Assembly: GCA_000004695.1 (NCBI GenBank)
Contig: CM000150.2
Span: 1,984,001 to 2,048,000, forward strand
Reading direction: 5' to 3'
DNA length: 64,000 nt
DNA from: Dictyostelium discoideum
Taxonomy: Eukaryota
Part shown: positions 1-64,000 of the stretch, one piece after another
Numbering within the stretch: the stretch's first letter is position 1
Layout of the letters: each line of letters begins with the position of its first letter
The notes under the pieces: generated by a model
The model's database searches: none
What the model saw: the letters and a program-made list of their open reading frames with translations, nothing else
What the model was told of the DNA's origin: nothing
Program-made: the position numbers and the translations under genes

Positions 1-435
1 TATCATCAAATTTGGTTGGTGTTGGAATTGGTGATGTCATTTTATTATTAATATTACTTTTACTAGTTGAAAATGATCTATTAAAATATTTTAAATTTGA
101 TGTTTTGTTTAATGTTTTTAAAATTTTAATTGAATTCATTGCTTTTTTTTTTTTTCAGTTTAAGCAAAATTTAATTTATACAAAAAAAAAATAAAAATAA
201 AAATAAAAATTAAATTAAATTAAAAAAAAAAAAATTAAATTAAAAAAAAAAATTAGATGACACAATTATGACATTTTTTTTTTACGCTGATGAAAGTATG
301 AAAACATCTGATGGAGAAACCTTTTTAAAAATTCTAAAAAAAATAAAAAAAAAACTATTTTTTATTAAATTACTATTAATTAATTAATTAAAAAAAACTA
401 TTTTTAAATAACTATTAATTAATTAATTAGATAAT

Positions 436-471
<36 letters not shown>

Positions 472-567
472 AAAAAAAAAAAATTTAAAAAATTAATAAT
501 ATTACAAATTGTAAAAAATAAATAAAATCAAATTCAAACACATCACCCCACAAATAAAAAATAAAAA

Positions 568-649
568 TATAGCTGAATGCTGTGGGAAATTGTAATATTA
601 TTTATTTTTTATTTAAAATAAAAAATAGCTGAATGCTGTGGGAAATTGT
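568..649. repeat. Two direct copies of a 25-27 bp GC-richer motif (tagctgaatgctgtgggaaattgt) about 55 bp apart in an AT desert, ~300 bp upstream of the Stealth-family gene.
   Basis: Read directly from the sequence: the motif occurs at about 568-593 and again at 625-649. The surrounding DNA is almost pure A/T. Confidence 0.5.
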
Positions 650-941
650 TATATTTTAATTATTTTTTTTTTTTAAAATTATTTTTTTTTTTTAATATTA
701 AATATGTCGTAATTAAAAAAAATATAAAAAAAAAATCAATGAATAAAAAAAGTAAAAAGTATTTTTTTATTTTTTATATTTTTTATTTTTTTTTTTAAGT
801 ATCCAAAACTCTTACTATTAATCTTTATTAAAAAAATAAAAAAAAAAAAAAAAAAAAAAACAAAAATAATGTATATAAATTTATATAAACACAAAACAAA
901 GGTACTATGTTTTCTTTTACTATTAACTTTCTTTTTGATAA

Positions 942-972
942 ATGGATTTTATGTTTTTAAAGGTAAAATTAT

Positions 973-1003
<31 letters not shown>

Positions 1004-2587
1004 TCTATTAATAAAATATTAAATGATTACTAATTTAAATAATAATAATAATAATTAAAAGTAAATAATGAAAATGGATTTTATGTTGGAAATAAAAATG
1101 AAACCTTAAAAAGTGAAGGTGGACAATTTAATAAACCTGAAAGTAAAAAAAAAATTATTAGTCAAAACTTAACAATAAAAAATGAAACTTTTGAAATTAA
1201 TTATAACCACACAACCACCACCACTAAAAATCAAACTCTAAAAAAAAATGAAAAAATTAATAATCAAATTTCAAATGTAAACCAAACTGAACTTTTATTA
1301 AAAAATAATAATAATATCAATAGTATTAATAATAATAATAATAATAATAACAATAATAATATAAATAATAATAAAGATAAAGATAAACCAATTTTAAATA
1401 ATGAAAGTAAAAGTAAATCATTAATATTAAATAGATCATCACCAAATAAAGACAATGAAATTTATTTAAAAAAGAGTGAAATTCAGTCAAGTAAAAGTAA
1501 AAGTGAATTAAAAATAATAAAAACCAATTCAAAAAATGTTGTTGATGATGATGATGATGTTGATGATGATGAAGATGATTATTTTCCAATTAATGGTAAA
1601 ATTCAAAGTTTTGATAATAATGTATTTTTATTAAATGAATCAGTTAATACATTTAAACCAAAATGTAAATATATTGATATTGTTTATACATGGGTTGATG
1701 GAACAGATCCAGTTCAAATGAATAAATTAAAAAAATATAAAAAAATTGAAAATAAAAAAATAACATCAATTAAAGAAAATGTTGCAGAAGTATGGAACAT
1801 TAAAATATTCATTAAGAAGTGTTCGTAAAAATGCACCATGGGTTAGAAAAATTTTCATTATTACTGCAAATCAAATTCCATCTTGGTTTAATATTTCAAA
1901 TAATGATAATGTTGAATTTATATTTCATGATGAATTATATTTTAATAAGTAAGTACTATTTTTTTTTTTTTTTTATTTTTTTTTTTAAATTAATTACTAA
2001 TTTTTAATAATAATAATAATAGATCCCATTTACCAACATTTAGTTCAAATTCAATTGAATCAAATTTTTTTAATTTACCAAATCAAGTTTCAAATTGTTT
2101 TTTATATTTAAATGATGATGTTTTTTTTAGAAATCCAGTTTTAGCAAGTGACTTTTTTGATGAAAAATTTAATGCTCATGTTTATCAACATAGTAAAATC
2201 ATATCAAGTGAAACTATAATACCAAATGGTAAATTAATTAGAAATAGTGTTCAATTTACAAATTTAGTATTTAGTAATAGATATTTAGATAGAATTTGGT
2301 TTAAAACAAATAGGTATCGTTCAGATCATGGTGTTGGTGTTTTTAATAAACAAATATTGAAAATGGCATATAAAGAATTAAAAGAACAATTTGAATCAAC
2401 ATCATCAAATAGATTTAGATATCCAGAAGATTTAACAATACCATTTTTACATCTCCAATTTTTAAAAAGATATACAACATTTAAAGTGAAACCATCTATA
2501 AATGAATATTTTGCACTTAAAGAAGATAATGTAGCTGAATCTTTCAAAAAAATGCAATTAATTTTACTAAAAAATCAGTTTGTTTAA
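942..2587 (+). CDS. Stealth-family protein (capsule phosphotransferase / GlcNAc-1-phosphotransferase-like), multi-exon partial model. Last exon is 2023..2587; the intron is 1949..2022.
   Basis: Translation shows the Stealth conserved regions. CR1 is YIDIVYTWVDGTDP (about 1667-1708). CR2 is KYSLRSVRKNAPWVRKIFIITANQIPSWFN (about 1800-1890). CR3 is FIFHDELYFNK / SHLPTFSSNSIES...FLYLNDDVFFRNP and is split by a 74-nt GTAAGT..TAG intron with consistent phase. The reading frame changes between CR1 (frame 2) and CR2 (frame 0) somewhere in 1764-1826. The start codon is unresolved: the long Asn-rich frame is open from 1055 with no ATG, and a candidate 21-nt first exon (ATG 942, GTAAAA donor at 963) exists. 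Confidence 0.45.
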
Positions 2588-2770
2588 ATGATATTTTTAA
2601 TAAAATTAATGATACAACTTTATTAATTATAAATAACTTTTTTAATAAATATTATCCAATTAAATCACCATATGCCCAATAAAATAAAAAAGAAATGAAA
2701 TAAAATAAATAGATTAATTTTAGACAATTATTGTATATGTTATAGTTTATTTTATTTAATTTAATTTATT

Positions 2771-3084
2771 TTAATTATCTTCATCATCATCATCATCATC
2801 ACTATTTAATAAAAAGTCTTTAATTTCATTTTTAAGTTGTGATGTTGTTAATAATTGTTTTGAATTCTCTTTAATATATGGTGCTATATTTGGAGTTGAT
2901 TTGAAATCTCTATAAAGGATTTTACAACTATAACATAATGTTTCCTTATTTACTGTAATTGATGATGTTGATGTTGATGATGATGATGAACAACAACCAG
3001 TATTATTATTATTATTATTACTACTATTATCTTCAGTTTTATTACAACATGATGAATCTTCTGTTTTTGTTGTTGAACAACATC

Positions 3085-3124
<40 letters not shown>

Positions 3125-4565
3125 TTTATTTTCTTTATTGATATTATTATTATTATCCAATATAACCTTTTCTAAACTTTTAATTTCTGCACTTGTCAAT
3201 GGACTATATATATATATATATATATTTATATTATTTTAAAATTTTAAATTTTATATTTTATATTAAATTAGTAAATAAAGGTTAATTATTATTATTATTA
3301 TTATTTTTAGAATAAATAAATAAATAAATTACCTTGAACAAATTGAACAATTATAATTTGAATCAATTGAAGGAGAAATTAATTTATCAACAGATCTTAA
3401 TAAAGTATGAACGGTTTGATTTGAAATATCTTGAAGACAATGTAAAAAGTCTTCACAAAGAGTATTAATTGAATGTTTTGGTTTCAAATTTAATATTGAA
3501 AACATTACTGGTACTGGTAAAATATTTAAATGTCTATAATAAATGAAAATTTCTTTTAATAAGAAATCTCTCATTGGTTGATAAAATTTAATATCATCTG
3601 TATAAAAAAAAAAAAAAAAAATGTTAACATAAATAATAATAATTAAAAAATATTAATTAATTAATAATATTAATAATAAAAAACAACTTACTTGATGGTT
3701 GTTCAATTATAACAGAAGTCTCATTTGGTACAGAGAAACCTCTACCTTTTGAAGTTGATGCAACTAATTGTACAGCTAATCTATTTGAACTTGTACCTAA
3801 TATAACTTTTTTACAATTTAATTTATGAGCTACTTGAATTAATAATTGATTACGATAGTAGAGTAATAAATCCTCTTTTGAAGTTTCAGAAGATAATTGA
3901 GCAAATTGTAGTTTCAATTGGTTGGTTCTTTCACCCAATGGTGTTACAGTACCGAGGATATCTTCCAATGGGATGATTTCTAAATTTGGGAAACCAAGTT
4001 TAACATTATTAAATTCTTTTAAGAATTCAATTGTATCATTATGATTTTGGTATGGTGTAATTGAAGACTCATCAATGTGGACACACTTTATATCCAAAAA
4101 CATCTTTGCCTTACCACTACCCTCAGTACACTGTTTCAATAATTCCAACAACATTGATGAACATGTGCCACCTGATAAAGCAACTAATAATTTCTCTGCA
4201 TCTCTTTTACTCTCTCTAACTTTAACAATATTCAATTTAAACTTTTTCAAAATTAATTCTCTATAACATTCCCAACATAATTGTTCTGATCTAAAATTAA
4301 TAATTGGTTTACCAATTGGTTTTTGTTGTTGAGTAATTGGTTCTTCATTATTATTATTATTATTTTCTTCTTCTTTTAATTTTTGTTCTTTTTTTTCTTT
4401 TTTTGAAAGTTTTTTATCTTTTACATTATTTGCAACATTATATAAACATTTTACACATTGAGTATTACCATTTGGTATGATTTGAACTTTTCTTGTATTA
4501 ATTGGTATAGTATTATTAATATCATTATCATTAATACCACATGATGGTAATTCTTCTGATGACAT
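2771..4565 (-). CDS. ctu2: Cytoplasmic tRNA 2-thiolation protein 2 (Ctu2/Ncs2 homolog). CDS is join(4565..3692, 3597..3333, 3203..2771) on the minus strand, 524 codons.
   Basis: The N-terminal CVKC...CWECY zinc-ribbon motif is followed by AEKLLVALSGGTCSSMLLELL (PP-loop-like SGGxxS). This matches the CTU2 pattern CVKC...CRDCF...LLAWSGGPSSSSM. A C-terminal LCYSCK motif is in the last exon. Both introns have GTAAGT/GTAATT donors and AG acceptors, and the phases are consistent (874+265+433 nt = 1572). Confidence 0.6.
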
Positions 4566-4651
4566 TATTTTTTTTAATATATATATTTATATTTATTTTA
4601 AAAAAAAAAAATCAAAGCAAAACTTAAAGTGAGTCGTTTATTTTGAGAAAA

Positions 4652-4697
<46 letters not shown>

Positions 4698-4768
4698 AAA
4701 ATAAAAAAAAAAAATGGAAAAACGAATGAATTTATTTTTTTTAATTTTTTTTTTTTTTTTATTTTTAA

Positions 4769-5748
4769 TTAAATATCAACTAATTTTGAATCAGCAAATT
4801 CAACCCAAGTATCAACAGCATTAAATTCATAAAAGTTTTTAGGTGGTTGTAATTGTTGATTTTGTTGTTGTTGTTGCTGTTGTATTTGAGATTGTTGAGT
4901 TTGTTGTAAAACTTGACCTAATGTTGGTTTTGAAATTGGTTGTTGTTGTTGAGAAGAAGAAGTAGTAGGAGTTATACCAATTACTGGTGGATCTAATAAT
5001 TTTATAGCCAAACCAATAATTTGTTGCATACCAGGTTTTAATGGAAACATTTCAATTTCAACTTGAATTATTGAATTTGGTTGAATTGGATCTAATTTTG
5101 GTAAATGAGAATTAATTTTAATACCATCCATTTTATTTCTAACCAACATAAATTGTGGATATAAAATACGATTAGATTTATTTGATAATTTTGCAATGAC
5201 AGAGAATGGTTTCTCCAATTTAATTTTATCAGGTATATTAATTAATGAACATTCGATATCCTCTTGATTTAATTTCCTTTGAATCGCAGCAGTTTTTAGT
5301 CTACCAATTTCACCGAAATAACTTCTCCATGTTATATCTAATCTACCTAATGGTAATGAATTCTTACTTTCAACATTTTCAATATCTTTTGGTGTAATTT
5401 GAAATAAATATTGTCTACTACAACCTTGTTTTAAAAATACAATATTATCTGATGTTGTTAGTTTAATATTCTCTAATAATTCATCTGTATTTTCAATTAA
5501 TCCTTTTTCATTTAATTTAAATTCTAAATTATTTAAATTATTATCATTTTCTAAATTATTATTATTATTATCTAAATTATTATTATCATCTAAACTATTT
5601 TCAAAACTTATATCTTTTGAATTAAAATGTTCAATTGGTTCAAATAAAATTGATTCTATAAATAATGATCCTTGTGTAGCATTTTCTAAACATGCTTCTA
5701 AAAATACAACATTCTATATATTTATTTATTTATTATTAATATAATTGT

Positions 5749-5801
<53 letters not shown>

Positions 5802-6487
5802 CATATAAATAATACATACTGGTAAATTATGAATTCTAGTTTTTAAAACTAATGGATTTAAAACTTGAAATTTAAAATATTTTCTAAATTTTTTTTGTTC
5901 TCCTTCTGGTGTTGTATAATTTACAGCACATACTAAACTATTTATATTTAAAAATTTAAAAAAAAAAAAAACAATTTAATATTGGTGTTATGTGTGGTTT
6001 TATTAATATAATAAATAAAAAAAAATAAAAATATTTTAAAAACTTACATATTAACACCAGATTCTTTAACTTCACGTTGAACAACAAAATCAGAACTAAA
6101 ACCAGGATTAAAAGTTGGTACTGATTGTTGTTCAGAATCTAATAATGGTATTCTTGAACTTGTTGTTTGTAATTCAACCTTTAAGAAAACATTTCTAACT
6201 TGATATGGTGAATGATTATTTAAACTAATGTAACAACAAAACATTTCACCTAAATATATTACACCAGATTGTAATTGTAACATTGAAGTAACACCTAAAC
6301 CTTCCATATTGATTGGATTACCATTATTACCAATTAATTGATTATTATCATTACTACCACTACTATTAACTGATCCCATTGATAATGATGTACTATCAAT
6401 TGATGTTGACATTGTTTCATATGGTAAATCTTGTTTTTCACATAATATTGGATTTATTGTTGGTATATTTGGTTTACTTAACCTCAT
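4769..6487 (-). CDS. TRAPPC13 homolog (trafficking protein particle complex subunit 13). CDS is join(6487..6048, 5937..5820, 5713..4769), 501 codons. A conserved upstream extension (6529..6488) is interrupted by an in-frame TAA.
   Basis: Translation aligns along its length with human TRAPPC13 as recalled from memory. MRLSKPNIPTINPILCEKQDLP matches [40 protein letters not shown] matches NIFLGETFSSYISVHNDS. VCAVNYTTPEGEQKKFRKYFKFQVLNPL matches [53 protein letters not shown] matches [25 protein letters not shown]. The three exons have GTAAGT/GTATGT donors and the phases check out. Upstream of ATG 6487 the same frame reads M-E-N-T-TAA-ENHLLNLKV, matching human QEHLLALKV that precedes MRLTKP. Confidence 0.65.
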
Positions 6488-6722
6488 TACCTTTAAATTT
6501 AATAAATGATTTTCTTAAGTGTTTTCCATTTTTATGTTTTTTTATTTTAATTTATATTTTTTATAAAAAATATATATATAAAAAAAAAAAAAAGATATAT
6601 AAAATGAAAAATTAATTTAGATATTTATCATATGTGTGTATGTGTGTAAATTTTTTTTTTTAATTTGTTGTGTGTTTTTTGAAGAAATTGTAAAAAAAAA
6701 AACTTTCATTTTTTTTTTATTT

Positions 6723-6767
<45 letters not shown>

Positions 6768-6917
6768 CATATCAACTACCATTTTTTTTGAATGATTAAT
6801 TAAGAAAAAAAAAAAAATAAAAATTCGAAAGCAAAAATATCCCACCTGTACATTAAACACAAACAAACGCAATAAATTTAACGATAAACTTAAACATATA
6901 TATATATAAATAAAATA

Positions 6918-7418
6918 ATGTCTGAAGTTGAAAATTCAAATACAGTGGATTTACAATCACAATTATTACCATTAGAATTAATTGAAAAATGTATTGGTTC
7001 AAGAATTTGGATTGCAATGAAAAATGATAAAGAATTTGTTGGTACATTATTAGGTTTTGATGCTTACGTTAATATATTTTTAAAAGATGTTACTGAATAG
7101 TAAGTTTTTTTTTTAAAAAAAAAAAAAAAAATAATAAAAATAGATTCATTCACTCACTCACACACACAAATAATTAACTATTAACCTTTTTTTTTATACC
7201 ATAATTAATCATAGCGAATATACTCCAGAAGGTTTAAAAACAGTTAAATTAGATAATATTCTTTTAAATGGAAATCATGTTTGTTTGGTAAATATAATAA
7301 TAATAATTATTCTAATTAAAATAAATATCATAATTGAATAATAATATTAATTTTACTAATAATTTTATTATAAATTTAGCTTGTTCCAGGTGGTGAAGGT
7401 CCAAAAGTTAAAGCATAA
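6918..7418 (+). CDS. lsm5: U6 snRNA-associated Sm-like protein LSm5. CDS is join(6918..7099, 7215..7287, 7380..7418), 97 aa.
   Basis: The protein [97 protein letters not shown] closely matches LSm5 (LLPLELIDKCIGSRI...GTLLGFDDFVNMVLEDVTE...TPEGRR...LVPGGEGP). Introns are GTAAGT..AG and GTAAAT..AG with consistent phase. Confidence 0.75.
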
Positions 7419-7526
7419 AATTAAAAAAAAAAAAAAGAAAAAAGGAAAAAAAAAAAAAATTAAAAATAAAAAAAAAAAAAATTAAAAAAATATACTCTAT
7501 ATTATTATATTTTATTTTATTTTATT

Positions 7527-9860
7527 TTAATTAATAATTTTTGAAATATAAATACAATATCTTTTAACTCTTTGACCATTATTCCAAAGTTTATTAAAAT
7601 AAGAATAACCATAATCTTCAGATAATTGAATTAAGTAAGTTTCTTTAACTGGTTTATAAATTTTTAGTAATTTTTTTGATTTTGTAAGGATATCTATAAT
7701 TTGATCACTATAATCTTTATCATCAGTTACAATTGTGAGTGTACCATCTTTTTTTAAACATCTATTAATTTCAATGAGGAATAACTCATTGATAAGACGT
7801 TCAGCACCAGACCAAACTGGTGGATTTGGATAATTGATATAAACTTCATTCAAGATATTATCTGGTATGATCTCTTTTAGCGAACCATGAGCATCACCAC
7901 CCACTATATAAAGGTTATCAATTGCTTCAAGTATCATTTTACTCCAAATTTGAAAGATACGATCGTAACGAATTTCCAAAGAGATCCAATCTGCATCTAA
8001 ATCTTGACCGGCTCTTTCAGTCACCCAATGACCGTGACCTGAACAAATCTCCATTTTAAGTGATCTATTACTATTGAAATTGCTACCACCCTTTTTATAA
8101 GAATTGAATAAACCATTGAATGACGATAATGTAGAGTCTGGTGAGGTTGCAACTGTGACAGGTTTACATTGTTGATCGATACTACGATTGACATTATTCT
8201 TAAAAGTATTCTTTGAGAAATAAATACGATTAAAACTTTCCATATTATGATACTTAATTTTTGAACGTGATTCTGTCATTTTTGAAAGATAATTTCTAAC
8301 ACGATCAGATTCTTCATTGATCTCCTGTTTGTTAATTCTTTCAAACAATGAAGAGGAGATCTTATTCTTTTCTGAAAGTTTACCTTTATTTTTATGAGTG
8401 GTTTGAGTTGATCTTGGTGCTTTCGATAGAATGTCATCAGTGATACCCAATGCTTTAACCGAGGATTTAATATCACCAGCTAATAACGATGCCAATGATA
8501 GACGTGAGAAACAAATGGGTGATATTTGACCTTGCATTCTTTCATAAACTTTACCTAGTAAATCCCAAATCTCTTGTACCATTAAATGATGAGAATAGAT
8601 TTTTATCAAATATTCAATGGTGGTTGAATCGGGATAGATCTCATTGGCTTTCATTAATTGTATTAATGATTTAGTGATTTCAATATCACCAGATCTAATA
8701 CAACCACGAAATATGGAATTAAAAGTACGAATATTTGGTTTGGTTTCAATCATACCCTTAATTGTAGCAAATGATTCATCCATATCAATTTCACAAAGTG
8801 CTTTCACATAGATTGTATAAACCACTTCATTGGCATTACCATCTTTAACTGCATCTTGAAAAACTTCTTTCACTTTTTTATACTCTTGACATCTTACACA
8901 TGCATTCAACATAACACCATAGGTAATATGATCTGGTTTTGCTCCAATCTTTTTTAAATAATTATATGCTTTAACCAATTGAACATAATCTTTTGCTTCT
9001 GCACATGATGACATTTGTGATGTAATTTTATTAATAACTGCTCTATTATTTCTAACAATTGATTCTTTTTTTGGTTCTTCTTCTTTTTTTACTTCTTTTT
9101 CTTTTTCTTTTTCTTCTTTTTTATCATTTAATTTTTTATTTTTCTTTTGATTTACTTTTTTTTCTTCATTAATTTCAGTTGTTTTTTCTGTTTCTGTTGT
9201 TTCTGTTGTTGTTGTTGTTGCTGTAGCTGTAGCTATTGTTGGTTCATTTGGCGTTGTTGTGGTTGGTGGTGGTGTTGTTTTTGGTTTCTTTTCTTTTGGT
9301 TTCTTTTCTTTTGGTTTTTCATTTGTTAATTTAATTTTTTTATTTGATTCTTCTTGTGTTTTAGTTGGTGGTGTTGGTGTTGGTATTGGTGTTGGTGTTG
9401 GAATTACTTTTTTAAAATCATAAAAATCAACAATAACTTTTTTATCACCAATGGTTTTACCATTAACTAAATTTTTAATCTATATAAATAAATAAAAATA
9501 AAATAAAATTTGACATTAAATTAGAAATCTTTTTTTTTATTTATATTTTTTTTTACATATGTGCCAACTTACTATTGATAATTGTGATAAATTTTGAGAT
9601 GATAAAAATGAAATAGTTGTATCAGCATCAACTTTACCAATTAAATCTGGTGGTAAAGTAATTGGAATTGTAATATTTATAGAAGGATTTTGAATAATTT
9701 TCTTTAAATTTTCAATAATTTCATTTTTGCTAATTGATTTTGGAATATTTTTAACAATTAATTTTGTAATTGAAACTCCTCCACCGCCTCCTCCTAAAAT
9801 ACCAATTGATGTTGGTGCTGTTGATCCTAATGAATTACCAAATTTTCTTTTTAAATCCAT
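7527..9860 (-). CDS. Pentatricopeptide-repeat protein with a C-terminal TrmB/METTL1-like tRNA (guanine-N7)-methyltransferase domain and a Lys/Glu/Thr/Pro-rich N-terminal region. CDS is join(9860..9573, 9479..7527), about 746 aa.
   Basis: Exon 1 (MDLKRKFG...SQLSI) ends at a GTAAGT donor. An AG acceptor at 9480 continues in frame (IKNLVNGKTIGDKK...) through the 495-aa track ORF. PPR-like repeats (ITYGVMLNACVRCQEYKKVKEVF, TIYVKALCEIDMDESFATIKGM and others) precede a methyltransferase region. That region has EICSGHGHW, LEIRYDR and INYPNPPVWSGAERLINELFLIEINRCLKKDGTLTIVTD, matching METTL1/TrmB motifs (EIGCGxG, LEIR, FPDPHFK...RII...L...GG..YTITD). Confidence 0.6.
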
Positions 9861-10225
9861 ATTTTGAAAATAAAAATAAAAAACGATGGTTATTGTTTTT
9901 GATTAATCGTTTTTAAATGAATTTAAAAATAAAAAAAAAAAAAAAAATGAAAAAACGAAAAATTGGATTTTTATTTTTTTTTTATTTTTTTTATTTTTAA
10001 TTTTTTTATTTTAATTTTACATTTTTCATAATCATTTGTAAGTAATAGTTATTATACTTTTTGATTTTTTACCCCCTTAATGATGACTAATTAATTTTAT
10101 TTAATTTTATTTTTATTTTAAATTTGTATTTACATTTTTTTTTTTTTTTTAATTTAATTTTTAATTTTTTAATTTTTTTTTTTTTTTTAATTTTTTTTTT
10201 AATTTTTGGATTCTTTTTTTCCGCA

Positions 10226-10284
<59 letters not shown>

Positions 10285-10315
10285 CTTTATTCGATTACAT
10301 AGAAATTGATTAACA

Positions 10316-10923
10316 ATGCCACCAAAACCTACATACGTTAGTGGGGGTAGTGTTACTCAAACAGGTAGAAGTAAATGGAGATTATCATATATTCCTGAAT
10401 TTATTTGGGGTATTTTAAATCAAATAACTTTTTTGTAAGTATTTATATATTTATATATATTTTCATTGTTATTATTCTTTTATTAACATATACATATATT
10501 TTTAGCTTCTCAACTTTAATAGGTGTAGGTTAAATTTATTTAGGTTTTTTTTTTTTTTTTTTTTTTTTCTTTCAAAATTAAGAGATTATATATATTAATT
10601 ATAATTAAATTAAATATATTTAGGGTACAGTTGAACCTAGAAGACGTCCAAATAACCAAGGTGGAGGTAGAAGATTAGCAGGATTTGATGGTAATGGTAA
10701 TGTAACAGGTGGAAGTGGTGTAGGTGGTAGTGGTCCAAGTAAAGGTCCAGATAATGGTTCAAATAATAGAAGAGGTGACATGAAAAATATTTGTATGTAT
10801 TTCCTTTTTTTTTTTTTTTTTTTTTTCTATTATTTTTTTTTTATTGGGTATTAATTGATCATTGTTTTAAATTTAATTTTAGTGGCATGTAATTCAGCTT
10901 CAGGATCTTGAGGTCCGAAATAG
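10316..10923 (+). CDS. selK: Selenoprotein K (SelK). CDS is join(10316..10434, 10506..10524, 10624..10792, 10883..10923), 115 aa. The in-frame TGA at 10909..10911 is read as selenocysteine.
   Basis: N-terminal SKWRLSYIPEFIWGILNQITFFFSTLIG matches the SelK motif SPWRLSLITDFFWGIAEFVVLFF. A Gly-rich region follows. The C-terminal ...NSASGS-U-GPK, then a TAG stop, matches the SelK GG-U-GR ending. Four exons with GTAAGT/GTAGGT/GTATGT donors are phase-consistent, including a 19-nt micro-exon. A good SECIS lies in the 3'UTR (see next feature). Confidence 0.7.
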
Positions 10924-11164
10924 GTTAAACTAAATTATTTTTATAGTTTTTTTTTTTTTTTTTTTTTTTAATTTTTTATTTTCCTTTTTTCTTTTTTAGA
11001 ATAATATTAAACATTTTATTTTACTTTCAAGTATTTTGGAAAAAAAAGAAAAAAAAGAAAAAAAAGAAAAGGAGAAAAAAAGAAAAAAAAAAGAAAAAAA
11101 ACATATTTATAATTTGGTTATTTAACCATTTAGAGGAATATTGTGAAGAATCAATGATTAGTTT

Positions 11165-11235
11165 TTAAAACTGTAATGATTTGTTAAATTAAAACCATTT
11201 TATTGGCAATTTAACATTGAATAGATCATTTTCAT
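11165..11235 (+). promoter_or_regulatory. Candidate SECIS element (form 1) in the selK 3'UTR.
   Basis: A 5' AUGAU quartet lies at 11176-11180. Helix 2 is UUGUUAAAUU (11181-11190) paired with AAUUUAACA (11208-11216). The apical loop begins with AAAA (11191-11194), 12 nt after the quartet A. The 3' quartet UGAA is at 11218-11221, giving tandem sheared G.A/A.G pairs and a U.U pair. The lower helix is weaker. Confidence 0.5.
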
Positions 11236-11559
11236 CAGTAACCAATATTCTTTAAAAAAAAAAAAAAAAACAAGATCAAAATAAAAACAAAATTGTATAT
11301 AGTAATATCATAATAATAATAATAAATTTTTAAATTCCTACTTTGCATCATAATTTTCTTTATTTTTATTTTAAATATTAACTTAAATATTGGATTTTTT
11401 TTAGTTATAATCGTTTTAAAAATGGGTAATTATTCAATATCCTTCCAATTTAATAAATTGCCCAATTCAATAGAATCGATAAAGACAATTATTGATTTCT
11501 ATTTTAAATTTTTTTCATAATTTTAGTTTTTTTCAATTTAAAAATTCATTTTCAAAAAT

Positions 11560-11631
11560 GGCTCCTTAGCATAGTGGTATTGCGCTTCCCTAGTAAGGAA
11601 GAGGTCATGAGTTCGATCCTCATAGGAGCCT
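11560..11631 (+). tRNA. tRNA-Thr (anticodon AGU), copy 1.
   Basis: Cloverleaf read by hand. The acceptor GGCTCCT/AGGAGCC is perfect. The anticodon stem CTTCC/GGAAG has loop CTAGTAA (U33, anticodon AGT, A37). The T arm is ATGAG-TTCGATC-CTCAT. A T7 run (pol III terminator) follows. Identical to the copy at 13247. Confidence 0.85.
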
Positions 11632-11639
11632 TTTTTTGA

Positions 11640-11727
11640 ATAATCTTACAAAACCTAGGGATTTATTTTATTAATTACCTAATCTAAACATACCATCAAT
11701 ACATGGATAATCAATCTTGTTAATCCA

Positions 11728-11797
<70 letters not shown>

Positions 11798-12460
11798 AAA
11801 TTGAGGAAATCAATAACATGACCAGATGGTTCTTATTCTCCTCAGTTAAGAATACATATACAGAAGAGAGAAAATACAAAACTATGATGAAAATAGACAG
11901 AGCATATGCAGATTGGAAAGAAGGAGGCATAAAATTATGGGATATAGAACTAAGACATATAGCATTCAAAATCTGGTACATGAACAGGCTACTCCATAAC
12001 AACTACAACAACAACAACAATACCTTACAAGAATGGTACATGGAGCAATTAAGTAGAAAAAAAGCCCACACTTCAACCCTCAACGATATGTGCAGACACT
12101 GGGGTGTATTCAGAGTCAAATTTTACCAAAACCATCCAAAGATAAATGAACTTCCAGACTGTATAAGAAACGACAATGACGAACCACTAAAACTGAAAGA
12201 AATTTACGAACTCATGATCAAAGACAGACACCCAACACCAAGAAGAACACTGATGAAAGCAAATCAGAGCCAAAGTTCGAACAAAAGGTCATAGAAACAG
12301 AATTACTAAATCTCATCGAAACTGAAAAATTCATCACACTAAAGAAAATCAAACACGACGAAGCAATACTAAAAAACACCAATCAAGATCTTCACAAATA
12401 CAAATTCAACAAAGCCTGGCAAACCCCAGCAGCTCCGAACCCCCTTCCAATTTAAGTAGT

Positions 12461-12546
<86 letters not shown>

Positions 12547-12660
12547 GTTTAAAAAATTTAATACAAATTGAATAATAAAAATAAAACCGTTTAACAAACA
12601 CCGCCGAAAAGACACAAGGACATTCCTTGAAGGTCTGATCACAGGTAAAAAAAAAAAAAA
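11640..12660 (+). mobile_element. Stack of 5'-truncated non-LTR retroelement fragments downstream of tRNA-Thr copy 1 (TRE3-type context). A 3'-terminal module (11665-11736) is followed by a 57-nt A tract, then a segment with a 158-aa ORF (11818..12294) and a 73-nt A tract, then a further fragment (12540-12660) with an A20 tract.
   Basis: The motif attaattacctaatctaaa(c/a)ataccat occurs at 11665, 12667 and at the 3' end of the large element (17395). Long oligo(A) tracts lie at 11737-11793 and 12465-12537. In Dictyostelium, TRE3 elements insert 3' of tRNA genes (established knowledge). Confidence 0.5.
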
Positions 12661-13246
12661 AAAAAACCTAATCTAAAATAACAAATCAAAATCAGTACTA
12701 CCAAATATTATTTCATTCGATCAATTCATCTAATCAATAATATATTATACCTTTGATTTATATATTGAATATATAAATCTCAAATAAATATCTACTCTTC
12801 ATTTCAAAAAAAAATCAATTAAAAATTCATAAATAAACCTATTATTTCTGTTTATTTCCTATAACCAAAAAACAGTGATTGATCATTATAAAAAAAAAAA
12901 AAATAAAAAAAAAATTTATATGTTCAATAATTAATAAAAAATTAATTATTTCCAAAAATAGTATATTATTTTAAATATTCTCCATTTCATATAGAAAAAA
13001 ATAATTATTAAATTAAATTAAATTATTAAATTATTGAAGATTTATAAATTTAATATAGTTATTCAATAAATATGACATATTTGAAATGTTTTTTTTTATT
13101 TGAGTTTTGTCTACAATTTCTCATGGAGCCAACAAGAAATGAAAAATGAAATAATCAAAAAAAGAGATTGTTGTTTGTTGTTTTTTTTGATTTGAAAAAA
13201 ATATATTTAGTTTTTTTTCTATTATTGATTTTTTTTTTTCAAAAAT

Positions 13247-13318
13247 GGCTCCTTAGCATAGTGGTATTGCGCTTCCCTAGTAAGGAAGAGGTCATGAGTT
13301 CGATCCTCATAGGAGCCT
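13247..13318 (+). tRNA. tRNA-Thr (anticodon AGU), copy 2, identical to copy 1.
   Basis: The 72-nt sequence is the same as at 11560-11631, including 10 bp of 5' flank (ttttcaaaaatg). A T7 terminator follows. Confidence 0.85.
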
Positions 13319-13329
13319 TTTTTTGGTTT

Positions 13330-16300
13330 TGGAGAACCATACAAAACCAAATTCAAAAATGAAACAAAAAAAACCTTAACAAAACAAAGAAATAAACGAG
13401 AATTTATACATATAATAAATAAATCACTGTTATATCTTCACCGCCACATTCATTCCTCTTAATTTTACCCTATTTTTGCTCAATAAAGCAAGGGCTATCG
13501 TCCTATATACTTTTCAACAATGGCTGATGATCACTCAACTGAATTACAGTTAAATCATACAGATAACAACACAACCAATACAAATAATACCTCCACAACC
13601 TCAACAACAAAAAACAAAAGTGCAAAAATCGACACACCTAAAAAACAAACCCCAACAAACCAATTCTCACTTAACAAAGGACTTGATAAAGTGTTACTTT
13701 AATCAACCATACATCCGTGAAGAATTAACCTCTAAAGATGACACAAGAATTCAACAAATTCACAAAAACATTCACAAACTCTTCGAAGATATACTGTCGC
13801 CATCAGCATTAAAAATAATTGGTGCAACTGCCTTCGTAAATTGCAACGTTGATAAATTAACTTCAATAATCAACCTTCAAAACCAACTTGAACTAAATAT
13901 CGACAAACTCAACTATAGATTCGAAATATCATCAAATGATTATGCAATCATTAAAACATTCATTCAAACGTACTCACCCAAACATGAAAACGATGCAATT
14001 ATAAACAACCTCACCAAATTCACCAGTTGTACATCAATTGAATCATTTACTGTCACATACTCATATGCTGTTGCGTTTAAAAGCTACATTATAACATCAT
14101 CTAATTGATCACACACAACATTGTTGATCAAAAGATCCAACAACCATCTGGTATCACAAGATATATCAAAGCTGCAACACGTAGTGTCACTTAACACAAA
14201 ATTCAACATGCAAAAAATGCAGATATGGCAACAACTATAAAAAATGCTCTCACAACCCAAATATTAACAAAAACAATCAACCACCAAAAAACAACATTAA
14301 CACCCCACCAATCAACGAAATTGCAAATTCCAATCGCAATAATAACCCACTTCAAAATAGTGGTTCAAAAGCTACACTAAATGAACCACTTGAAACCAAC
14401 AATCAATCCCAAAACAATAATGAAATTTCACACAAAAGTGATTCTTCAAATAATAATAACGGGAAAAACTCATTATCAATGAGCAATCCAACCGATCCAA
14501 CAATTGTACCACAAAAACCTCTACAATCCCAACCAAACAAACCAAGTGCACCAACTCCAAATACAATAAATACAAGAAGAAGCAGCAATGCCTTGACTAC
14601 ACAACCAGTCAATACTGGTGCAGCCAAACCTAAACACACTCAACAATTGATGGTAGAGCTATTTTAGCAGACATTATATTTCCAAATCAATTACCAATTG
14701 GTATTCTTGGAATTTACGCACCAGCATCAAATAATACCATCAAAAAGAATTCATATGCAACTTCACTACAAACACTTCTCCACAACCACTCAACAAACCC
14801 AATACCAAACCAATCCCAACATGTATCTATTATCGCAGGAGATTTCAACTGTATCCACAACGACAATTCACTATTAGATGATATTATCCAATCCTACACA
14901 TACCAACACCATCTAATTGATCAAGGTGAATTTAAAAACCTCATACACATGGCAACAGATTAGATAGAATATATACTCAATACAATAGAATAGACCCTGT
15001 ATTCAGCGATGCATTGTTCTTCAAGATGTTTGAATTTTGCTGCTTTTTCTAATAGTATTTGTTTTGCAAGTTGAGTTTGTTTGTCTTTGTTATATTGATA
15101 GTTTTTTAGAGTTTTAATAATTTTTGATTTTACTTTTGACCAATTTGTAAATTGATTGATTGATGTGTTATTGTGATTATTTATTAAATGATTGATAATA
15201 TTGATCGCTTCATGGTCATTTGCAGTACCAGGTGATAATATCCATCTTTTCTTATGTTTATTTATTTGAAAAGGTGAAGAAATTGTTGTTGATATTGGAT
15301 TATGATCTGATAATGAAGATGGAATTTGATGGACTTGTGTATATATGTAACAAAAACAAATTACATCAAAACCACACAAACATATTAAAAAAACATATAA
15401 ATGGAGAAATACCTAGCAAGTATCTATCAGCAATACTAAACAAAAGATCAAAAGATGCAAAAATTGAATCAGTCCAATATGATAACATCATTACATCCGA
15501 TCCCGACCAAATTGAAAATGCGTTTGTTGAATTCTACACAAATCTATATAGCTTACAAATATGTTGTCCAATTACTCACCAGCTCATGCTAAACACATGG
15601 CCCATCATAAAAAAGAATATTGGATGGTTTAGACTCACCATTTATACAAGATGAAGTTGAAGCTGCAATTAAAGACCAAGTTAAACCCATTCTCACTACA
15701 TTATTCAACGATATACTAGAAAATCCTCACCACATCACAACAGAATTCACCGAAGGTCTTATACACACAATATACTAGAAAGGCAACCCCTTACTCATAT
15801 CAAATCGTCGTCCCATTACACTTCTAAACACTGATTACAAAATCCTCTCAAAAGTAATCAATGCACGTCTTCTGAGAATACTTCCTTTCATCATCAACAA
15901 CAACCAAACTGGTTTCGTACCCCACTGACTCATCATAGACAACATCATCAACATCAATGAATTAATCAACTACCTCTAATCTAAAAACCTCCCTGGTATC
16001 ATCACACTATTTGACTTCTTTAAAGCATTTGATTCTATCTCTCACGATAGTATTAAAAGAACATTAATTCATATTGGTATACCAATAAAATTAATAAATT
16101 TAATCCACAAGCTATTATCTGACTCATTAGCAAAAATTTCAATTAATGGTAAAACGACCAGAAAATTCGATATTATAAGAGGTGTAAAACAAGGTGACCC
16201 AATCTCAGCCACTTTATTTGTAATTGTAATTGAAATATTAGCAAGAACAATAAATGCAGACAATACAATAATTGGATTACCAATTTCACCCAATCCACAA

Positions 16301-17611
16301 ATTAAAATCAAATTTACCCAATTTGCAGACGACTCTACAACATACAACATCAACTACGAACAACAACAATCAATCAAACATTTCGATAATTTCTTCAACA
16401 TCATCATTAAATTTTGACAAAAGTGCAATAATAGAAATCGACCCCCACAAAATCACTGATAAACACATAATAAACAACATTCCATAATCAAAAAGAATAC
16501 CAATAACCAAAAAAGATCAATCAGAAAGAGTCCTTGGCTATTTCTTTAATCATAATGGTTTACATAGGAAATTACCAGAAACAATGAAAACACTGATCAA
16601 ATCATTAGTACTATGGTAAAACTAGTGGCACAACATTAAAAACAAAAACAACCATCATAAACACCTACTCACTATCACCAATAACATATTTATCATACCT
16701 TGAAGAATTTACAAAAGATGAAGAAATTCAAATTAATAAATTAATCTCATGGTTTATGAATTCTCCCGCAAATTCTGAATCACCAACTCTCAATACCAAT
16801 TCCATTGAAAACAACACATCAACCACGACAAATTAAAATATTTTATATATAAAAATTGCAATGGAAACAAAAACTGGTCACTAACAAAAAACCAAACAAC
16901 AAAATTAAACACACTCATTTATAAACCACAAACAAACAACAAAGCATTTAAACCAGATCCAACAATCAATATTAATTTTAATTTGCAGAAAACGCACAAT
17001 ATAAAATATACAGGTTCAACTGGAATTATATAAAAACAAATCTTGATCTAGTCAGAACACATGCATATTGGAACATAATCTCATTAGTTATTCACCAAAT
17101 ATGGATATGGTTATGCAAATCATTATTTGACATCAATATAACTCAATCAATTGACAATTGGAACAACCAAATAAACAACACAACACTAGATTATGATATA
17201 TTAAAATCAAAATGGCACAAGCTAATAAGATTGGAATATTCAAGAACATTATCAAACTTTAACCAATACTCAATTAAAAACAACCTCACAAAAACTCAAA
17301 AAGAAACCCAATGGTCCGAAACCATCAAAAAATTTAAAAAAGAATAGAGCATAAACACAAATGAACCAATTCCAACAATTACACCACCAATTAATTATTA
17401 ATTACCTAATCTAAAATAACATACCATATTAAATTCACAAAAACTAAAAAACCTAAAATAAATAAATAAAAATAACATACTAATTGTATACTACAATAGT
17501 TTATTTATATCAAAAAAAAAAAAAAAAAAAAAAAATTCAAAAAAGTAAAAAAAAACCGAAACAAAGAAATAGTTTATTTTATATCAAAAAAAAAAAAAAA
17601 AAAAAACAATC
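13330..17611 (+). mobile_element. TRE3-like non-LTR (LINE-type) retrotransposon, near full length but with frameshifts and stops. ORF1 is about 13520..14105. ORF2 with APE endonuclease and reverse transcriptase is about 14480..17345. It ends in oligo(A) tracts (17511-17535, 17590-17611).
   Basis: An endonuclease motif HVSIIAGDFNCIHN is present. RT motifs are present: NRRPITLLNTDYKILSKVINARL, ALFDFFKAFDSISHDSI, GVKQGDPISATLFVIVIE and the FADD variant of YXDD. The element starts within about 100 bp 3' of tRNA-Thr copy 2, in the same orientation. Its 3' end carries the attaattacctaatctaaa module followed by oligo(A). Confidence 0.7.
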
Positions 17612-17719
17612 AAAACCCAAGGGTTCGACTCCCAATAATTAATTTATTTTTTAAAATATTATAATTTTTAAAATATTTTAAAAATAAATTAATTATTGGG
17701 AGTCGAACCCTTGGGTTTT
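17612..17719. repeat. Perfect 40-bp inverted repeat (aaaacccaagggttcgactcccaataattaatttattttt) with a 28-bp AT spacer. Immediately after the retroelement oligo(A) tail.
   Basis: Read directly from the sequence: arms 17612-17651 and 17680-17719 are exact reverse complements. A second 15-bp-stem hairpin (tttttcccttcaaaa/ttttgaagggaaaaa) follows at 17722-17766. Confidence 0.8.
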
Positions 17720-17847
17720 AAGTTTTTCCCTTCAAAATTCACAAAACTTTATTTTTTGAAGGGAAAAACTCAATTTTTAGTTGCCCCTTCTTGAGATGAA
17801 TCTGATTTAATTAAATAGGTTACAGGTGCCTTTTAAGGTGGTATGGT

Positions 17848-17949
17848 TTTTTTTGAATTGGATAACGCAATTATTAGTTGCTTCTCCTTGAGATGCTAGA
17901 TCTCATTTTATTGTAATATTTTTTACCAGTTCTCCAAAAGAGGGGTTAG

Positions 17950-18001
<52 letters not shown>

Positions 18002-18300
18002 TTTGGAATTTTGAATTGTATTATTACTTTTGATTAAAACATCTTTTTTGTCCAAACTTTTTTCTAAATCTTTTTTTAATTTATCGTCGGCTTCGTGATT
18101 GATGTTGATGACACATTTGAATTGTTTTTTTTTATTTGTGTTTTACCAGGGTCATTTTCGAAGATAATTTCATCAGAAATACCGATTGATGGACTACTTT
18201 CGTCCATTTTATAGTCGTCTATTTTCTTTTGGGTATTACAGTTTTGTTCTATTTCAACCAAATGTTTTTTATTTGTTCCAGAAGCTTGAGACAATGAATT
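17848..18300 (-). mobile_element. 3'-terminal fragment of a minus-strand TRE5-like retroelement: repeat R followed by an oligo(A) tail (seen as T8 on the plus strand).
   Basis: About 270 bp (17856-18125) are ~90% identical to 37490-37680. Both copies are preceded on the plus strand by a T run, i.e. a minus-strand A tail. Both contain the end of an ORF (...INHE(A/P)DDK(L/I)KKDLEKSLDKKDVLIK). Confidence 0.45.
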
Positions 18301-18379
18301 GGCTATCTCACAATGAAGACCAAGTGCGGATAGAATAGTTGAAAAGATATTTTAATGATTCTTATATTTTTTATTAAAA

Positions 18380-18830
18380 TTATTTATTTGTTTTATTTAA
18401 AATAGTTGGTGGTTCAATTTGTTTTTTTCTTGTCCAATTTCATCATTTTCTTTTATCACATCACATAATCTAACAATTTTTCCATTTATATACTGAAGAT
18501 TTGTTAATAATTCGGTTCTTCCATTAAAAAATTTTTTTTGATAAAGTTGGTATATTCACTGAGGCTCATACCCTCCATTCCTTGACCAGAAACCATTTTG
18601 CAATCTTTAAAGTAACCTCTTGAGAATTTATAATGATTAAAAAGGATAATGTCAATTATTTTTACCATTTTTTCTTTACAATCGGCTGTGCACACATTAG
18701 GTTAAAACATTGGAAATTCATTTGGATCGGTTAATAACCATAGGTATTTATTCTTATCTTCCTCAGCTTCTTCAACGGAAAGATGTGGGCACTTATTATT
18801 AGCTCTATCTTTCATTATTTAAGTTGTGAC
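18380..18830 (-). pseudogene. Family A pseudogene (A4), frameshifted.
   Basis: Minus-strand segments YLWLLTDPNEFPMF and MCTADCKEKMVKIIDIILFNHYKF... (in another frame) and ...INGKIVRLCDVIKEND are collinear with the intact family A protein at 25231-25689 (LLDQDEFPKI...CTEECKEKMKEIY...DGKPVRLCELPPGV). Confidence 0.45.
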
Positions 18831-19299
18831 TATAAATATGTTTGTGTGATAATGTTTTATTTAATGCTAGTAAAAAATGTTAAAAAAAAATAATAATGAT
18901 AATTTAATTATTATTTAAAATTAAAAAAAAAAAAAAATAGAAAAAAACTTTTTTTTATGATGTTTTTTTTTGAAAATCAAAAATAAAAAAAACCAACACA
19001 AAAAACAACACCAACAGTTTTTTTCTATTTTTTTTTTACAAAAATAGAGACACAGGGAGTTTTTTTTCTTTTCTGCCATTACTTATTTTTTTAGTTTTTT
19101 TTTTAGAAATGCTAGGGTTACCTTCAAACAATAAAAATATTTATTTAATGTATATTTTTATTTATTTTTTTATTTATTTTTATTTTTTTTTTTGAATATA
19201 TAAATACATTTCTTTTTTTTTCATCAAAATAACAAAAAAAAAAAAAATGAAAAAACTATATAGATTATTATTATTCTAATAATTTTTTTATTATAAACA

Positions 19300-20454
19300 A
19301 AGGGGAGGCATAAATGAGAAGATTGACATCTGCTTTCTATGATCCTCCAGCTTACCCCCATCCTCATACTGGATATCCCATGGGTTTGTTTGCCGGCAAG
19401 AGATAAAGATCAAATTTGTCAAGCACCCGGTATTTATATTTATTTCTCAAATACTCCACGACCTTATCCACCACGATTGGTTTCTCACCCAGTTACACAA
19501 CCTGTTTATTCGATTGGAAAATCAATTAATGATATTAGAAGTAGGGTTAAGGTCCATAGTGAAGATGATTTCCCCCATTTGATTAACACCCTAATGGTTT
19601 GCTAATGAGGTTCCCATGTAATAATGAACGTTCTGATAGTAGACCAAGTTTTTCTGAAGTAGCGTTATTAACAATGTTTGCAACCATTAAAAACTACATT
19701 TTAGGTGTCAAAGATAGTGATATTATAGTTTTTGATGACAATGGAGAACCATTTGATATTTTAAGAACGTTTTATGGAGTTAATAATAATAATCCATTTC
19801 GTACTTCTATTCCTCTCATCCAAGCTAATGGAACTGCTAAATTTGGATTCGATCATATGGTTGATTCCACACTTTAACCATTAGCTCCTCCTTCCATAGA
19901 TGTTATCAATGACACTAAATCAATTTTCCCAATAGGTATTCTATATGAATGTGGAAAACTACTTGATGGAGATTATAGTAATTTTGGTCAAGAAGAATCT
20001 GCCAATGGGGTATGTAACCCATGCAATAGAAAAAAAGAAAGTGAAGAGAAAAAATCAAATCCAATCAAATTCAAAAATCCACCATTATCTTACCGTTTAG
20101 AAATTAGCAATAAGTTTAGTAATTTGGAATATCAAAATGCCAAAGAAAATGGTCTTCTAGGAAAAAGTCTAGTTGAAACAGAAAAGCCATCAAAGCCATC
20201 AAAAGTTGGTCTTTTCACTAGGTTTGGCCGTTGGTAAAGGTCTTTTTGTTCCAGAGAAAAAAAGTAATTCGCTTCCTGGCAAATTCAAAGATAGTAATAT
20301 TGAAATGGTAGAGGTAAATCCTGGAGAGGAACAAATAAGTGAAGCGGCGGGCGTTGAGCATAGTCAAATTAGATATAGAGGCACAAATTACTTTTTTGAA
20401 CTTGGAGAAGCTGCTGAAGAGGCTGCTATGATTATCATATCATATCTTTTTTAA
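19300..20454 (+). pseudogene. Family B locus (B1): several adjacent ORFs in different frames (19339-19605, 19599-19877, 20173-20454).
   Basis: The segment GYP(M/W)...GIYIYFSNTP is shared with the fragment at 31222-31446 (GYPWVC...KHPGIYLIFVNSP). The frame changes around 19380. GC content is locally above the window average. Confidence 0.3.
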
Positions 20455-21130
20455 TTTCTTGCACCTCTTTTACGTGCAAAGTTACCAGGTTTGGGTATAT
20501 ATCATTGAGTTTCTTGTGCAGTTGCATAAGTTCTAATTGGCTCTTGTCTTTCTCTGTTTCTTTGCAATCGTCTTCTTTCACTTTCTTCTTGCATCAACCT
20601 TCTTCTTTCTTCTTGTCCGGCCAATCTTTGTTGTGTTTTTTTAATTTTTTTTAATTTTACCTTTTCAAGATCTGCTTCAATTTCTTTTTTTTGACGGGCA
20701 CCCATCGTTTTTTTTTAAAAAATAAACCTAATGATTTATACTTGGTTATATTTAATAGTTGAGAATTTTTATTTTATGACATTGGTTTTGAATTATTTTT
20801 AAAAAAATCATTTTAAATTTTCTTTGATTCATTACATTTTTATTTCTATCTAATGATTTTATATTAATGATCAATAGAAAATCCAATAGCCACATAGGAA
20901 TTCTATAGAAAATCACTGGGAAATTTTGGTTTGATTACCTTTATAATGGTTATTTTCTAAAGATTTTCTATAGAAAACCATTGGGTAAACAGTTGTTTCT
21001 ATAGGAAATCTTTAGAAAACAATCATTGGAAATCGTTGAATTTTTCCTTTTCTCAATTTTTTAATAGTTTTCTAATGGGTCACATCTATACCGTTATCTA
21101 TTGAAAACCATTCCAACAAAAAAATCTAAT
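20447..21130. repeat. Left arm of a large inverted duplication. The right arm is 24430-25053; arms are ~90% identical and each is about 650 bp.
   Basis: The reverse complement of 24430-25053 matches 20447-21130. This includes the small basic-protein gene and 4-5 internal copies of the motif tctatagaaaa(c/t)ca(t/c)tgg. Confidence 0.75.
20502..20705 (-). CDS. Small basic Arg/Glu-rich protein, arm copy 1 (67 aa), truncated by a premature stop relative to copy 2.
   Basis: MGARQKKEIEADLEKVKLKKIKKTQQRLAGQEERRRLMQEESERRRLQRNRERQEPIRTYATAQETQ then TGA. The paralog at 24794 continues ...AQRYIPKPGNFARKRGARN. The homologous codon here is TGA where the other copy has AGA. Confidence 0.5.
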   Translation of the reverse strand: MGARQKKEIEADLEKVKLKKIKKTQQRLAGQEERRRLMQEESERRRLQRNRERQEPIRTYATAQETQ

Positions 21131-22918
21131 GGATTTCGATAAAGCAATATTAAATTATAAAAAATAAAAAAAAAAAAACAATTCAAATAGATGGTTTCAT
21201 TAAAAGAATATTTTAAAAAAGATTAAGGTTTTTATTTTAAAGAATTTTTATATTGATTTCGTAAAGGAAATCATTAAATGTTTTTAAAAAATGGTTTTGA
21301 ATTAAATGATAGCTAAATATTTCTTTACCAAGCTTCTTCAGCTCAATCTTTAATGAGTTCATAACCTTCTTCTGCAGTGATTCTAATTCCATCACCTACT
21401 TCACGTGTAGTATTGCCGATACCATCACCTACATCATGTGCAGTATCACCCCATGCTCATATCTAGATGCATTATCGGAACTTGGAAAAAAAAAGGATTA
21501 TGAACATGGTTTTGATTTCTCTGTTGAATTAAATGAAGATGGTAGCCTTCCAGATTTTCCAAATACTTTAGATCATTAAAACTGATAAAAAAAAAAAAAA
21601 AAATTAAAAAAAAAAAATAAAGATCATTACATAAACAAAACCAATTAAGGTTTTATTTTTTTTATTTTTATTGTTATCATTTTTTTTTTTAATTTATTGG
21701 AATCAATTTGGTATTCGATTTCAGCAGCAGCAATATATTCTTTTTTGGTATTCATTATTTCATTTTAAAAAAAAAAAATTAATAAAACATTATTAATATT
21801 TTTTTTTTAAAAATAGTTTTTTTTTTTTTTTTGAAATAGAATTAAAAAAAAAATTTAAGGAACTGGGATATTATTAACCATTATTCTTTTAGTACATATT
21901 TTTTTAATGGTGATTTTTTTTCCTCTCAAAAAGGTGCTAGTTAAAAAAAAAAAAAAAATAAAAAAAAAAAAAAGAAAAGCATTGATTAAAAATTTCATTG
22001 CCATAAAAATTAAATTGTCTTAGTTGGCACCTGAGATATTTTTTTTTTTTAAAAAAAAAAATTTTTTGATTGATTGGAAGATATTTTTTTTTTTTCCTTT
22101 TTTTTTTTTGGTAATTATTAGACAACCACAAACTCAAAGAGAGATTTACACAATAATTTATGATATTGCTTGTCCACATATACCAGGTACGGAGAATCCA
22201 AAATCATCTTTTAAATTTATGGACAGGTCCCATCTTCTTTAGGTTTTAATGATGCATAAAGCATTGCAGTACTCTTGTATTTGTCAAAAGATTCTACCAA
22301 ATCGGAGATATATTCGGCCGTGCTGCCATCAGGAATCTCTAAATCAAAAAGTGGTTCATATGTTCTCCAATCATTTAAATCATCTGAGAAATTCATATTC
22401 CGTTGCTTTTTTATGTGAGTTTTACTTGTTTTTTTTTTTCAAATTTTCATTTTATTTTTTTTTTTTATTTTTTTTTTTTCCAAATAAAAAAAATGTTTTT
22501 CGAATTTTTATTTTATTTTATTTTTATTTTTTTTATTTTTTTATTCTTTTATTTTTGTAATGTTGATGAATGATTGAATTAAAAATATAATTTACAAAAT
22601 TTTAATAAACTTATTTTTTTCAAGTTTTATTTTTATTCTTATTTTTATTTTTTATTTTTTAATTTTTTTTTATTTTATTTTTTTTATTTTTATTTTTATT
22701 TTTTTTTTTATTTTTTTATTTATTTTTTTTATTTTATTTTTTTATTTTTTGTAATATTAATGAATAATTGAATTAAAAATAATATACAAAATATAAACTT
22801 ATTTTTTCAAGTTTTTATTTTTATTTTTTTCTTTTTTTCTTTTATTTTTTTTATTTTTTTTTTTTTATTTTTATTATCTTTTTTTATTATTTTATTTTTT
22901 ATTTTTTTTTCCATTTTT

Positions 22919-23847
22919 ATGTATTTTCCTATTTTCTATTTTAAATTTGATATTATGAAATTTTTCCACATTTCTAAATTAATATTATTTTTTTTGTTTA
23001 TTTTTATAAATTTTTGTAAATGTCAACGTTTTGTTGGTACTCTTCCTCCTCAAAGAATAAGTGAAATTGTTAATTTTCAATGGAATAATGATATTATGTT
23101 TATAAACAGAGGTAGAAACAGATGGCCGGATATAGAACCCTTTGATGGAAACGGAGTTTATTTCGTATTTAGGCGAATGTTCAAATCATAATGTTTCTTA
23201 GAAATTTTGAACCTCCTAAGGCTGTTCATATGGAAACTTGGTTTCTTTCTGTTTTTGGATGTCCTTATAATAGCATAATTGAAGGAGGTTTAGGTGTAGC
23301 AGCATCAGGATATGGTGCAGGTGGATGGGTTAACTTCTTTAACACTGCTGATAGACAAGATGTTGTTGACTATATTCTCACCGAGACCCTTACAAGACCT
23401 GCTGACTTTTTAGATCACCCAAATTATCCTCGTGCTCCATCAATCATCAGAAAAATAGATGAATGCGAGCAAAACCTCACAAACTTACAAAACCAAATGG
23501 TGAGCCAGCAAACTAATATTGCGGATCTTCAAACACAAAATACAAACCTACAAACTCAAGTGACTAATCTCCAGAATCAAGTAACAGATCTTCAAAATCA
23601 ACTCCAAACTCATCAAAGTGGAAATAACTTTATGGCTGAGACACTCATTTTGGCACTTCTCAAATACAATGGACCGAGTCTAATTGTTTCAAATCCACTT
23701 CTTCGTGGTTGGTATGAAGCAAGAAAAAATGGTGGTGGTGGTGGTGGCAAGTGTGGTATCGGTGGTGTTGGTGATGGTAAGAATGGTGACGGCAAAAACG
23801 GTGACGGTAAAAACGGTGCGGATGGTGCAGATGGTGCAGATGGTTAG
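22919..23847 (+). CDS. Secreted coiled-coil / Gly-rich protein in the centre of the inverted duplication: two ORFs overlapping by 1 nt (22919..23191 and 23191..23847), a frameshift or pseudogene.
   Basis: A signal peptide MKFFHISKLILFFLFIFINFCKC is present. Heptad-like repeats (TNLQNQ/TDLQNQ) are present. The C-terminus reads GGGGGGKCGIGGVGDGKNGDGKNGDGKNGADGADGADG. The reading frame breaks at 23191. Confidence 0.3.
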
Positions 23848-23913
23848 TTAAAATCTGGCTGTACTTGTCCAGAAACCCCTCCCTGTCCAGTAGTAATTCC
23901 ATGCCCAGAGCCA

Positions 23914-24261
23914 GTGGTTTGTAATATAGCAAAAATTCAAATTCAATTGAATTCAACCATAAAAAGTTTGGATGAATGCAAAAAACAAAAGGACCAAACC
24001 AATGATGACCTCAACGTCTGCAAGTCCCATAAAGATGAGATACAAGATTGGCTCACCGACTGTCAAAAAGAATATGTTAAACAAACAAGTCATTCATCCA
24101 AAGATGATACTCTAATTTCTCTCAGAAACTGCCAAGCCGAATACAGAAAAGAAACATTCAAAAAAGATAAGCTCTGCCGTGGTTTGTCCAAACATATCAT
24201 TGGTTATTTAGATTTCTGTGAAGATAAGGTAGAAAAGCTGAGACTCGCTAATTGTGAATAG
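23914..24261 (+). CDS. Small Cys-containing ORF (115 aa), possibly continuous with the upstream gene.
   Basis: ORF from the track. It has regularly spaced Cys residues, and the frame is open upstream from a GTG (LKSGCTCPETPPCPVVIPCPEPV). Confidence 0.25.
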   Translation: MVCNIAKIQIQLNSTIKSLDECKKQKDQTNDDLNVCKSHKDEIQDWLTDCQKEYVKQTSHSSKDDTLISLRNCQAEYRKETFKKDKLCRGLSKHIIGYLDFCEDKVEKLRLANCE

Positions 24262-24793
24262 TTTTCTCATTTTTTTAAAAAAAAAAAAACAAAAAAAAAA
24301 AAAATCATACAATGATTTCCCTTTATGAAATCAATAAAAAATTCTTTAAATAAAATTTTTAATCTTATTTTAAAAAAATTCTTTTAATGAAATCCATTAT
24401 TTTCATTTTTTATAATTTTATTGAACTTTATTGAAAATAATTAGATATTGTTATTTCCAATGGTTTTAGATTGATAACGGTATAGATGTGACCATTACAT
24501 AGAAAACTATTAAAAATTGAGCCAAAGAAAAATCAACGATTTTTAATGGTTGTTCAAAGATTTCCTATAGAAACCATTATTTACCCTATGATTCTCTATA
24601 GAATTCCTAGCTAATGGATTTTCCAATGACCATTAATATAAAATCATTAGAAAGAAACAAAAATGTAACGAATCAAAGAAAATTTAAAATGATTTTTTTA
24701 AAAATAATTCAAAACCAATGTCATAAAATAAAAATTCTCAATTATTAAATATAAACATGTATAAATCATTAGGTTTATTTTTAAAAAAAAACG

Positions 24794-25048
24794 ATGGGTC
24801 CCCGACAAAAAAAAGAAATTGAAGCAGATCCTGAAACGGTCAAATTAATTAAAATTAAAAAAGCACAACAAAGAATGGCTGAACAAGAAGAAAGAAGAAG
24901 GTTGATGCAAGAAGAAAGTGAAAGAAGACGATTGCAAAGAAACAGAGAAAGACAAGAGCCAATTAGAACTTATGCAACTGCACAAGAAGCTCAAAGATAT
25001 ATACCCAAACCTGGTAACTTTGCACGTAAAAGAGGTGCAAGAAATTAA
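24794..25048 (+). CDS. Small basic Arg/Glu-rich protein, arm copy 2 (84 aa, apparently intact).
   Basis: MGPRQKKEIEADPETVKLIKIKKAQQRMAEQEERRRLMQEESERRRLQRNRERQEPIRTYATAQEAQRYIPKPGNFARKRGARN. Inverted paralog of 20502-20705. Confidence 0.5.
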   Translation: MGPRQKKEIEADPETVKLIKIKKAQQRMAEQEERRRLMQEESERRRLQRNRERQEPIRTYATAQEAQRYIPKPGNFARKRGARN

Positions 25049-25230
25049 AAAAAGAAAAAAATAAAAATAATTAAAAGAAATAAAAAAAAAAAAAAAAATT
25101 AAAAATTAAAAATTTAAAAAAAAAAAAATAAACTAGATCTCTTATATAAGAGTTATAAAAAAAAAAATAAAAGTAAAATAAAATAAAAAAATTTAAAACA
25201 GTTCTTTTTATTTAATTAACACTTTTTTTT

Positions 25231-25689
25231 CTATTCATCTTCTTCAGAATCAGGTAGGTTTTTTGCATCAAAATCACATTGTACACCAGGTGGCAATTCA
25301 CATAATCTAACAGGCTTTCCATCTTTAATACCAACTTTCATTGCTTTTATGACCATTCTAGCATATTCATCTTGGGGAGAGATAGGGGGTGGAGTACTGA
25401 AAAATTCTCGATACATCCAAATATCACATCCTCGAGGATTTTTTCCCAAGTTATATTCAAAAATTCTGCTGTCACTGTAATATTTGTTTATAGTCTCAAT
25501 ATAACGTTCGAATGTTATTCTATAAATCTCCTTCATTTTTTCTTTACATTCCTCTGTGCAGTAACCAGGCTGAATCTTTGGAAACTCATCTTGATCTAGT
25601 AATTCATCAAGGTAAAGAGTGAAATCTTCACTTTTTTTAAGCTTTCTTAAAGAAAATTCATCATGTTGGCAACAATATTTACTTGTCAT
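25231..25689 (-). CDS. Family A protein, intact copy (A1, 152 aa).
   Basis: MTSKYCCQHDEFSLRKLKK...DEFPKIQPGYCTEECKEKMKEIYRITFERYIETINKYY...DGKPVRLCELPPGVQCDFDAKNLPDSEEDE. Paralogs or fragments lie at 18380-18830, 25983-26195 + 30800-31056 and 35079-35411. No recognisable upstream exon. Confidence 0.55.
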   Translation of the reverse strand: MTSKYCCQHDEFSLRKLKKSEDFTLYLDELLDQDEFPKIQPGYCTEECKEKMKEIYRITFERYIETINKYYSDSRIFEYNLGKNPRGCDIWMYREFFSTPPPISPQDEYARMVIKAMKVGIKDGKPVRLCELPPGVQCDFDAKNLPDSEEDE

Positions 25690-25982
25690 TTTTATTTAAA
25701 ATTATACGTTATTAAATAAATAAAAAATAAATTAAAAAAAAAAATGGGTTAAAAATTGAAGTAAAAAAAAAAAAAATGAAAAAAAAATGAAAATAAAAAT
25801 TATTGACTTTTTTCCCACAGAAATGAGAAAAATAAATGAAATAAATAAAGACAAAAATAGAAAAAAAAAAACAAATTTTTTTAAAATGGGTGTAATTTTT
25901 ATATAATTTTTTATTTTTATTAATGGCTAATGGTGCGACAAGGGTAAGGGCTACAGTATGCAGTAATGGTGGCTATTCATCA

Positions 25983-26195
25983 TCACTCTTCTTCTTTTGA
26001 TTCACTTTCTCCTTCTGAATCGGTTAGACCAGTTGTTTCAATTTCTACATCTACACCCCTTGGCACGTCACATAATCTAACTAGTTTACCATTAAGTATT
26101 CCCGCTTTCATAGTTTTTAAAATACTATCACGGTACTCCGGATCAATCTTCTCCTCTTCTAAACAATCATTGTATGTCTGACAGCCAACTGTCAT
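25983..26195 (-). pseudogene. C-terminal half of a family A gene (A2), separated from its N-terminal half by the E1 insertion.
   Basis: MTVGCQTYNDCLEEEKIDPEYRDSILKTMKAGILNGKLVRLCDVPRGVDVEIETTGLTDSEGESESKEEE starts exactly at the element boundary (ATGAC on the minus strand, equal to the GTCAT direct repeat). It aligns to the C-terminal half of A1. Confidence 0.6.
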
Positions 26196-26398
26196 TGTTG
26201 TAGGGAATTTTCCATAAAATTTCACTACAGTAGCGTAGTGAATTTTATTATTTAATTTCACTACAGTAGCGTAGTGAAAAAAAAAAATCACTGACCTTAA
26301 ATTTTTTTTTTTTTCAAAAAACAAATAAAGTTTATTAAATTGAAATTTTATTTTTTGTTTTAATTATTATTTTATTTATTTTTATTATAATTATTGTT

Positions 26399-26438
<40 letters not shown>

Positions 26439-26706
26439 CAATTTTTTTTTTTTAAATTTTTTTCAATTTTTATTTGTTTATTAAATTGTAATTTTATTTT
26501 TTGTTTTAATTATTATTTTATTTATTATTATTGTTAATTTTTTTTTTTTTTCAATTTTTTTTTTTTTAATTTATTTTTATTAATTTATTTTTATTAACTC
26601 CCTGAGTTGTTCAATTGCTTGATTTACCATATCACTGTAAACACTGCACACAATTGAATTTTTTCTAGCTTTGTTACCTCTGGTGCATTTGATGTTTTTG
26701 CATTTT

Positions 26707-27465
26707 CACAGCGAAGAAAAAACCACCTTTAAATTCGCTTTAAATTAAATTTAAATTTGCTTTAAAGTCCTGAATTAAAGCAATTTTAAAGGTAATTTTA
26801 AAGGTAATTTATAAGGTTACTTTAAAATCACCTTAAAAATTACCTTTAAAATTACCTTTAAAATTACCTTTTTAATGGCTTTAAAAGCGAGGTCCTGAGT
26901 TCGAAGCCGTTATTTAACGGATAAATTTTTTAAAATTTTTTTTTTAATTTTTCAAAAATTACCAAAAGGGATTCGATCCCCCGACCCTCTATCAAAGGGT
27001 AGTCTCATCAACCATTACACCATTTGATTGCTTTGATGAAAAATTTAAAAATGATAGAATATTTTATCCCCATTTTTTTTTTCTAAAATTAGATCTTTTT
27101 TATTAAAAACCTTAAATTTATGTTTAAAGGAAATTTAAATTCACTTTAAATCTACTTTAAATATACTTTAAATCCTATTTAAAATTAATTTAAAATAAAT
27201 TTTAAAGGTATTTTTAAATATCTTAAAAATTATCTTAAAAATTACCTTAAAAATTACCTTTAAAATCACCTTTAAAATCACCTTTAAAATTGCTTAAAAA
27301 TTTATTTTAAAGCAAATTTTAAAGGCATTTTTAAATATCTTAAAAATTACCTTAAAAATTACCTTAAAAATGAATTTTTTAAACGCGGCTTTAAATTCAA
27401 TTTAAATCCAATTTAAATCAACTTTTCTTTAAATTTGCTTTAAAGGTGCATTTTTCTTTGCTGTG
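26707..27465. mobile_element. Nested 759-bp MITE-like element. It has ~27-bp terminal inverted repeats (cacagcgaagaaaaaaccacctttaaa / tttaaaggtgcatttttctttgctgtg), subterminal 12-bp periodic repeats (ttaaaggtaatt / taaaaattacct) and a tRNA-like core.
   Basis: Termini and repeats were read from the sequence. The internal segments ggtcctgagttcgaagcc (about 26893) and 26968-27031 (minus strand) have tRNA-like D and T arm sequences (TGGTGTAATGGT, GGGGGATCGAATCCC) but do not fold into a complete cloverleaf by hand. Confidence 0.45.
26968..27031 (-). other. tRNA-like fragment (Ile-GAU-like anticodon arm ACCCT-TTGATAG-AGGGT). No valid acceptor stem could be found.
   Basis: Hand folding only: the anticodon stem-loop and a T-arm-like GGGGG-ATCGAAT-CCCTT segment are present. 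No matching acceptor stem was found. Confidence 0.25.
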
Positions 27466-27974
27466 TTCCTTTGTATACAAAAAAGTCCAAATATAATTCG
27501 TTTTCTATTACAGTTTTTACACAATGTTGGTGAAATTGTTTTGATTTTAATTCTAATGCTTCTAACATCATATTTGGATTTTTAACGATTAAAGCATCAC
27601 CACTATTTACATATAGTACTTTGGCTGCTTTTTCGAGGAATTTAGTCAAATTTTCCTCTGAATCTAACTATTCTTCATTGCCATATTCAATGGCTAAATT
27701 TCTTAAGAGTTTTATCGAATCTATTAATTCTTCGATCATTCTTTTTTTTTGAAATTTTTTTTTATTTTGTTTTTTCAATTTTTTTTTTTTATTTTGTTTT
27801 TTCAATTTTTTTTAAGTTTTATTTTTTTTTATTTTTTTTTATTTTTTTTAACAAATGTAATTTTTTTTTATTTTTTTCAATTTTTTTTTTTTTTAATTTT
27901 TAATTTTTTTTTTTTTTTTTAATTTTTTGTGTTGATTTGTGTTTTTTTTGTTTTTTTGATTTGGCCACTTGTTT

Positions 27975-28961
27975 TTATTTTCTAATTTCCCCATACCCCC
28001 TTCTATTAATTGCAACCAAATCAAGTTCTAATTTTTGTGTCCTTGTTAACTTTGTTTTTGCAACTTTTTTTGAAGGTATCACATTAACGATTTTTCCTAT
28101 TGATGGTGATTTGGAAGGTGATTTAAATGGTGATTTAAAAGGTGAATTGGAAGGTGATTTAAATGGTGAATTGGAAGGTGAAATGGATGGTGATTTGGAA
28201 GGTGATTTAAATGGTGATTTGGAAGGTGATTTAAATGGTGATTTAAATGGTGAATTGGAAGGTGAAATGGATGGTGATTTGAGAGGTGATTTGGATGGTT
28301 TAGAATGTGATTTTAAAGGAGGTTTATTAACAATTGGTATCTTATGAGGACGGCCTCTGAGACGTTTAACAGTTGTTACTATACCACTACCAGATTGTGG
28401 TATAGTATACGATGGTATTATTTGCACTTGAGGTATTGGTGGTACTATTTCTTTTAAATTCATATCCTTTCTCAAACAATTCATTAAATTTGGCGCTGTT
28501 GGATTATTATTTAAAAATGGGAGTATTTCTTCTTGTTCCATTTCATTATTGAGTTTGTGTTGAAATGGATTATCGTTAATGATAGGTGGAATATTTGATG
28601 GATTGTTAAGAGCATCTTCCAAAACCCTAAATGGATCATTTTGTGTTACCAATTGATGCAAGTTGAAATTGGATAAATCCTTACCAAGATTTTTAATAAA
28701 CTGAACCAGAAATTCAATAACTTTCCCATCATTATTTAAATAAAGACCAGAAGTAAAAGAATCAATATCTTTTTGTATGTTTGGCGATGTTCTAAAAATA
28801 TCAACTGTTGATTGTTTATAAAGAACCAACTTGTTACCTCCTACAAAACCAGAGTATAAACCTTTTTTTTGAAGGCTATTGATTCCATCTTCCAAAAATT
28901 CAAGTTTATAAAGTTGTTTAGTGTCTTCCTGTATTACCTTATGAATTTTACACAAAATCAA
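27975..28961 (-). CDS. AT-hook / SPKK-repeat DNA-binding-like protein (328 aa), inside E1.
   Basis: An RGRP AT-hook (KRLRGRPHKIP) is followed by about 20 repeats of (K/S)SP(S/F)K. These are encoded by a 12-nt periodic DNA repeat (ggtgatttaaat/ggtgaattggaa on the plus strand, 28090-28320). The N-terminal 200 aa are non-repetitive. Confidence 0.4.
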   Translation of the reverse strand: MILCKIHKVIQEDTKQLYKLEFLEDGINSLQKKGLYSGFVGGNKLVLYKQSTVDIFRTSPNIQKDIDSFTSGLYLNNDGKVIEFLVQFIKNLGKDLSNFNLHQLVTQNDPFRVLEDALNNPSNIPPIINDNPFQHKLNNEMEQEEILPFLNNNPTAPNLMNCLRKDMNLKEIVPPIPQVQIIPSYTIPQSGSGIVTTVKRLRGRPHKIPIVNKPPLKSHSKPSKSPLKSPSISPSNSPFKSPFKSPSKSPFKSPSKSPSISPSNSPFKSPSNSPFKSPFKSPSKSPSIGKIVNVIPSKKVAKTKLTRTQKLELDLVAINRRGYGEIRK

Positions 28962-29031
28962 TATTTTCTATTAGAATTAAATATAAAATTTGTTAATTAT
29001 TACTGTTTCATATATTATTAATCTTTATGTT

Positions 29032-30268
29032 TTAATTACTTACATTATTTTTTTTAATTTCTAGAAAGAGTACAGTATCACCAACTTTCAATCCCTTTGG
29101 TGGTTTTGAATTCCATTGATTTTGGTAACTTGTGAGATTTTCAAGAATAATAGCTGTTCTTTCTTCTTTTGAAACATCTGAAACACCAATTGATTGAGAG
29201 TCTTGTTCTGATTGAACATTAATAAACAAAGGAACAATACCAACAGCTTGAGATGGTGTCATTTTAATTGTTCTTGTTTTTGTATTATTGTAATCATACA
29301 AAGCTTGTTTTAATAGTTCAGAAAGAGACCTAGAAGTACCATCAAGAAAACTAAAATTTATTTATAAATGATTAATTAATAAACATATCGATAATTTATA
29401 TTGTTCACAATATCATACTCTTGTTGTTTTAATTTTGAGATCCTCTCCTTGATAGTTCGATTCAATCTTTCTACCATACCTTGAGTTGTTGGTGTACGAG
29501 GAGCTCCATGTGCTGACTTGGAGCCTGGAAAAAGTTTTAGGAATTCTTTTTGGACTTTGTTTTTAAATTCACGTCCATTATCGCAGTGCCATACTTTCAC
29601 AGGTTTGCCAAAGTACGTGAGAGCCAAAAAATTGTATATGGGAACTGTTCTCTTTGTTGTCAAACATCTAAAAAATAAATGATAATTAAAATAAAAAAAG
29701 AAAACTAATAAATTAATAAATAAAAAATAAATACCTTCCAGTAGCAAATTTTGTAAAAGAATCTATGCATAGAATAATGTAAACAACATCGGTGTCGTAC
29801 GGTTGTACAGAGTCATATTGGATAAGATCATCTAGTTTAGTTAGTATCTTTTCATTATCATCATCGTATGTAACTTTTTCTTTATGTTCACCTTTAATTG
29901 ATGTTAAATCATAAACCAATCTTGAGTATTCCTCGGTATCTACAATTGGAGCAAAATCCTTTGTTATACCTATTAATTTATTTAAATTATTAAAAGAGTT
30001 TTAATATAAAAGTTACAAAACATCATATAAAAATGATTGATACCAAACCTTTTATTCTATTTCGTTGGCAAATGTCACACGTATCTACTGCATCAGATAC
30101 AAAAGAATACAATCCCATATTATAATATTTAGTCTTGTAGTTCCCATAGGTTGCATCTCTTCCTATATGACCTTTATGCATTTCTTCCCAGAGTGATACC
30201 ATTCTATAATCATTAATTACTTCTAAACACACTTCTTTTGATATATTTCTATCTCCGCCACAATTCAT
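29032..30268 (-). mobile_element. Degenerate Ty3/gypsy-type LTR-retrotransposon integrase remnant (Skipper/DGLT-like), fragmented across three or four ORFs.
   Basis: An HHCC zinc-binding motif is present (HKGHIGRDATYGNYK...CDICQRNRIKG). An integrase core is present (KVWHCDNGREFKN...SAHGAPRTPTTQGMVERLNRTIKERI). A C-terminal SH3-like KVGDTVLFLEIKK is present. Stops and frameshifts lie between the pieces. Confidence 0.6.
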
Positions 30269-30487
30269 GACTTTTTTTTCAATTCTAAATAATTTTTCTT
30301 TTCTGTTTCTGTTTTTTATTGGTCAGAATTTAAAAAATGATTGTGTTATTGTAAGGAAAAATATTTACTCATCATGTAAAAATTTATAATTTTTATGTTT
30401 AGTATTTTCAAAATTATTATCTTCAATAAATTTTAAATAATTTATAATTTCATTTATTTTATCTTGTTTCATTTTGGGAAAATGAAA

Positions 30488-30522
<35 letters not shown>

Positions 30523-30799
30523 TGTTGGGGAAAAAAAAAAAAAGTTTTGGCGCAAAAAAAAAAAAAAAAATAAAATAAAAAAAAAAAAAAATAAAATAAA
30601 AAAAAAAAAAAATAAAAAAACTTATATAGAACTAATAATCAAATAAAAGATAATAATTTAATAAACTTTATTTGTTTTTTGAAAAAAAAAAAATTTAGGG
30701 TCAGTGATTTTTTTTTTTCACTACGCTACTGTAGTGAAATTAAATAATAAAATTCACTACGCTACTGTAGTGAAATTTTATTGAAAATTCCCTACAACA

Positions 30800-31056
30800 G
30801 TCATTATTGGTGGGTCTGGGAAACTTTTGAATATTTTACAATCATCATAGTAATTATTAACTGCCTTGAGATATCCTTCGAAAGTTATCCTATAAATTTC
30901 TTTCATTTTTTTTTTACATTCTTTTGTACAGAGTCTATTTATCTCAGGGAATCTATCCTGGTCAAATAATTTATCATCGTATAAAAAGGGGCCAAGTTTT
31001 TTAAGGTTTTCTATTGAAAAGCGGTCATGTCCGCATCCACCTACTTTTCTCAACAT
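30800..31056 (-). pseudogene. N-terminal half of family A gene A2. The reading frame runs into the E1 terminal repeat (...PDPPIM then TVVGNFQ, stop).
   Basis: MLRKVGGCGHDRFSIENLKKLGPFLYDDKLFDQDRFPEINRLCTKECKKKMKEIYRITFEGYLKAVNNYYDDCKIFKSFPDPPIM aligns to the A1 N-terminus. It ends at the GTCAT/ATGAC direct repeat. Confidence 0.6.
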
Positions 31057-31221
31057 AATTTGTTGTGTGAAAATAAAAAAAAAAATTAAAAAAATAAATT
31101 AAAAAATAAATTAAAAAAAAATTAAAAAAAATAAATTAAAAAAATAAAAAATAAAATTTAAGTTTTTATTCATCTATAAAAACACAAAAAATTTTGATAA
31201 TATTAATAATTATAATTAAAA

Positions 31222-31446
31222 ATGTTTAACAGACTGTTATATCTATATTTTTTATTAGCTTTATATTTTAACCATATCCATTGCCTGGAAAAATATGCGT
31301 CGAAATTTTACAGACCACCAACAGCAGTACACAGACAAACTGGTTACCCATGGGTTTGTACAAGATATTTGGATGATACTAAAGAAGTGGTACAAAAAGA
31401 ATGCAAACACCCGGGTATATATTTAATTTTTGTAAATTCACCATAG
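31222..31446 (+). pseudogene. Family B fragment (B2, 74 aa ORF).
   Basis: KFYRPPTAVHRQTGYPWVCTRYLDDTKEVVQKECKHPGIYLIFVNSP is similar to the B1 segment at 19339-19450. DNA similarity continues up to the E2 boundary. Confidence 0.35.
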
Positions 31447-31480
31447 TCTACCTCTTTGGTTAATTTGTTCCATACACCTA

Positions 31481-31696
31481 TGTTGTAGGGAATTTTTTTT
31501 GAAATTTCGCTTTCTAAACGGCAGTGAATTTTTACACTAAAATACACTGTTTATGCATGGTGTAAAAATTCACTAAATTTTTTTTTTTTTATAATTAAAT
31601 TAAAAAACAATTTATTTAATCAGAAAAATAAAAAACCAATTTTATTCAGTTATTTGCTTGTTATTTATTTTTTTATAACAAAAAAATTTAGTTTGC

Positions 31697-31754
<58 letters not shown>

Positions 31755-31837
31755 CAATTATTTTTTTCAATTTTTTTTTTTATCGATTGTTTCATTTTTG
31801 GGGAATAAAATAAAATTGTTCGATAAAAAAAAAATTG

Positions 31838-31900
<63 letters not shown>

Positions 31901-32102
31901 GGTTTATATTTTAATTATGGTATTCATTATTGTTTATATAATTATTTTTAGTATTTATATTATTTATAATTATAAACTCGAGTTAATAGAATTATTATTA
32001 TTATTATTATTATTTAAATGTGGGTCAACTATAATTAGTGTCTTAGTTCACTTATTTAATATTAACTTATTTTTGTGTCTTCGTTACATAAAAAAAAAAA
32101 TG

Positions 32103-32134
<32 letters not shown>

Positions 32135-33156
32135 AAAAAAAAAATAAAAAAAAAAAGAAAAATAAAAAAAAAAAGAAAAATAAAAAATAAAAAAAAAAAT
32201 AAAAAAAATAAAAAAAAAATAAAAAAAAAAGAGGGTACCCCCCCCTAAAAAAAATAATAATTTTAATAATAATAATAATAATAATAAAAATGAAAATTAA
32301 TATTTAAATAAAAAAAAGAGGGTACCCCCCTAAAAAATGTTGGAATTTAATTAAATTTATTTTTTATTTTTTTTATTTTTTAATTTTATTTTTTTTATTT
32401 TTTAATTTAAAAAATGTTGATATAAAACAAAAAAATTTTTTCAAAAAAAACATTTCAAATTATTTTTAACAAATTATATTATTATACTTTAATGTATGTG
32501 TACAATTTTAAAAATTTAAAATTTGTTCTATTTTTATCAATCATATCATGTATATTTATTAATTAAATCTCATATATTCTTATTCCCAGCAAATGACATC
32601 AGGTGGAATCGTACAACCAGGCCAAAATCTCTCACAACGTCCAATAAACGGCCAATATGGCTGGGGACCAGCAGCAGGAAGTGCCGCAAATCCACGTGGC
32701 GATCTCCGTGGTTACACTTACAATATTAGATAGTTTCGCTGTCTATTTCTGAATATTCAGAAATCTTTGTTTAATGCCAAAAATAGTAGATATCTATTAT
32801 ATTTTCTCATTTTATAAATCTGATAAGATCTGTCTTAAATAAAAAAAATCAAATTTTTTTATAAATTAAAAAAAATCATTTCCGCAAATCCGCAAAAAAT
32901 AGCGGGAATTAAATTATTTATTGTTTTTTAAATTGTTTTTTTTGCGTGATATGAAATGAACAGCAAATGAACAACGTGTGAGTTGTATTAGCTGATGGTA
33001 ATATTTATTTATTTTTGTTTAATTAAAAAATTTTTTATAAAATAAAAAAAAAAAAAAATTTTAGTGAATTTTTACACTACGCATAAACAGTGTATTTTAG
33101 TGTAAAAATTCACTGCCGTTTAGAAAGCGAAATTTCAAAAAAAATTCCCTACAACA
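31481..33156. mobile_element. E2: 1.7-kb element with ~97-bp terminal inverted repeats sharing the terminal 16 bp (tgttgtagggaatttt) with E1. Flanked by a 6-bp direct repeat CACCTA. The interior is non-coding.
   Basis: 31481-31577 is the reverse complement of 33061-33156 with one 3-nt difference. Each arm contains a 15-bp-stem hairpin (agtgaatttttacac...gtgtaaaaattcact). CACCTA lies at 31475-31480 and 33157-33162. The interior has poly(A/T) tracts and two GAGGGTACCCCCC boxes (32231, 32318). Confidence 0.55.
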
Positions 33157-33584
33157 CACCTATCTATGGGTGGTATGACTTTTAATATGGTTACTTCAGC
33201 ATTTTCGAAATTAATATTTGAAATCATTTGATAGTAAAACGTTAGACAATTTGAATAGGTTTGATTGTTTATGATTTTCAAAACCGATGTATCAAAGTAA
33301 ACAATATCATACTCTGACGATGACAAAGCATTACATAAATCATTAGCTTCCACAGCCAATAGGTATTTTTGTAAAGTTTCAAACTGATCATTAGCAAATG
33401 GAAACTTTGAGTACATATCCTTTAGGAGAGCATTAGCTACAGTGGAATCAGTAGGTTCACCGAAAAATCCAACCTTTTGACCAATAAGGATTTCTTTTCT
33501 TTCATATGACTCTTTAATTCTATTTAAAATTGTTGTTTTTCCAGAACCAATTGGACCTGTAGTAATTTTAATCTTAGGAGGCAT
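33135..33584 (-). CDS. P-loop NTPase, deoxynucleoside/nucleotide kinase-like ORF (149 aa). Its 3' end runs into the E2 terminal repeat, so it is likely interrupted.
   Basis: A Walker A motif ITTGPIGSGKTTILNRIKE is followed by GFFGEPTDS, resembling the dNK EGNIGSGKTT...EP pattern. The last 6 codons (VVGNFF) are encoded by the E2 TIR. Confidence 0.35.
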   Translation of the reverse strand: MPPKIKITTGPIGSGKTTILNRIKESYERKEILIGQKVGFFGEPTDSTVANALLKDMYSKFPFANDQFETLQKYLLAVEANDLCNALSSSEYDIVYFDTSVLKIINNQTYSNCLTFYYQMISNINFENAEVTILKVIPPIDRCVVGNFF

Positions 33585-33891
33585 TTTTTTTTTTCTTTTT
33601 TATTTATTTTTAGATATTATCTTGTTTTATTTTTTTTAAAAAAAAATAATAATTTATATCCATTTTTAAAAAAAACAAAAAAGCTTCCATGGTGTTCTTT
33701 TTTTTAAAAAAAGAATTCTATTAAAGAATAGTTATAAAAATAAAAAAAAAAAAAAAATAAGGGAAGAAAAAAAAAAAATCTTGGTTTTGATTTTCAAAAA
33801 AAAAAAAAAAAAAAAAAAAAAATTAAAAATTATAAAAAAAAAAAAAAAAAATATCTTCTTTTTTTTTAAAAAAAAAAAATAAAGAATAAAA

Positions 33892-34811
33892 ATGAACATT
33901 CATGTAAAATCAGTTTGTATTGATAATGGCATCATAATTTTTAAAAAACAAGATCAGGCATTTAATTATATGAATAGTGTCAGCTCTATTGAAAAATATT
34001 TTATATTTTCATATGAATTTGGCGATAAAGGTCAACGTGCTTTTTTAGTATCTCCAAGTATTGAAAAACTCTTCAAATGTATAATGAATACACCATTGAA
34101 TCTTCGTCATTATTATGAATTGATTCCACAATTTGAAAATTGTAATTTGTATTTAGATATTGATTTTAAGTTATCACCCGAGAAAGCAGAAGAAAATAAA
34201 AGAAACAAACAACTTTATAAAAACAATCTTATCGATAGAATTATAATCGACGAAGTAAAACCCATCCAAAGAAAACACATCCACAGGTCTCTGATGAAAT
34301 CGATAGCATTGAACCATTATTGCTCTTCTCCTATCAATACGATAAATATTCTTTACATTTACATTGGCCATTGAAAACCTTCCATTGGAAAGACAATGAA
34401 CATCTTGGAGAATGGGTAAAACAATTTGTTATTGAAAGATCCATCTATATACCAGAGCTCAACTATATCGATACGTCAGTTTATTCAAAATTCAGAAATT
34501 TTCGTCTAATGGGAAATAAAAAATTCAGTAAGAGTATTGAAACAATACTTAGAACAACATCTAAAGATAAAACCCTTGAAACCTTTGAAAAAACTATAAT
34601 AACATCATCGAATTTTCAAAAACAAAACGATACTGGTATCGATGAGAAAATCCTTTCATCTAATGGTTTCGAATCTTTAAAGAATACTGGTAGATCAACA
34701 GTTGATGTTAAGAGGAATCAACACCAACGAATTTCTTGTAATGATTTGATTTCATTGGAAGGTATGGGTCTCTCATTGGACGAATGTAATGATATTATAT
34801 TTTGTTTTTAA
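33892..34811 (+). pseudogene. Archaeo-eukaryotic primase (AEP) superfamily primase-like gene with one frameshift (ORFs 33892..34374 and 34320..34811 overlap).
   Basis: Motif I is hhhDhD (CNLYLDIDFK), preceded by FIFSYEFGDKGQRAFLV. Motif II is sxH (YSLHLHWP). Motif III is DTSVYSKFRNFRLMGNKKFSK. The order and spacing match p48/viral-type DxD AEP primases. The frame shifts between motifs I and II. Confidence 0.5.
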
Positions 34812-35078
34812 TTTTTATAGAAGATTTTTTCAATTAAAATTCTATAAAAATAAAAAACAAAATAAAAAAAATAAATTTTATAAAAAAAAAAAAATGTTTG
34901 AAAATATAAAATCATTAATCTTCTCAGCAGTTTCTTTATTATTCTCTTTTTTGTATTATCATAGTGATTCAATTATATCTTTATTCACTCAAAATCTTGG
35001 TGAGGCAGTTTTGGAAACAATAGACGAAGTAATTCATAAACCCCAAACCTCATTACAACAAGAATCATTAAAATTACA

Positions 35079-35411
35079 ATGTACATGCAAACCATTATAA
35101 AACAATCGAAAAGTATCGATGAAGATTTGGTACAAGGAACTAAAAAATGGGAAGAAGTAAGAGAGAAGTATTCTTTTACTGGAAGTAGATTAGCTGCTGC
35201 CATTGGAATTGATCCATACACTTCACAACATGATTTATTTCATTTTTTATATACAATTGTTGGAATGTGCATTCATGATAAATATAATTTTGAAGATTTG
35301 TTCCAAAGAGTAGGCAGTGGCACATCATTTGCTGTTATCGAAGAATTCATGAGGGGTGATCTTTTTCCTGATATCAAAAATGGATGTAGTGAAGAATGTA
35401 AAAAAAAATGA
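35079..35411 (+). CDS. Family A-related ORF (A3, 110 aa) with an N-terminal YqaJ-like exonuclease motif, C-terminally truncated.
   Basis: QGTKKWEEVREKYSFTGSRLAAAIGIDPYTSQHDLFHFL fits the N-terminal motif of YqaJ/lambda-exonuclease-like nucleases (W..R...TAS..aai.G..P..s...L). It is followed by CIHDKYNFEDL...DLFPDIKNGCSEECKKK, which aligns with the family A N-terminus (CCQHDEFSL...DEFPKIQPGYCTEECKEK). Confidence 0.35.
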   Translation: MYMQTIIKQSKSIDEDLVQGTKKWEEVREKYSFTGSRLAAAIGIDPYTSQHDLFHFLYTIVGMCIHDKYNFEDLFQRVGSGTSFAVIEEFMRGDLFPDIKNGCSEECKKK

Positions 35412-37469
35412 TACAATATACACAGGCCGTGTTTAAAAACTATATGAACTCTGTATGTTGGTACATAATGATGTTAATATACCAAAAAAGTTTGATGATA
35501 ATGGGCCCTCGTGCTTTTCAAATTATATCCATTCTTTGGTAGGTGGTTTCAAGGAAGAAAACTCTTGTTATTTCAACTATACGCCACGTCTCGAAAATAA
35601 TAGTAGTAAATTTCCAGATTATCCAAAAGAAAATTCTCAATAAAAATAAAAAGTTTATAATTTTTTTATTTATTTTGTTAATTTTTGTTTTTATTTTAAA
35701 TAAATAAATAATTTTAATAAATAATAATTAAAAAAAAAAAAATCATTGAAATCTAGTTGTAATTTTTATTTTATTTTATTTTTTTCTTTAAATTATTTTT
35801 CTTTAATCATTTTTATTTTGAATAATGATCTGAGACTACACGGGAAAAAAACCTAGTAAAATGTTAAAATATAATTAATTAAATTAAATTTTAATAAAAG
35901 TTTGTAATGCTATTTATAAATTAATAAAAATTATTAAAAAATAAGATTGATAGTTGCAAAAAAATAAAAAAAATAAAATTTATAAAAAAAAGAAACTTAT
36001 TATAAAAAAAAAATAGCATTTTTTATTAAAATTTAATTAATACTATAAAATAAGAAAATATATTAGAATTTTTAAATTTTATTAATTCGGGGTTATTTTT
36101 TTTTTTTAAAAATAATTATAATAATTATTAGAAAATAGGATATTTTATAAAAAAATAAGATTATTTATAAAAAATGTAACCTTTATTATTTTTTAATAAA
36201 ATATATTTAAAAAATAAGATAAATAATAATAAAAAAAAAATAATAAAATATATTAAAAATTGAAACATTATATAATTTTTAACATATTTTATTAAAATGT
36301 AATAAATACTAAAAAAATGAGATATTATATAAGAAGGTTATAAATTTTATTAATTATGGTTTTAATAATAAGATGTTTAAAAAATAATAATATAAATTAT
36401 AAATTGGAAAATTTTATAATATTCAACATATTTTATTAAATATAAGTAAAAAATAAGATAAAAAATAAATTTTATAAAAAAAAAAAATATATATATATTA
36501 AATGAAACTTTTTATTATTTTAAAAAATATAGGAATTGAATTAATAAAAATAAGATATTATAAGAATAAATATGCGAAAACAAGAAAAATTTTATTAATT
36601 TTGAATTTGGTTTTTTTTTTATTTTTTTATTTTTTTTTTTTTTTTATCCATTTTCAAACTAAATCTGAATCGATTGTTTTTTTTTTTTTTTTTTTTTTTT
36701 TATCTGGATAAAAGTTGTTTGTATTTATTTAAAAAATTATTTGATTTTACTTTTTTTTTTTTTTTTTCATATTTTTTTTTTTTCATCATTTTTTTTTCAT
36801 TTTTTTTTCACCTTTTTTTTTACCAAAGTAAGTAAATTTTCATTATTTGTTTGAATAAAATCAGTAAACTAATTATTAAATTAGAATAAATAAAATTGAT
36901 GAAACAACTTATAAAAAAAAAAATAAAAATAATAAAAAAAAAAAAATAAAAAAAATTTAGAAAAATTAAAAAATATGTTTATTTTAAATATTCTTTATAT
37001 AGTATAATGTTTTAATTAATATCTTTTGGTATTATATGTCAACACATTTCATAGTATAAAATGAAAAAGAAAATTTATTTTCAGTTTTATTATCTTATTA
37101 CTCACAAATATAAATATGTTATAAATTAAATAAATATATAAATATATATTAATTAAAAGAAATAGATATTTAATTAAATTATATATAATTAAATAGAAAT
37201 AAAAATTAAATTGGTTATTCAAAAAATAAATAAAAAAAAATAGAATATAATAAAAAATAATTCTTTTAAGTCCTTCTATAGTATACCACTTCCTTTGCAT
37301 ATTTAAAACAAATAACCTCTTTAAAATTAAAATTCATATATTGAAATTCTTAAATTGTAATTTTAAATATTTGTTTAATGGATAACCGTAATAAATCTAT
37401 TTTCTATTAATTTTTAATTATTCTTTCAAAAAATAAAAAATTATAATTTTTTTATATTTTTTTTTTCAA

Positions 37470-37804
37470 TTGGAAATTTTTTTTTTTTTGAATTGGATAA
37501 CGCAATTATTATTTGCTTCTCCTTGAGATGCTAGATCTCATTTTATTTTTTTTTTTTTTTTACAGGGTCTTTTTGATTAAAACATCTTTTTTGTCCAAAC
37601 TTTTTTCTAAATCTTTTTTTATTTTATCGTCTGGTTCGTGATTGATGTTTATGACGTATTTGAATTGTTTTTTTTTTTTTAATTGAGTTTTATCCACAAT
37701 TTCGCTTATTTTTTGTAGGCATTTGTGTTGCTTAATATTTGTGGTGTTGTTTGTGATTTTCATTTTATTTTCTTTCTATCTTTTTTATTTTACTGATTAA
37801 CTTG

Positions 37805-37862
<58 letters not shown>

Positions 37863-39300
37863 TTATAGAAAGTACTGAGTGAATTTATTGTATTTTCTGA
37901 GATGTTTAGGAAGTTCTATTGCGGGTGTTGATGATGATTTGTGACACCCCTTGTCCTGTTTTATCAATTGGTGCGTGGTGTGTTATTTTGTTTTTATATT
38001 GTTGATTTATTGAGTAAATTTTATTTGTTTTTATATTTGTTTCAGTTAGAAGTGCTGCGTCCAGCTTGTTGTTGTCTAAAACGGTGTTTATTATGCTGGC
38101 AGATTGGATGGTGTTGGATCCTTGGACGTTCCAAACACCTATTCTTATTGTGTTTTTCTTTATAGTTTTATTTGGGGTAGATTTTTATCTACCTTTTGAA
38201 GTTTCTGGTTTATTTTGTCTTCTAACTGATCTTTACTTTGTTCGTTGTGTTGTTGGTCTTGTGTGTTTGTGGGGTTTTTTGATTTATTGATTTGTTTTAG
38301 AATTTCCTTGTTGAAGTTGTCTATATCTTCATCCATTTTTGTTTTTATGCTTTTTTGTCCATATTCACCCAATTTTGGTTTGACTGGTGTTTTGTTGGTC
38401 TTGTTTGTTTTGTCTTGTTGTTTCTTTTTTGGTGTGTTTAACAATTTACTTGGTGAATCGATAATTTTCGATGGTGTACCATAGGTTGGGCTGAAACTCA
38501 TGATATGTTTTATTGGAGAGGAGAAGAACCATTGATTTGAAGGGATTGAAAGTGGGAATTCTATTTTTCTTATTGCATCAGTGTTTGGGCTGGTGAAGTC
38601 GAAGATATCATTTGCCTCTCTAAGTTTTTCTTCCGTTGTTAGTCCCTTTGTTTCGCCGTGTTGTTTTATTGGTGTATTGTATGGAGATGGTGGTTCGATA
38701 GGTTTTTCTGATTTTGTTTTAATTTCTTGATTGTTTATCGATTGTGTATTGATCTCATTCTCTATTCTTGTTAGTTCATCTACGTTTTCTAGTGATGCTT
38801 CTATTACCTTTTGAGCTGTATCATCTAGGGCCATAAATGTTTTATCATTAGATGAGGATGTGATTGGTGGGATAATGATTGTTCTTTTTCCTTGTTTTGG
38901 TATTTGTTCTGATGTAGATTGTGGTTGTTGTTCATCTGATTGTTTTTTATTTTTGTTTTCTTCTTGATTTTCTGGTAATGAGGTTTGATCTCTCCATCCT
39001 TTGTTGGAGTGTCCAATTAATGTTAGATTGTCTAGTTCAATGATAGTGTCAAATTCTTCTACGACTCTTTTCACTGTTTTGATAATTAGAGTTTCGCCTT
39101 TAATTTCTGATTTAATTAGTTTACATCCTTCATTTTCTATTACCCATTCTATTTCTGTGAGTGATTTATACCAATCAAAATCTGTATACATATTTTTTGG
39201 TCTTATAGTGGTTATAAATTGTCCTTTTAATTCTGCATCAAACATATTTACAAAATAGATTACTGTTTTCAATTGGAAATTTTTTTGCATATAATATTTT
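37470..39300 (-). mobile_element. TRE5-like non-LTR retroelement (5'-truncated or internally deleted; no RT ORF). It has a 376-aa ORF (38160..39290), a 3' module R (37490-37680) and an A13 tail. It abuts the 5' side of tRNA-Arg.
   Basis: The ORF start is 22 bp upstream of the tRNA on the opposite strand (head-to-head). The 3' end repeat is shared with 17856-18125. The plus-strand T13 at 37470-37482 is the minus-strand oligo(A). In Dictyostelium, TRE5 elements insert 5' of tRNA genes (established knowledge). The ORF has no motif I recognise. Confidence 0.4.
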
Positions 39301-39311
39301 ATATCATCAAA

Positions 39312-39385
39312 GGGACTATAGTTTAGTTGGATATAACGACCGGCTACGAACCGGTAGGTCTCAGGTTCGACCCCTGATGGTCTCG
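39312..39385 (+). tRNA. tRNA-Arg (anticodon ACG).
   Basis: The acceptor GGGACTA/TGGTCTC has two G-U pairs. The anticodon stem ACCGG/CCGGT has loop CTACGAA (U33, anticodon ACG, A37). The variable loop is AGGTC. The T arm is TCAGG-TTCGACC-CCTGA. The discriminator is G. Confidence 0.75.
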
Positions 39386-39543
39386 TATACTTTTAATATA
39401 ATCAAGATTAAGTCAATGGTTCGAATCTCGTTTAATTCAAATCAGATTAAAATAAAATTTGATTTTGTAATAAAAAAGAAATTTTGAAAAAATAATTTTA
39501 AAGAAATAAAATTTAAAAAAATGAATTACTTTTATTATTTTTT

Positions 39544-40644
39544 TTAGTTTTCGAATCTAACCTTTTCACATTTATATGATTTATTACATAATTGATCGAA
39601 ACCACAATTAAAACTATGAGTACATTTACCATATTCACAACGGTCAGTTGTACAATCCAAATTATCGGAACAGTCTTTATTTGAATAACATGAGGAAAGA
39701 CCATCACAAGTTGGATCAGGTTTATAATGACAGCCATATTCATTATCACAAAAGTCCTGAGTACATGGATTACCATCATCACAACTAACATTGTTATGTA
39801 TACAACCCAAATCATTATCACATACATCAGCGGTACATAAATTTCCATCTGAACAATCTTTATAACTTTGGATACATTTTAGGGTTTGTTTATCACAAAC
39901 TGCATTTGTACATTTATTGGTGTTACAACCTTTTAGACATTTCTGATATTCAGTAGTGTTTTCACAATTCATCCATTCATTAACAATATTAATACAAATT
40001 CCATAATAGGGTGAATAAAAATCAGTGGTACAAGGATTATTATCGGAACAATTGACACAAAATCCACGTTCGTCACAAATCTCCTCTGGTTTACATTTGG
40101 GTGTAATTTTACATTCACCAGTCTCTTCATTGCATGATGCAATACTACAACGATCACCACTAATACATGTTGGTGTATAAATACATTGACCAGTGTTTAC
40201 ATCACACAATGCTTGTTCACATAAAGTTCTTGCATGACATCTTGGTGTAACCGTACAATTTCCACCCTGTCTTCTATTACATGTTACAGTTTCACATAAA
40301 TCTTTTGCTTGACATTTTTGTAAATGTTCACATCTTAATATTTTAAATCTATCAATTGTACATGGATCACCATCATCACATAATCCTTCTATTTCACCTA
40401 AATAATAATAAATATATATATATTTTTTTTTTATTTTTAAAAAAAATTAATTAATATTTTTTTAAAATTACAAAAATCATTTTATAAAATTATAAATAAT
40501 AAAATAATAAAATAATAAAAAAAAAAAAAAAAAAAAAATGTTGATTTTTATTATTATTTTTTTTTAATATATTGGAAATAAATATTTACAATTAACAAAT
40601 ACTAAAAATATTGTAATAAATAAAAGTAAATATTTTATTTTCAT
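39544..40644 (-). CDS. Secreted cysteine-rich repeat protein (Dictyostelium CTDC-type Cys repeats), 302 aa. CDS is join(40644..40590, 40397..39544).
   Basis: Exon 1 is MKIKYLLLFITIFLVFVN (signal peptide) plus a GTAAAT donor. Exon 2 has about 12 repeats of C..D.NPCT.D.C.....C (e.g. CSDGNLCTADVCDNDLGC, CDDGNPCTQDFCDNEYGC). Phases are consistent (55+854 nt). Confidence 0.55.
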
Positions 40645-40707
40645 TTTTGTTTTTTTTTTACTTTATTTTTTTATTATTTTTTAATAAAAAAAAAAAATAT
40701 TGATTGT

Positions 40708-40740
<33 letters not shown>

Positions 40741-42039
40741 TAATAAATTAAAAATAATATATATATAAAAAATATAAATATATTTAAATATTATAAATTT
40801 TTTTATAAAATCCAATAATAATTTTAATATTATTATCAAAATTTATATATTTTAATTGTTTTTTTGATATTAGTTTTTTTTTTTTTTTTTTTTAAATTTT
40901 TTTTATTATTTTTTTTTTTTTTTATATTTATTAAATTATTATTTTATTTTAAAAAAAAAATTATTTGTTGCTTAAGTGAGTGTGTGGTTTTCCTTTTTTT
41001 ATTTATTTATTTTATATCTGCGTTATTTTCCAGTTGTGTGTATGTATGTGTGTGAATTTTTTTTAAATTTTTTGTCTGATGATAATTTTTGATTTTTTTG
41101 ATAATATCACAATATTTAAAATTTTTGTTTATTTAAATTTATTATTGGATCAAATAATAAATTAATATAATATACATAATTTTTTTGTTTTTTTTTTTTC
41201 CAAACAAATTATCAAAAAAAAAAAAAAAAAAAAAATAATATTAAAAAAAAAAAAAAAATGTTAAATACCAATAATACACTACAATAATAGAGTTTCTCTT
41301 ATATATTATTATTATTTAAAAAAATTATCATTAGTACCCGTCAAAAATGATATTAAATAAAATGCATTTTATTGACAGAGTTGGTAAAAAATTGACGATT
41401 TATCTTTGTACAATACTGTGTTAGTTTTATTTTATTTTATTTTATTTTTATTTATTTTGTTTTTTTTTTTTTTTTTTTTTTGTATAAATTTTTTTTTTTA
41501 ATATATATACTTGTGTTTAAGCTAAATAGGGGTGTTTAATATATAATGTTAAAATAACAATAATATAATCAAAAAAAAAAAAAAAAAAAAATTAGATAAT
41601 TTAATAAAAAAAAACAAAACAATTGAATGTTATTAATATTAATATTTTGTTTTTAATATGTAAATTGTTTTATCTTTCATGATGTAACAATTAAGTATAA
41701 AAATTGTTTTTGTTTTTATTTTAATTTTTTTTTCTTTTTTTTTCTTTCTTTTATTATTATAACCAATCTTTATCTACAATCAAATAATTTTTGATAAAAA
41801 ATATTTATAATTGTAATTTATTTTTTATTTATTTTTTTATTTATTTTTTAATAAAAAATAAATCCTATTTTCGATAAAAATCAACTTATCGATGAGTTAA
41901 AGAATTTAGTTAAAAATGATCTATTAGTGTAAAGTTTTTAACAAATTTGACATGATTTAATTTTAAAGATGATCATATATTTTCCATTGAATCTATTCAT
42001 TTCAAAATTATTTTATTTGTTCCCTGTTAATTGTTTTTG

Positions 42040-42083
<44 letters not shown>

Positions 42084-42276
42084 TTATTTTTTAAATTTTT
42101 ATTATTTTTAATTAATATCAATACTGGCTTATTAAAAATAATAACAACTTGAATAAAATTTTATTATTTTAGTTTAATAAATCTATTATATTTATTTTTA
42201 CAATCAAATTTTTTTTTTTTTTTTTTTTTATTATTATTATTATGTTATTATATAATTATTTTTTAAAAAATTAATA

Positions 42277-43584
42277 TTAAATTTTATTATATTTAAATAA
42301 ATATTTAACAATATCAGAATAAATTTTAATATATGCATCTGTACCCCAAGTAAAATCAATATGATTAAAGTTTATAATGTTTTTAGAAAATATTAAATTT
42401 TGTTTTAATTGAGCTATTAACCAATTATTATCTTCTTTAGTTGATAGTATCATTACCACCAGTGAAAAGAAATGTTGGTATTGTTTTTGAAAAGTTTGTA
42501 ATATTATATTTTGGTGGTGTTGATTGAGAATAATGAATGAAATTTTCATGTGATGAACCATAATCAAATTTTTGAAAACCTTTCTTAAAATTTTGAGACC
42601 AATGAATCATATTTTTTGTTGATGTTCCACCTGGTGATTGTGATAAAATTATTGGTAATCTAGTTTGATTTAAATTTGAACTGAAATCACCATCATCACC
42701 ATCATCACTGCCGAAAAGTAATCTTAATGAAGTTGTACATGCAAATGGTGTAATACTACAAACCGATGGTAATAGCAATACCCTTAGTGGTTGTATGTCC
42801 ATTGGAAATGATTTTATACCAACTAAATTAACAATTTCACCAATACTTAATTGGGAAATTAAATTTAATAATACACTTTTACAATGTGTTACTCTTGTTA
42901 CTGGTGCCAATGCAAAAAATGTGTTTATCTTTTTCGTTAATTCACTACCTTCTTTAAATCCAATGAATCCCATTGTTGTACCTTGACTATGACCAATATA
43001 ATTCACTTTATCATTTCCAGTTACATTAATAACATAATCAACTACACAAGGTAAATCGAATTCACTCATTTCATCAAATGTAAAATTCCAATATTCTACA
43101 TCATTAACATTATATTTCAAATGTTTATTACTATATCTAGTACCTCTAACATTACTAATCCAAACATCATATCCTTCATCTGCTAGAATAAATCCTAAAC
43201 TTTGATAATCATTCTCTTGAATTACCCAAGTTGTACCAATATCTTCTAAACCATGTTGTAATATAACTGATGCTTTTAACTTTTTATTATTATTTATTAT
43301 TTTTTTACCATTTGGTATACGCTGAAGTGATATCTTTATAATTTTAAAAAGTTATTATTAGTATGAATACAAAATTTAAAAAATAAATTATTAAAAATTC
43401 TTACAATATAACCATCTTTTGTAGTGGCAAAATGATTTTCTACAGGATAACCATGTTTTTGAATAAATTGTGAAATATTTAAATTAAAATCTGGATCAAA
43501 TAGTGTATTTATTTCTGATTGAACAAAATTAAATAAAGTTGATAATATTAAAAAAAAAAATAAAATTAATATTTTTTTTTTCAT
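42277..43584 (-). pseudogene. Acid lipase family paralog L1 (gastric/lysosomal acid lipase-like alpha/beta hydrolase) with a 2-nt deletion near the C-terminus. Gene is join(43584..43405, 43333..42277).
   Basis: It has a signal peptide, an Abhydro_lipase N-terminal motif (GYPVENHFATTKDGYI) and a GHSQG nucleophile elbow. It is 75-80% identical to L2 at the protein level. Near 42440-42480, gatactatcaactaaagaag replaces the L2 sequence gatttaatttcaacaaaagaag. Two overlapping track ORFs (42437..43120 and 42277..42567) confirm the frame change. Confidence 0.55.
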
Positions 43585-43895
43585 TTTTAAATTATATATA
43601 TATATATTATAATATATATATAGTTTTAAAAAAATATAAAAAAAATTATAATACAATTGTCTTATAATTTTATAAAAAAAAAAAAAAGAAAAAAAAAAAA
43701 AAAGATTACCTTTAATGTAAAAAATTATCAACTTGTAAAAATATAAATTTATAATCTATTTATTTTTTTAAAATCTATTAATAATTAATCTAATCACATT
43801 TTACTAATTATAAACATTGAATTAATCTAAAAATATTATGATATTTATAAAAATCTTTTACCCTTTTTTGAAAAAAAAAAATAAAAATAAAATTG

Positions 43896-43929
<34 letters not shown>

Positions 43930-44101
43930 TAAAAAAAAAAATAATAAAATTAAAAAAAGAATAAAAAAAACTTTTGTTTAACTTAAATCATTCTTTGAAA
44001 AAAAAAAAAAAAAAAACATTTTACAATTTGTTTAAAGACTTTATGAGATAAATCTTTAAATAAATTATTATTTAATTTTTTTTTTATTTTATTTTAAAAA
44101 A

Positions 44102-45414
44102 TTAATTATATTTTAATAAATATTTTAAAATATCAGAATAAACTTGTTTATAAGCATCATTACCCCAAACGAAATCAAGATGACTATATGAATCAATATG
44201 TTTATAATAAATTAAATTTTTTAATTGTGGAAGTAACCAATTGTAATCTTCTTTTGTTGAAATTAAATCTTTACCACCAGTGAAAATTATTGTTGGTATT
44301 TTTTTTGAAAAATTTGTAATATTATATTTGGGTGGTGTTGATTGAGAATAATGAATGAAATTTTCATATGATGAACCATAATCAAATTTTTGAAATTCAT
44401 TATTTAAATTTTGACTCCAATGGATAATATTTTTTGTTGATGTTCCACCTGGTGATTGTGATAAAATTACTGGTAATCTAGTTTCATTTAAATTTGAATT
44501 TTCACCCCACCCAGTAATGAAACCTAAGGATGTTGTACATGCAATTGGTGTAATACTACATAATGTTGGTGCTAAAAATCCTCTTAAAATCGGTGAATCC
44601 ATTAAAAATGATTTTACTCCAAAAAATTTTAAAATCAATCCAAATCTTAAATTACCTAAAAAATTAAATAATGGACTTTGACAATGTGTAACTCTTGCAA
44701 CTGGTGCCAATGCAAAAAATGTGTTTATCTTTTTCGTTAATTCACTACCATCTTTAAATCCAATGAATCCCATTGTTGTGCCTTGGCTATGACCAATATA
44801 ATTCACTTTACTATTACCAGTTACATTTATAATATAATCAACCATTGAAGGTAAATCGAATTCACCCATTTCATTAAATGTAAAATCCCAATATTCATCA
44901 TCATTTACTGTATATTCCAAATGTTTATTACTATATATAGTACCTCTAACATTACCAATCCAAACGTCATATCCTTCATCTGCTAAAATAAATCCTAAAC
45001 TTTGATACCTATTCTCTTGGAAAACCCAAGTTGTACCAATATCTTCTAAACCATGTTGTAATAAAACTGTTGGTTTTATCTTTGTATTATTATTATTATT
45101 ATTATTATTAAATATTCCTTTATTTTTATTTATACCATTTGGTATACGTTGAAGTGATATCTAATAAATATTAAAATATTAATTAATTTATAAATAAAAT
45201 AGAATTTCTATTATTAACCTCTTACAATATAACCATCTTTTGTAGTTACGAAATGATTTTCAACAGGATATCCTTGTTTTGCAATCAATTGTGAAATGTT
45301 TAATTTAAAATCTGGGTCAAATAATATATCCTCTATTGATTGAGTAACATTACAACTTATTAAAATTGTTACTAATATTATTATTATATATTCTATGGTT
45401 AATATATTTTTCAT
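44102..45414 (-). CDS. Acid lipase family protein L2 (415 aa). CDS is join(45414..45226, 45160..44102).
   Basis: MKNILTIEYIIIILVTILISC signal peptide. ...GYPVENHFVTTKDGYI ends exon 1 at a GTAAGA donor. Exon 2 has HGLEDIGTTWV, GHSQGTTMGFIGF and SHLDFVWG. Phases check (189+1059 nt). Confidence 0.65.
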
Positions 45415-45914
45415 TTTATCTAAAAAAAAAAAAAAAAAAAAAAAATTTATTATAAACCAATTTTTTGGTAAAAAAAATGCTTTTAAAAAAAGAAAATCAG
45501 AGATTCATATAAAAAAAATTTATTATTATTATTAAAAATTATATTTTAAAAAAAAAAGTTTAAAACTATTCCATTTGATAGTTTTTTTAAAAAAGTTTAT
45601 AAGAGTTTTTAACCAAAATTTTATAAAATATTAAAAATTAATTAATTTTTTAACTATTAATTATTATATTTCTAAATTAATAACACAATTATTTATATAT
45701 AATCTGAAATTTTTTCCAAACAAAATTGTTAGGGTGTGGTTGGTGTATTGCTTTTTAAAAAAAAAAAAAAATTATTATCATTGCAAGGTTCGGAATGTTG
45801 TAAAATTAAAAAATTATTTAATTTGTTTAATTTTTTGAATTAACATAAAACGAGCAGTTTTATTTTATTAAAAATAAAATAAAAATAAAACATATAAATT
45901 TATTCAATAAAATT

Positions 45915-45964
<50 letters not shown>

Positions 45965-46027
45965 GCGCTGTTATACCCTATACCCCACACCCTTTATTTT
46001 TATTATTATTATTATTTATTATTAGTT

Positions 46028-46639
46028 TTATTTTGATCTTTTAAAAAGTTTTTTTAATAAAAATAAAAGAATTTCAGATTTTGGTAATGAAATTATTGAT
46101 AATTTTTGAATCTCTTTTAATATTGAATTATATTGTTCATTTTCAAAATTTTCATAATGTTTAGGTATATTAATTTCTTTAAAAATTGATTTAACAATTG
46201 AGACATCATTTTCATTATCATTTCCATAATTTTTTTTTAATTGATTTAATTGATCATTATTACAAATTGTATTTGCTTTACAAATTAACCAAGAACATTT
46301 ATTCTCTTGTATATCAGTACCAGTTTTACCAATTACTTTAGGATCACCAAAACAATCAAAATAATCATCTTGTGCTTGACCATAAATTCCTAAATTAAAA
46401 CAAATATTTTTAATTAATTCTTCTTCTTGTTCTTTTTCTTTATCTTTTTCTTCTTTACAGGTTGTATCATCTTTTTGTTTCTCATTATTATCCATAATAT
46501 CTGTCAATAAAATTGCAATTTTAATTTGTAAATAAAAAACATGGTGTGAAGATTTATTAATACAAATTTGTGAATAACTATTAAATAAATAAAAAAAAAA
46601 CACAATTGTTAATAATAAATAATTATTTAAAATACAATA

Positions 46640-46707
<68 letters not shown>

Positions 46708-47078
46708 CATACTTTTCAAATGTAAAATTTGTAAAATCACCTCTTTTTAAATGAAATGATGATGAATCTAATAATTGACCAGTTGCAGTATAAAAAATTG
46801 ATTCATGAAATAGTTCAAACAAATCAACATAATAAGATTTATTTTTAAAATATTTTTTTAAAATAAAAAATAAAAATGATTCTATTAATACTGAATCATT
46901 AATTGCAAGCATACCAACTTTATGTTCGGTTGGATTAAATGGACTTGGATGACGATACCAACATAATTCACCTCTTCTTGTTAAACCATTATCCATTATA
47001 TCATCTGTTATTAAAAAAAATGATAAAAATTCAAGACACCATCCGATTATTCTTGCTTCATGTTGGCTTGTTTCTGAA

Positions 47079-47109
<31 letters not shown>

Positions 47110-47344
47110 CAAAATTATTTTTTGCTATTAATAAAGTATTTAAAGAATAAAGAAATCCTAATCCTCTATACATTTTACCACCTGTAATTGTTGGTGAATT
47201 TAATAATTCTTTTATATAATCAATTGCATTACTTGCTAATTTCATTTTTGGAAGTTCATCGAATACATCATTTTTTAAAATTGAGTAAACTTTAATAAAT
47301 TCTTCCCTTTCATTTTCTAAATCAATTTTATAATGGGATCCCAT
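46028..47344 (-). CDS. fps: Farnesyl diphosphate synthase (polyprenyl synthetase). CDS is join(47344..46713, 46583..46028), about 395 aa. The intron contains a (TA)n microsatellite.
   Basis: A first Asp-rich motif [15 protein letters not shown] (FARM) and GGKMYRG are present. A second motif [30 protein letters not shown] (SARM) is present. The track ORF reads through the intron as YIYIYI..., so the splice (GTATGT donor, AG acceptor) was placed by homology and phase. Confidence 0.6.
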
Positions 47345-47643
47345 TTAGATATATTGAAAAAATTGATAAAAAAAAAAAAAAAAAATGAAAAAAAAAAAAA
47401 TAAAAAAAACTAAAGCATCGTGTGTTTGATAAAAAAAAAAAAAAAATGAAAAAAAAAAAATGAAAAAAAAAATAATAAAAAAAAAAAAATTAATGGAGTT
47501 TAATAATAATAAAACATAAATCTGGTTTTTTTTAGATAACTGAAATTGTATTAGGTTTATAATATAATGTCGATTGTATCAATAAATAAATATATTAATG
47601 CATTTAAACCAAATACACAGATGTGTATTAAATTATTATGTAG

Positions 47644-48762
<1,119 letters not shown>

Positions 48763-48767
48763 ACAAT

Positions 48768-48801
<34 letters not shown>

Positions 48802-48964
48802 TGTTGTAAAATATCTCTAATAAAATCTAAAAATAAAACATTAGTTTTTATTTAATTGGTTCATTAAAAAAAAGAAAATAATTAAGATTTTGTTATTTTT
48901 TCCAAGTTTTATTTTATGGAAATAAAATTAAAAAAAAAAATAAAAAAAAAATTAAGAATATTAT

Positions 48965-50502
<1,538 letters not shown>

Positions 50503-50539
50503 TCTTTTTTTTTTTTTTTTAAAAAAAACAGAGAAAAAG

Positions 50540-50590
<51 letters not shown>

Positions 50591-50947
50591 TTGTTTATTT
50601 TTTTATTTTTTTAATTTCAATTTTATTTTTTAAAATAAAAAAAAAATAAAAACAATTTTCTGTTTATTATTAAACGTAATATTCCGTAAATGGAATTTTT
50701 TATATTTTTTTATTTTTAAAATAAATTTCCATTCTAACTAAATAATGGTATTAGATTTTTCATTAATGATAAACATATATCCATTAAAAATAAAAAATCA
50801 AGCAAACAAAAAAAAAAAAAAATAAAAAAATAAAAAAAAATAATAATAATAATATCCAGATAACCATCAAGTAAAGTTTAAATCAATGTCGATAATTTTT
50901 TATTTTTATTTTTTTAATTTCTTTTTTTAATTTCTATTTTAATTTCT

Positions 50948-50979
<32 letters not shown>

Positions 50980-51069
50980 TTTAAATCTTAATAATAATAA
51001 ATAAATAAACTAAATTTTCGAACAAGATTTATAGTTTAAATAATAAATTTTTTTTTTTTTTTTTTTTTT

Positions 51070-51795
51070 TTAAGCTTTTATAAAATAAGTTTTTTCTCTA
51101 TAATTTGCAAATTCAATAACAATTTCATTTAAAACATCTAATAAAAATGGACAATAAATTGAATCAATACTTTTTTTCCAAATATTATTATTATCTAATT
51201 TTACTATATTTTTAACTTTTTCTTTTGTATTTTCTAATACAGTGAAATTAATGCAATTGACAATTGATTTTATACCTTTTGCAATACCCTTTTGTAAATA
51301 AGATACTGAAGAACCTGATAATTTAATACCTTGACATTTTAAAAGATGATCTCTCATTAATTTAATTTGAACAGATTCAGTACTTGGATTTTGAAAAATT
51401 GAAAATAATAATAGCTTTAAACGATTCAAATGATCCCTATAGCCAATTGTGAATGGAGAAGTATTTAAAAAACTAATATTTGAATTTATCAATGAAAAAT
51501 ACCATCCATTCTTATCTGGACTATCATAACATAAAATATTTGAAAAGAATGTTGAACTATTCCAATTCAATGGTGGTGATGGTAATTTACAAAAATTATT
51601 ACAAAATATATCGAATGCTATAATTTTACCTAATTGTTTAAATTTTTTACCACCTTTACTACCTGAAAAATATTCTTTATGATTTAATTCATTAAATCTT
51701 TTACCATTATTTCTATATTCTAAAACTATTTTTTGTAAATAAAAAATAGAAAAATTAATTAATTAAATTATTATTATTTTTTTTTGAAAATTTTG

Positions 51796-51835
<40 letters not shown>

Positions 51836-52491
51836 CTTAAAAAAAAAGATTTTTCCAATTCAGATTTTATAAAATCATTTAATGATTGATCATCTTTTGA
51901 ATGAATTAATAAATTATAGGACATTTCAGTGTATTCTAAATTTGAAAAATCTAATAATCTCATCTCTGGAATTGGATACTTTAAAATACCTTCTAAAACA
52001 TATGCGTATACATCATGTGCAATGGTCGATGATGATTTTAATAATATTTGACTTTCATTATAATTATTAATAATACTTGGATTCTCGTCGTTGGTATTGT
52101 TATTATTATTTATACAATTATTATTACAAATATTATTATTATTATTATTTACACAATTACAATTTAAATTATTTATATTATTTATATTATTATTATTATT
52201 AAATGTTATTAATAAAAATATATTTGAATTTCCAAAATCTATTTTTTCAACTGAAGAAATTGATTTCCAATCAATATTTTGAATATTTGAAAATGTGGGA
52301 ATATTATAATCTATATTTGTCGATGATGATGGTGATGATGATGCACTACTTCCATTAAAATTTCCACTTGATCTTTTATTAGTGGTTCCACTACTATTTG
52401 AACTACTACCACCAATATTTGATGAGGAACTACCTGAATCAATATTTTTATCAAATGAAATTTTATTTCTTAATTCTCTTAATGTTTTCAT
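51070..52491 (-). CDS. Hypothetical Ser/Asn-rich protein, about 436 aa. CDS is join(52491..51837, 51725..51070).
   Basis: Two track ORFs were joined by a 111-nt intron (GTTTGT donor, AG acceptor, phase 1). The C-terminal half is non-repetitive (...LGKIIAFDIFCNNFCKLP...IGYRDHLNRLK...). I recognise no family. Confidence 0.35.
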
Positions 52492-52839
52492 TTTTTATTA
52501 TTTTTAATGATTTTTTATTCTATTGAGGTTATAATTTATTTATTTTTATATATTTATTTTATTAAAATTTGGTTCGTACCAAAAAATAATTTTTATTAAC
52601 TAAAGGTATTTTTTTAAAAAATTCTAAATAATGACTAACTTTTTTTTATATAAAAAAAAATTATTTTTACCAAAAAAAAAAAAAAAAAAAGAAAATAATA
52701 ACTTATAAATTTTATTTTTAAATTAATTTTTAAAATATTAGCTATTAATTATTAATTATTAATTATTATTATTATTATTTCTATTGCTATTATTTAATTT
52801 AATTGATAGGAAAAAAAAAATACTAATGGCAACGAATTT

Positions 52840-52882
<43 letters not shown>

Positions 52883-53024
52883 AGGAATTGAATTTAGTTA
52901 GAAATAAATTTAACTAAAAAAACACATGTATAATATTATTTAGTCGTCCAAATTATAACAATGGTAAATTAATTATTATTATTATTATTGTTATTATTTT
53001 AAAAAATTATTAATATTAAATATG

Positions 53025-53084
<60 letters not shown>

Positions 53085-53399
53085 ATAATGTTTAAAAAAA
53101 AAAAAAAAAAATAGATTTAAATAAATATTGGAGGTAAATAGATTTTTTTATTGTTAAAAATAAATAAAAATGAATATATAACAACACGAGTAATAATAAC
53201 AAAAAAAAAAAATAAAAAAAAAAAAAAAAAAAAAATAATTAAAAAAAAAAAAAAAAAAAAAAAAAATTAAAAAAAAATAAATAAAATTTAAAATAAACAT
53301 AAATAACTATCATTATAATGTAAATAGTGTTGTTTTATTCATACTTTTATCTCACTTACTAACTCTTTAAAAAAAAAAAAAAATTATTATTATTTACAC

Positions 53400-53885
53400 A
53401 CAAAAAAAAAAACACAACACACCCACATTACTCCCAAAAAAACAAACATACTCACTATTAAGAATATACGATATAATTGTTATATGTTATCTCTATTAAT
53501 TTATTTTTATATATTAAATACAAATAAACATATTCTCAACATTAATTCAAAACAAAGAATTGTATAATATGATATTTCTTAAAAATTAAAAAAAATAAAA
53601 AAAATAATTGTGATATTCCTCTTCACTAAAATTGTTTACTATATTGATGTAAAAAGTGTGAGTGTGGGTGTGGTAGTGGTGGGGTAGTGGTGGGGTATTA
53701 TAAATTAAAAAGGAAAAATTGAATTATTATGATATTTTCCCAAATACTCTGCTTAAATCTATATAGTAATTTCAAATATATATTTAGAAATGTTATTTGA
53801 TTTTTTTAATATTACAAAATACATACTCACACCACCACATATTATCACATATTACCACATATTACCACACACACCCAAACGCTCA
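53400..53885. promoter_or_regulatory. Cluster of CA-rich and GT-rich islands of alternating polarity in a gene-poor AT desert. Includes an inverted pair, gtgtgagtgtgggtgtggtagtggtggggtagtggtgggg (53645-53695) and ccacacacacccaaacgctcacacc (53855-53880).
   Basis: Read directly from the sequence. G-box/CA-element-like runs of this kind are the binding sites described for the Dictyostelium G-box binding factor (established knowledge). Assigning that function here is inference. Confidence 0.3.
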
Positions 53886-55495
53886 CACCATGAATTTAAT
53901 GTTAAAATATTATTAATAATAATAATAAAATAATAATAATATTAATGACAATTTAAACAAAAAAGTTTAACAAATATAAATCTATAACTTTTATTGATTG
54001 TGGGTTATTGTTGCTATTTTTAATATCTTTTTTTTTTCTAAAAATAGAAAAAAAAAATTTTAAAATTAAGATACAACAAGGAAAACCACTTAAAATATCG
54101 AATTTCGAAAATAATTGTATATAGATAAATTGAAAATTTATTACTTATTACTATAAAACATATTAAAAAGTATTTTTTTTTTTTTTTTTTTCAAAAATTC
54201 ATTTAAACCTGTAATACAAAAAATATTTTAATTCTTAAAAATGTGCCAACATTTAAGAAATTATCAAAAAAATTGAAACTTTAATGTTATCAATTTTTAA
54301 AATATTAAAATAAAAAAAAAAAAAAAAATTTTTTACTTAAATATGTTTAGAAAAAAAAAAAAAAAAAATTTTAATAAAAAATGATTCAGATCAGATTTTA
54401 AAAACGTTATCATTTTTTTAATTAAAAAAAAAAAAAAAAAAATAATAATACTTATCAATTTTTTCTATTTAAAAGTTTTGTAATTGGAATACTGAAATGA
54501 TGTTTTACAAAAATCGAAAATGGTAATATCTTTATTTTTTTTTTTGGTTTTAAATCTTTTATCAAAAGAATAAAAAAACAAATTCCAATCTACTATAAAA
54601 ATACATACAACCCCACTACTATTTTTATATTTATTTTTTTTAAACCAAAAAAAAAAAAAAAAAATAAAGAAAAAAAATAAATTAAAAAAAGAAAAAAAAA
54701 TATGATGTAATAAAAAAAAAAAAAAATTGTTTTTACTCTTTTTGATCATTAAAATTAAAAACTAGATAAAAAAAAAGTAAAAATTAAAAAAAATAAATTA
54801 ACTTCATTGAACAACCTATATAATAATTTTACCATTTCAAGTTCATACTTTTACTTGTGGTAAACAAATAATAAAATATTGTTAAATAAATCACAATTTT
54901 ATGTAATTTTTACTTTTTTTTTTTTTTTATTTTTTAATTGACAATTTATTCAAATAATTCTTTTTTTTTTTTTTATTTTAATTTTCAACCTAAATATTCT
55001 TTTTAAAATCTATTTTATTTGTGCACCAATAGTAATATTCAAAAATACTTTGTTTTTTTTTTTTTTTTTTTTTTACTAAAATAGTATTTGTTTTAAATAC
55101 AAAAAAAAAAAAAAAAAATTTGGTTTTATTTAGTGAGTAAATGAATTTTTAAACGAGAAATGTGTTTTAACACATAATATTCGTATACGAATATGTGGTA
55201 TTGTGAGTGTGTGAATTAAAAAGTTTTTTTTTTTTTTTTTTTAGTTTTATTCAATTATTTAAATTATTATTTTTCATATTATTTTTATTATTTTTAATTA
55301 TATATATATATAATTGTTTTTTTTAAATAAATAACCGATAAAATGGGGTGGGGTGTGACCAAATTTTAAATATTATAGGAAATCTAAATTTATTTAAATG
55401 GTTGTTTTTTAAACATTAATGAAAATAATCAATACATGCGCTCATTCCACAACACTTTCCTTTTTATAAAAATAAGGGTTTGTTTAATTTTTGTG

Positions 55496-55542
<47 letters not shown>

Positions 55543-55883
55543 GTGGGAATGTATGAGTAGTAATTATTGTGGGTAACCCAATAATACTTTCTTTCATTCA
55601 AATTGTAAAATATGTTTGAAAAGAAAGAAAAAAAGTAAATAGAAATAACCATCAAATTGCATATCACACCTACCAAATTATTTTTAAAAATTGGTGGTAA
55701 ACTACATTTTTGGAAAAAGCTTAATTATTGCTTATTCTCTCATTTGGAAAAAAAAAAATTACAAAATTATTGAAATTCACATAATATATTTACTATTTTT
55801 TATGAGTTTATAATATTGAATAAAGTTGATTTGAAATTCCTTATAAATTAAAAAATTATTTTAAATTTTTTATTTTCAATAAT

Positions 55884-55923
<40 letters not shown>

Positions 55924-55945
55924 CATATTATTTCATTCCATTATA

Positions 55946-56220
55946 ATGACAATTTCAGGTAAGTTTATTTTAAATTTTATTTAAAATTATAATAATAATA
56001 ATAATTAAAAAACTAATTTTGATTAAAAAAAAAAAAAAAAAAAATTAATTATAGGTTTATTAAAGAATTTAAGTTTTAAAAATATTTCGAATAATAAAAT
56101 TCTTTTAAACAATGAATATATCTCAAATAATAGTAATAAATATGGTAAACAAGAATTAACAGAAAGATTTTTTGGTGGTGGTGGTTTTTCATATAGCCCT
56201 AAAGGATTAACCCCACATTA
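55946..56220 (+). CDS. Small two-exon gene P1 (59 aa). CDS is join(55946..55958, 56054..56220).
   Basis: A 13-nt first exon ATGACAATTTCAG is followed by a GTAAGT donor and a TAG acceptor. The protein is MTISGLLKNLSFKNISNNKILLNNEYISNNSNKYGKQELTERFFGGGGFSYSPKGLTPH. It is the mirror paralog of P2. Confidence 0.4.
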
Positions 56221-56366
56221 AATATTAAATTAAATTTATTTAATTATCTATTTATTTATTTATTTATTTATTTTAAGATTAAAAAAATCTGTTGTAATTT
56301 TATTTAAATAAAGAAAAAAAAAAAATTTTAAAAAAATATTTATAGTTTTTTTTTTTTTTTTTGTTT

Positions 56367-56401
<35 letters not shown>

Positions 56402-56406
<5 letters not shown>

Positions 56407-56671
56407 GTGGAACTATACCCTTAACATCATAATAACAAGATTGTTGAAACTCATAAATATTATTGATTGAACATTTTTGTACATGTACTTGATCATTTTT
56501 TTGAACAGTTAAATTTAAAATATTTACAAAGTTATTTAATTTATTTAATTTTAAAATATTAAAACTATCTATTATTTAAAAATAGTTAAAAAAATAAATT
56601 TTTAGTTGTTAATAACCAATTTAATCTTTAATTTATGATTAAAATAAAAATAACTTACTAAATATAGTCAT
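56402..56671 (-). CDS. Small two-exon gene P2 (59 aa), convergent paralog of P1. CDS is join(56671..56659, 56568..56402).
   Basis: A 13-nt first exon ATGACTATATTTA is followed by a GTAAGT donor and an AG acceptor. The protein is MTIFNSFNILKLNKLNNFVNILNLTVQKNDQVHVQKCSINNIYEFQQSCYYDVKGIVPH. The exon lengths (13+167) are the same as P1, and both share the MTI start and the KG(L/I)(T/V)PH end. Confidence 0.4.
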
Positions 56672-56962
56672 TTTTTTTTTTAAGATAAATCTAATTAATT
56701 ATTTTTTTCTTTTTTGACTAAAGAAGTGATTGGAATTTTAATTATTTTATTTTTGTTTTAAAAGTTTTTATTTTTTTTATAAAATTAAAAAAGTAATTGT
56801 ATTTTTTTTTTTTTTTTTATTTATTATTTTTTTTTTCTGTTTTTTTTTTTTTTTTTGTTTAGTATAGTATTTTTTCTTGATTTGGAATCTATTGGGTAGT
56901 TTCATTAAAATGATTTCAAAATTTTTATTTTTTTTTTTTTTCTGTTCTGGTTTTCTATTTAT

Positions 56963-56993
<31 letters not shown>

Positions 56994-57386
56994 TTTTTTT
57001 TTTTTTCGATTTTTCAATTTAAGTCTCTTCATTATCATTTTATAGTGTTTAACCTAAATTTTATTGTTTGTGCATGTCACAATTCAAGTTGTCAGCATAT
57101 TAATTAAAACATCACTATTAAACTCAGTGGTTGTGGTATTAATTTAGACAGTTAATATAAAAAACATAACTATAAAAAAGTTAGGTTGTTTTTTTTTATT
57201 ATTAAATAAAATTAAGCTAAAAATAAAATTTTTTAAAATAATAATAATAAAAACTGTCGTTTAAAATAACCCACACACTCGCACACACCACAATTTTCGA
57301 TTTTTTAACAATAACTTTTTTTGTACAGTTTCATATAAAATATATTTTAAATTTATGACACAATAATAAAACAATTATTATTATTT

Positions 57387-57419
<33 letters not shown>

Positions 57420-58125
57420 GAAATTTATTTAATCATTTAAAAAAAAAAAAATACTAAGAAAAAAAAAAAAGGAAAAAAAAAAAAAAACAAATAATTAATT
57501 TTGGTTAAAAAAATTTGATGGTTTTTTAAAAAAAAAAAAAAGTAAATTGAAATTAAAGATATTTTAAATCCTGAAAAAAAAAAAAAAAAAAAAAATAAGA
57601 TATTTTTTCATTTTTTTCATTTTTTAAACCTGGTTTCGATATTTTTCAAATAAAAGTGAAAATATCTAATTTTTTTGTGCATTTTCAGTTTTATTTATTT
57701 TGATGATGTCAACTAAAATTCAATTCCACTTATAGTACGTCATAATTATTTTCTTTTTTTTTTTTTTTTTTCATTTTAAGTATCACAATTCCATTTATTT
57801 TCTATTTTTATTTTTACGAAAAGACAATTGTTTTTCCCATTTTTATAAAACATTTTTTTTTGAATTTTTTATTCAAAAAAATCTTTTTTTTTTTTATTTT
57901 GATTTTTATGATTAAAAAAAAAAAAAAAATTAAAAAAATATTTAACCCCTTTTTTTTTTTTTTTTTTCAATTCAATTCAATTCAATTCAAAAAAAAAAAA
58001 AACTTAAAAAAAAAAACAGTAATAATAATATTAGTATCACTAATAATATATATATATATAATTAATATATATATAATTTTAAAATATTATTATTAAAAGA
58101 AAAAAAAAAAAATAATAAAAATAAA

Positions 58126-59871
58126 ATGAAATCGACATATTCTTTATTTTTAATATTATCAACAATACTTTTGTATTTTACAATCTCTACTAAATCAATT
58201 GATGTAGATATTTCAACATTCCTTGAAAATGATTTTGATGATGCATCATCCGATTTAACACGTAACATTACAGAATTAATTCAAGCAAGAGGTTACCCAG
58301 TTGAAGATCATACTGCAATTACTGCCGATGGTTATATTGTAAGTTTATTATTATTATTATTATTTTTTTTTTTTTATTTTTTTTTTTTTTATTATTATTA
58401 ACATTTTTTAAAAAAAAAAAAAAAAAAAATATATATATATAGCTTTCAATTCAACGTATTCCAGCAGGTAGATATGCATCAAATCCAAATCCAAATGGAA
58501 AGAATGGTAAACCAGCAGTTATATTACAACATGGTGTTGAAGATATTGGTACATCATGGGTAAATCAATTAAATGTTTATCAAAGTTTAGGTTTCATTTT
58601 AGCTGATGCTGGTTTTGATGTTTGGATCAATAATGTTAGAGGTACTAGATATAGTAATTCAAGTATTGATTTAGACCCATCTGAAAGACCTGTAAATATT
58701 AAAATTAATATTATTTTATATGTATTTATGTATGTATGTATGTGTGTATGCATGTACTAATTATTAATTTATTTTATTTAACTTAATTAGTTTTGGCAAT
58801 TTTCATATGATCAAATGGCAGAATTTGATTTACCATGTGTAATTGACTATGTTTTAGAAGTTACAGGTAATAGTAAAGTTGGATATGTTGGACATAGTCA
58901 AGGTACAACAATGGGATTCATCGGATTCGTTAATCAAACTGTTGCTGAAAAGATTAACCTTTTCGTTGCATTAGCACCAGTTGTTAGAGTCACTCATTGT
59001 CAAAGTCAACTTTTAAATATTTTAGCAGAATTCAATATCGATATTTTATTCGAAGTTTTAGGTGATAAAGCATTTTTAGCTGATACTCCTTTCCTTCAAA
59101 AATATTTACCAATAATTTGTAAAAATGTAAATATTTTAATTAATAATATTTTTAAAAATATAAAATACTAATAATTTTATTTTTTTTTATAATAATAATA
59201 ATAATAATAATAATAGGAACCATCAGTTTGTGAAAATTCATTAGCATTAATTATGGGATGGGATACAGCAAATATTAATGAAACTCGTTTACCAGTTTAT
59301 ATGGCAAATGAACCAGGTGGTACAAGTGTTCAAAATGTTGTTCATTGGGCACAAGCTACTAAATATGGTTATCAAAAGTTTGATTATGGTTTAATTGGTA
59401 ATCTTCAACACTATGGCCAATCAACCCCACCAAAATATGATATAACTCAATTCAATACACCTGTTATTGCATTCTCTGGTGGTCAAGATTTTTTAGCTGA
59501 TCCTGATGATGTAGCATGTAAATATTATTAATATTATTATTATTTTTTTTTAAAAAATTAAAATAGAAAATATTAATATTAATATTACTTTCTTTTTATT
59601 TTTTAGGGTTAATTCCACAATTAAAATCTTTAGTTTATTATAAAAATTTACCAACTTATTCTCATCTTGATTTTGTTTGGGGTATGTATTTTTTTTTTTT
59701 AAAAAAAAACCTATAATATATTTTAAATATTTATATAATTAATTTTTTGACTAACAAAAAAAAAATAATAAAAATAATAAAAATAATAATAATAATTTAG
59801 GTGAAACTGCATATATCGATGTATATGCTGATGTTGTTACTTATTTAACAAAATACTCTACTGTAAATTAA
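58126..59871 (+). CDS. Acid lipase family protein L3 (414 aa), six exons. CDS is join(58126..58338, 58443..58691, 58791..59126, 59217..59517, 59607..59681, 59801..59871).
   Basis: It has a signal peptide, an ARGYPVEDHTAITADGYI motif and HGVEDIGTSWV. It has a GHSQGTTMGFIGF nucleophile elbow and SHLDFVWG. All donors are GTAAGT/GTAAAT/GTATGT. Phases and the three track ORFs are consistent. Confidence 0.7.
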
Positions 59872-60234
59872 ATAAAACCAATTTATTTTAAATTAAATTA
59901 AATAAAATCAATTTATTGTAATTTTTCTTTTTTTTTTTTTTTATTTTTATATTTATTTTTAAAATACAATGGTTCTTGTAATATTTTTTATTTGAATAGG
60001 AATTTATTTTTTTTTTTATTTTTATTTAAGAAAAAAGAAATAAAAAATGGTCAAAAAAATTAGATATAGGGATACAACTTATTTTTTTTATCTATTTTTT
60101 TATTTATTTTTTTAAATAATTTATAAAACAATGTCTATTGTGGTGATTGTTATTTAAATGAAGAAATTGTAAAATATAAAGTTTAATCAGCAATGGGGTT
60201 AAAAAAACACCATTTTTGATGCAGTGGCAGTCTG

Positions 60235-60266
<32 letters not shown>

Positions 60267-60868
60267 ATACAATTAAAAAACATACAAAAAATTTAAAATA
60301 TATTAAATGGGATTAAAAAAAAAAAAAAAAAAACTCAAACTGTGTTCACCTATTAATTATGCATATATTTTTTTTTTTTTCCCCCATTCAATTATATTTT
60401 ATGTGTGGTTATATTGGGTGGTAGTGTGTTATTTGATTATTATTTTTATAAATTTTATATTTTTTTTAATTTGAAAAAAAAAAAAAATTAATAAAATAAT
60501 AAAAAAATAAAATAAACATCCACCAACTTTTTTTATTTTTATTCAATTATTTATTTAATAATTTTTTTTTTTTTTTTTTTCATTTCTATCTATATTTTGG
60601 AATCATATAAAAATAATTTATAATATTATTATTTATAATAATTATTAATATTAATGTTATTTTAATTTCTATCTATATATTGACATCATATAAAATAAAT
60701 TCCATTTCATTTCAATTTTTTTTATATATATCATTTAATACTCCATATATTTTATTTTTACTTTTGTTTTATTTTTATTTTTATTATTTTTTTTTTTTCA
60801 TTCTTTCTTTTTTTTTTTTAAATAAGAAATATAATAATAAAAATAGTAATAATAATAATAATAATAAA

Positions 60869-61262
60869 ATGGCATTAAAAAATAAATTTATTGTTGCAAT
60901 GTTTGCATCAATTTTTATTATTTCTTCATTAACCTTTTTATTATTTGATGGTGGTATAAATAAAAACTTTAATCAATCATTACCACCAAAGTGGAAAATA
61001 AATATTGGAAAAGATGGAAATGTGGAATATTTAAATGATAAAAAAAATGTTAATGAAAATAATGAAAATAATAATAATCATCATAACTATAATAATGCTA
61101 ATAATCACAATGCTAATAGTGATCATAATAATGCAAATAATAATAATAATCATAATAATCATAATAATAATCATAATAATCATAATAATAATCATAATAA
61201 TCATAATAATAATCATAATAATCATAATAATAATAATCATAATAATAATAATAATAATAAGA

Positions 61263-61305
<43 letters not shown>

Positions 61306-62922
61306 TCAACAACGTATTCAAAACACAGAAAATCATAATCAACAAAGTTTTAAAAAGAAAGAAAGTAGTAATATTAAAGATAATCGTCATAAATTACCAA
61401 GATTTAAAGATGAAAGTCATAATCCATTCAATAGAATTGATAAAGTTTATAAAGAAAATGAAAAACAAAATATTGAAAGATCAAGTAAAGTTAGAGAAGC
61501 AATGAAATTTAGTTGGGATAAATATAAAGAAAATGCATGGGGTCATGATGAGTTACATCCAGTTTCAAATACATGGAATGATTGGTTTGGCATGGGTTTA
61601 ACAATTGTTGATTCATTAGATACCTTATATTTAATGGGTTTAAAAAATGAATATAATGAAGGTAGAGAATGGCTTGAAAAGGAATTAAAACAAAAGAAAC
61701 CAACTGTAATTGAAATATAATTTAATATAATATATATAATTTATTAATAATTTATTAATAATTTATTTTATTTATTTATTTTAAAAAAAAGGGTTTAATG
61801 ATATCAGTTTTTGAAACTATTATTAGATTTTTAGGTCAATATTGTACAATGTATGATTTAACAGGTGATGAAATTTATAGAGAGAAAGGAAGAGAATTGG
61901 GTGATTTACTATTACATGCATTTCCAGAGGGTAAACCATTTCCACATACTTCAATTAATTTGGCCGATCATAGATCTACAACACAATCTTGGATGGGAGA
62001 ATGTGTAGTTCTTTCAGAGGTTGGTACTATCTTTTTAGAGTTTAATCATTTGTCAAAGATAACTGGTGATCCAAAGTATAAGGAATACTCTGATGGTGTA
62101 GTTGACGCATTGGCCGCTATGAAACCAACCATTAAAGGTTTGCTACCAATTTATGTCTCTATGGATGCCCAAAGATTCTGCAATAGTCGTGTCTCGGTTG
62201 GTGCAATGGGTGACTCCTACTATGAGTATCTCTTGAAAATGTGGATCTATCACGACGGTCGTGAAGAGAGATACAGTACCCTATTCCAAGAATCTGCAGA
62301 TGCAATCATTGAACATCTTTACAAAGTGTCGCCAAAGGGTGATGGGTATATCACAATTATGGACTACGACGTGCCAACCAACACACAAGAGCATCTAACT
62401 TGCTTTGCCGGCGGTATGTATGCATTGGCTGCTGTCTCAAATATTACTGGTGGTGATGTTGAAAAGGATAAACTCTATATGAAAGTTGGTGAAGAGGTAA
62501 CTAAAACTTGTACAAAGCTTTACTTAACCTCGGCCACCGGTCTAGGCCCAGAGACCGCTTACTTCAACCAAAATGGTGAAATTGAATTCTCTGGCCATTC
62601 AGCTGCCCCCCACTACATCCTTCGTCCTGAAACTGTTGAAAGTTTATTTATTCTCTATCGTCTAACTGGTGATACCATCTATCAAGACTGGGCTTGGCAA
62701 ATCTTTGAATCTATAAACTCTGTCTGTAGAACTAACAATGGCTTTGCTGGTGTTAAAGATGTCTCCAATATTCATACACAATTCGATGATAATCAACAAA
62801 GTTTCTTTATGGCTGAAACCTTAAAATATCTTTACCTAATCTTCCAACCTTCTTCAGTGATTCCTCTTAATAAATATGTTTTTAATACTGAAGCCCATCC
62901 TGTAAAAATTCAATATCAATAA
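60869..62922 (+). CDS. Glycoside hydrolase family 47 mannosyl-oligosaccharide alpha-1,2-mannosidase, a type II membrane protein. CDS is join(60869..61705, 61792..62922), 655 aa.
   Basis: A signal-anchor MALKNKFIVAMFASIFIISSLTFLLF and an Asn/His-rich linker are present. GH47 motifs are present (REAMKFSWDKYKENAWGHDELHPVSNTW...TIVDSLDTLYLMGL). After a GTAATT..AG intron come ISVFETIIRFLG, AMGDSYYEYLLK, HLTCFAGGM, LRPETVESLF and FFMAETLKYLYLIF. The upstream TTG-initiated extension in the track is AT-rich junk. Confidence 0.7.
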
Positions 62923-63097
62923 TATTAATAATATTAAAAATATTAATAATAACAATAATAACAAAAATAAAATAAAATTAAAATAAAATATCTGGAACCC
63001 GTTTTCACATTTTTGTGTGAGTTGCCAAAAAAAAAAAAAAAAAAAATTAAATTAAAAAAAAATAAAAATAAATTAAAAAAAAAAAAATATAAAATAA

Positions 63098-63134
<37 letters not shown>

Positions 63135-63240
63135 TTTATTTAAATTTCTCTTTGTATATATATAAATTATCACGTACCACAAGTTTTTTTTCTCTTTTTT
63201 TTTTTTTTTTGTAAATAAAATATAAATAATAAAATAATAA

Positions 63241-63809
63241 ATGGATCCATATGGAAACTATTATAATTATCCACCACCAGGAACATGTACGTAAATTATT
63301 TATAATAAAATTAAAAATAATAAATTATAAAATTTACTAATACTTTTTTTTTTAAAAAAAAATGATAATTATTAATAATAATAATAATAAAGATGTTGTA
63401 CCACCACCACCAACAACATTCATAGCACCACCACCACCAACAGTTTATACAACTATGCAACCACCAGCATATGGAATTTACCCACCACAACCACAATATA
63501 TACAACCAATTCAACCAGTTTACGGATATGGTGGCGCTCCTCCACCAAATCCAAATGCTTATTCTTATCCTGTACAAGCCCCAATCCCTGGTGCAAATGG
63601 ATATAGTAATAGAAGTATAAGTGGTGTAAGTATTCCCTTTTTTTTTTTTTATTATCTATAAAAAAAAAATAAAAAAAAGAGCCTACTATTAATAATTAAC
63701 AAATACTAATATTTTTTTTATTTTTTTTTTATTTATTTCTTTCAATCATCTTTAGCATAAATTCCAAAGTGGTTTTAGAGTTAAACGTGAACATTATCAC
63801 CAATTTTAA
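63241..63809 (+). CDS. Small Pro/Tyr-rich protein, three exons (approximately 63241..63286, 63393..63625, 63756..63809).
   Basis: Exon 1 is MDPYGNYYNYPPPGT followed by a GTACGT donor. Exon 2 is YVVPPPPTTFIAPPPP...GANGYSNRSISG, ending at a GTAAGT donor at 63626. Exon 3 is HKFQSGFRVKREHYHQF then a stop. Exon 1 coordinates may be off by one base. Confidence 0.35.
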
Positions 63810-64000
63810 TATACTTTTATAAGAATAGTATAAATTTGAAACAAATATGTATAAAAAAAAAAAAAAAAAAAAAATTTTGTATTTAATAAAACATACACCA
63901 AAAACATTAATCTATTTATAATTAAAAAAAAAAAAAAAAAAAAAATCGTTTTTAATTTATTTCTATCGTTTTCTCCATACAAATAATGTATTTAAAATAT

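Follow-up and report, generated by a model that had tools for sequence, protein, structure and literature searches.

Locus, gene model and identity of ptcE

The window analysed here, a stretch of Dictyostelium discoideum DNA of 64,000 nucleotides (nt), is very AT-rich, with approximately 25–36% GC in coding sequence and approximately 10–15% between genes; this AT-richness is as expected in Dictyostelium. On the minus strand of the window we delineated a two-exon gene whose start codon ATG occupies positions 9860–9858 and whose stop codon TAA occupies positions 7529–7527. From its N terminus to its C terminus, the product comprises a domain with a predicted RRM fold, a linker of low complexity, the PPR tract and, last, a Methyltransf_4 domain (Table 1). 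The first-pass annotation, made from the sequence of the window, had placed a protein of approximately 746 amino acids (aa) at 7527–9860, and both the extent and the length proved to be exact. The exons contain 25–29% GC, compared with 13% in the intron, and exon 2 keeps an open frame of 1953 nt within sequence of approximately 22–30% GC, which is far beyond chance. The D. purpureum orthologue, traced in genomic DNA, has its first intron at the same codon (between LSQLSM and ARNILNGK), and the exon junction is gap-free in an alignment with all 12 dictyostelid orthologues. The order of genes is also common to the D. discoideum window and D. purpureum, with SelK (SelK/SelG) on one side of ptcE and LSM on the other. 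Because the PPR tract and the methyltransferase domain are encoded in one 650-codon exon, their fusion is independent of the intron model.

Table 1 Features of the ptcE gene and its product, with positions in the window
Feature	Positions	Strand	Residues	Description and evidence
ptcE coding region, ATG to TAA	7527..9860	-	1-746	2334 bp, 746 aa, two exons
ptcE exon 1	9573..9860	-	1-96	96 codons; N-terminal tail, predicted RRM β1-β3 and start of helix α2
ptcE intron	9480..9572	-		Phase 0, 93 nt; GTAAGT...ATAG; 13% GC; read-through gives in-frame stops
ptcE exon 2	7527..9479	-		Single open exon, 1953 nt, 650 codons
Predicted RRM-fold domain	9414..9773 (range includes intron)	-	~30-118	β1 α1 β2 β3 α2 β4; AlphaFold2 and Foldseek
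Linker	9063..9413	-	~119-235	Low-complexity, T/P/K/E-rich; length and sequence vary between species
PPR tract	8424..9047	-	~241-448	12 helices, about 6 helical hairpins; Pfam, NCBIfam, AlphaFold2 and Foldseek
Inter-domain element	8268..8396	-	~458-500	Basic, helical (HKNKGKLSEKNKISSSLFERINKQEINEESDRVRNYL; ...SSLFERINKQEINEESDRVRNYL); many columns invariant across dictyostelids
TrmB/METTL1-type class I SAM methyltransferase domain	7530..8063	-	~569-746	Pfam PF02390, sequence profile and Foldseek
Motif I, EICSGHGHW	8025..8051	-	573-581	SAM-binding glycine loop; aligns to E-x-G-x-G-x-G of solved TrmBs; invariant in dictyostelids
Motif IV variant, YPNPPVW	7812..7832	-	646-652	Asn648 codon at 7826-7824; alignments to 3dxx, 1yzh, 2fca and 2vdv
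Thr681-Asp682	7722..7727	-	681-682	'TD' of LTIVTDD, equivalent to E. coli T179-D180; invariant in dictyostelids; alignments

The window gene is almost certainly D. discoideum ptcE, a member of the PPR-TGM subfamily. [quoted passage not shown] Its size, protein length and order of domains, the PPRs being followed by the C-terminal TGM domain, are identical to those of the window gene. The best database match to the window protein was a D. discoideum isolate protein (96–97% identity), and a look-up of the exact 746-aa sequence in the protein collection did not find it; we therefore infer the identity from the agreement in size, length and architecture together with the isolate protein. Further dictyostelids, D. 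purpureum and Heterostelium (Polysphondylium) among them, have orthologues, the methyltransferase domain has a probable chlamydial affinity, and we see no essential difference between ptcE and the window gene, which we regard as the same gene.

The first-pass annotation had been unaware of a fusion of PPRs to a TrmB-like domain as a standard architecture. The fusion is real but already published: it is in fact the architecture of the PPR-TGM subfamily, of which ptcE is the founding member (PMC3753752, PMC4029402). The subfamily was named by Manna & Barth (BMC Res Notes 6:525, 2013; PMC4029402), who listed 22 proteins from slime moulds, Entamoeba, Perkinsus, green, cryptophyte and haptophyte algae and diatoms, and who proposed a chlamydial origin for the methyltransferase domain. 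Mitochondria were also proposed as the compartment in 2013, and the Mitoprot score of PtcE was given as 53% (PMC3753752). With a score only at that level, the mitochondrial prediction for the PtcE N-terminus is ambiguous, and PtcE may work in mitochondria, in keeping with the organelle targeting suggested in the first-pass annotation, or in the cytosol. Entamoeba, the host of some PPR-TGM members, lacks an organellar genome. The words 'RRM', 'catalytic' and 'aspart' do not occur in the 2013 papers by Manna & Barth, and our literature search found neither experimental work on PtcE nor later experiments on PPR-TGM proteins. Beyond the 2013 papers, the present analysis makes three modest additions, namely the predicted N-terminal RRM fold, a clade-wide PP-type motif IV with loss of most of the basic loop that follows it, and an Asp-to-Asn change in the dictyostelid motif.

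Domain organization of PtcE

Modelling of aa 1–125 with AlphaFold2, on the basis of a 9-sequence alignment, yielded a tail of low predicted confidence (aa 1–29) followed by an RRM fold, with pLDDT values of 79–90 per 10-residue block over aa 31–120. When the model was compared with the PDB using Foldseek, the best 50 matches were all RRM domains (E approximately 2e-4 to 1e-3), with TM-scores normalised to the target of up to 0.78. Structure prediction thus indicates that the N-terminal domain has a true RRM fold. The first-pass annotation had assigned an RRM-like character to the N-terminal exon; the RRM fold is supported by the model, but it draws on both exons and becomes complete only after exon 1 is joined to exon 2, so that exon 1 alone does not hold it. 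Pfam RRM_1 gave no match to PtcE at E ≤ 1, and the sequence shows a single aromatic residue in the RNP1-like TTISFLSS and none in the RNP2-like LIVKNI. Because Pfam RRM_1 is silent and most of the RNP1 and RNP2 aromatics are absent, it is uncertain whether this domain binds RNA. A hidden Markov model (HMM) of the domain matched, among 166 family members, only the 12 dictyostelid orthologues. On these matches the domain appears to be restricted to dictyostelids and would thus represent a lineage-specific addition. Downstream of it, the long charged linker described in the first reading is present as the disordered, T/P/K/E-rich stretch listed in Table 1.

The PPR tract was recognized by four Pfam families above cutoff over approximately aa 244–407, PPR_2 (E = 7e-15), PPR_long (E = 8.8e-9), PPR_3 and PPR, and was also matched by NCBIfam TIGR00756. 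We count about 5–6 PPR motifs in it. PPR-TGM proteins are characterized by about 3–7 PPR motifs N-terminal to the catalytic domain and by a C-terminal Methyltransf_4 domain in the same polypeptide, and PtcE has both, encoded in a shared exon. A second AlphaFold2 model, covering aa 232–746 with a mean pLDDT of 67, placed 12 helices at aa 241–448 and a Rossmann-like domain in the C-terminal half; its methyltransferase domain, likewise built from a 9-sequence alignment, is a model of moderate confidence at that mean pLDDT. Foldseek searches with this model returned designer PPRs, PPR10 and PRORP1 (6bv5), followed by TrmB and METTL1, which were the sole methyltransferase matches. The presence of PPR repeats and a TrmB/METTL1-type domain in one protein, as originally proposed, is therefore supported by Pfam (PF02390 and the four PPR families, all above cutoff on the conceptual translation), by the shared exon and by the agreement of the folds. 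We also read the PPR code by eye and found canonical pairs at positions 5/35 (T/D, T/N and N/D) in approximately 3 of 6 repeats, which are too few for target prediction, and set this approach aside.

The basic element that connects the PPR tract to the methyltransferase domain can also be recognized, though weakly, in non-dictyostelid homologues of the PP type described below (E from 4e-7 to 1e-3). We infer that it may extend the catalytic domain on its N-terminal side.

Methyltransferase active site and the wider family

Methyltransf_4 (PF02390) matched aa 569–703 of PtcE with E = 4.5e-23 and 82 bits, against a cutoff of 24. A sequence profile matched the TrmB structures 3dxx, 1yzh and 2fca and the Trm8 structure 2vdv in the PDB, and the active-site alignment was referenced to the solved TrmBs 3DXX, 1YZH, 2FCA and 7NYB and to Trm8 2VDV. 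The four motifs quoted in the first-pass annotation are all present, EICSGHGHW and YPNPPVW at the residues given in Table 1, LEIR at aa 597–600 and LTIVTD at aa 677–682. Residues E573, G577 and G579 of motif I, the motif II acid E598 and D625-A626 of motif III align to the solved TrmBs; of these, dictyostelids vary only at position 625 (D or E), with E573, G577, G579, E598 and A626 unchanged throughout. The Thr-Asp pair is likewise kept; in the mechanism proposed for Aquifex aeolicus TrmB, this pair holds guanine N1-H/O6 (PMC10130221). The intact motifs I–III and Thr-Asp pair of PtcE count toward SAM-dependent methylation.

Motif IV departs from this pattern. In 13 of 13 dictyostelid sequences (12 orthologues and the window protein), Asn648 takes the place of the Asp of FPDPW, which corresponds to D144 in E. 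coli TrmB and D163 in METTL1. The basic loop that follows reads PVWSGAER in PtcE versus WHKARHNKRR; the equivalents of H151 and R154 are lost, and R657, the equivalent of E. coli R155, is the sole survivor of the three. Residue roles in TrmB and METTL1 were drawn from PMC10130221 and also from PMC6320965. Substitution of the motif IV Asp in E. coli TrmB (D144A) reduces the single-turnover rate from 14 to 0.09 per minute, that is, about 150-fold, and leaves an enzyme that is nearly inactive yet binds tRNA more tightly (PMC10130221). Because the Asp replaced by Asn in PtcE is functionally important in TrmB and METTL1, the methyltransferase domain is not fully 'complete-looking', as it had first been called: the description holds for motifs I–III and the TD pair but fails at Asn648, at the missing H151 and R154 equivalents and in the comparison with three NCBIfam TrmB equivalog models, for which PtcE scores far below cutoff (TIGR00091, 58.6 versus 112.65; NF001080, 43.6 versus 132; NF010719, 59.6 versus 402). 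A further residue, N725 (SYF-N725), possibly equivalent to E. coli E220 and METTL1 E240, was considered as a second lost acid and rejected, because HMMER gave a different alignment here and because short relatives with the canonical motif already vary at this position.

Twelve dictyostelid orthologues, 50–97% identical and each carrying PPR families together with Methyltransf_4, were found in taxa that include a D. discoideum isolate, D. purpureum, Polysphondylium, Tieghemostelium, Acytostelium and Heterostelium. A word-indexed homologue search with the methyltransferase domain alone gave no match. An exhaustive profile search with the dictyostelid methyltransferase domain against 1.84 billion cluster representatives gave 3645 matches at E ≤ 1e-3, 70 of them at E ≤ 1e-30. 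Among the best 150 of these 3645 matches, motif IV separated 116 non-canonical from 32 canonical sequences. The canonical sequences are short (median approximately 230 aa) and have the bacterial FPDPWPKxRHxKxR, whereas the non-canonical ones, many of them long, nearly all have a motif IV of the form [FY]P[DENQ]PP.W, which we refer to as PP type. Pfam scans of 92 PP-type representatives detected Methyltransf_4 in every one and PPR_2 in 44 as well. Many of the representatives in which PPR_2 was not detected are contig fragments. The cluster names of 10 representatives denote mostly metagenome proteins and one protein of Protostelium, which, together with the 12 dictyostelid orthologues, places the same fusion in other Amoebozoa, where the first-pass annotation had suggested looking for it. 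The fusion of PPRs with Methyltransf_4 thus occurs widely.

Among 160 sequences, the 12 dictyostelid orthologues included, the acidic position of motif IV in the PP-type clade is D in 47, E in 53, N in 17 and Q in 4. Because this position varies among D, E, N and Q, the clade as a whole has relaxed a residue that canonical TrmB keeps, and because its motif IV is [FY]P[DENQ]PP.W rather than the bacterial FPDPWPKxRHxKRR, the greater part of the basic tRNA-binding loop is missing from it.

One of the short canonical-motif matches was traced further and was 96% identical to a protein from a Candidatus Anoxychlamydiales metagenome-assembled genome, followed by Waddliaceae, Parachlamydiales and Chlamydiae. 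The chlamydial kin of this one bacterial-type match agree with the published proposal (PMC4029402). A scan of genome contigs with the dictyostelid profile confirmed no bacterial relative, and a second scan, with one bacterial-type match, led to Chlamydiae.

Relation to known enzymes and predicted function

PtcE resembles bacterial TrmB (EC 2.1.1.33; 3DXX, 2FCA and 1YZH) in its Rossmann-fold Methyltransf_4 domain, its equivalents of motifs I–III, its TD pair and the Arg equivalent to R155. It differs in having Asn for D144, in lacking H151 and R154, in falling below three of three NCBIfam equivalog cutoffs and in being longer at its N terminus by about 560 residues, which hold the RRM and PPR modules. 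Trm8/METTL1 has the same catalytic fold (Foldseek matches 7pl1, 8d5b and 8eg0) and, like PtcE, an accessory RNA-docking element outside the catalytic core, which in PtcE is putative. METTL1, however, needs a separate WD40 partner (Trm82/WDR4), whereas the putative docking modules of PtcE are part of the same polypeptide; moreover, the domain of PtcE is of bacterial (apparently chlamydial-like) type, not eukaryotic as in Trm8/METTL1, and its D163 equivalent is Asn. PRORP, in which PPRs are joined to an NYN nuclease, resembles PtcE in coupling a short PPR tract to a catalytic domain for tRNA processing, which in PtcE is putative, and the PRORP-type Pfam family PPR_long and the Foldseek match to PRORP1 both fall on PtcE (PPR_long at aa 244–407); the catalytic domain is a nuclease in PRORP and a methyltransferase domain in PtcE.

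Taken together, we consider it highly probable that PtcE is a PPR-TGM protein with a TrmB-like methyltransferase domain that is predicted to act on RNA. This domain would bind SAM and methylate RNA, most likely tRNA, while docking of the substrate would fall to the PPR tract and the connector, joined in dictyostelids by the RRM. These modules may replace the basic WPKxRHxKRR loop or the N-terminal extension of bacterial TrmB, or the WDR4/Trm82 partner of Trm8. Given the PRORP-like character of the PPR tract, docking at the tRNA elbow is a reasonable analogy, but only an analogy, for what the PtcE PPRs might bind. That PtcE makes m7G on tRNA is, judged from its sequence, a tentative assignment to which we give slightly less than even weight, and the sequence-guided choice of substrate suggested in the first-pass annotation is likewise tentative.

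If PtcE is an active methyltransferase, its target could instead have drifted away from N7 of tRNA G46 to another nucleotide, atom or RNA (mitochondrial rRNA or mRNA), with the PPRs and the RRM choosing the site. Such a drift would fit the motif IV of the clade, which is [FY]P[DENQ]PP.W with a variable acidic position in place of FPDPWPK and the basic loop, as well as the scores below the TrmB equivalog thresholds. The motif (D/N)PP(Y/F/W) is that of amino-group methyltransferases, and the dictyostelid NPP superficially recalls it. In organelles, moreover, m7G at tRNA positions other than 46 lacks an assigned enzyme (PMC6320965). We nevertheless judge a drifted target rather unlikely, since the closest solved folds and sequences all belong to m7G46 enzymes (TrmB, Trm8 and METTL1), the Thr-Asp pair proposed to hold guanine N1-H/O6 is conserved, and the nearest bacterial relatives, to go by the one match traced, are ordinary chlamydial TrmBs.

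It is improbable that the dictyostelid methyltransferase domain is a dead pseudoenzyme that persists as a SAM- or RNA-binding module, PtcE then being an RNA chaperone or stability factor. Pseudoenzymes usually erode their SAM-binding and active-site residues, whereas dictyostelids, although deeply diverged, show no variation in the SAM-binding residues of motifs I–III or in the TD pair. The change of the motif IV Asp to Asn, the near inactivity and tighter tRNA binding of the corresponding E. coli D144A enzyme and the gain of an extra RRM domain in the dictyostelid lineage only would all be compatible with a binding module; Asn, however, could still hydrogen-bond the SAM amine or the base, and clade members with Asn or Gln at motif IV keep the rest of the active site. 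Because it has lost the carboxylate of motif IV, together with the greater part of the basic loop, and has gained an RRM, dictyostelid PtcE could have ceased to be an m7G46 enzyme in either of two ways, by acquiring a new RNA target or atom or by becoming a SAM-binding pseudoenzyme with a role as RNA chaperone, a joint outcome that we hold to be unlikely.

The fusion could, finally, be an artefact of a wrong gene model that merges two or more separate genes, as the first-pass annotation had cautioned, but we found no support for this and reject it with near certainty, because the only model-dependent join, between exons 1 and 2, touches the RRM domain alone, a single open reading frame of 650 codons covers both the PPR tract and the methyltransferase domain, the intron is canonical at its ends, low in GC and conserved in position in D. 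purpureum, the RRM fold is complete only with the exons joined and the same domains recur in 12 orthologues.

Renewed recognition of a PPR-methyltransferase fusion adds nothing in itself, as the fusion was published in 2013. PPR-TGM is a biochemically uncharacterised family, a rare case of PPR proteins with a predicted RNA-methylating domain, and one whose TrmB part was apparently derived from chlamydiae. Should a change of substrate underlie the PP-type motif IV, the dictyostelid Asn and the lost basic loop, this family could, speculatively, explain organellar or cytosolic RNA methylations that have no assigned enzyme.

Gene neighbourhood of ptcE

The minus-strand gene ptcE is flanked by a divergent SelK/SelG-like gene and a convergent LSM-family gene, the stop codon of the latter lying approximately 110 bp from that of ptcE. 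The LSM-family gene seems to be interrupted by short AT-rich introns, and an LSM gene (PF01423) occupies the equivalent position at the D. purpureum locus that carries the ptcE orthologue; the SelK–ptcE–LSM order is therefore conserved.

The final exon of the SelK/SelG-like gene reads ACNSASGS-TGA-GPK-TAG in the D. discoideum window; the corresponding stretch of the orthologue in D. purpureum is ACNAASG-TGA-GPK-TAG (L001, ~2080-2045, minus strand). Because the TGA is in frame and is followed by conserved codons, the sequence points to its use as a selenocysteine codon. SelK is among the known selenoproteins of Dictyostelium.

The intergenic stretch common to the divergent ptcE and SelK genes (9940..10300) has a GC content of ~10% and contains a poly-T run of >50 nt (~10229-10289). 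Such an AT-rich, poly-T make-up is typical for Dictyostelium promoter regions.

Features in and around ptcE (window coordinates)
Feature	Position	Strand	Description
LSM-family gene	6918..~7417	+	Convergent to ptcE; product [52 protein letters not shown]...
Conserved helical motif	8268..8396 (aa ~458-500)	-	S.LF.R(I/L)..QE(I/V)..E(S/C).RV..YL; between PPR tract and methyltransferase domain of ptcE
SelK/SelG-like gene	10316..~10923	+	Divergent to ptcE; product MPPKPTYVSGG...

Inter-domain helical element

The helical motif of ptcE was matched weakly in non-dictyostelid PP-type homologues (E 4e-7 to 1e-3) and may extend the catalytic domain in a clade-specific way.

Origin of the PP-type motif IV

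Members of the PP-type clade, defined by the motif IV form [FY]P[DENQ]PP.W, are mostly long and often PPR-bearing. The short relative that we traced falls in the short group with the canonical motif, as do its next relatives, which come from Chlamydiae metagenome-assembled genomes (Anoxychlamydiales, Waddliaceae and Parachlamydiales; L002-L009). Like the other short matches, the traced relative keeps the canonical FPDPWPKxRH, so the PP-type motif IV appears to be a derived trait of its clade rather than an inheritance from the proposed chlamydial donor.

Follow-up and report, generated by a model that had tools for sequence, protein, structure and literature searches.

The window analysed here is a 64,000-nucleotide stretch of Dictyostelium discoideum chromosomal DNA. 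The features of interest lie between positions 18148 and 35640 and include pieces of a small-gene family (family A), pieces of other genes and two transposons, E1 and E2. They are listed below, with matches in related loci (L004, L005, L008, L009 and L010) in brackets.

18148-18348, minus strand: FAM8 fragment, with which the preserved block starts on the left (tblastn, L005 ORF 18704-19027, 81% identity, E 2e-31).
18418-18815, minus strand: A1, a P0040-type pseudogene of family A that carries a single in-frame stop and a single frameshift.
19296-20234, plus strand: family-B pseudogene, head-to-head partner of A1 (tblastn, L009/L010 B genes, several frames).
20428-20890: left arm of an inverted duplication, with a small basic ORF (MGARQKKEIEAD...).
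21445-21573, plus strand: A5-type C-terminal 43 residues, the fifth family-A piece.
22108-22203, plus strand: FAM6 fragment (tblastn, L008/L009 ORFs, 100% identity).
22220-22396, minus strand: FAM5 fragment (tblastn, L008/L009 ORFs, 81% identity).
22919-24258, plus strand: FAM4, frameshifted (tblastn, L009 3527-5089 and L004 11540-12163, 84-92% identity).
24610-25071: right arm of the inverted duplication, with basic ORF 24794-25048.
25231-25689, minus strand: A2, the sole intact family-A gene of the window, 152 aa (ORF, homologues).
25986-26195, minus strand: C-terminal half of A3, ending with the left target-duplication copy GTCAT (26191-26195).
26196-30799, minus strand: E1, an autonomous Tdd/Ginger2-type DNA transposon of 4,604 bp (TIRs, transposase, empty site).
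30800-31056, minus strand: N-terminal half of A3, starting with the right target-duplication copy GTCAT (30800-30804).
31222-31443, plus strand: family-B partner of A3, N-terminal 74 codons (93% identity to L009 B).
31481-33156: E2, a non-autonomous E1 relative of 1,676 bp, inserted into the dNK-like gene.
33157-33584, minus strand: 5' part of a dNK-like (deoxynucleoside/thymidylate kinase-like) gene, truncated by E2.
33892-34811, plus strand: PrimPol-like AEP primase gene, frameshifted (97-98% identity to L004/L005).
35079-35237, plus strand: first 53 codons of a YqaJ exonuclease gene, the remainder deleted (Pfam YqaJ profile positions 1-33 only).
35265-35640, plus strand: A4, a pseudogene of family A, frameshifted around 35401-35460.

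When the window was searched by tblastn with A2 (25231-25689, minus strand) as the query, we recovered the N-half of A3 (30826-31035, E 6e-21), its C-half (26019-26138, E 1e-7), A1 (18543-18761, E 1e-6) and A4 (35268-35426, E 4e-4), and all family-A pieces matched a four-subtype HMM with E values of 1e-7 to 1e-42. Judged by these sequence comparisons, the relatedness of the copies far exceeds chance, as the original prediction had claimed, and the conserved motifs it quoted are found in the family-A alignments. All four of its loci are real, but the family has five pieces in the window, the fragment at 21445-21573 (74% identity to L005 A5, E 7e-18, tblastn; HMM E 5.6e-8) having been overlooked. 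The copy states were also correctly described, with A2 intact, A3 split by a transposon and A1 and A4 degenerate. A2 is an exact match to P0053, is identical to the AX4 gene DDB_G0268734 and has no family-B partner. A1 shares 68-89% identity over two frames with its intact relative P0040 (E 3e-51, tblastn), the N-terminal half of A3 is 93% identical to residues 1-87 of L005 A3, the C-terminal half is colinear with the uninterrupted gene at L005 12589-12876, and A4 is 98% and 79% identical to L005 A4 in two frames. The coordinates first given for A2 were exact, whereas those for A4 (35079-35411) took in 53 codons of the unrelated YqaJ gene and left out the 3' two-thirds of A4. The YqaJ-like motif ascribed to one family-A copy is not a domain of it but reflects a rearrangement junction at 35234-35237, a breakpoint located by blastn, where the YqaJ stub is fused to the 5' flank of the A4 gene.

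The remaining genes of the block could be assigned through better-preserved relatives. The YqaJ stub is 96% identical to a 281-aa YqaJ protein of L004, and the exonuclease has the bacterial-type exonuclease 3syy as its best PDB match (E 2e-12) and also resembles mimivirus R354 and RecE-like PHROGs. The first ORF of the PrimPol-like gene is an exact match to P0060 and identical to AX4 DDB_G0269072; the primase matches human PrimPol (PDB 5l2x, E 1.9e-13) and scores 23.8 bits with AEP_C962R against a cut-off of 23. The dNK-like gene is 83% identical to that of L004 apart from a 12-codon deletion, and is identified by Pfam dNK on the L004 product and by a PHROG thymidylate kinase (4.7e-8); its downstream remainder (31447-31480, minus strand) is joined at about 31447 to the family-B stub of A3. 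The FAM4 product combines collagen-like repeats and a coiled coil with an N-terminus that resembles a signal peptide. The arms of the inverted duplication are 93-94% complementary in a repeat search, and their basic ORF has a homologous 96-aa ORF at L004 10644-10934. To the left of the FAM8 fragment lie a poly-T tract and a non-LTR retrotransposon.

A tblastn comparison with the related loci mapped every piece of the block onto families of a conserved multi-gene element. Colinearity extends across species, from L004 to L009, with about 17 gene families in common, and the order of the element is FAM12/13, FAM10, YqaJ exonuclease, PrimPol-like primase, dNK-like kinase, B/A pairs, the collagen-like FAM4, FAM5-FAM8 and the large FAM16. 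Two further genes, one capsid-like and one VLTF3-like, come next in better-preserved copies from D. cf. discoideum and D. dimigraforme. Members occur on AX4 chromosomes 1, 2, 3 and 5.

Family A is found in group-4 Dictyostelium only, and no relatives were found in IMG/VR or a metagenome collection. Its members, of about 125-160 aa, have an invariant C-x-H...C-x3-C followed by a long helix; as first noted, they contain no characterised domain, and the fold is not recognisable, but the C-x-H...C-x3-C probably forms a small, putatively zinc-binding site. The dN/dS values of 0.15-0.43 indicate purifying selection. Nearly every A gene lies head-to-head with a type-matched family-B gene, normally at a distance of about 280-460 bp and divergently transcribed, and this pairing of matched types holds in every locus, including those of D. 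purpureum and D. firmibasis, which identifies the B/A pair as the unit of duplication. In family-B proteins, a signal-peptide-like N-terminus is followed by a GIY..YIG-like core and then a disordered tail, and the pairing suggests a functional partnership in which A could, for example, bind its B protein specifically or regulate it.

The two genes that follow FAM16 bear on the origin of the element. The capsid-like gene matched Pfam Capsid_N with 24.4 bits in L010 and 23.6 bits in L011 (15511-16755, 414 aa) against a cut-off of 24, and the VLTF3-like gene reached the Pox_VLTF3 cut-off of 25.0 bits exactly (E about 2e-5 to 4e-5 for both models). As about 87 sequences were scanned with Pfam, roughly 0.002-0.004 false matches are expected per hallmark family. 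The two genes are neighbours, and their order after FAM16 is the same in two species; the capsid-like gene is the most constrained of the block genes (dN/dS 0.04; 8 nonsynonymous versus 48 synonymous changes). VLTF3 is reported as not known outside Nucleocytoviricota (PMC11253617). In roughly 45 kb of element sequence, we saw neither a packaging ATPase nor a DNA polymerase B or a D5-type helicase, and RNA polymerase genes were likewise not seen in the element sequence examined; the only clear P-loop is in dNK, and another Walker-A-like string, in FAM10, gave no ATPase-family Pfam match. IMG/VR and the metagenome collection yielded no relatives of the primase or the capsid candidate. Since the hallmark matches sit at Pfam gathering thresholds and in related loci outside the window, we grade the viral origin of the block as probable.

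On this evidence, we think it likely that 18148-35640 represents the eroded remains of a Nucleocytoviricota-like virus that became endogenous, and that family A is one of its accessory paralogous families. The block is a scrambled and partly duplicated copy of the conserved element, which we read as a DNA virus, now endogenous, with Nucleocytoviricota as its relatives. Since integration this copy has decayed through stops, frameshifts, deletions and the inverted duplication, and at a later step two Tdd/Ginger2 cut-and-paste transposons inserted, E1 in A3 and E2 in the dNK gene.

An ordinary, fast-evolving host gene cluster of group-4 dictyostelids, with PrimPol, YqaJ and dNK as host paralogues, decay as gene-family birth-and-death and the capsid and VLTF3 matches due to chance or to a separate neighbouring element, is in our judgement unlikely. 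Gene composition is host-like (GC3 0.20-0.27 for element genes versus 0.07-0.30 for host genes, without sharp contrast), AX4 lists these genes as ordinary hypothetical genes, dN/dS below 1 is expected of host genes too, and the hallmark matches only reach threshold. D. purpureum also has isolated intact B/A pairs among host genes, and these could equally represent a host family captured by the element. Against such a cluster stand the two independent, adjoining Nucleocytoviricota core-gene matches, conserved in order, and their low expected rate of false matches. The element is also dispersed in many copies per genome, one D. cf. discoideum contig carrying at least four intact 398-aa PrimPol copies with identical duplicates among them, and solitary fragments, as well as chimeric ones such as dNK::A2, are found in unrelated host contexts. 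Furthermore, A2 copies within D. discoideum differ more (dS 0.55) than those of D. discoideum and D. dimigraforme (dS 0.28).

Somewhat less probable still is a different mobile element, which could be a Polinton-like virus, an integrating element of virophage type or a large nuclear plasmid that had integrated. Multiple dispersed copies, intact in some strains, and the polymerase and RNA polymerase genes not being seen would suit it, Polintons are known from other dictyostelids (PMC4642659), and double jelly-roll capsids are common to Bamfordvirae. However, VLTF3-like genes have so far been reported in Nucleocytoviricota only, mriyaviruses included, the capsid match is to the NCLDV-type Capsid_N model, and we detected neither a protein-primed polymerase nor an rve or tyrosine integrase, a Ulp1 protease or an FtsK-type ATPase in the sequence examined.

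The block, whatever its origin, received E1 and E2 as later insertions. E1 has TIRs of about 305-320 nt with TGTTG termini (83% identity in the TIR alignment) and encodes an integrase-like transposase (Integrase_H2C2 36.7 bits, rve weak). It splits A3 with the 5-bp target duplication GTCAT on both sides, and an E1-free A3 allele is present in another strain at L005 12233-12876. E2 has TIRs of about 155 nt, ends in the 16-nt terminus also found on E1, shares with E1 only the terminal roughly 16-30 nt and has the target duplication (C)ACCTA, with an empty site at L004 about 7531. These features agree with the description of Ginger2/Tdd (PMC2836005): like TDD-4/TDD-5 of D. discoideum, the two elements combine long TIRs and TGTNR termini with a 5-bp target duplication and an H2C2 + DDE integrase-like transposase, without reverse transcriptase. 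TDD-4/TDD-5 are 3.8 kb, compared with 4.6 kb for E1, which is likened to them by description, and E2 is a 1.7-kb non-autonomous relative. The hairpin modules previously taken for separate neighbours are subterminal palindromes within the TIRs. The insertions into A3 and the dNK gene account for the apparent fusion of 3' ends with transposon termini, which holds for A3 but for no other copy, there being just four TIR termini in the window (26196, 30799, 31481 and 33156). When the borders of other copies were checked, none of the family-A genes at ten other loci, about 20 in all, had a TGTTGTAGGG terminus nearby; family A does travel with repeated or mobile DNA, as had been proposed, but the TGTTGTAGGG elements are not its vehicle. 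That family A spreads as cargo or preferred companion of these transposons is extremely improbable, for even though E1 termini flank both broken A3 ends and ORFs run into the TIR with similar 'VVGNF' peptides in A3 and the dNK gene, A3 lies outside E1 with the target duplication at its border, only transposase-type ORFs lie within E1, E2 sits in a different gene, and the empty site together with the lack of TIRs at the other loci refutes it. Family A is a component of the 17.5-kb eroded block and not transposon cargo, and the mobile setting that suits it is this far larger set of virus-like genes.

The B/A pairs recall the tgrB1/tgrC1 genes of Dictyostelium, which encode large Ig-fold membrane proteins with a demonstrated role in allorecognition: both arrangements are head-to-head, with a short common intergenic region and matched-pair diversification, although the proteins are unrelated. 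Large DNA viruses carry paralogous accessory multigene families, such as the MGF genes of ASFV and the baculovirus bro genes. Family A likewise consists of many divergent small orphan paralogues, clustered in the element and evolving faster than core genes (dN/dS 0.15-0.43 versus 0.04 for the capsid-like gene), but resembles none of them in sequence or fold, and its duplication unit is a divergent two-gene pair with co-varying types. Among small giant-virus relatives, mriyaviruses and Yaravirus (35-45 kb; PMC11253617) share with the element a small gene set with MCP and VLTF3, the lack of DNA and RNA polymerases, which implies nuclear replication, and, in some, an AEP-type primase domain; mriyaviruses differ in having an HUH endonuclease, helicase, packaging ATPase, VLTF2 and RuvC, all of which went undetected in the Dictyostelium element. 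A further parallel is with endogenous Nucleocytoviricota (GEVEs and NCLDV inserts) of Acanthamoeba, Euglena and green algae, which are also virus-type blocks in eukaryotic chromosomes; the element has capsid-like, VLTF3-like, primase, exonuclease and nucleoside kinase genes, and pseudogenisation, duplication and invading transposons have eroded the window copy, much as has been described for the GEVEs of Euglena (PMC12455990). It differs from them in its incomplete hallmark set (ATPase, PolB and RNA polymerase not seen), its multicopy state and apparently modest size, and in the window copy being without hallmark genes. Our literature search found no report of an endogenous Nucleocytoviricota element in Dictyostelium, which would thus be a new host lineage for such elements.

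The original prediction had placed four related copies of a small-gene family (family A) in the window and had read them as a repeat-associated or transposon-carried family; overall, the observation was largely right and the transposon interpretation wrong. At ~22% G+C, the window is marked by N/Q-rich ORFs and by tracts of poly-A/T, and its protein relatives are all from Dictyostelium. One copy, A2 (25231-25689, minus strand), is intact; it equals DDB_G0268734 of the reference strain AX4 and also occurs on JBTAPE010000039.1 of GCA_054883475.1. Together with a second ORF identical to an AX4 gene (see below), this identifies the window as DNA of the D. discoideum lab strain. When A2 was used as a tblastn query against the window, all four loci were recovered (N-terminal half of the split copy A3, E 6e-21; its C-terminal half, 1e-7; A1, 1e-6; A4, 4e-4), and recovery of all pieces was stronger with an HMM built from four intact subtypes of another strain (E 1e-7 to 1e-42), which added a fifth piece (match span 21313-21576). 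The predicted extent of A4 (35079-35411) took in an unrelated stretch and left out most of the gene. The states of the damaged copies below were established by comparison with intact relatives. As a separate observation, the AX4 gene models DDB_G0288733 (10001-10449 of locus L002) and DDB_G0268738 (protein P0088) span frameshifts of family-A pseudogenes with introns, and are therefore probably annotation artefacts.

Damaged family-A pieces, inverted duplication and transposons in the window (window positions)
18418-18815: A1, with one in-frame stop and one frameshift
20428-20890 and 24610-25071: arms of an inverted duplication, 93-94% identity
21445-21573: fifth piece, the last 43 residues only of an A5-type gene
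26196-30799: transposon E1, 4,604 bp, terminal inverted repeats (TIRs) of ~305-320 nt with 83% identity, TGTTG termini
31481-33156: transposon E2, 1,676 bp, TIRs of ~155 nt with 90% identity, TGTTG termini
35265-35640: A4, frameshifted

The terminus TGTTGTAGGGAATTTT is present exactly four times in the window and bounds E1 and E2. E1 is flanked on either side by GTCAT, which is found once at the empty site in L005, a locus of another strain in which the gene corresponding to A3 is uninterrupted (12233-12876). E2 is flanked by ACCTA or CACCTA (5 or 6 bp, ambiguous), which occurs as a single copy in the intact dNK-like gene of L004, a locus of another D. discoideum strain; the target of E2 was this gene and not a family-A gene. 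The E1 transposase matches Integrase_H2C2 at 36.7 bits (cut-off 25.5), with rve and rve_3 below their cut-offs, and the annotated 715-aa E1 product contains the same two families (Integrase_H2C2, rve); no reverse transcriptase match was obtained in the three E1 ORFs scanned. The Ginger2/Tdd group (TDD-4/5) is defined by TGTNR ends, long TIRs, 5-bp duplications and an integrase-like transposase (PMC2836005). Judged by their termini, TIRs and target duplications, and by the predicted H2C2 plus DDE transposase of E1, E1 and E2 are cut-and-paste DNA transposons of this group. Translation of TIR sequence accounts for the similar 'VVGNF' peptides with which the A3 and dNK ORFs end, and the 'hairpin modules' noticed previously are palindromes repeated within the E1 TIR.

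Family A is not a passenger gene of these transposons: the halves of A3 lie outside E1, abutting GTCAT, and the interior of E1 contains only integrase-type ORFs. The proposed fusion of family-A 3' ends with transposon termini holds for A3 and for no other copy in the window, none of which touches a terminus. Copies elsewhere are likewise not bordered by it, the 16-nt terminus being absent from ten other loci with ~20 A genes, where a search allowing up to three mismatches returned isolated chance-like matches, none intact and none beside an A gene. Because the terminus is absent from these ten loci and from the other window copies, which was the original prediction's own test, the transposon-carried reading was rejected. 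We also rejected the possibility that E2 carries family-B sequence (family B being the head-to-head partner of family A), the apparent tblastn extension into E2 being spurious read-through past a stop.

Rearrangements of the same genes were seen elsewhere. At 10430-10520 of L003, the D. cf. discoideum locus of protein P0008, a piece of dNK runs straight into a piece of A2 (...TTTACA|CCTATC...); compared with window positions 33156/33157 and 25548, the dNK side stops exactly at the E2 insertion site of the window. This junction may have arisen through a deletion mediated by a transposon or as another product of transposition, and the annotated protein P0008 is a dNK::A2 chimera. Besides E2, the window dNK-like gene (33157-33584) differs from its intact L004 relative (7067-7858) by an in-frame 12-codon deletion (...FDTSV|LKIIN...). 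In L005, between the primase and dNK genes, lie a Harbinger-type DDE_Tnp_4 transposase gene and a Cys-rich/GR-rich ORF (3112-4182, also 1646-2811), which show that a second copy of the block was invaded by transposons independently.

We next turn to the block to which family A belongs. In L004, an intact-looking and almost intron-free array runs in the order FAM12/13, FAM10, YqaJ, PrimPol-like primase, dNK-like kinase, family B and A2, followed by a basic 96-aa ORF, the collagen-like FAM4, FAM5, FAM6, FAM7, FAM8 and a large FAM16 gene, and the same families are found in the same order at the D. dimigraforme locus L009. All recognisable window pieces at 18148-35640 map to families of this array. 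Nearly all are truncated or frameshifted, only A2 and a short basic ORF (24794-25048) being still open, and at about 31447 a scrambled junction joins a B fragment to the downstream remainder of the dNK gene. Ordinary host genes (PPR-methyltransferase, a Dicty_CTDC repeat protein, lipases, actin) lie on both sides. The inverted duplication carries a small, highly basic ORF (MG(A/P)RQKKEIEAD...RRRLQRNRERQEP...) that is conserved beside A2 in L004 and in the D. dimigraforme locus L010, and this suggests that the window block consists of two partial copies of the element joined in opposite orientation. Fragments of the block were also found in unrelated host contexts, and A2 copies diverge more within D. 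discoideum (dS 0.55) than between species (dS 0.28).

The YqaJ-like motif that had been noticed in one copy does not belong to family A. Only positions 1-33 of the 150 in the YqaJ profile are present, and the first 53 residues of the intact 281-aa YqaJ exonuclease of L004 equal window 35079-35237. Homology to the L004 YqaJ gene ends at 35237 and homology to the 5' flank of an A4-type gene (L005 16542-17009) begins at 35234. The motif therefore marks a point where a deletion or rearrangement brought the two together, and P0024 as annotated is a YqaJ::A4 chimera. The best PDB match of the YqaJ protein is the bacterial-type exonuclease 3syy (E 2e-12), with further matches to mimivirus R354 and RecE-like PHROGs. 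The neighbouring gene at 33892-34811 matches human PrimPol (5l2x/7jk1, E 1.9e-13) and AEP_C962R, the AEP domain of ASFV C962R (23.8 bits, cut-off 23), and its UL52-type zinc-finger part matches weakly (Herpes_UL52, 13.4 bits, below the cut-off of 21); its product is thus a predicted PrimPol-type AEP primase with a weak zinc-finger part. The window copy is frameshifted, and AX4 DDB_G0269072 is identical to its ORF at 33892-34371. One D. cf. discoideum contig contains four or more intact primase genes of 398 aa, identical duplicates included. At least six PrimPol-like loci, two pairs of them with identical proteins, were observed on the ACTFIY contig of D. cf. discoideum (2,977,794 bp), and on D. 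dimigraforme JBTAPM010000037.1 (1.227-1.312 Mb, near the contig end) family members span ACTA71_005963 to ACTA71_006031, at least ~85 kb. This multiplicity and span could reflect recent amplification or a much larger element.

Profile searches found named relatives of family A exclusively in group-4 Dictyostelium (D. discoideum strains, D. cf. discoideum, D. citrinum, D. dimigraforme, D. firmibasis and D. purpureum), with AX4 members on chromosomes 1, 2, 3 and 5. The family comprises five or more subtypes (A1 to A5). When 1.8 billion representatives were searched exhaustively by profile, 27 clusters at 50% identity were returned, from a library without names and with at least one spurious entry (P0034, a repeat protein). 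C7, H9, C44 and C48 (A2 numbering) are invariant in four subtypes and, across 13 members from the range of species, either invariant or conserved to 90% or more; D34, F36 and P37 are likewise invariant or nearly so, and an AF2 model contains a helix at 46-73. The cysteine and histidine pattern suggests a putative C-x-H...C-x3-C metal site, which in the model would be followed by the long helix; no known zinc-finger family matched. The earlier impression that family A has no characterised domain was borne out, as Pfam, PHROG, PDB-sequence and fold searches gave no match and the PDB-sequence profile search a chance match alone. A link to the primase zinc finger through a common CT(D/E)EECKK string was dropped, since ligand spacing differs and profile support is lacking. 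Orthologous and paralogous comparisons gave dN/dS values of 0.15-0.43 and therefore indicate past purifying selection; the nearly identical window and L005 pair differs by 10 nonsynonymous to 1 synonymous changes, a count compatible with recent neutrality. FAM5 (window 22220-22396, minus strand; L004 13382-13738; L008 10529-10876) encodes 110-118 aa with C-x-AEC and 'NEDG(S/T)xP' motifs that resemble the core and C-terminus of A5-type proteins; a distant kinship with family A, with reduction of the N-terminus, is possible.

In every locus, the leading A gene of an array has a family-B gene as its head-to-head neighbour, at a distance of ~280-460 bp. Partners correspond in type: L004-type B goes with A2, L005b-type with A3, L010c-type with A4 and L008-type with A5. 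The rule extends to the isolated pair of D. purpureum, which is intact, and to that of D. firmibasis. In the window, remnants of the partner are kept by A1 and A3 and lost by A2 and A4. From this arrangement we infer that duplication proceeds by whole B/A pairs and that each A would act with its cognate B. The seven B proteins have a signal-peptide-like start, an invariant GIY..YIG(K/R)S..R..E..N pattern and low-complexity tails, and the spacing of their core is close to that of I-TevI, apart from a longer GIY-to-YIG gap. Pfam GIY-YIG matched one of the seven, weakly (E 0.038), and a PDB profile search with family B gave no match. Family B (19296-20234, 31222-31443; L004 8269-9714) and the collagen-like FAM4 (22919-23191; L004 12415-12999) were also seen to have a common architecture, a signal-peptide-like segment followed by a GIY...YIG(K/R)...R...E...N-like core with weak profile support; a GIY-YIG-like fold behind a secretion signal is an odd combination.

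Past FAM16, the block continues with two more genes in L010 and in L011, a D. cf. discoideum locus. The first matches Pfam Capsid_N, the N-terminal jelly roll of the NCLDV major capsid protein. The cut-off of this profile is 24, and the L010 and L011 copies score 24.4 and 23.6 bits (E 2.5e-5 to 4e-5); the best PDB sequence match of this gene is PBCV-1 MCPv3, but weak (E 0.47). With 8 nonsynonymous against 48 synonymous differences (dN/dS 0.04), it is the most constrained gene of the block, other block genes having values of 0.09-0.33. For the second gene, an intact 470-aa ORF in L011 (16804-18216) just reaches the Pox_VLTF3 cut-off of 25 with a score of 25.0 bits (E 1.7e-5), and the frameshifted L010 copy scores 18.6 bits; by profile score the L011 ORF is a marginal candidate for a VLTF3-like late transcription factor. 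Both hallmark matches are marginal and lie outside the window, and no capsid remnant was found within it. At its left edge, the block adjoins a non-LTR retrotransposon (about 11800-17950, with an RVT_1 gene annotated at 15343-16441 in the L001 gene table) at a poly-T tract (17955-18004). Because the FAM16, capsid and VLTF3 side is missing in the window, this retrotransposon may have truncated the block.

In the ~45 kb of element examined, we found no A32/FtsK-type packaging ATPase, family-B DNA polymerase or D5-type primase-helicase; the PrimPol-like primase comes without a helicase, and a clear P-loop was seen in dNK alone, the other Walker-A-like string, in FAM10, being without Pfam support. 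No exogenous relatives were detected in IMG/VR with the primase, family A or the capsid candidate as query, nor in metagenomes when family A and the capsid candidate served as queries. GC3 composition did not separate element genes from host genes. Evidence for a viral origin comes from the Capsid_N and Pox_VLTF3 matches, the strong constraint on the capsid-like gene, the multicopy state of the element, its fragments in unrelated host contexts and the divergence of A2 copies within D. discoideum. With the caveats above taken into account, we consider a viral origin of the block probable and a plain host gene cluster unlikely; some other kind of mobile element is more unlikely still. The reading that accounts best for family A is that of an accessory paralogous family belonging to an eroded, endogenous virus-like element, into which two Tdd-type transposons later inserted.

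A wider joint reading is put forward tentatively, as possible rather than probable. Group-4 Dictyostelium genomes, AX4 included (chromosomes 1, 2, 3 and 5), would carry multiple copies of an undescribed Nucleocytoviricota-related integrating DNA virus with genes for a very strongly constrained capsid-like protein, a VLTF3-like factor, a PrimPol-type primase, a YqaJ exonuclease and a dNK-like kinase, of which intact, recently duplicated copies in some wild strains may still be active. Families A and B would be its signature accessory module, a divergently transcribed, co-diversifying pair (a signal-peptide-like/GIY-YIG-like protein and its small, putative zinc-binding partner) that is kept alone in D. 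purpureum, perhaps domesticated.

To our knowledge, D. discoideum is a major model organism without a known virus. Literature searches on endogenous and giant viruses in Dictyostelium and on the AX4 gene IDs yielded nothing describing the block element; they turned up neither a virus-derived element reported from dictyostelids nor any paper naming the block's AX4 gene IDs. If the block does descend from a relative of giant viruses, a number of AX4 proteins long listed as 'hypothetical' would be explained, and social amoebae would have a first molecular record of infection by a DNA virus; an active or inducible virus could be sought in the wild strains whose copies are intact, and Dictyostelium would offer a tractable host for endogenisation and decay, transposon invasion included. 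If the viral reading fails, what remains is an ordinary lineage-specific gene family with one transposon insertion. For annotation, several current gene models are chimeras (YqaJ::A4 in P0024, dNK::A2 in P0008) or pseudogenes (the frameshift-bridging DDB_G0288733 and DDB_G0268738). As for known systems, Polintons have been reported only in other dictyostelid genera (PMC4642659), and VLTF3, which the L011 ORF marginally resembles, is reported to be absent outside Nucleocytoviricota (PMC11253617).

Follow-up and report, generated by a model that had tools for sequence, protein, structure and literature searches.

The 4.6-kb segment at 20447-25053 of the window (the whole 64,000-nucleotide stretch of Dictyostelium discoideum AX4 DNA that was analysed) is very likely a local inverted segmental duplication in a decaying copy of a lineage-specific five-gene cassette on chromosome 1, and not a mobile element. 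The structure is most likely the scar of a replication or repair rearrangement, and the inverted pair has no function as a unit. An earlier note on this DNA had named an inverted segmental duplication as the alternative to a foldback-type element, and it is this alternative that is supported, both by the single arm present in D. cf. discoideum and by the type of junction. The segment and its flanks hold the following features.

19284-20436, plus strand: gene L, from a Dictyostelium-only family (models DDB_G0269066 and DDB_G0268954), to which the homologues P0026-P0036 map
20437-20446, no strand: junction at the outer end of the left arm, where filler of about 8-10 nt (ATATCATA) separates the truncated L from the arm
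20447-21312, minus strand: left arm, with the S' pseudogene and the complete upstream region U' (20706-21312), which has five motif copies
20451-20705, minus strand: CDS equivalent of the left S' pseudogene (annotated ORF 20502-20705), with a TGA at 20502-20504
21340-21579, plus strand: possible mirrored remnant of the N family (N'), tentative, since just 13-21 residues resemble N proteins
21586-21692, plus strand: last codons of an N gene and fragment of its 3' flank, inverted and displaced with respect to the cassette order
21684-22213, plus strand: truncated Q-family gene (upstream region and first 35 codons), with same-orientation matches to L002 7235-7663 and 8400-8580
22214-22240, no strand: tail-to-tail junction of the truncated Q and the truncated N, from comparison with the intact L001 N gene
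22217-22396, minus strand: DDB_G0268730, an N-family gene of which the first 59 codons are left, identified by exact look-up and from its cluster members
22545-22935, no strand: tandem duplication of about 192 nt in the divergent N/B promoter region (22397-22956)
22957-24261, plus strand: gene B pseudogene, from comparison with the intact 492-aa L001 gene
24290-25053, plus strand: right arm, with the upstream region U (24262-24793) and the intact S gene DDB_G0268732 (24794-25048)
25231-25689, minus strand: C-family gene, the last cassette member, outside the duplication, with 83% amino acid identity to the L006 C gene

That the arms are inverted copies of each other, as first noticed by reading, is borne out by a repeat search, self-BLAST and MAFFT. 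The self-comparison repeat search revealed two inverted pairs (20428-20721 with 24778-25071, 93%, and 20709-20890 with 24610-24791, 94%), while self-BLAST aligned 20447-20932 with 25052-24571 (93.0% over 487 nt, bit score 718) and, in the inner part, 20966-21285 with 24603-24301 (77.5%); no third copy of an arm was found by self-BLAST in the 64-kb window. The MAFFT alignment, which comprises 20451-21285 on the left (835 nt) and 25048-24301 on the right (748 nt), gives an identity of 660/741 (89.1%, plus 101 gap columns), in agreement with the 90% first estimated. The arms measure about 0.75-0.87 kb, somewhat more than the 650 bp initially assigned to them, and homology fades near 21312 in the left arm and near 24290 in the right one. 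Their divergence is uneven, the outer 441 nt being 94.5% identical and the inner part 81%. Each arm represents one unit, consisting of gene S and the whole conserved intergenic region U, which spans from the stop codon of gene B to the start codon of S. The right arm has gene B upstream, gene C downstream, and a normal AT-rich 3' flank; to judge from the sequence, this is the ancestral position, and the left arm is a secondary copy facing the other way.

The cassette to which this unit belongs has the recurring order Q(+) N(-) B(+) S(+) C(-), found both in L002, from D. cf. discoideum, and in L006, with the C gene in the same position in the two of them. L002 is syntenic with 21684-25698 and 34247-35836 of the window and carries one arm and no inverted repeat, so that this close relative has a single copy of the duplicated segment at the corresponding locus. 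A single arm in the same gene context occurs there and at three other loci. Among the loci compared, the inverted pair is restricted to L004, a second D. discoideum assembly of this very locus, and L002, L003, L005 and L006 have single arms. The U and S block is conserved in copies from three genomes, with gene B upstream in all but L003, in which the S copy retains about 75 nt of upstream homology, lacks the other cassette genes and follows a tRNA-His gene at a distance of 49 nt. A retro-copy origin was considered for this last copy, and no target-site duplication was seen by eye. In chromosome 2 of strain AX4, the B and S paralogues (DDB_G0275481 and DDB_G0275483) are taken to be neighbours because both their gene numbers and their accessions (XP_643583 and XP_643584) are adjacent.

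The two S copies differ in their integrity. The right ORF (84 aa) is intact and matches DDB_G0268732 at 100%, while the left one corresponds to DDB_G0268726 (67 aa) and holds the TGA where the right copy has AGA (24995-24997). Comparison of the ORFs thus confirms the small Arg/Glu-rich gene in each arm and the premature stop on the left, beyond which 16 codons are still identical between both copies; the right S looks like the sole copy of the pair that is still usable. The family has five members in AX4, located on contigs that fit chromosomes 1, 2 and 5, and both ORFs are 88-100% identical to family members, with similarity over the whole protein. No homologues were found outside D. discoideum-group genomes in searches of 5.8 and 1.8 billion proteins, the latter being a full HMMER search against representative proteins in which all matches were from Dictyostelium. 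S reached no gathering threshold of any Pfam family, and its AlphaFold2 model consists of a single long helix (residues 13-69) and a disordered basic tail, which leaves no fold to search with. Values of dN/dS among S copies range from 0.25 to 0.8, on just 10-25 differences per pair, which are few for judging selection. Codons 31-65 are nucleotide-identical in both arms and are the same in the D. cf. discoideum copy save for a 1-nt deletion, even though this copy has lost its start codon and its reading frame; they are equally conserved at other S loci. Over its first 30 codons, the left S has residues in common with the chromosome 2 paralogues and not with the right S. No paper naming the gene identifiers of this locus was found in the literature.

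Region U is characterized by a repeated motif, present as TCTATAGAAAACCATTGG and relatives, which is conserved across six paralogous copies and irregularly spaced within the arms. Allowing up to one mismatch, TCTATAGRAAAYCW has five occurrences in the left arm, two in the right one and a single one in the rest of the window, against a chance expectation of 0.34. The extra copies of the left arm sit in a segment of about 69 nt that was lost from the right arm. A regulatory role for this motif would be plausible. TRF detected no tandem arrays in the arms, and Rfam identified only three tRNAs over the whole window, none of them in the arms. The output of a bacterial promoter and terminator scan is irrelevant, the host being eukaryotic.

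At its outer end, the left arm disrupts pre-existing sequence, with gene L losing its last four codons at 20436. The alignments of the L homologues stop at residue 278 of 282, and the C-terminus that they show as ...AAMIISKVV reads ...AAMIIISYLF in the window; L is moreover decayed, with frame changes and one in-frame stop. Compared with the flanks of the right arm, L002 and L001, the junction consists of ...ATGATTATC, the filler ATATCATA, and TCTTTTTTAATTTC. The outer ends lack a target-site duplication, the left flank (...CATATCATATC) and the right flank (AGAAAAAAATA...) having no repeat in common. With L cut four codons before its stop, a filler of about 8 nt and no target-site duplication, the left outer end has the appearance of a non-transposon junction. 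On the other side, 1.1 kb to the right of the segment, lies an element with terminal inverted repeats (TIRs) at 26201-30799, which exhibits TGT...ACA termini, a 5-bp target-site duplication, an empty site and an integrase-like transposase.

The centre of the segment is occupied by genes that, by their sequence, are pseudogenes, and the locus as a whole appears to be decaying, as reflected by the TGA in the left S, the deletion and the TAG in B, and the truncation of N and Q. Gene B encodes a signal peptide, an NQ-rich coiled coil, a Gly-rich tract and a Cys-rich C-terminal part, and the AX4 model DDB_G0269068 covers 23191-24261 of it. The frameshift noticed earlier in this secreted coiled-coil/Gly-rich gene is explained by the loss of about 145 nt near 23177, to which an in-frame TAG at 23845-23847 (TGG-to-TAG) that had escaped attention has to be added. 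The tandem duplication of about 190 bp also described for the centre was recovered as two copies (22545-22745 and 22737-22935), although TRF did not report it. Intact N-family genes encode 108-131 aa, and tblastn with the Q protein covers only its residues 3-34 at 21684-22213. None of the ORFs of the centre exceeded any Pfam gathering threshold and no transposase was found among them, B showing sub-threshold coiled-coil similarities alone.

Two of the central breakpoints provide hints about the rearrangement. At the junction between Q and N, a stretch of 21 nt of N (codons 58-65) is inverted in place within a quasi-palindrome (TATCCAT-11 nt-ATGGACA), together with a Tyr58-to-Cys change, features that would point to template switching at this locus. 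Beside the left arm, the fragment at 21586-21692 is 83-86% identical to the sequence located just 3' of the N genes in L006, L002 and L001 (E 1e-26 to 1e-35), and its orientation is that expected of a mirrored copy. The adjoining 21340-21579 may tentatively be assigned to N', on the basis of a blastp comparison of its plus frame with N proteins (SVELNEDGSLP against SLKVNEDGSLP, E around 1e-3 in a tiny database). The mirrored N fragment suggests that the duplication was once about 3 kb long and was later trimmed. The original event would have copied the N 3' flank, N, the promoter, B, U and S, and set them upstream of Q, probably through template switching during replication or through fold-back repair. 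Later deletions would have removed the mirrored B' and the greater part of N', leaving arms of 0.8 kb, the outer halves of which may have been partly homogenised by gene conversion, and the left S would have acquired its premature stop after the duplication. Because the arms have diverged unevenly and some residues of the left S are those of the chromosome 2 paralogues, a different paralogous cassette could be the source of the left arm, or part of the right copy could have been overwritten; the order of events given here is tentative.

The first of these options, taken to its extreme, would have U and S, or a larger piece of the cassette, dispersed by some form of copying, and would make the left arm an independent ectopic insertion that came from a different paralogous cassette and landed 3 kb away in inverted orientation by chance. 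This origin is rather improbable, but it has several observations on its side, namely the dispersal of the five AX4 paralogues over contigs fitting three chromosomes, the S copy near tRNA-His with its short upstream homology and no cassette, the indels that the left arm has in common with the L002 and L006 copies and that are missing from the right arm, and the residues A3, T24 and L28 shared by the left S with the chromosome 2 paralogues. In the inner part, the two arms and the D. cf. discoideum copy are all about equally far apart (80-82% identity), and L001, a different locus in another D. discoideum strain, matches the right inner arm and gene B at 94-96% identity. Nevertheless, the middle and 3' CDS parts of the arms are closer from arm to arm (94.5% and 98.8%) than to L002 (88% and 97.5-98.1%), and the chromosome 1 pair shares NRERQ...TY where the other three AX4 paralogues have LREKQ...TF. 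In addition, neither a target-site duplication nor a poly(A)-type boundary is present, and the mirrored N 3' flank next to the arm fits the duplication of a block.

The foldback-type element with cargo proposed in the earlier note, or any other DNA transposon in which the arms would be TIRs and the 3-kb centre the cargo, is rejected as very improbable. Foldback elements, such as Drosophila FB, have long inverted arms with an architecture of tandem subrepeats. The locus resembles them in the inverted arms placed at the ends of a 4.6-kb segment, around unrelated DNA, and in the short motif repeated inside the arms. Unlike FB, it has no target-site duplication, no tandem subrepeats (as seen with TRF), no transposase and, among the loci compared, no second example of the pair, with nothing in the centre above Pfam gathering thresholds, and its arms are a gene and its upstream region, found singly at other loci. 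Such marks are detectable in this region, because the genuine TIR element located 1.1 kb away shows the TGT...ACA termini, a target-site duplication and an empty site.

It is likewise very improbable that the inverted repeat is kept to produce a double-stranded or hairpin RNA silencing the S family, a role that could be read into the identity of codons 31-65 in both arms and their near-identity in the frame-lost D. cf. discoideum copy. The S copies are transcribed away from each other and lie about 4.1 kb apart, no transcript across both arms is indicated, the left copy has no normal 3' flank, and the locus is full of pseudogenes. The hairpin formation to which the arms had been thought prone is itself unlikely, given a spacer of about 3 kb and an arm identity of only 89%. 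Finally, an assembly artefact, by chimeric or collapsed joining of two paralogous copies in a region rich in repeats and paralogues, has hardly any probability left and is excluded by L004 (GCA_054883475.1), an independent assembly colinear with 13170-26707 of the window at 99.7%, which shows the same inverted pair, order, both junctions and both CDS exactly, with 0 substitutions and 7 gap positions as the sole difference over 20300-25200; being base-identical, it validates the assembly and is silent on natural variation.

A wider and doubtful proposal concerns the nature of the cassette itself. S, U and the Q-N-B-S-C genes might be carried, as passenger or structural genes, by large virus-like or mobile elements that form an undescribed family in the D. 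discoideum species complex, and of these the chromosome 1 duplication would be a decaying integrated copy. Beside some cassette copies there are a capsid-N-like ORF, a poxvirus VLTF3-like factor, a primase-like gene, a YqaJ recombinase and a GRF zinc-ribbon gene. The capsid-like and VLTF3-like ORFs, which score at or just under Pfam cut-offs, appear only near the L006 and L003 copies, and tblastn found no such sequence in the window. A PDB search with the capsid-like ORF gave one weak match (PBCV-1 MCPv3, E 0.47), a two-sequence capsid-like profile gave none in the same database, and nothing specific was found in the literature on Dictyostelium repeats and endogenous viruses. If the proposal is true, the small basic helical S and the secreted coiled-coil B could be virion-associated or host-interaction proteins, and confirmation of the linkage between the cassette and virus-like genes would point to endogenous viral or large mobile elements in social amoebae.

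Taken as a local inverted duplication, the locus is of low significance alone, and shows how an orphan gene family has been copied, rearranged and pseudogenised in D. discoideum. It also offers a worked example of how an inverted segmental duplication and a foldback transposon can be told apart, a real TIR transposon nearby serving as positive control. Its by-products may prove more useful, namely the recurring cassette of five Dictyostelium-only genes, in which a motif-filled intergenic region is unusually well conserved, and the occasional linkage of this cassette to virus-like genes.

Among known systems, the Tdd-4/Tdd-5 (Ginger2) transposons of D. discoideum are defined by TGT...ACA termini, 5-bp target-site duplications and an integrase-like transposase (PMC2836005). 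The duplication is similar to them in overall size and in having inverted ends of a few hundred bp, but it shows no Tdd mark, whereas the adjacent 26201-30799 element, which is a member, shows all of them. In yeast, inverted segmental duplications known as foldback inversions arise by fold-back priming or replication template switching (PMC10622511). Like them, the locus has two inverted copies in cis with a spacer, non-homologous junctions, no target-site duplication, a short quasi-palindrome with an inverted loop at one central breakpoint, and secondary deletions. The yeast products are, however, large chromosome-arm duplications with hairpin-capped or dicentric intermediates, while here a sub-kilobase remnant persists inside a chromosome and the mechanism is deduced from junction sequences alone. 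The Dictyostelium genome paper reportedly describes a 750-kb inverted duplication on chromosome 2 of strains AX3/AX4. Both duplications are inverted and belong to the same genome, but that of AX3/AX4 is recent, strain-specific and larger by a factor of a thousand, and its copies are nearly identical, whereas the arms described here have diverged by 6-19%.

The inverted pair described in the earlier note was recovered by both repeat search and self-BLAST, in a window whose GC content is 15-30%. Aligned with MAFFT, the arms (20451-21285 and 25048-24301) are identical at 660 of 741 positions (89.1%), with 101 gap columns; identity is 94.5% in the outer 441 nt (the coding sequence plus 185 nt upstream) and 81% in the inner part. 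Each arm is exactly one unit, formed by an intergenic region of ~530-640 nt (U) and gene S, and ends 8 nt past the S stop codon. The right-arm ORF is DDB_G0268732 (D. discoideum AX4, chromosome 1; 100% identity), and the left-arm ORF is DDB_G0268726.

Local AX4 gene models, ordered by protein accession
DDB_G0269066 and DDB_G0268954: left flank
DDB_G0268726: left S
DDB_G0268730: N fragment, 59 aa
DDB_G0269068: gene B
DDB_G0268732: right S

The premature stop attributed to the left copy is a TGA at 20502-20504, versus AGA at 24995-24997 on the right. Twelve codons differ between the two S genes (10 of them in the first 30), and the 16 codons past the left stop are unaltered. The motif said to be repeated in the arms is indeed enriched, TCTATAGRAAAYCW having 8 matches versus 0.34 expected, seven of them in the arms. 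An assembly artefact is ruled out, since the same inverted pair is present in a second D. discoideum assembly (L004, GCA_054883475.1), which is colinear with 13170-26707 at 99.7% identity and differs from 20300-25200 by no substitutions and only seven gap positions. Being base-identical, this locus validates the assembly, not natural polymorphism.

AX4 holds five S paralogues, two intact (84 aa) and three truncated or with an altered C-terminus. Searches of 5.8 billion clustered proteins and 1.8 billion representatives detected relatives of S only within the D. discoideum group, and structure prediction gives one long, charged helix plus a basic tail. Conservation of S exceeds that of the surrounding sequence (96%, in cassettes whose overall identity is ~82%), even where the ORF is broken, as in the D. 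cf. discoideum locus L002 (ATA for ATG plus a 1-nt deletion); pN/pS among the copies is 0.25-0.8, on changes too few to demonstrate selection at the protein level. Region U shares long blocks among six paralogous copies in three genomes, a conservation that is unusual among AT-rich Dictyostelium intergenic DNA, and carries an array of ~8-10 related motifs in both orientations, roughly GAAA(A/T)CCAT(T)GG and TCTATAGAAA.

Copies of region U
24262-24793 and 20706-21312: window
11190-11797: L002
9362-10000: L006, D. cf. discoideum
10940-11580: L005, a paralogous locus
7665-7985: L001, another D. discoideum strain

In the D. discoideum strain assembly GCA_054859385.1 (L003, 10491-11017), a further copy of S follows a tRNA-His gene, 49 nt downstream. 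Its homology begins only ~75 nt upstream of the ATG, it holds a 54-nt in-frame internal duplication, and no target-site duplication was seen around it.

Gene B, which encodes a signal peptide, an NQ-rich coiled coil, a Gly-rich tract and a Cys-rich C-terminus, lies ahead of U-S in the window, in L002 and L006 and on AX4 chromosome 2 (DDB_G0275481 plus DDB_G0275483). In L001 and L005 a remnant of B takes this position. Over 6.7 kb, L002 and L006 have the gene order Q(+) N(-) B(+) S(+) C(-) in common, at ~82% identity. The best match to the window is L002 (91% over 24571-25698 and 90-97% over 34247-35237), which has one arm only and no inverted repeat; the right arm is therefore in the ancestral context and the left one is additional. 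The L001 copy (GCA_054859355.1, JBTAPG010000020.1 1502877-1523212) holds intact N (111 aa) and B (492 aa), 90-96% identical to the decayed copies of the window, among unrelated metabolic genes (UDPGP, aminotransferase, FMO cluster), and S is deleted except for its last 60 nt. This copy may be at a paralogous locus or may have been translocated.

The centre is decayed. Gene B, reported as frameshifted, is broken by a deletion of ~145 nt and an in-frame TAG, and the tandem duplication was confirmed (~192 nt, 22545-22935). At the outer left junction, a gene of the Dictyostelium-only family L (19284-20436) aligns to its homologues through residue 278 of 282, and is followed by ~8 nt of filler and the left arm; no target-site duplication was found at this junction. 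Inward of the left arm, 107 nt (21586-21692) resemble the 3' end and adjoining flank of N genes from three loci (83-86% identity, E down to 1e-35), in the orientation expected of a mirror-image copy, which suggests that the duplicated block was once larger. It would have comprised, in this order, the N flank, N, the promoter, B, U and S (~3 kb), and the mirrored B would have been deleted later. Also in the centre, the first 35 codons of Q are fused tail to tail with the first 59 codons of N. At their join (22214-22240), an in-place inversion affects 21 nt of N at the quasi-palindrome TATCCAT-11 nt-ATGGACA; the change of N Tyr58 to Cys corrects a mismatch, making the stem perfect. In-place inversion with stem correction at a deletion junction is a typical template-switch signature, so that replication-based rearrangement is the most likely mechanism at this locus.

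The arms have diverged in a mosaic fashion. Inner-arm identity is ~80-82% for every pairing of left copy, right copy and L002, and L001, which is from a different locus of another strain, matches the right inner arm, B and N at 90-96%. The first 30 codons of left S share residues with the chromosome 2 paralogues, and those beyond share chromosome 1-specific residues with right S. This pattern could stem from gene conversion, from a left arm that arose ectopically, or from a right copy that was overwritten in part.

A second inverted duplication (478 nt, 98%, 9.3 kb apart) occurs in L006 at 6680-7157 and 16482-16959. It involves the Q gene of the cassette, indicating that inverted copying recurs in these regions. 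Other repeats were observed in the window.

Further repeats
11560-11631 and 13247-13318: identical tRNA-Thr(AGT) genes, whose flanks are duplicated too (11522-11638 and 13206-13325, 92%)
~13.4-19 kb: non-LTR (TRE-type) retrotransposon with a reverse-transcriptase domain, downstream of the second tRNA-Thr
31481-31635 and 33005-33156: inverted pair, 90%
39312-39385: tRNA-Arg gene with TRE-like fragments upstream (17847-18137 matches 37482-37680, 94%)
42245-43851 and 44065-45676: lipase-like gene in tandem direct duplication, 76%
near 58.3-59.8 kb: third lipase-like copy, diverged and inverted

Virus-like ORFs lie near cassette copies in L006 (132-2835), L003 (3555-6434 and 17077-17649), L002 (13140-16347) and the window (33892-35237). 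They include a factor resembling VLTF3 (25.5 bits in Pfam, over the cut-off of 25) and a capsid-N-like protein (23.6 bits, under the cut-off of 24), an assignment for which PDB searches brought no further support. A primase-like gene, a YqaJ recombinase, a GRF zinc-ribbon gene and DDE_Tnp_4 transposases also occur near cassette copies, and L003 holds capsid-like and VLTF3-like homologues (33-42% identical) plus an S copy. Together with the cassettes, these ORFs may represent an undescribed family of virus-like or large mobile elements in the D. discoideum group. Such a possible connection between the cassette and virus-like genes elsewhere, weakly supported, is the only path to greater interest.

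The inverted pair itself is a real and reproducible but ordinary rearrangement scar, within an island rich in repeats and pseudogenes (~13-40 kb in window coordinates) with normal cellular genes on either side. Of the two readings in the earlier note, the foldback-type element (or TIR transposon) was rejected on target-site duplication, on copy number among the loci compared, and on arm architecture and coding content; the inverted segmental duplication stands. The pair is best classed as one of the fold-back priming or template switching type, processes that yield duplications of such kind (PMC10622511).

A bona fide TIR DNA transposon of ~4.6 kb, of the Tdd-4/Tdd-5 (Ginger2) type, lies next to it.

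Features of the transposon (26201-30799)
26196-26500 and 30799-30479: inverted ends, ~320 bp, 82% identity
29376-29747 (-): rve-integrase fragment

Its termini are TGT...ACA (TGTTGTAGGG...CCCTACAACA), it splits a C-family gene into two pieces (26019-26138 and 30829-31035), and its empty site is found at L005. These features agree with the published description of Tdd/Ginger2 elements (PMC2836005). The transposon is flanked by a 5-bp target-site duplication, GTCAT, whereas the inverted pair has none.

Follow-up and report, generated by a model that had tools for sequence, protein, structure and literature searches.

Two halves of a small gene lie 4.6 kb apart, on the minus strand, in a stretch of Dictyostelium discoideum DNA of 64,000 nucleotides (contig CM000150.2 of assembly GCA_000004695.1, positions 1,984,001 to 2,048,000; all coordinates below refer to this stretch, hereafter the window). 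What is the segment that separates them, and how did it come to be there? A first-pass annotation described this segment, here called E1, as a DNA transposon with terminal inverted repeats (TIRs), non-autonomous or composite, without a transposase and with termini matching no known element. E1 is almost certainly a copy of Tdd-4, a member of the Ginger2/TDD group, which landed within the coding sequence of a small gene specific to Dictyostelium and subsequently acquired a nested 759-bp MITE.

The split host gene and the ends of the element

The host gene belongs to a family that we call A. Its two halves, the target-site duplication (TSD) and the ends of E1 are disposed as follows:

30805–31056, minus strand: amino-terminal half of the family A host gene (from alignment; AX4 model DDB_G0268958 incorporates its last 37 codons)
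25983–26195, minus strand: carboxy-terminal half of the host gene (AX4 model DDB_G0268956, 70 amino acids, with its start ATG inside the TSD)
26191–26195: left copy of the TSD, GTCAT (from the sequence; single copy in the L007 empty site)
30800–30804: right copy of the TSD, GTCAT (from the sequence)
26196–26438, plus strand: TIR on the downstream side of the transposase gene, starting TGTTGTAGGGAATTTTCC, near-perfect to about 26327 and then degenerate
30557–30799, minus strand: TIR on the upstream side of the transposase gene, ending ...GAAAATTCCCTACAACA
26221–26242 and 26257–26278: palindromes of the left TIR (exact-copy count and hairpin folding)
30717–30738 and 30753–30774: palindromes of the right TIR (exact-copy count)

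E1 spans residues 26196–30799, with edges TGTTGTAGGG...CCCTACAACA, and the direct repeat GTCAT borders it on both sides, as first described. Deletion of 26196–30804 in silico yields one open reading frame of 154 amino acids, slightly shorter than the approximately 157 originally given. Its collinearity with the paralog at 25231–25689 holds, with 72 identities in 162 aligned columns. At locus L007 of D. cf. discoideum, exactly the reconstructed, uninterrupted sequence is present, with one copy of ATGAC, reading …CCAATAATGACAGTTGGC… across the junction; protein P0044 is 100% identical to the restored host frame across the junction. E1 is also absent from the syntenic locus L006. A second D. discoideum assembly has the same insertion at the orthologous position (L004), there without the nested MITE. 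The insertion of E1 is thus documented both by its TSD and by empty-site sequences. The host protein matches no family in Pfam. The locus corresponds to gene models on AX4 chromosome 1, both of them artefacts of the transposon insertion: DDB_G0268958 is a chimera of host gene and Tdd-4, while DDB_G0268956 is the orphaned carboxy-terminal half of the host gene.

The inverted termini, first measured as 104 bp, are real and extend further. The segment from 26196 to around 26327 aligns with the reverse complement of approximately 30668–30799 with two mismatches and a single one-base indel over about 130 nucleotides; weaker complementarity reaches 254 nucleotides at 80% (repeat pair I1), or around 320 nucleotides at about 82% in a BLAST self-comparison. 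The outermost bases, TGTTG...CAACA, fit the pattern TGTNR...CA. The 16-mer TGTTGTAGGGAATTTT occurs four times in the window, against 0.26 occurrences expected, with two copies flanking E1 and two flanking a second element at 31481–33156. The two tandem hairpins noticed at each terminus correspond to a 22-nucleotide palindrome, TTCACTACAGTAGCGTAGTGAA, which is found exactly four times in the window (none expected), twice in each TIR, and folds into a hairpin with a z-score of -6.1. These paired subterminal palindromes are candidate transposase-binding sites.

The E1 terminus recurs at eight further loci. Five independent insertions, E1 included, are flanked by five different 5-bp TSDs: GTCAT, TCATC, CATAT, AACAA and GCTAA. 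The copy at locus L002 differs from E1 by no substitutions, with gaps in homopolymer length only; other copies measure 3821 and 3831 bp, and a shorter one, at L010, 3435 bp. With these further copies and the exact empty site at hand, the insertion stands on the grounds by which the first-pass annotation proposed to judge it. Identity at every aligned base between copies at different loci argues for very recent activity.

The transposase gene

The interior of E1 had been described as holding a gypsy integrase relic, an AT-hook reading frame and a nested MITE. The first two are parts of a single gene:

27975–30472, minus strand: Tdd-4 transposase gene (gene model; 715 codons plus stop, six exons)
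30472–30369, 30308–30049, 29969–29735, 29667–29419, 29350–29044 and 28967–27975, minus strand: exons of the transposase gene
28067–28335, minus strand: 12-bp tandem repeat in the final exon of the transposase gene, coding for the SPXX repeats (repeat family D3, period 12; motif scan)

Read without splicing, E1 could be taken for a TIR element lacking its own transposase, with unrelated debris in its interior and mobilised in trans by another element: the integrase-like reading frames in the raw sequence are short and in different frames, the Pfam rve matches fall below threshold, and a nested MITE is present and disrupts the second reading frame, ORF2. Yet the pieces are joined by five AT-rich introns of 60–79 nucleotides, all GT-AG (the enumeration was restricted to this type), into a frame of 715 codons without stops, of which the AT-hook reading frame is the last exon. 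The NCBI annotation likewise has five GT-AG introns. The product is 100% identical over 715 amino acids to protein P0015 (KAM9941581.1 and others), which has been annotated independently at four further loci in D. discoideum, and its core agrees almost completely with that of TDD-4 (see below). The intact transposase frame makes a non-autonomous element or MITE very improbable, and this reading was rejected; the integrase pieces are not relics. Before integrase-like "relics" in Dictyostelium DNA are called dead, splicing should be tried, although beyond such annotation hygiene the locus matters little.

In the amino-terminal part of the E1 transposase, an H2C2 zinc finger is formed by residues 78–115; the Pfam family Integrase_H2C2 matches with 32.1 bits, above its cut-off of 25.5. 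The families rve and rve_3 match under their curated cut-offs, and the assignment of D191, D229 and E266 as candidate DDE residues therefore depends on where the motifs lie and on alignments in the literature; the spacing of 38 residues between the two aspartates is short. The carboxy-terminal part contains an AT-hook (RGRPHK, at residue 589) and 16 SPXX repeats (residues 612–675). A motif search of the transposase revealed neither GPY/F (GP[YF]) nor YPYY motifs. In the open reading frame list and the Pfam matches of E1, integrase domains were the only ones found, with no reverse transcriptase, RNase H or gag, and no protein-primed polymerase or capsid reading frames.

Similarity to Tdd-4 and to other integrase-type elements

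When E1 is compared with Tdd-4, as the first-pass annotation had suggested, the family becomes clear. Measured against the reference transposase cores that Bao et al. 2010 supply in Additional file 1 (PMC2836005), the E1 core is identical to that of TDD4 (XP_629668) at 255 of 256 positions and to that of TDD5 at 102 of 185 (55%). Published TDD-4 is 3,839 bp long, with a TIR of 260 bp, a 5-bp TSD and TGTNR termini, and has H2C2 and DDE but lacks GPY/F and YPYY (PMC2836005). E1 measures 3843 bp without the nested element and one TT, its TIR is about 254 nucleotides, its TSD is also 5 bp, and it shares the TGTNR and TG...CA termini, the presence of H2C2 and DDE and the absence of the other two motifs. 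Because transposase core, length without the MITE, TSD and termini agree, we assign E1 to Tdd-4 and the Ginger2/TDD group, whose transposase is a DDE enzyme of the integrase type (Bao et al. 2010, PMC2836005). On this sequence comparison, E1 is an ordinary copy of a long-known D. discoideum DNA transposon. It differs from Tdd-4 in carrying the 759-bp MITE in ORF2. Tdd-4 as described by Wells in 1999 is said to have six introns, including an AT-AA intron, and 15 SPXX units, whereas E1 has five GT-AG introns and 16 SPXX units. A deleted form of 3.4 kb reportedly exists as well, to which the copy of 3435 bp at L010 may be compared.

Tdd-5 (AF298206) has the same architecture as E1, an identical 16-bp terminal sequence, and in common with it the subterminal motifs AAATTTC and AGTGAATTTT and the possession of a subterminal palindrome; its TSD is also 5 bp (PMC2836005). 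However, its transposase is 44% identical to that of E1 overall and 55% in the core, and the interior of the TIR differs. The protein cluster with 44% identity (P0004 and P0036) is identical to TDD5 at 176–177 of 179 positions and includes DDB_G0290955, which is Tdd-5 (PMC3386910); for P0003 (DDB_G0292352), an exact look-up gave no locus. In the window, Tdd-5-type ends belong to the neighbouring element at 31481–33156 (E2), not to E1. For E2, no empty site could be read in the syntenic locus L006, where the region is too diverged.

Ginger1 and the metazoan Ginger2 elements (for instance Ginger2-1_NV), classed as cut-and-paste DNA transposons, resemble E1 in their Gypsy-integrase-like transposase, TIRs and TGTNR termini (PMC2836005). 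Their TSDs are of 4 bp, against 5 bp in E1, and Ginger1 additionally possesses GPY/F and YPYY motifs as well as C-terminal protease domains, all of them absent from E1. The integrases of Gypsy LTR retrotransposons and of Polinton/Maverick elements belong to the same H2C2/DDE superfamily and share the TG...CA end chemistry, and E1 could on account of its H2C2 and rve domains and its termini be a fragment of one of these. Its anatomy makes this exceedingly improbable, and both possibilities were rejected: the terminal repeats of E1 are inverted, not direct; without the MITE it is a TIR element of 3.84 kb that has integrase domains alone, with no LTRs and none of the replication, gag or capsid genes of those classes; its TSD has 5 bp; and the 3.8-kb unit is present in many complete copies.

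ORF2, the nested element and the state of this copy

Between the transposase gene and the end of Tdd-4 downstream of it lies ORF2, which in E1 is interrupted by the nested element:

27466–27739, minus strand: 5' part of ORF2 (ATG at 27739; takes in the duplicated TT)
26707–27465, plus strand: nested non-coding TIR element (MITE) of 759 bp (from empty site, copies and repeats)
26580–26706, minus strand: 3' part of ORF2 (identical ORF2 in L001–L004)

The termini of the nested element read CACAGCGAAG...CTTTGCTGTG (CACAG...CTGTG), with a TIR of 51 nucleotides, and a 2-bp TSD, TT, lies on either side (26705–26706 and 27466–27467). Its interior consists of arrays of 12-bp repeats that form long hairpins and of a degenerate tRNA-like stretch. 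No open reading frame is present between 26707 and 27465, an Rfam search of the element gave nothing significant, and ARAGORN found a tRNA-like fold only once its threshold was lowered to 80%. The nested MITE proposed in the first-pass annotation is borne out by its precise absence from the orthologous Tdd-4 copy L004, where the empty site reads …GCATTTTCCTTTG…. Seven copies of the nested element were found, all with 2-bp TSDs of variable sequence (TT, TA, GA or GT); six of them sit within Tdd-4, in three of the nine copies that were examined. It is thus short, non-coding and multicopy, with TIRs, a TSD and a precise empty site, as expected of a MITE, and, being polymorphic between the genome of the window and another D. 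discoideum assembly, it must have moved recently. The nested element is the only part of the locus that might be new. An uncatalogued or mis-described MITE family that prefers Tdd-4 as its insertion target is nevertheless improbable. More probably, it is thug or DDT-S, short DNA elements previously catalogued in D. discoideum (no sequence accompanies thug-S in the papers that name it), and its clustering in Tdd-4 more probably reflects the known habit of DDT and Tdd elements of inserting into each other (PMC2665215).

ORF2 has a length of 399 bp in intact copies, contains a conserved in-frame TAG and is identical base for base in all other copies examined (L001–L004); in annotations of other copies it appears as a gene of 110–114 amino acids. 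It matches no Pfam family. Since the in-frame TAG is conserved and homology is not detectable, ORF2 may lack any function as a gene. This bears on whether E1 is a recognisable but dead Tdd-4, inactivated by the MITE in ORF2 or the 3' region and persisting as a fixed gene disruption. In favour of this, the MITE splits an otherwise invariant ORF2, and the same insertion is retained at the orthologous site of the second D. discoideum assembly, and hence was not lost there. Both TIRs and the transposase frame are nevertheless intact and identical to those of other copies, and even with a defective ORF2, should that frame matter, mobilisation in trans would be possible from the many other copies (dictyBase has 19 Tdd-4 ORFs; PMC3386910). 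We consider a dead E1 rather unlikely, though a good deal less so than the alternatives discussed above. Since its transposase frame and its two ends are all intact, E1 as a Tdd-4 copy could still supply transposase and be mobilised, as judged from its sequence.

By analogy with its family and with integrase chemistry, the movement of E1 may be pictured as follows. The element encodes its own transposase of the retroviral integrase type, with an amino-terminal H2C2 domain, a DDE core and a DNA-binding tail containing the AT-hook and SPXX repeats. This enzyme would recognise the inverted termini, probably via the conserved tip of 16 bp together with the subterminal pairs of palindromes, cleave at the TG...CA ends and join the 3' ends to the target DNA with a 5-bp stagger, the repair of which would give the GTCAT duplication. 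As Tdd-4 copies are identical across loci and the MITE differs between strains, both might be used to mark DNA transposition that is still going on in D. discoideum.

Transposase gene and family of E1

The minus strand of E1, the 4.6-kb terminal inverted repeat (TIR) element at 26196-30799, contains short integrase-like open reading frames and a 328-residue "AT-hook" frame, located in different reading frames. The first-pass annotation saw no transposase in them and recognised no known family; both readings turned out to be wrong. The integrase-like frames are joined to the AT-hook frame by five GT-AG introns, AT-rich and 60-79 nt long, which gives an intact coding sequence of 715 codons with no internal stop:

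30472-30369, minus strand: first exon of the Tdd-4 transposase
30308-30049, minus strand: second exon
29969-29735, minus strand: third exon
29667-29419, minus strand: fourth exon
29350-29044, minus strand: fifth exon
28967-27975, minus strand: last exon

At full length, the encoded product shows 100% identity to P0015, a protein retrieved in the homology searches that NCBI annotated independently at four further loci in the D. discoideum assembly GCA_054883475.1. Its Pfam match to Integrase_H2C2 is above the gathering score, and matches to the rve and rve_3 cores are just under theirs. The HHCC residues are located at 78-115, candidate catalytic residues D191, D229 and E266 lie in the expected motif contexts, and an AT-hook (RGRPHK, residue 589) is followed by 16 tandem SPXX units (residues 612-675), the coding sequence of which is the 12-bp tandem repeat at 28067-28335 (repeat family D3). 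Reverse transcriptase, RNase H and gag are all absent from E1, and its protein contains neither GPY/F nor YPYY motifs.

TDD-4 and TDD-5 of D. discoideum were described by Bao, Kapitonov and Jurka in 2010 (PMC2836005) as cut-and-paste DNA transposons with a Gypsy-integrase-like transposase, having 5-bp target-site duplications (TSDs), TGTNR termini, an H2C2 finger and a DDE core, without GPY/F or YPYY; their sizes are 3,839 bp (TIR 260) and 3,783 bp (TIR 297), respectively. When compared with the reference cores from Additional file 1 of that paper, the E1 protein is identical to TDD4 (XP_629668) at 255 of 256 positions, whereas only 102 of 185 positions are identical to TDD5 (AF298206). Without the nested element and one TSD copy, E1 measures 3,843 bp. 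Because of the TDD4 core match, this length, the TGTTG terminus, the 5-bp TSD and the lack of GPY/F and YPYY, E1 is, as judged from its sequence, a copy of Tdd-4, differing from Tdd-5 in the transposase core. A second cluster from the homology searches (P0004/P0036) is 44% identical to the E1 protein and matches the TDD5 core at 176-177 of 179 positions; it includes DDB_G0290955, named as a Tdd-5 copy (PMC3386910).

Ends of E1 and the interrupted host gene

Alignment of the left end of E1 (from 26196) with the reverse complement of its right end (to 30799) extends over about 130 nt, interrupted by two mismatches and a one-base indel. Weaker complementarity reaches 254 nt at 80% (inverted-repeat pair I1), and in a BLAST self-comparison the repeat is detectable to about 320 nt at 82%. 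In the window there are four occurrences of the 16-nt tip TGTTGTAGGGAATTTT (0.26 expected) and exactly four of the 22-nt palindrome TTCACTACAGTAGCGTAGTGAA, two in each terminus (0 expected); the palindrome forms a hairpin when folded. The TSD, GTCAT, is located at 26191-26195 on the left and 30800-30804 on the right. Both ends and the transposase frame are intact. From the family and integrase chemistry, the transposase would bind the termini, with the tip, the motifs common to Tdd-4-type and Tdd-5-type ends and the paired palindromes as candidate sites; it would cleave at TG...CA and integrate with a 5-bp stagger.

The first-pass annotation placed this segment correctly and proposed that it is an insertion with a TSD that disrupts a gene, which the following comparisons bear out. 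Deletion of 26196-30804 restores a minus-strand frame of 154 residues, collinear with the 152-residue paralog at 25231-25689 (162 aligned columns, 72 of them identical). A D. cf. discoideum locus (L007) carries exactly this sequence without the interruption, ...CCAATAATGACAGTTGGC..., and its protein, P0044, shows 100% identity over the junction; the syntenic locus L006 likewise lacks E1. At the orthologous locus of GCA_054883475.1 (L004) the insertion is present, with an identical TSD.

The paralog corresponds exactly to DDB_G0268734 on chromosome 1 of the reference strain AX4, which has two further models here:

25983-26195: DDB_G0268956, 70 residues, C-terminal half of the split host gene, starting at an ATG inside the TSD
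27975-30906: DDB_G0268958 (UniProt Q55EV9), 805 residues, chimera in which the final 37 codons of the N-terminal host half are joined to the Tdd-4 5' UTR and the whole Tdd-4 transposase

Both are artefacts of the insertion. E1, a member of an already known family, is therefore already part of the reference genome. The host family A proteins (25231-25689; 25983-26195 plus 30805-31056) have about 150-160 residues and an acidic C-terminal tail. They contain no Pfam domain, and homologs among 5.8 billion proteins are confined to D. discoideum, D. cf. discoideum and D. firmibasis.

Other copies and neighbouring features

Nine loci with Tdd-4-type transposase genes were fetched. Copies complete to the same termini are flanked by different TSDs: TCATC (L001), CATAT (L002), AACAA (L009) and GCTAA (L010). 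Between the L002 copy and E1 there are no substitutions and only homopolymer-length gaps, which points to very recent amplification. The L010 copy (5920-9354; 3,435 bp, TSD intact) has an internal deletion of about 390 bp towards the 5' end of the transposase gene. It may belong to the 3.4-kb deleted class of Tdd-4 that Wells reportedly described in 1999.

A second TIR element of 1,676 bp, at 31481-33156, has the tip TGTTGTAGGGAATTTT in common with E1 and Tdd-5-type ends. Its first 274 nt or so match, at 96%, the terminus directly before the Tdd-5 transposase gene (P0036) in L002. As no transposase is present within it, it has the appearance of a Tdd-5 derivative that is internally deleted or non-autonomous. 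The repeat flanking it, CACCTA, can be read as 6 bp or as 5 bp with one further, ambiguous base. L003 carries a comparable short element (9551-10076). The window also contains two tRNA-Thr (AGT) genes and one tRNA-Arg (ACG) gene (11560-11631, 13247-13318 and 39312-39385); tRNA genes are typical landing pads of Dictyostelium TRE and DGLT-A retroelements.

Nested element and second reading frame

The nested MITE recognised in the first pass proved genuine. It is a 759-bp non-coding element at 26707-27465 with termini CACAGCGAAG...CTTTGCTGTG (CACAG...CTGTG), a TIR of 51 nt at 75% complementarity, no open reading frame and, in its interior, 12-bp repeat arrays folding into long hairpins. The orthologous Tdd-4 in L004 reads ...GCATTTTCCTTTG... 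at this point, a precise empty site with a single TT; because this Tdd-4 copy lacks it in another D. discoideum assembly, the MITE has been mobile recently. Further copies are located at:

L001: 3108-3867, 5299-6056, 7108-7867, 8978-9736
L003: 62-751, 1727-2498
L009: 4243-5000, 5819-6566

All seven full copies have 2-bp duplications (TT four times; TA, GA and GT once each). Six insertions lie within Tdd-4, in three of nine copies, a sample biased by every locus having been fetched via Tdd-4. This clustering agrees with a published observation that DDT/Tdd elements tend to gather inside each other (PMC2665215). Within the MITE, a degenerate tRNA-like stretch (26959-27029, minus strand) carries a B-box-like motif, GGGGATCGAATCCC, and a second, GAGTTCGAAGCC, lies on the plus strand at about 26897-26908; ARAGORN picks up the tRNA-like stretch only with its threshold lowered to 80%, and Rfam gives no match for it.

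The MITE splits ORF2, the small second Tdd-4 frame downstream of the transposase (26580-26706 plus 27466-27739), so E1 may fall short of full autonomy. This frame has no Pfam match and is 399 bp long and base-identical in other copies (L001 8021-8419; L002 and L003 7731-8129; L004 7737-8135). Every copy keeps a TAG in frame behind codon 23, which annotators span by a short intron.

Follow-up and report, generated by a model that had tools for sequence, protein, structure and literature searches.

A 759-bp segment nested in a Tdd-4 transposon of Dictyostelium discoideum is an independent mobile element, one member of a short (~0.55-0.76 kb), non-coding class II cut-and-paste family. This family, which is characterised by CACAGC ends, repeat arrays and a decayed tRNA, gave rise to a recent insertion in Tdd-4; it is most likely of the DDT type and is probably mobilised in trans.

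The window analysed is a stretch of 64,000 nucleotides with a G+C content of ~20%. The original prediction, made from this sequence, had placed a nested MITE-like element with inverted termini, 12-mer arrays and tRNA-like pieces at 26707-27465, and all of these parts were present there. The reading as a nested MITE-like element is borne out by an exact empty site in the Tdd-4 copy at the orthologous locus of another strain (L010) and in a different Tdd-4 copy (L001), by copies in unrelated contexts and by the lack of coding sequence. The features of the element (copy A), of its host and of the other copies (B to E) are collected in Table 1.

Table 1. Coordinates of the 759-bp element, its host transposon and related copies. 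Positions without a locus prefix refer to the window.
Feature	Position	Strand	Basis or remark
Host element E1, Tdd-4 (Ginger2/Tdd) DNA transposon	26196..30799	(-)	4604 bp
E1 target duplications GTCAT, 5 bp	26191-26195 and 30800-30804		Junctions read from sequence
Small 3'-terminal Tdd-4 ORF, 5' part, interrupted by the 759-bp element	27466..27739	(-)	
Left target-site duplication TT	26705..26706		Empty-site comparison
Whole non-autonomous DNA transposon, copy A, nested in Tdd-4	26707..27465	(+)	759 bp
Right target-site duplication TT	27466..27467		Empty-site comparison
Left terminal inverted repeat, CACAGCGAAGAAAAAACCACCTTTAAA...	26707..26757	(+)	Inverted pair I9
Left subterminal 11-bp repeats TTTAAATNNNN, 3.6 copies	26727..26766	(+)	Tandem Repeats Finder
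Palindrome, 130 bp, head-to-head 12-mer arrays	26759..26888		Inverted pair I1
12-bp array AATTTTAAAGGT, 3.8 copies	26782-26826		Tandem Repeats Finder
12-bp array CTTTAAAATTAC, 4.3 copies, 92% matches	26820-26871		Tandem Repeats Finder
B-box-like motif GAGTTCGAAGCC	26897-26908	(+)	Read from sequence; feature 26897..26920
Small hairpin CCGTTATTTAACGG overlapping the B-box-like motif	26907-26920	(+)	Feature 26897..26920
Degenerate tRNA (pseudo-tRNA)	26959..27029	(-)	Rfam, ARAGORN; element nt 253-323
B box GGATCGAATCC	26979-26969	(-)	
A box TGGTGTAATGG	27022-27012	(-)	
Best-conserved core segment, adjoining the 5' side of the tRNA-like block	27030..27119		
Right-arm repeat arrays, whole block	27134..27419	(+)	Tandem Repeats Finder
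Right-arm 11-mers TTTAAATNNNN	27134-27173 and 27390-27419		Tandem Repeats Finder
Right-arm 12-mers CTTAAAAATTAC, 12.8 copies	27222-27371		Tandem Repeats Finder
Right terminal inverted repeat, ...GGTGCATTTTTCTTTGCTGTG	27415..27465	(-)	Inverted pair I9
Copy B, complete	L001:4083-4629		547 bp
Copy C	L001:12236-11745		Right end truncated by a Tdd-4-like inverted repeat
Copy D, diverged	L003:16962-16410		
Copy E, complete	L006:2325-3039		715 bp
End fragments, n=3	L005:4946, L005:17434, L008:19511		
Non-coding relative with ends of the same style	L003:7520-9607		2,088 bp

Structure of the 759-bp element

Copy A has the appearance of two ends joined to a core of ~240 bp. The ends are imperfect inverted repeats (CACAGCGAAG.../...CTTTGCTGTG), with terminal arms of 51 nt each that are 75% complementary. 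The outermost 15 nt (CACAGCRAAGAAAAA) occur once at each end, where they are exact, and this 15-mer is also kept in copies B, C and E; throughout the family the terminal inverted repeats start CACAGC(G/A)A(A/T)GAAAA. The termini (CACAGC...GCTGTG, not GT...AG) led to an intron being rejected as an explanation of the 759 bp. The longest internal ORF encodes 37 low-complexity residues, and copy A is without coding capacity.

Throughout the family, motifs of 11 bp (TTTAAATNNNN) and 12 bp (AAAATTACCTTT) are arrayed subterminally and occur in either orientation. In the left arm of copy A, repeats of the AAAGGTAATTTT type at 26782-26826 and of the AAAATTACCTTT type at 26820-26871 make up a palindrome with 65-nt arms, 80% complementary and with zero spacer, and the right arm includes a 117-bp internal duplication spanning 27155-27418. 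A 24-mer comprising a double 12-mer had 10 matches (<=3 mismatches), all of them within copy A, against a shuffle expectation of 0.01. By analogy with other DNA transposons, the 12-mer arrays are plausible candidates for transposase-binding sites.

RNA folding gave a divided outcome. The left arm is predicted to form a ~60-bp hairpin (-51.7 kcal/mol, z = -9.6), whereas the tRNA-like block folds no better than its shuffles (z = -0.29). The Rfam model of the MITE-derived mir-548 hairpin was matched at 39 bits vs a cut-off of 90. Membership of mir-548, MIR7696, mir-968, SpF41 and TtnuCD3 was rejected, the Rfam scores all lying far under threshold; what these matches pick up is the hairpin, arms that resemble those of a tRNA, or a UGAUGA string.

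Other copies and the family

Further copies were sought in loci that had been retrieved via DIRS-1 proteins and are rich in DIRS-1 and Skipper sequence. The original prediction named a lack of other genomic copies as refuting it, and in this respect it stands: five DIRS-1-anchored loci of D. discoideum (L001, L003, L005, L006 and L008; ~110 kb) yielded four copies and three end fragments, and the extrapolated abundance is ~8 pieces per 110-130 kb of repeat cluster. The flanks of these copies and fragments are all different, and in some cases copies B-E stand alone inside DIRS-1/Skipper sequence, apart from Tdd-4. Copy C is cut by a Tdd-4-like end, which makes the nesting of the two families mutual. 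There were no copies in two further DIRS-1-anchored loci (L004 and L007), in one 24-kb sample from D. citrinum (L009) or elsewhere in the window, where permissive BLAST returned AT-rich noise alone. Metagenomes were scanned for a 21-mer that is conserved in the core, and no match came up.

The copies range from 547 to 759 bp and differ in the number of 12-mer repeats, their lengths varying because 12-mer units are gained and lost. Copies D and E form one subfamily; copy D keeps both arms, its outermost termini being degenerate (left) or missing (right). The ~240-bp core, decayed tRNA included, is conserved across the family. Its best-conserved segment shows 91-100% identity between subfamilies and is retained in copy D, and identity elsewhere is 70-90% at the element ends, 84-87% in the 12-mer arms (A vs E) and 66% in the spacer.

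In ~200 kb of Dictyostelium loci (~156 kb of it from D. discoideum), none of the elements found had both CACAGC ends and the coding capacity of an autonomous transposon. Related ends with 12-mer arrays at L005:4946, L005:17434 and L003:7520-9607 are non-coding or broken by insertions. Several candidates for an autonomous partner were rejected. The two L005 ends run into Skipper-like sequence after ~300 bp, and the ORFs near them have no Pfam domain; the 2.1-kb relative in L003 is non-coding; the L008 end measures 280 bp and is a fragment enclosed by the Skipper pol gene; and the ORF at L006:17877-19486 resembles a host gene.

The tRNA-like block

The A and B boxes of the block in copy A are separated by 32 nt, which is the canonical spacing in tRNAs. 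Scanning of the core supported the original prediction at low stringency only. ARAGORN made no tRNA call on the window copy by default, and at an 80% threshold it returned a 71-nt cloverleaf on the minus strand (c[253,323]); the Rfam tRNA model scored 14.8 bits in copy A and 17.0 bits in copy C, against a gathering cut-off of 29, and fell under that cut-off in every copy. tRNA software thus does give the core a tRNA-like score, albeit a weak one. A functional tRNA gene is not indicated for copy A, which missed the covariance and cloverleaf thresholds (Rfam and default ARAGORN). Copy C is the only copy called by ARAGORN by default, as tRNA-Ile(GAT) with a full cloverleaf of 72 nt in which 6/7 acceptor pairs and all anticodon-stem pairs are formed; its block has one extra G relative to copy A. 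The acceptor stem of the block is A/T-rich and starts with A, unlike those of the genuine nuclear tRNAs in the window, and a mitochondrial-tRNA origin was considered on the basis of this stem and of the GAT anticodon. The B-box-like motif on the plus strand is present in 5/5 copies, copy D carrying the version GGGTTCAAAGCC.

Copies A, C and E have both boxes intact. In copy B both are mutated, so not every copy can be functional, and copy D is without the block. As copies D and E share a subfamily and E has the block, its absence from D is due to a deletion, and the family ancestor already carried it. The block represents a decayed tRNA within a DNA transposon and not the head of a SINE. The alternative offered in the original prediction, a degraded tRNA gene trapped in a transposon, is supported, with weak Rfam and ARAGORN scores and canonical box spacing.

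The block is 93% identical between copies A and E and the neighbouring core 91%, vs 78-87% for the arms and 66% for the spacer. This conservation, the canonical spacing of the boxes and the fact that TRE5-A has been proven to target the A/B-box motif of DDT-B in vivo (PMC9012585) all speak against a block that was captured once by the family ancestor and is now a neutral relic without a present role. A relic would nevertheless suit Rfam scores of 14.8-17 bits under a 29-bit cut-off, a fold no better than that of shuffled sequence, an A/T-rich acceptor stem that begins with A, unlike the window's nuclear tRNAs, the changes to both boxes in copy B and the persistence of copy D with no block at all, and this reading is given a little less than an even chance.

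Probable relationship to DDT elements

The DNA transposons of D. discoideum fall into the Tdd, DDT and thug groups, and their proteins resemble no known transposase (PMC5633606). DDT elements account for ~20% of the centromeric repeat clusters, in which tRNA pseudogenes have been reported and small repeats without a defined transposon are also mentioned (PMC2665215). Transposon-borne blocks such as that of copy C would fit these centromeric tRNA pseudogenes. Barth et al. (2022) described a DDT-B consensus of 5,471 bp that carries an A/B-box motif; natural and tagged TRE5-A integrations lay 46 bp upstream of this motif in a rearranged DDT-B fragment that includes consensus nt 428-1, and the question was raised of whether the motif is related to DDT-B replication (PMC9012585).

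The block of copy A occupies nt 253-323, counted from the left end, toward which it reads, a position that is consistent with the described DDT-B terminal region, the two having been compared by description only. Copies B-E and the fragments come from DIRS-1-rich clusters, where DDT elements are enriched, the loci having been anchored on DIRS-1. The 759-bp element is probably an internal deletion derivative of the DDT-B type and may be the published DDT-S; the family is so named here on the strength of genomic distribution and of an A/B box that one paper mentions. The elements DDT-A, DDT-B and DDT-S were reportedly described by Gloeckner et al. in 2001. Those original descriptions aside, no sequence-level description of DDT-S, thug-T or a MITE was found in the literature. 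Identity with thug-S is unlikely, since thug-S has an intron-containing gene (annotated as a _TE gene model) and copy A is non-coding.

A family that is unrelated to DDT, separate and possibly uncatalogued, such as a thug-type element or an unclassified centromeric repeat (Gloeckner and Heidel 2009), is the less likely assignment. Among D. discoideum DNA transposons an A/B-box motif has been reported from DDT-B alone, its fragment of nt 428-1 is consistent with a block at element nt 253-323, and the intron-containing gene of thug-S is unlike copy A. In favour of a separate family are the failure to find a long coding element with the same ends in the ~200 kb of Dictyostelium loci, an abundance of ~8 pieces per 110-130 kb that would also suit a minor family, and the existence of small centromeric repeats without a defined transposon (PMC2665215).

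With the DDT assignment, a mechanism can be proposed. The family would have arisen as an internal deletion of a DDT-type element (DDT-B-derived, perhaps DDT-S), and its tRNA-like block would be the 'A/B-box motif' reported in DDT-B. Mobilisation would take place in trans, through a DDT-encoded transposase that a longer relative supplies and that would recognise the CACAGC ends and the 11/12-bp arrays, by analogy with En/Spm, Ac and P elements. Copy A inserted into the small 3' ORF of Tdd-4 on AX4 chromosome 1, adding 759 bp and a 2-bp TT duplication. The literature suggests that the A/B boxes could load TFIIIC/TFIIIB and so attract TRE5-A. It is doubtful, if conceivable, that the mobile family thereby spreads a working tRNA-gene mimic, an A/B-box module loading TFIIIC/TFIIIB, around the D. 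discoideum genome.

Insertion into Tdd-4

DDB_G0268734 of D. discoideum AX4 (chromosome 1) has an exact coding match at 25231-25689, and a paralogue of this gene is split by the host element, E1, itself. The inverted ends of E1 (26185-26438 / 30557-30810) have arms of ~250 bp, its exons match the Integrase_H2C2 (zinc-binding) and rve core domains, and its ORF2 is 89% identical to DDB_G0282919, which is listed as Tdd-4 (PMC12405889). Less the nested 759-bp insert, E1 measures 3843 bp; the published TDD-4 is 3,839 bp long and makes 5-bp target duplications (PMC2836005). E1 is Tdd-4, every Tdd-4 feature tested (integrase, inverted ends, 5-bp duplication and length) being present.

The empty site was found at the orthologous locus (L010) in the assembly of a near-identical strain (GCA_054883475.1). 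L010 aligned to window positions 15700-26707 and 27445-35700 with one genuine mismatch in ~19 kb, the remaining differences being indels in homopolymer length, together with mismatches that fall in poly-A/T runs or where alignments end. It has Tdd-4 at the identical position to AX4, minus the 759 bp. The empty site reads GCATTTTCCTTTG and the filled site in AX4 reads GCATTTT/element/TTCCTTTG, a surplus over L010 of 761 bases (the 759-bp element and TT). No excision footprint was seen at the empty site of L010, and a second, different Tdd-4-like copy (L001) is likewise uninterrupted at the insertion point. The event was recent, because the element is absent from the same Tdd-4 in a near-identical strain; that it was a gain in AX4 is supported by parsimony only.

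The extent of the target duplication depends on where the element is taken to begin. If it starts ACAGC, the duplication at copy A is 3 bp (TTC), which is equally possible; copy E is flanked by TG/TG, or by TGC/TGC on the 3-bp reading. The next base after TT in copy A and after TG in copy E is C, so a 3-bp duplication fits equally well. Copy B is flanked by TTA/TTA, and no matching duplication was found at the 2.1-kb relative (L003:7520-9607). Across copies, the target duplication is 2 or 3 bp.

The insertion has cost Tdd-4 the end of its small 3' ORF. In the L010 copy the uninterrupted ORF reads ...FVYKGKCKNIKCTRGNK...ELIKIN*, continuing across the site as ...FVYKGKCKNIK...ELIKIN*. In the AX4 window, ...FVYKG is followed by the element-derived TQQRKMHL*, with a stop after eight codons, and ~41 codons are severed, the ORF resuming below 26705.

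That the direction of the event is inferred by parsimony would also allow the 759 bp to be an original part of a long Tdd-4 variant, deleted elsewhere or precisely excised in the other strain. This is improbable: the segment has inverted ends and a TT duplication of its own, it occurs alone within DIRS-1/Skipper sequence away from Tdd-4, its removal from E1 leaves 3,843 bp, matching the 3,839 bp of the published TDD-4, the same uninterrupted ORF is found in two independent Tdd-4 copies, and the empty site lacks the footprint that is usual after cut-and-paste excision. An origin as a SINE-like retroposon derived from a tRNA, or through tRNA-primed reverse transcription, was suggested in the original prediction and would suit a tRNA-like segment with A and B boxes. 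It can be set aside as extremely improbable, as the element has 51-nt terminal inverted repeats, a target duplication of only 2-3 bp and no 3' A-tail or LINE-like tail, and its block is internal (nt 253-323) instead of at the 5' end and is missing from one copy (D).

Implications

The kind of element described here is already known, and the family is probably known as well; from the viewpoint of annotation, copy A is nothing unusual, a nested transposon in a reference genome that has been studied well. The filled/empty polymorphism, between genomes that are ~1 SNP per 19 kb apart, is direct sequence evidence of very recent movement of the family. If the AX4 gain is correct, the AX4-specific copy inside Tdd-4 would record a transposition that took place recently, among laboratory or near-identical strains. 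According to the literature, there has been no detailed study of how D. discoideum DNA transposons are expressed and controlled (PMC5633606).

The ancestral and relatively well-conserved A/B-box block gives a concrete sequence context to the question asked of DDT-B, namely whether the A/B box is tied to the element's own replication or is a mere decoy that attracts TRE5-A (PMC9012585). Were the block a working tRNA-gene mimic, its spread would offer additional integration sites to retrotransposons that target tRNA genes, TRE5-A among them, and might also give rise to further chromatin boundaries or Pol III units.

Comparison with known systems

Copy A shares short inverted ends with En/Spm (CACTA), Ac/Ds and the P element, and it starts CAC... 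and is flanked by a 2-3-bp duplication. Another likeness is the 12-bp motif that is arrayed, both directly and inverted, close to each of its ends. Subterminal repeats bind element-encoded proteins in En/Spm, Ac and P elements, and in En/Spm it is the TNPA protein that binds the subterminal arrays. The CACTA/En-Spm (CMC) superfamily has CACTA termini, a 3-bp duplication, subterminal repeats and a CMC transposase; copy A has subterminal repeats, a duplication of 2 or 3 bp and ends that are CACAG and not CACTA.

Like MITEs (Stowaway, Tourist and human Made1/mir-548), the family is non-coding and multicopy, with inverted ends, a short duplication, length variation via internal deletion and strong hairpin potential. 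It differs from them in that copy A is at the upper MITE size limit, in having a complex conserved core and repeat arrays instead of a simple palindrome, and in a copy number that is apparently in the tens, not thousands. With tRNA-derived SINEs it has in common a tRNA-related segment with A and B boxes, but the inverted ends, the tiny duplication, the lack of a tail and a tRNA part that is internal and dispensable set it apart. It shares neither ends nor duplication length with Tdd-4, in which it is nested, and belongs to a different family.

The closest likeness within the species is to the DDT elements, putative DNA transposons that are enriched in DIRS-1-rich centromeric clusters. The tRNA-like A/B-box arrangement in the terminal region recalls DDT-B, and the size of copy A fits a short deletion derivative. 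Unlike DDT, copy A is euchromatic (on a chromosome 1 arm, inside Tdd-4), is non-coding and is only 759 bp long.

The block itself resembles the A/B-box loci of the D. discoideum rDNA palindrome (PMC9012585) and the yeast ETC (extra-TFIIIC) sites, all of which are isolated A/B-box pairs outside real tRNA genes. To TFIIIC/TFIIIB, and in the targeting of TRE5-A, such isolated pairs can look like a tRNA gene (PMC9012585). In contrast to the rDNA loci and ETC sites, the putative site in copy A rides on a mobile element and can be copied around the genome.

Tdd-4 copy E1 and its insertion site

The Tdd-4 copy E1 interrupts the coding sequence of a DDB_G0268734 paralogue, into which it inserted with a 5-bp duplication (GTCAT), and the same insertion is also found in the orthologous locus of the near-identical strain (L010). 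An 18-nt near-palindrome (CACTACAGTAGCGTAGTG), which may be a binding site for the integrase, occurs twice in each inverted repeat of Tdd-4, with a spacing of 37 bp. In both strains, an in-frame TAG follows codon 23 of the small 3' ORF of Tdd-4. As the product annotated in L010 is nevertheless 110 aa in length, it is suggested that a short intron removes this codon.

Within Tdd-4 ORF2 lies a coding repeat with a 12-bp period (GGTGATTTAAAT / GGTGATTTGGAA), the unit of which matches the reverse complement of the AAAATCACCTTT unit of the nested 759-bp element at 10-11 of 12 positions. However, BLAST identity between the two repeats was just 63-65% across ~200 bp, and the likeness is therefore probably a chance match of A/T-rich 12-mers.

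Coordinates of features (window positions unless a locus is named)
Feature	Coordinates	Strand	Remark
Tdd-4 copy E1	26196-30799	minus
Regions flanking E1	25983-26195, 30800-31056
Interrupted paralogue, N-terminal part	31056-30778	minus
Interrupted paralogue, C-terminal part	26200-25983	minus
CACTACAGTAGCGTAGTG near-palindromes	26225-26242, 26262-26279		mirror positions near 30715-30770
In-frame TAG, small 3' ORF	27668-27670; L010:8793-8795	minus (window)
ORF2 12-bp coding repeat	28105-28299	minus	SPSKSPFKSP-type repeats encoded
~480-bp inverted duplication arms	20428-20890, 24610-25071
ORF in one arm	24794-25048		84 aa
153-nt inverted repeat pair	31481-31633, 33004-33156
tRNA genes	11560-11631, 13247-13318, 39312-39385		two tRNA-Thr(AGT), one tRNA-Arg(ACG)
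Copy C of small element	L001:11735-12246
Conserved core of small element	27030-27119		90 bp
Relative of small element	L003:7520-9607		2,088 bp

Other repeats and tRNA genes

A large (~480-bp) inverted duplication, one arm of which contains an ORF, lies either side of a 3.7-kb segment, its arms being 93-94% complementary. The arms of the 153-nt pair are 87% complementary and separated by 1.4 kb, and this pair was found in the other strain too. The two tRNA-Thr genes are 1.7 kb apart. No ORF adjoining the three tRNA genes had a retrotransposon Pfam match, and so no TRE element was evident beside them.

The small-element family

Another copy of the small element (copy C) lacks its right end, which is cut off by an inverted repeat belonging to a Tdd-4-like element; insertion between these families has therefore occurred in both directions. 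The best-conserved part of the small-element family is the core adjoining the tRNA-like block, which is 91-100% identical between subfamilies and is retained even in the copy that lacks that block.

A non-coding, very A/T-rich relative is present at L003. The flanks of this relative (GAT / TAC) showed no matching target duplication. Its interior differs from that of the small element, and part of it is repeated at another locus (L002:9023-9450). The ends of the relative (CACAGCAAAGAAAATCACACCTTAAAA...) are closely related to those of the small element, and the GTCCTG subterminal motif is common to both. The relative thus appears to represent a second non-autonomous family, one of the same transposase group as the small element.

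Follow-up and report, generated by a model that had tools for sequence, protein, structure and literature searches.

A rearranged insertion next to a Tdd-4 copy on chromosome 1 of Dictyostelium discoideum is very probably a non-autonomous derivative of Tdd-5

Two neighbouring insertions

The window, by which we mean the whole 64,000-nucleotide stretch of Dictyostelium discoideum AX4 chromosome 1 that was analysed, has a G+C content of about 22%, long A/T runs and short AT-rich introns. One of its reading frames, at 25231-25689 on the minus strand, is an exact protein match of DDB_G0268734 (D. discoideum AX4, chromosome 1). Two elements, E1 and E2, are separated by 680 bp, and E2 (31481-33156; approximately 1.7 kb) is the subject of this report. 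Each of its inverted ends begins with TGTTGTAGGGAATTTT, which occurs at exactly four sites in the 64-kb window (26196+, 30799-, 31481+ and 33156-), and these form two inverted pairs, 26196/30799 for E1 and 31481/33156 for E2. Shuffling gives an expectation of 0.26 sites per window, and four sites were reached in 0 of 100 shuffles. The first of the two elements is:

26196..30799, minus strand: E1, a Tdd-4 copy with transposase, ends and a 5-bp duplication, GTCAT

Once five short introns are spliced out, the minus-strand gene of E1 encodes a transposase of 715 aa (P0027), which contains an H2C2 zinc finger as well as D, D and E motifs and shares 99% identity with the published TDD4 core (for TDD4 and TDD5 alike, the reference cores came from supplementary file 1 of Bao et al. 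2010, PMC2836005). At 4604 bp, E1 is longer than the published 3839 bp because a 759-bp MITE is nested within it at 26707-27465. When E1 is removed in silico an ORF is restored (...FPDPPIMTVGCQTYND...), and this ORF is a paralogue of DDB_G0268734.

An independent long-read assembly of AX2 type, GCA_054883475.1, which is probably the AX2-214 genome of bioRxiv 10.1101/2025.08.01.668227, contains a locus (L001) that is 99.3-99.7% identical to window positions 15207-36000. The MITE nested in E1 is absent from L001; E2 is present there, with flanks as in the window.

The insertion point of E2 lies at the ends of two convergent ORFs. E2 starts about 35 bp beyond the stop of ORF 31222-31446 on the plus strand, and at its other end it occupies the last codons of a degenerate P-loop ORF, 33135-33584 on the minus strand, where the last 12 codons have been swapped for 6 codons (VVGNFF) from the E2 end. 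Without E2 this ORF would be predicted to end ...PPIDRCMEQINQRGRLW and then a stop, and in silico removal of E2 together with one copy of the flanking repeat yields an uninterrupted reading, ...VIPPIDRCMEQINQRGRLW and a stop. All Pfam matches of the ORF are below threshold, and its paralogues look degenerate. The original prediction had drawn attention to a VVGNF(F/Q) peptide tail on neighbouring ORFs, and this was borne out: ORF 33135-33584 ends in ...CVVGNFF and the minus-strand ORF 30778-31056 in ...TVVGNFQ, both encoded by element ends. The tails are a trivial consequence of insertion into or beside the ORFs.

An empty site was sought in wild isolates, at loci reached via cluster mates of DDB_G0268734 (P0005, P0006 and P0004, leading to L002, L003 and L009), and all three proved paralogous or rearranged, without synteny. 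We therefore infer the insertion of E2 from its structure, polymorphism being unseen. Among minor candidates, a 32-nt GT..AG stretch after ORF 31222-31446 was considered as an intron and rejected because its length is insufficient for Dictyostelium, in which introns are expected to be longer than 32 nt. Searches for RNA families of the Rfam type gave zero matches inside E2 and four elsewhere in 26000-33400, all with scores far under the gathering thresholds.

Anatomy of E2

Tdd-5, a DNA transposon of D. discoideum that moves by cut and paste, belongs to the Ginger2/Tdd group and has a transposase resembling retroviral integrase. Apart from one 840-bp segment, E2 can be described largely in terms of this element, as follows:

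31475..31480: left target duplication CACCTA, abutting the tip and identical to 33157-33162
31481..31496, plus strand: left tip TGTTGTAGGGAATTTT, of TGTNR pattern, a tip that Tdd-4, Tdd-5 and two other Tdd lineages also have
31481..31779, plus strand: complete Tdd-5 left end, about 300 bp (long terminal inverted repeat, TIR), 92-96% match
31501..31574, plus strand: Tdd-5-specific subterminal module, GAAATTTCGCTTTCTAAACGGC followed by the palindrome AGTGAATTTTTACAC-(22 nt)-GTGTAAAAATTCACT
31782..31825, minus strand: fold-back remnant, in which the 5' leader of Tdd-5 and the start codon of its transposase (ATGAAACAATC) are inverted
31895..32205, plus strand: Tdd-5 right subterminal non-coding region, about 310 bp
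32206..33045, plus strand: 840 bp of foreign DNA that autonomous Tdd-5 copies lack
32593..32733, plus strand: 46-aa ORF, MTSGGIVQPGQ...YTYNIR, which is DDB_G0269070 (by translation; exact match to P0048)
33046..33156, minus strand: outer part, about 110 bp, of the Tdd-5 right TIR (tip, subterminal module and palindrome)
33157..33162: right target duplication CACCTA

The inverted termini of approximately 97 bp that had been predicted for E2 are indeed present, with 95 of 97 positions identical and both mismatches in the hairpin loop. A repeat search stretches the arms to 153 nt at 87% identity, where the similarity past about 110 nt consists of A/T runs only. The proposed 15-bp-stem hairpin also folds as expected, with a AGTGAATTTTTACAC / GTGTAAAAATTCACT stem of 15-16 bp and z-scores against shuffles of -3.9 (left end) and -4.9. 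The 6-bp repeat, CACCTA, directly abuts both tips, and from base composition we estimate the chance of such a match for this C-rich hexamer at about 1e-4. The DNA outside the tips does not consist of inverted copies, which rules out an inverted segmental duplication of the flanks and leaves E2 as a discrete element. The tips, TGTTG...CAACA, fit the TGTNR...YNACA rule, as is known for Ginger/Tdd ends (PMC2836005). Taken as a TIR-bounded, non-autonomous DNA-transposon insertion with a target-site duplication, in the same superfamily as E1, the original prediction is thus supported.

Moving inward from the left tip, positions 1-299 of E2 match Tdd-5 DNA at three loci (L004 9200-9504 at 92%, L006 9689-9966 at 96% and L008 9701-9972 at 96%), and the subterminal module is identical in the ends of the autonomous Tdd-5 copies L004, L006, L007 and L008. 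The fold-back that follows is the reverse complement of L006 at about 9972-10010, with a T-run (31700-31755) on one side and an A-run (31836-31895) on the other. This inverted start codon is all of the transposase gene that we found in E2; neither a matching ORF nor an integrase-like transposase is present, so that E2 can belong to Ginger2/Tdd only as a non-autonomous element. Beyond the A-run, positions 415-725 of E2 match L007 17529-17830 at 89% and L004 16500-16781 at 90%, and at the far end the right arm matches the right ends of L004 and L007.

About 110 bp of inner right TIR sequence have given way to the 840-bp segment, in which GAGGGTACCCCCC occurs twice (at 32231 and 32318). The segment has no match in loci L002-L011 or elsewhere in the window (approximately 260 kb compared). 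We considered a nested transposon and rejected it, as the segment has no TIR of its own beyond low-complexity A/T matches and no other copy in the same 260 kb. The codon usage of its ORF, DDB_G0269070, is typical of Dictyostelium, and the identical 46-aa protein is filed under four AX4 GenBank accessions; ORFs identical to it include EAL68615, EAL70122 and EDR41073. A protein search for a parent gene returned only this identical 46-aa entry.

The foreign origin of the middle 840 bp, with its annotated host-like ORF, raises the question of whether two separate Tdd-5 insertions or fragments each left a solo end here, so that the arms bracket host DNA by chance or as a composite. We consider this hardly credible, since an identical 6-bp direct repeat abuts both tips, the arms adjoin Tdd-5 left-end and right-end DNA in the correct relative orientation, and both arms share a private substitution. 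This substitution is an A-to-G change in the hairpin loop that is absent from all autonomous copies seen, and on that comparison it is derived.

E2-type ends bound autonomous Tdd-5 elements

A protein search with the E1 transposase returned two clear D. discoideum families, the second of which (P0012, P0022, P0024 and P0025) is about 43% identical to the Tdd-4/E1 transposase. Within this second family, P0022 shares 98% identity with the published TDD5 core (AF298206). In both the TDD4- and the TDD5-type transposases Integrase_H2C2 scores above the Pfam cutoff and the rve match is weak.

All four Tdd-5 loci that were compared (L004, L006, L007 and L008) have an E2-type end, and these ends bound the elements that encode P0012, P0022, P0024 and P0025. 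Seven Tdd-5-type ends could be read at the four loci, and all seven have the E2-type terminus together with the GAAATTTCGC... segment; GAAATTTCGCTTTCTAAACGGC is likewise present in every one. The full palindrome is found on six of the seven, the right end of L006 being cut within it. In L006 (9689) and L008 (9701), E2-type ends lie about 300 bp upstream of the Tdd-5 gene start; in L004, whose copy is laden with MITEs, they form the left (9200) and right (17000) ends, and in L007 the right end of the element (18053). The L004 copy (9200-17000) contains three nested 759-bp MITEs and a nested 1742-bp Tdd-4 derivative, and once these are subtracted its length comes to about 3768 bp and its TIR to about 300 bp; the published TDD-5 has 3783 bp and a TIR of 297 bp (Bao et al., PMC2836005).

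The internal DNA of E2 matches Tdd-5 ends at 89-96%, and against Tdd-4 copies it gives A/T-run matches only. All Tdd-4-type ends have the 23-bp palindromes of E1 (TTTCACTACAGTAGCGTAGTGAA), which are absent from E2, and the short Tdd-4 derivative nested in L004 (13300-15041) has E1-type ends as well. Because E2-type ends are found on Tdd-5 loci and E1-type ends on Tdd-4, we assign E2 to Tdd-5 and not to Tdd-4. The original prediction had placed E1 and the shorter E2 in a single family mobilised by one transposase, with the two differing in size class, and this view was not supported: the E2-type end belongs to a separate autonomous element, Tdd-5, whose transposase is only 43% identical to that of Tdd-4, and it is Tdd-5 that the interior of E2 matches. 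E2 had been given the wrong partner in E1, and as a transposon it is unexceptional, belonging to a group already known. In all probability it derives from Tdd-5 by internal deletion and rearrangement and is non-autonomous. P0022, whose D, D and E motifs are intact in the AX2-type assembly, is a candidate helper transposase.

A tip common to Tdd lineages

The first 16 bp of E1 and E2 are common to both, as had been reported. The accompanying claim that they share only this outermost stretch did not hold, as positions 17-60 still align: AAATTTC and AGTGAATTTT are found in both elements at equal distance from the tip, and the alignment outscores 1993 of 2000 shuffles (equalled by 7). In three end types, AAATTTC lies at about position 22 and AGTGAATTTT at positions 42-44.

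The TGTTGTAGGGAAWTTT tip recurs in D. cf. discoideum on a third type of end (L010:1099), and likewise on the P0019 element (L011 6820-10850), whose transposase is 35% identical to that of Tdd-4, and the 16-bp terminus is common to every Tdd lineage examined. With the tip on lineages whose transposases are this far apart, it is uninformative as to which enzyme moves E2, and E1 and E2 share a terminus because the outermost 16 bp are conserved in all Tdd lineages seen, not because of one enzyme.

This bears directly on the proposal that E2 is a short member of the E1 family, moved by the E1 (Tdd-4) transposase via the common terminus. The identical terminal 16 bp, the matching distances of AAATTTC and AGTGAATTTT, and the proximity of E1, with its apparently complete 715-aa transposase, are in its favour. 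Nevertheless, we regard it as very improbable, given that both the subterminal and the internal sequence of E2 match Tdd-5 and not Tdd-4, that Tdd-5 owns a separate transposase, that a tip also present on the L011 element does not specify the enzyme, and that the true short Tdd-4 derivative has ends of the other type. As a derivative of Tdd-5, E2 might still possibly be cross-mobilised by the Tdd-4 enzyme, given the common 16 bp and AGTGAATTTT at about position 43 in both.

GTGAA/TTCAC motifs number 2-4 per 130-bp end, as compared with 0.27 per 130 bp window-wide. Read from these motifs, the hairpin modules of E1 and E2 are thus variants of one theme, in which a conserved GTGAA half-site is paired with TTCAC at differing distances. 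A Tdd-5-like end from the sister species (L010:7665) has two stem mismatches without compensation and keeps the outer AGTGAA/TTCACT half-sites. These uncompensated changes, in one diverged copy, disfavour a conserved structural hairpin and weakly favour a putative protein-binding site.

Target-site duplications

The original prediction left the target-site length uncertain between 5 and 6 bp. For the family this is now settled at 5 bp, as seven of seven other complete elements have exact 5-bp duplications, in agreement with the literature on these elements (PMC2836005):

E1 (window): GTCAT
L004 Tdd-5: CCTTT
L004 nested Tdd-4 derivative: ATATA
L005 Tdd-4: TCATC
L006 Tdd-4: CATAT
L006 Tdd-5: ATTAG
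L011 element: GCAAC

E2 alone has 6 bp and is a single-copy outlier. The 5-mers adjacent to its two tips, ACCTA and CACCT, differ, which excludes a clean 5-bp duplication. A 6-bp stagger and a 5-bp stagger with an extra junction base both predict TTCCATACACCTATCTATGG, so an empty site cannot separate them.

Discussion

How might E2 have arrived at this locus? It is reasonable to suppose that Tdd-5 transposase, supplied in trans, would bind the subterminal palindromes of AGTGAA/TTCACT half-sites and cut at the TG...CA tips, and that the tips would then be joined to staggered target nicks, normally 5 bp apart and in this case 6 bp. Repair of the stagger would produce the direct repeat that flanks E2. 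Perhaps the fold-back and the 840-bp foreign segment were acquired by template switching during repair. With only about 110 of the 300 bp of its right TIR, the present copy may be immobile.

A related question is whether the composite, as we see it, ever moved. E2 could instead be an immobile relic, a full-length Tdd-5 that decayed in situ through deletion, fold-back and partial replacement of the right TIR, such that the rearranged form never transposed. The shortened right TIR and heavily rearranged interior are what such decay would leave, the target duplication would outlast any internal decay, and no second copy of E2 was seen in approximately 200 kb of transposon-rich loci. On the other side are the nearly intact outer 97 bp of both tips, the derived A-to-G change that is found in both arms and in no autonomous copy, and the four separate AX4 accessions for the identical 46-aa ORF, which suggest that the 840-bp segment, and possibly E2, is multicopy. 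Overall, we find the relic explanation somewhat doubtful. It is also tempting to speculate that E2 belongs to a non-autonomous Tdd-5 family that has been amplified together with cargo: the 840-bp segment, with a small expressed ORF, would have been acquired and carried to no fewer than four AX4 loci by means of a right end of only about 110 bp, and with a stagger able to slip from 5 to 6 bp. We would call this conjecture improbable as it stands. If it were true, it would imply gene capture and spread by the Ginger2/Tdd group, and would set the minimal cis requirement for Ginger2/Tdd transposition.

Comparison with known systems places E2, as a derivative of Tdd-5, most closely beside Tdd-5 itself (AF298206), with which it shares the tips (including the TGTNR rule), the subterminal module, the left TIR of about 300 bp and a right subterminal region matching at 89-96%. 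It differs from Tdd-5 in lacking the transposase gene, in carrying the start-codon fold-back and the 840-bp insert with the 46-aa ORF, in its right TIR of about 110 bp, and in its duplication of 6 bp rather than the 5 bp of the family. With Tdd-4, represented here by E1, E2 has in common the superfamily, the first 16 bp, the positions of AAATTTC and AGTGAATTTT, and palindromic subterminal sites built from GTGAA/TTCAC. However, Tdd-4 ends have two or three tandem 23-bp palindromes (TTTCACTACAGTAGCGTAGTGAA) at a spacing of 36 bp, where E2 has one 15-bp-stem palindrome; in addition, the transposases are only 43% identical and the internal homology of E2 to Tdd-4 is confined to A/T runs.

More distant parallels are also informative. 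Ginger2-1N1_NV of Nematostella (PMC2836005, Table 2) is likewise a non-autonomous, transposase-dependent Ginger2 deletion derivative that keeps the TIRs of its autonomous partner, although it is a MITE of only 252 bp, present in over 50 copies that are flanked by duplications of 4 bp (PMC2836005), whereas E2 is a 1.7-kb composite with an ORF. In being bounded by TIRs, devoid of a transposase and in possession of internal, coding-like, non-transposon DNA, E2 also resembles the products of Pack-MULE-type transduplication, but these belong to another superfamily, and for the 46-aa ORF of E2 no parent gene was found in the protein search. Capture is one possible origin of the 840-bp segment.

The main implication of this work is a correction, namely that a common 16-bp tip is no evidence for a common transposase in the Tdd group. 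The TGTTGTAGGGAAWTTT tip has been conserved while the Tdd enzymes diverged to 35-45% identity, and it is the subterminal modules, as putative binding sites, that differ. In genome annotation, E2 is best masked as a repeat derived from Tdd-5, and caution is due for two gene models, DDB_G0269070, which lies within E2, and the P-loop ORF that enters the E2 end. Of modest interest for transposon biology are the lone 6-bp duplication in a 5-bp family, the possibility that a small ORF has been spread by the element as its cargo, and the junction at the start-codon fold-back, which may record a switch of template in the course of repair.

A MITE-like element nested in E1

The Tdd-4 copy E1 carries a second, smaller element:

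window 26707-27465: MITE-like element, 759 bp, TIR CACAGCGAAGAAAAAACCACCTTTAAA

This element is missing from the AX2-type assembly, which is otherwise 99.6% identical and has the empty site GCATTTTCCTTTG; laboratory lineages are therefore polymorphic for the insertion. The fetched loci contain about 15 copies that are complete. Their duplications are 2 bp long and in most cases TA, and the copies are often nested within Tdd-4 or Tdd-5. The copy in E1 has TT on either side; TTTAAAGGT-type repeats are abundant throughout it, and B-box-like pieces also occur inside it, as for instance GAGTTCGAAGCC at about 26893. It may correspond to the DDT-S of the literature.

E1 itself splits a paralogue of DDB_G0268734 (window 25983-26195 and 30800-31056). 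Removal of E1 together with one GTCAT yields an uninterrupted ORF of about 156 aa (...FPDPPIMTVGCQTYNDC...), a DDB_G0268734 paralogue.

Tdd-5 copies and related lineages

In E2, the non-autonomous Tdd-5 derivative, the hairpin loops (window 31555-31560 and 33077-33082) show four differences from the autonomous Tdd-5 consensus TATACATAG, all of them being A-to-G and one of them common to both arms. Among the other Tdd-5 loci, one holds a copy that is truncated on the right:

L006 9689-12596: Tdd-5 copy, 2.9 kb, right end reduced to 57 bp and half of the palindrome gone

The 5-bp duplication ATTAG around this copy is still perfect, and the ORF of its transposase, P0022, continues into the right end of the element to give the tail ...VKIHCRLESEISKKIPYNN.

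Within the species complex of D. discoideum, at least two more lineages of Tdd-like elements have the common tip TGTTGTAGGGAAWTTT but differ in their subterminal repeats. These and a related end in the D. cf. discoideum locus L010 are:

L011 6820-10850: Tdd-like element, transposase 35% identical to that of Tdd-4, 5-bp duplication GCAAC
L010 1099: end type of the second further lineage with the TGTTGTAGGGAAWTTT tip
L010 7665: Tdd-5-like end of the sister species

Several additional transposase lineages (P0014 and P0016-P0019) are known here as proteins only.

Surrounding sequence

The DNA to the right of E2 (window 33157-35237) is a multicopy block, most of which is present again at 95-99% identity in the paralogous loci L002 and L003, and includes:

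within window 33157-35237: degenerate P-loop ORF
window 33892-34374, continuing in 34320-34811: DDB_G0269072, PrimPol-like gene

The block may have originated from a virus or mobile element. A YqaJ-exonuclease gene lies close to its copies in L002 and L003.

Upstream of the E1/E2 region is a direct duplication of about 485 bp (window 20447-20932 and 24571-25052; 93% identical), most of which is also found in the paralogous locus L009. tRNA genes, which serve as landing sites for the TRE retrotransposons of Dictyostelium, are also present:

window 11560-11631: tRNA-Thr(AGU)
window 13247-13318: tRNA-Thr(AGU)
window 39312-39385: tRNA-Arg(ACG)
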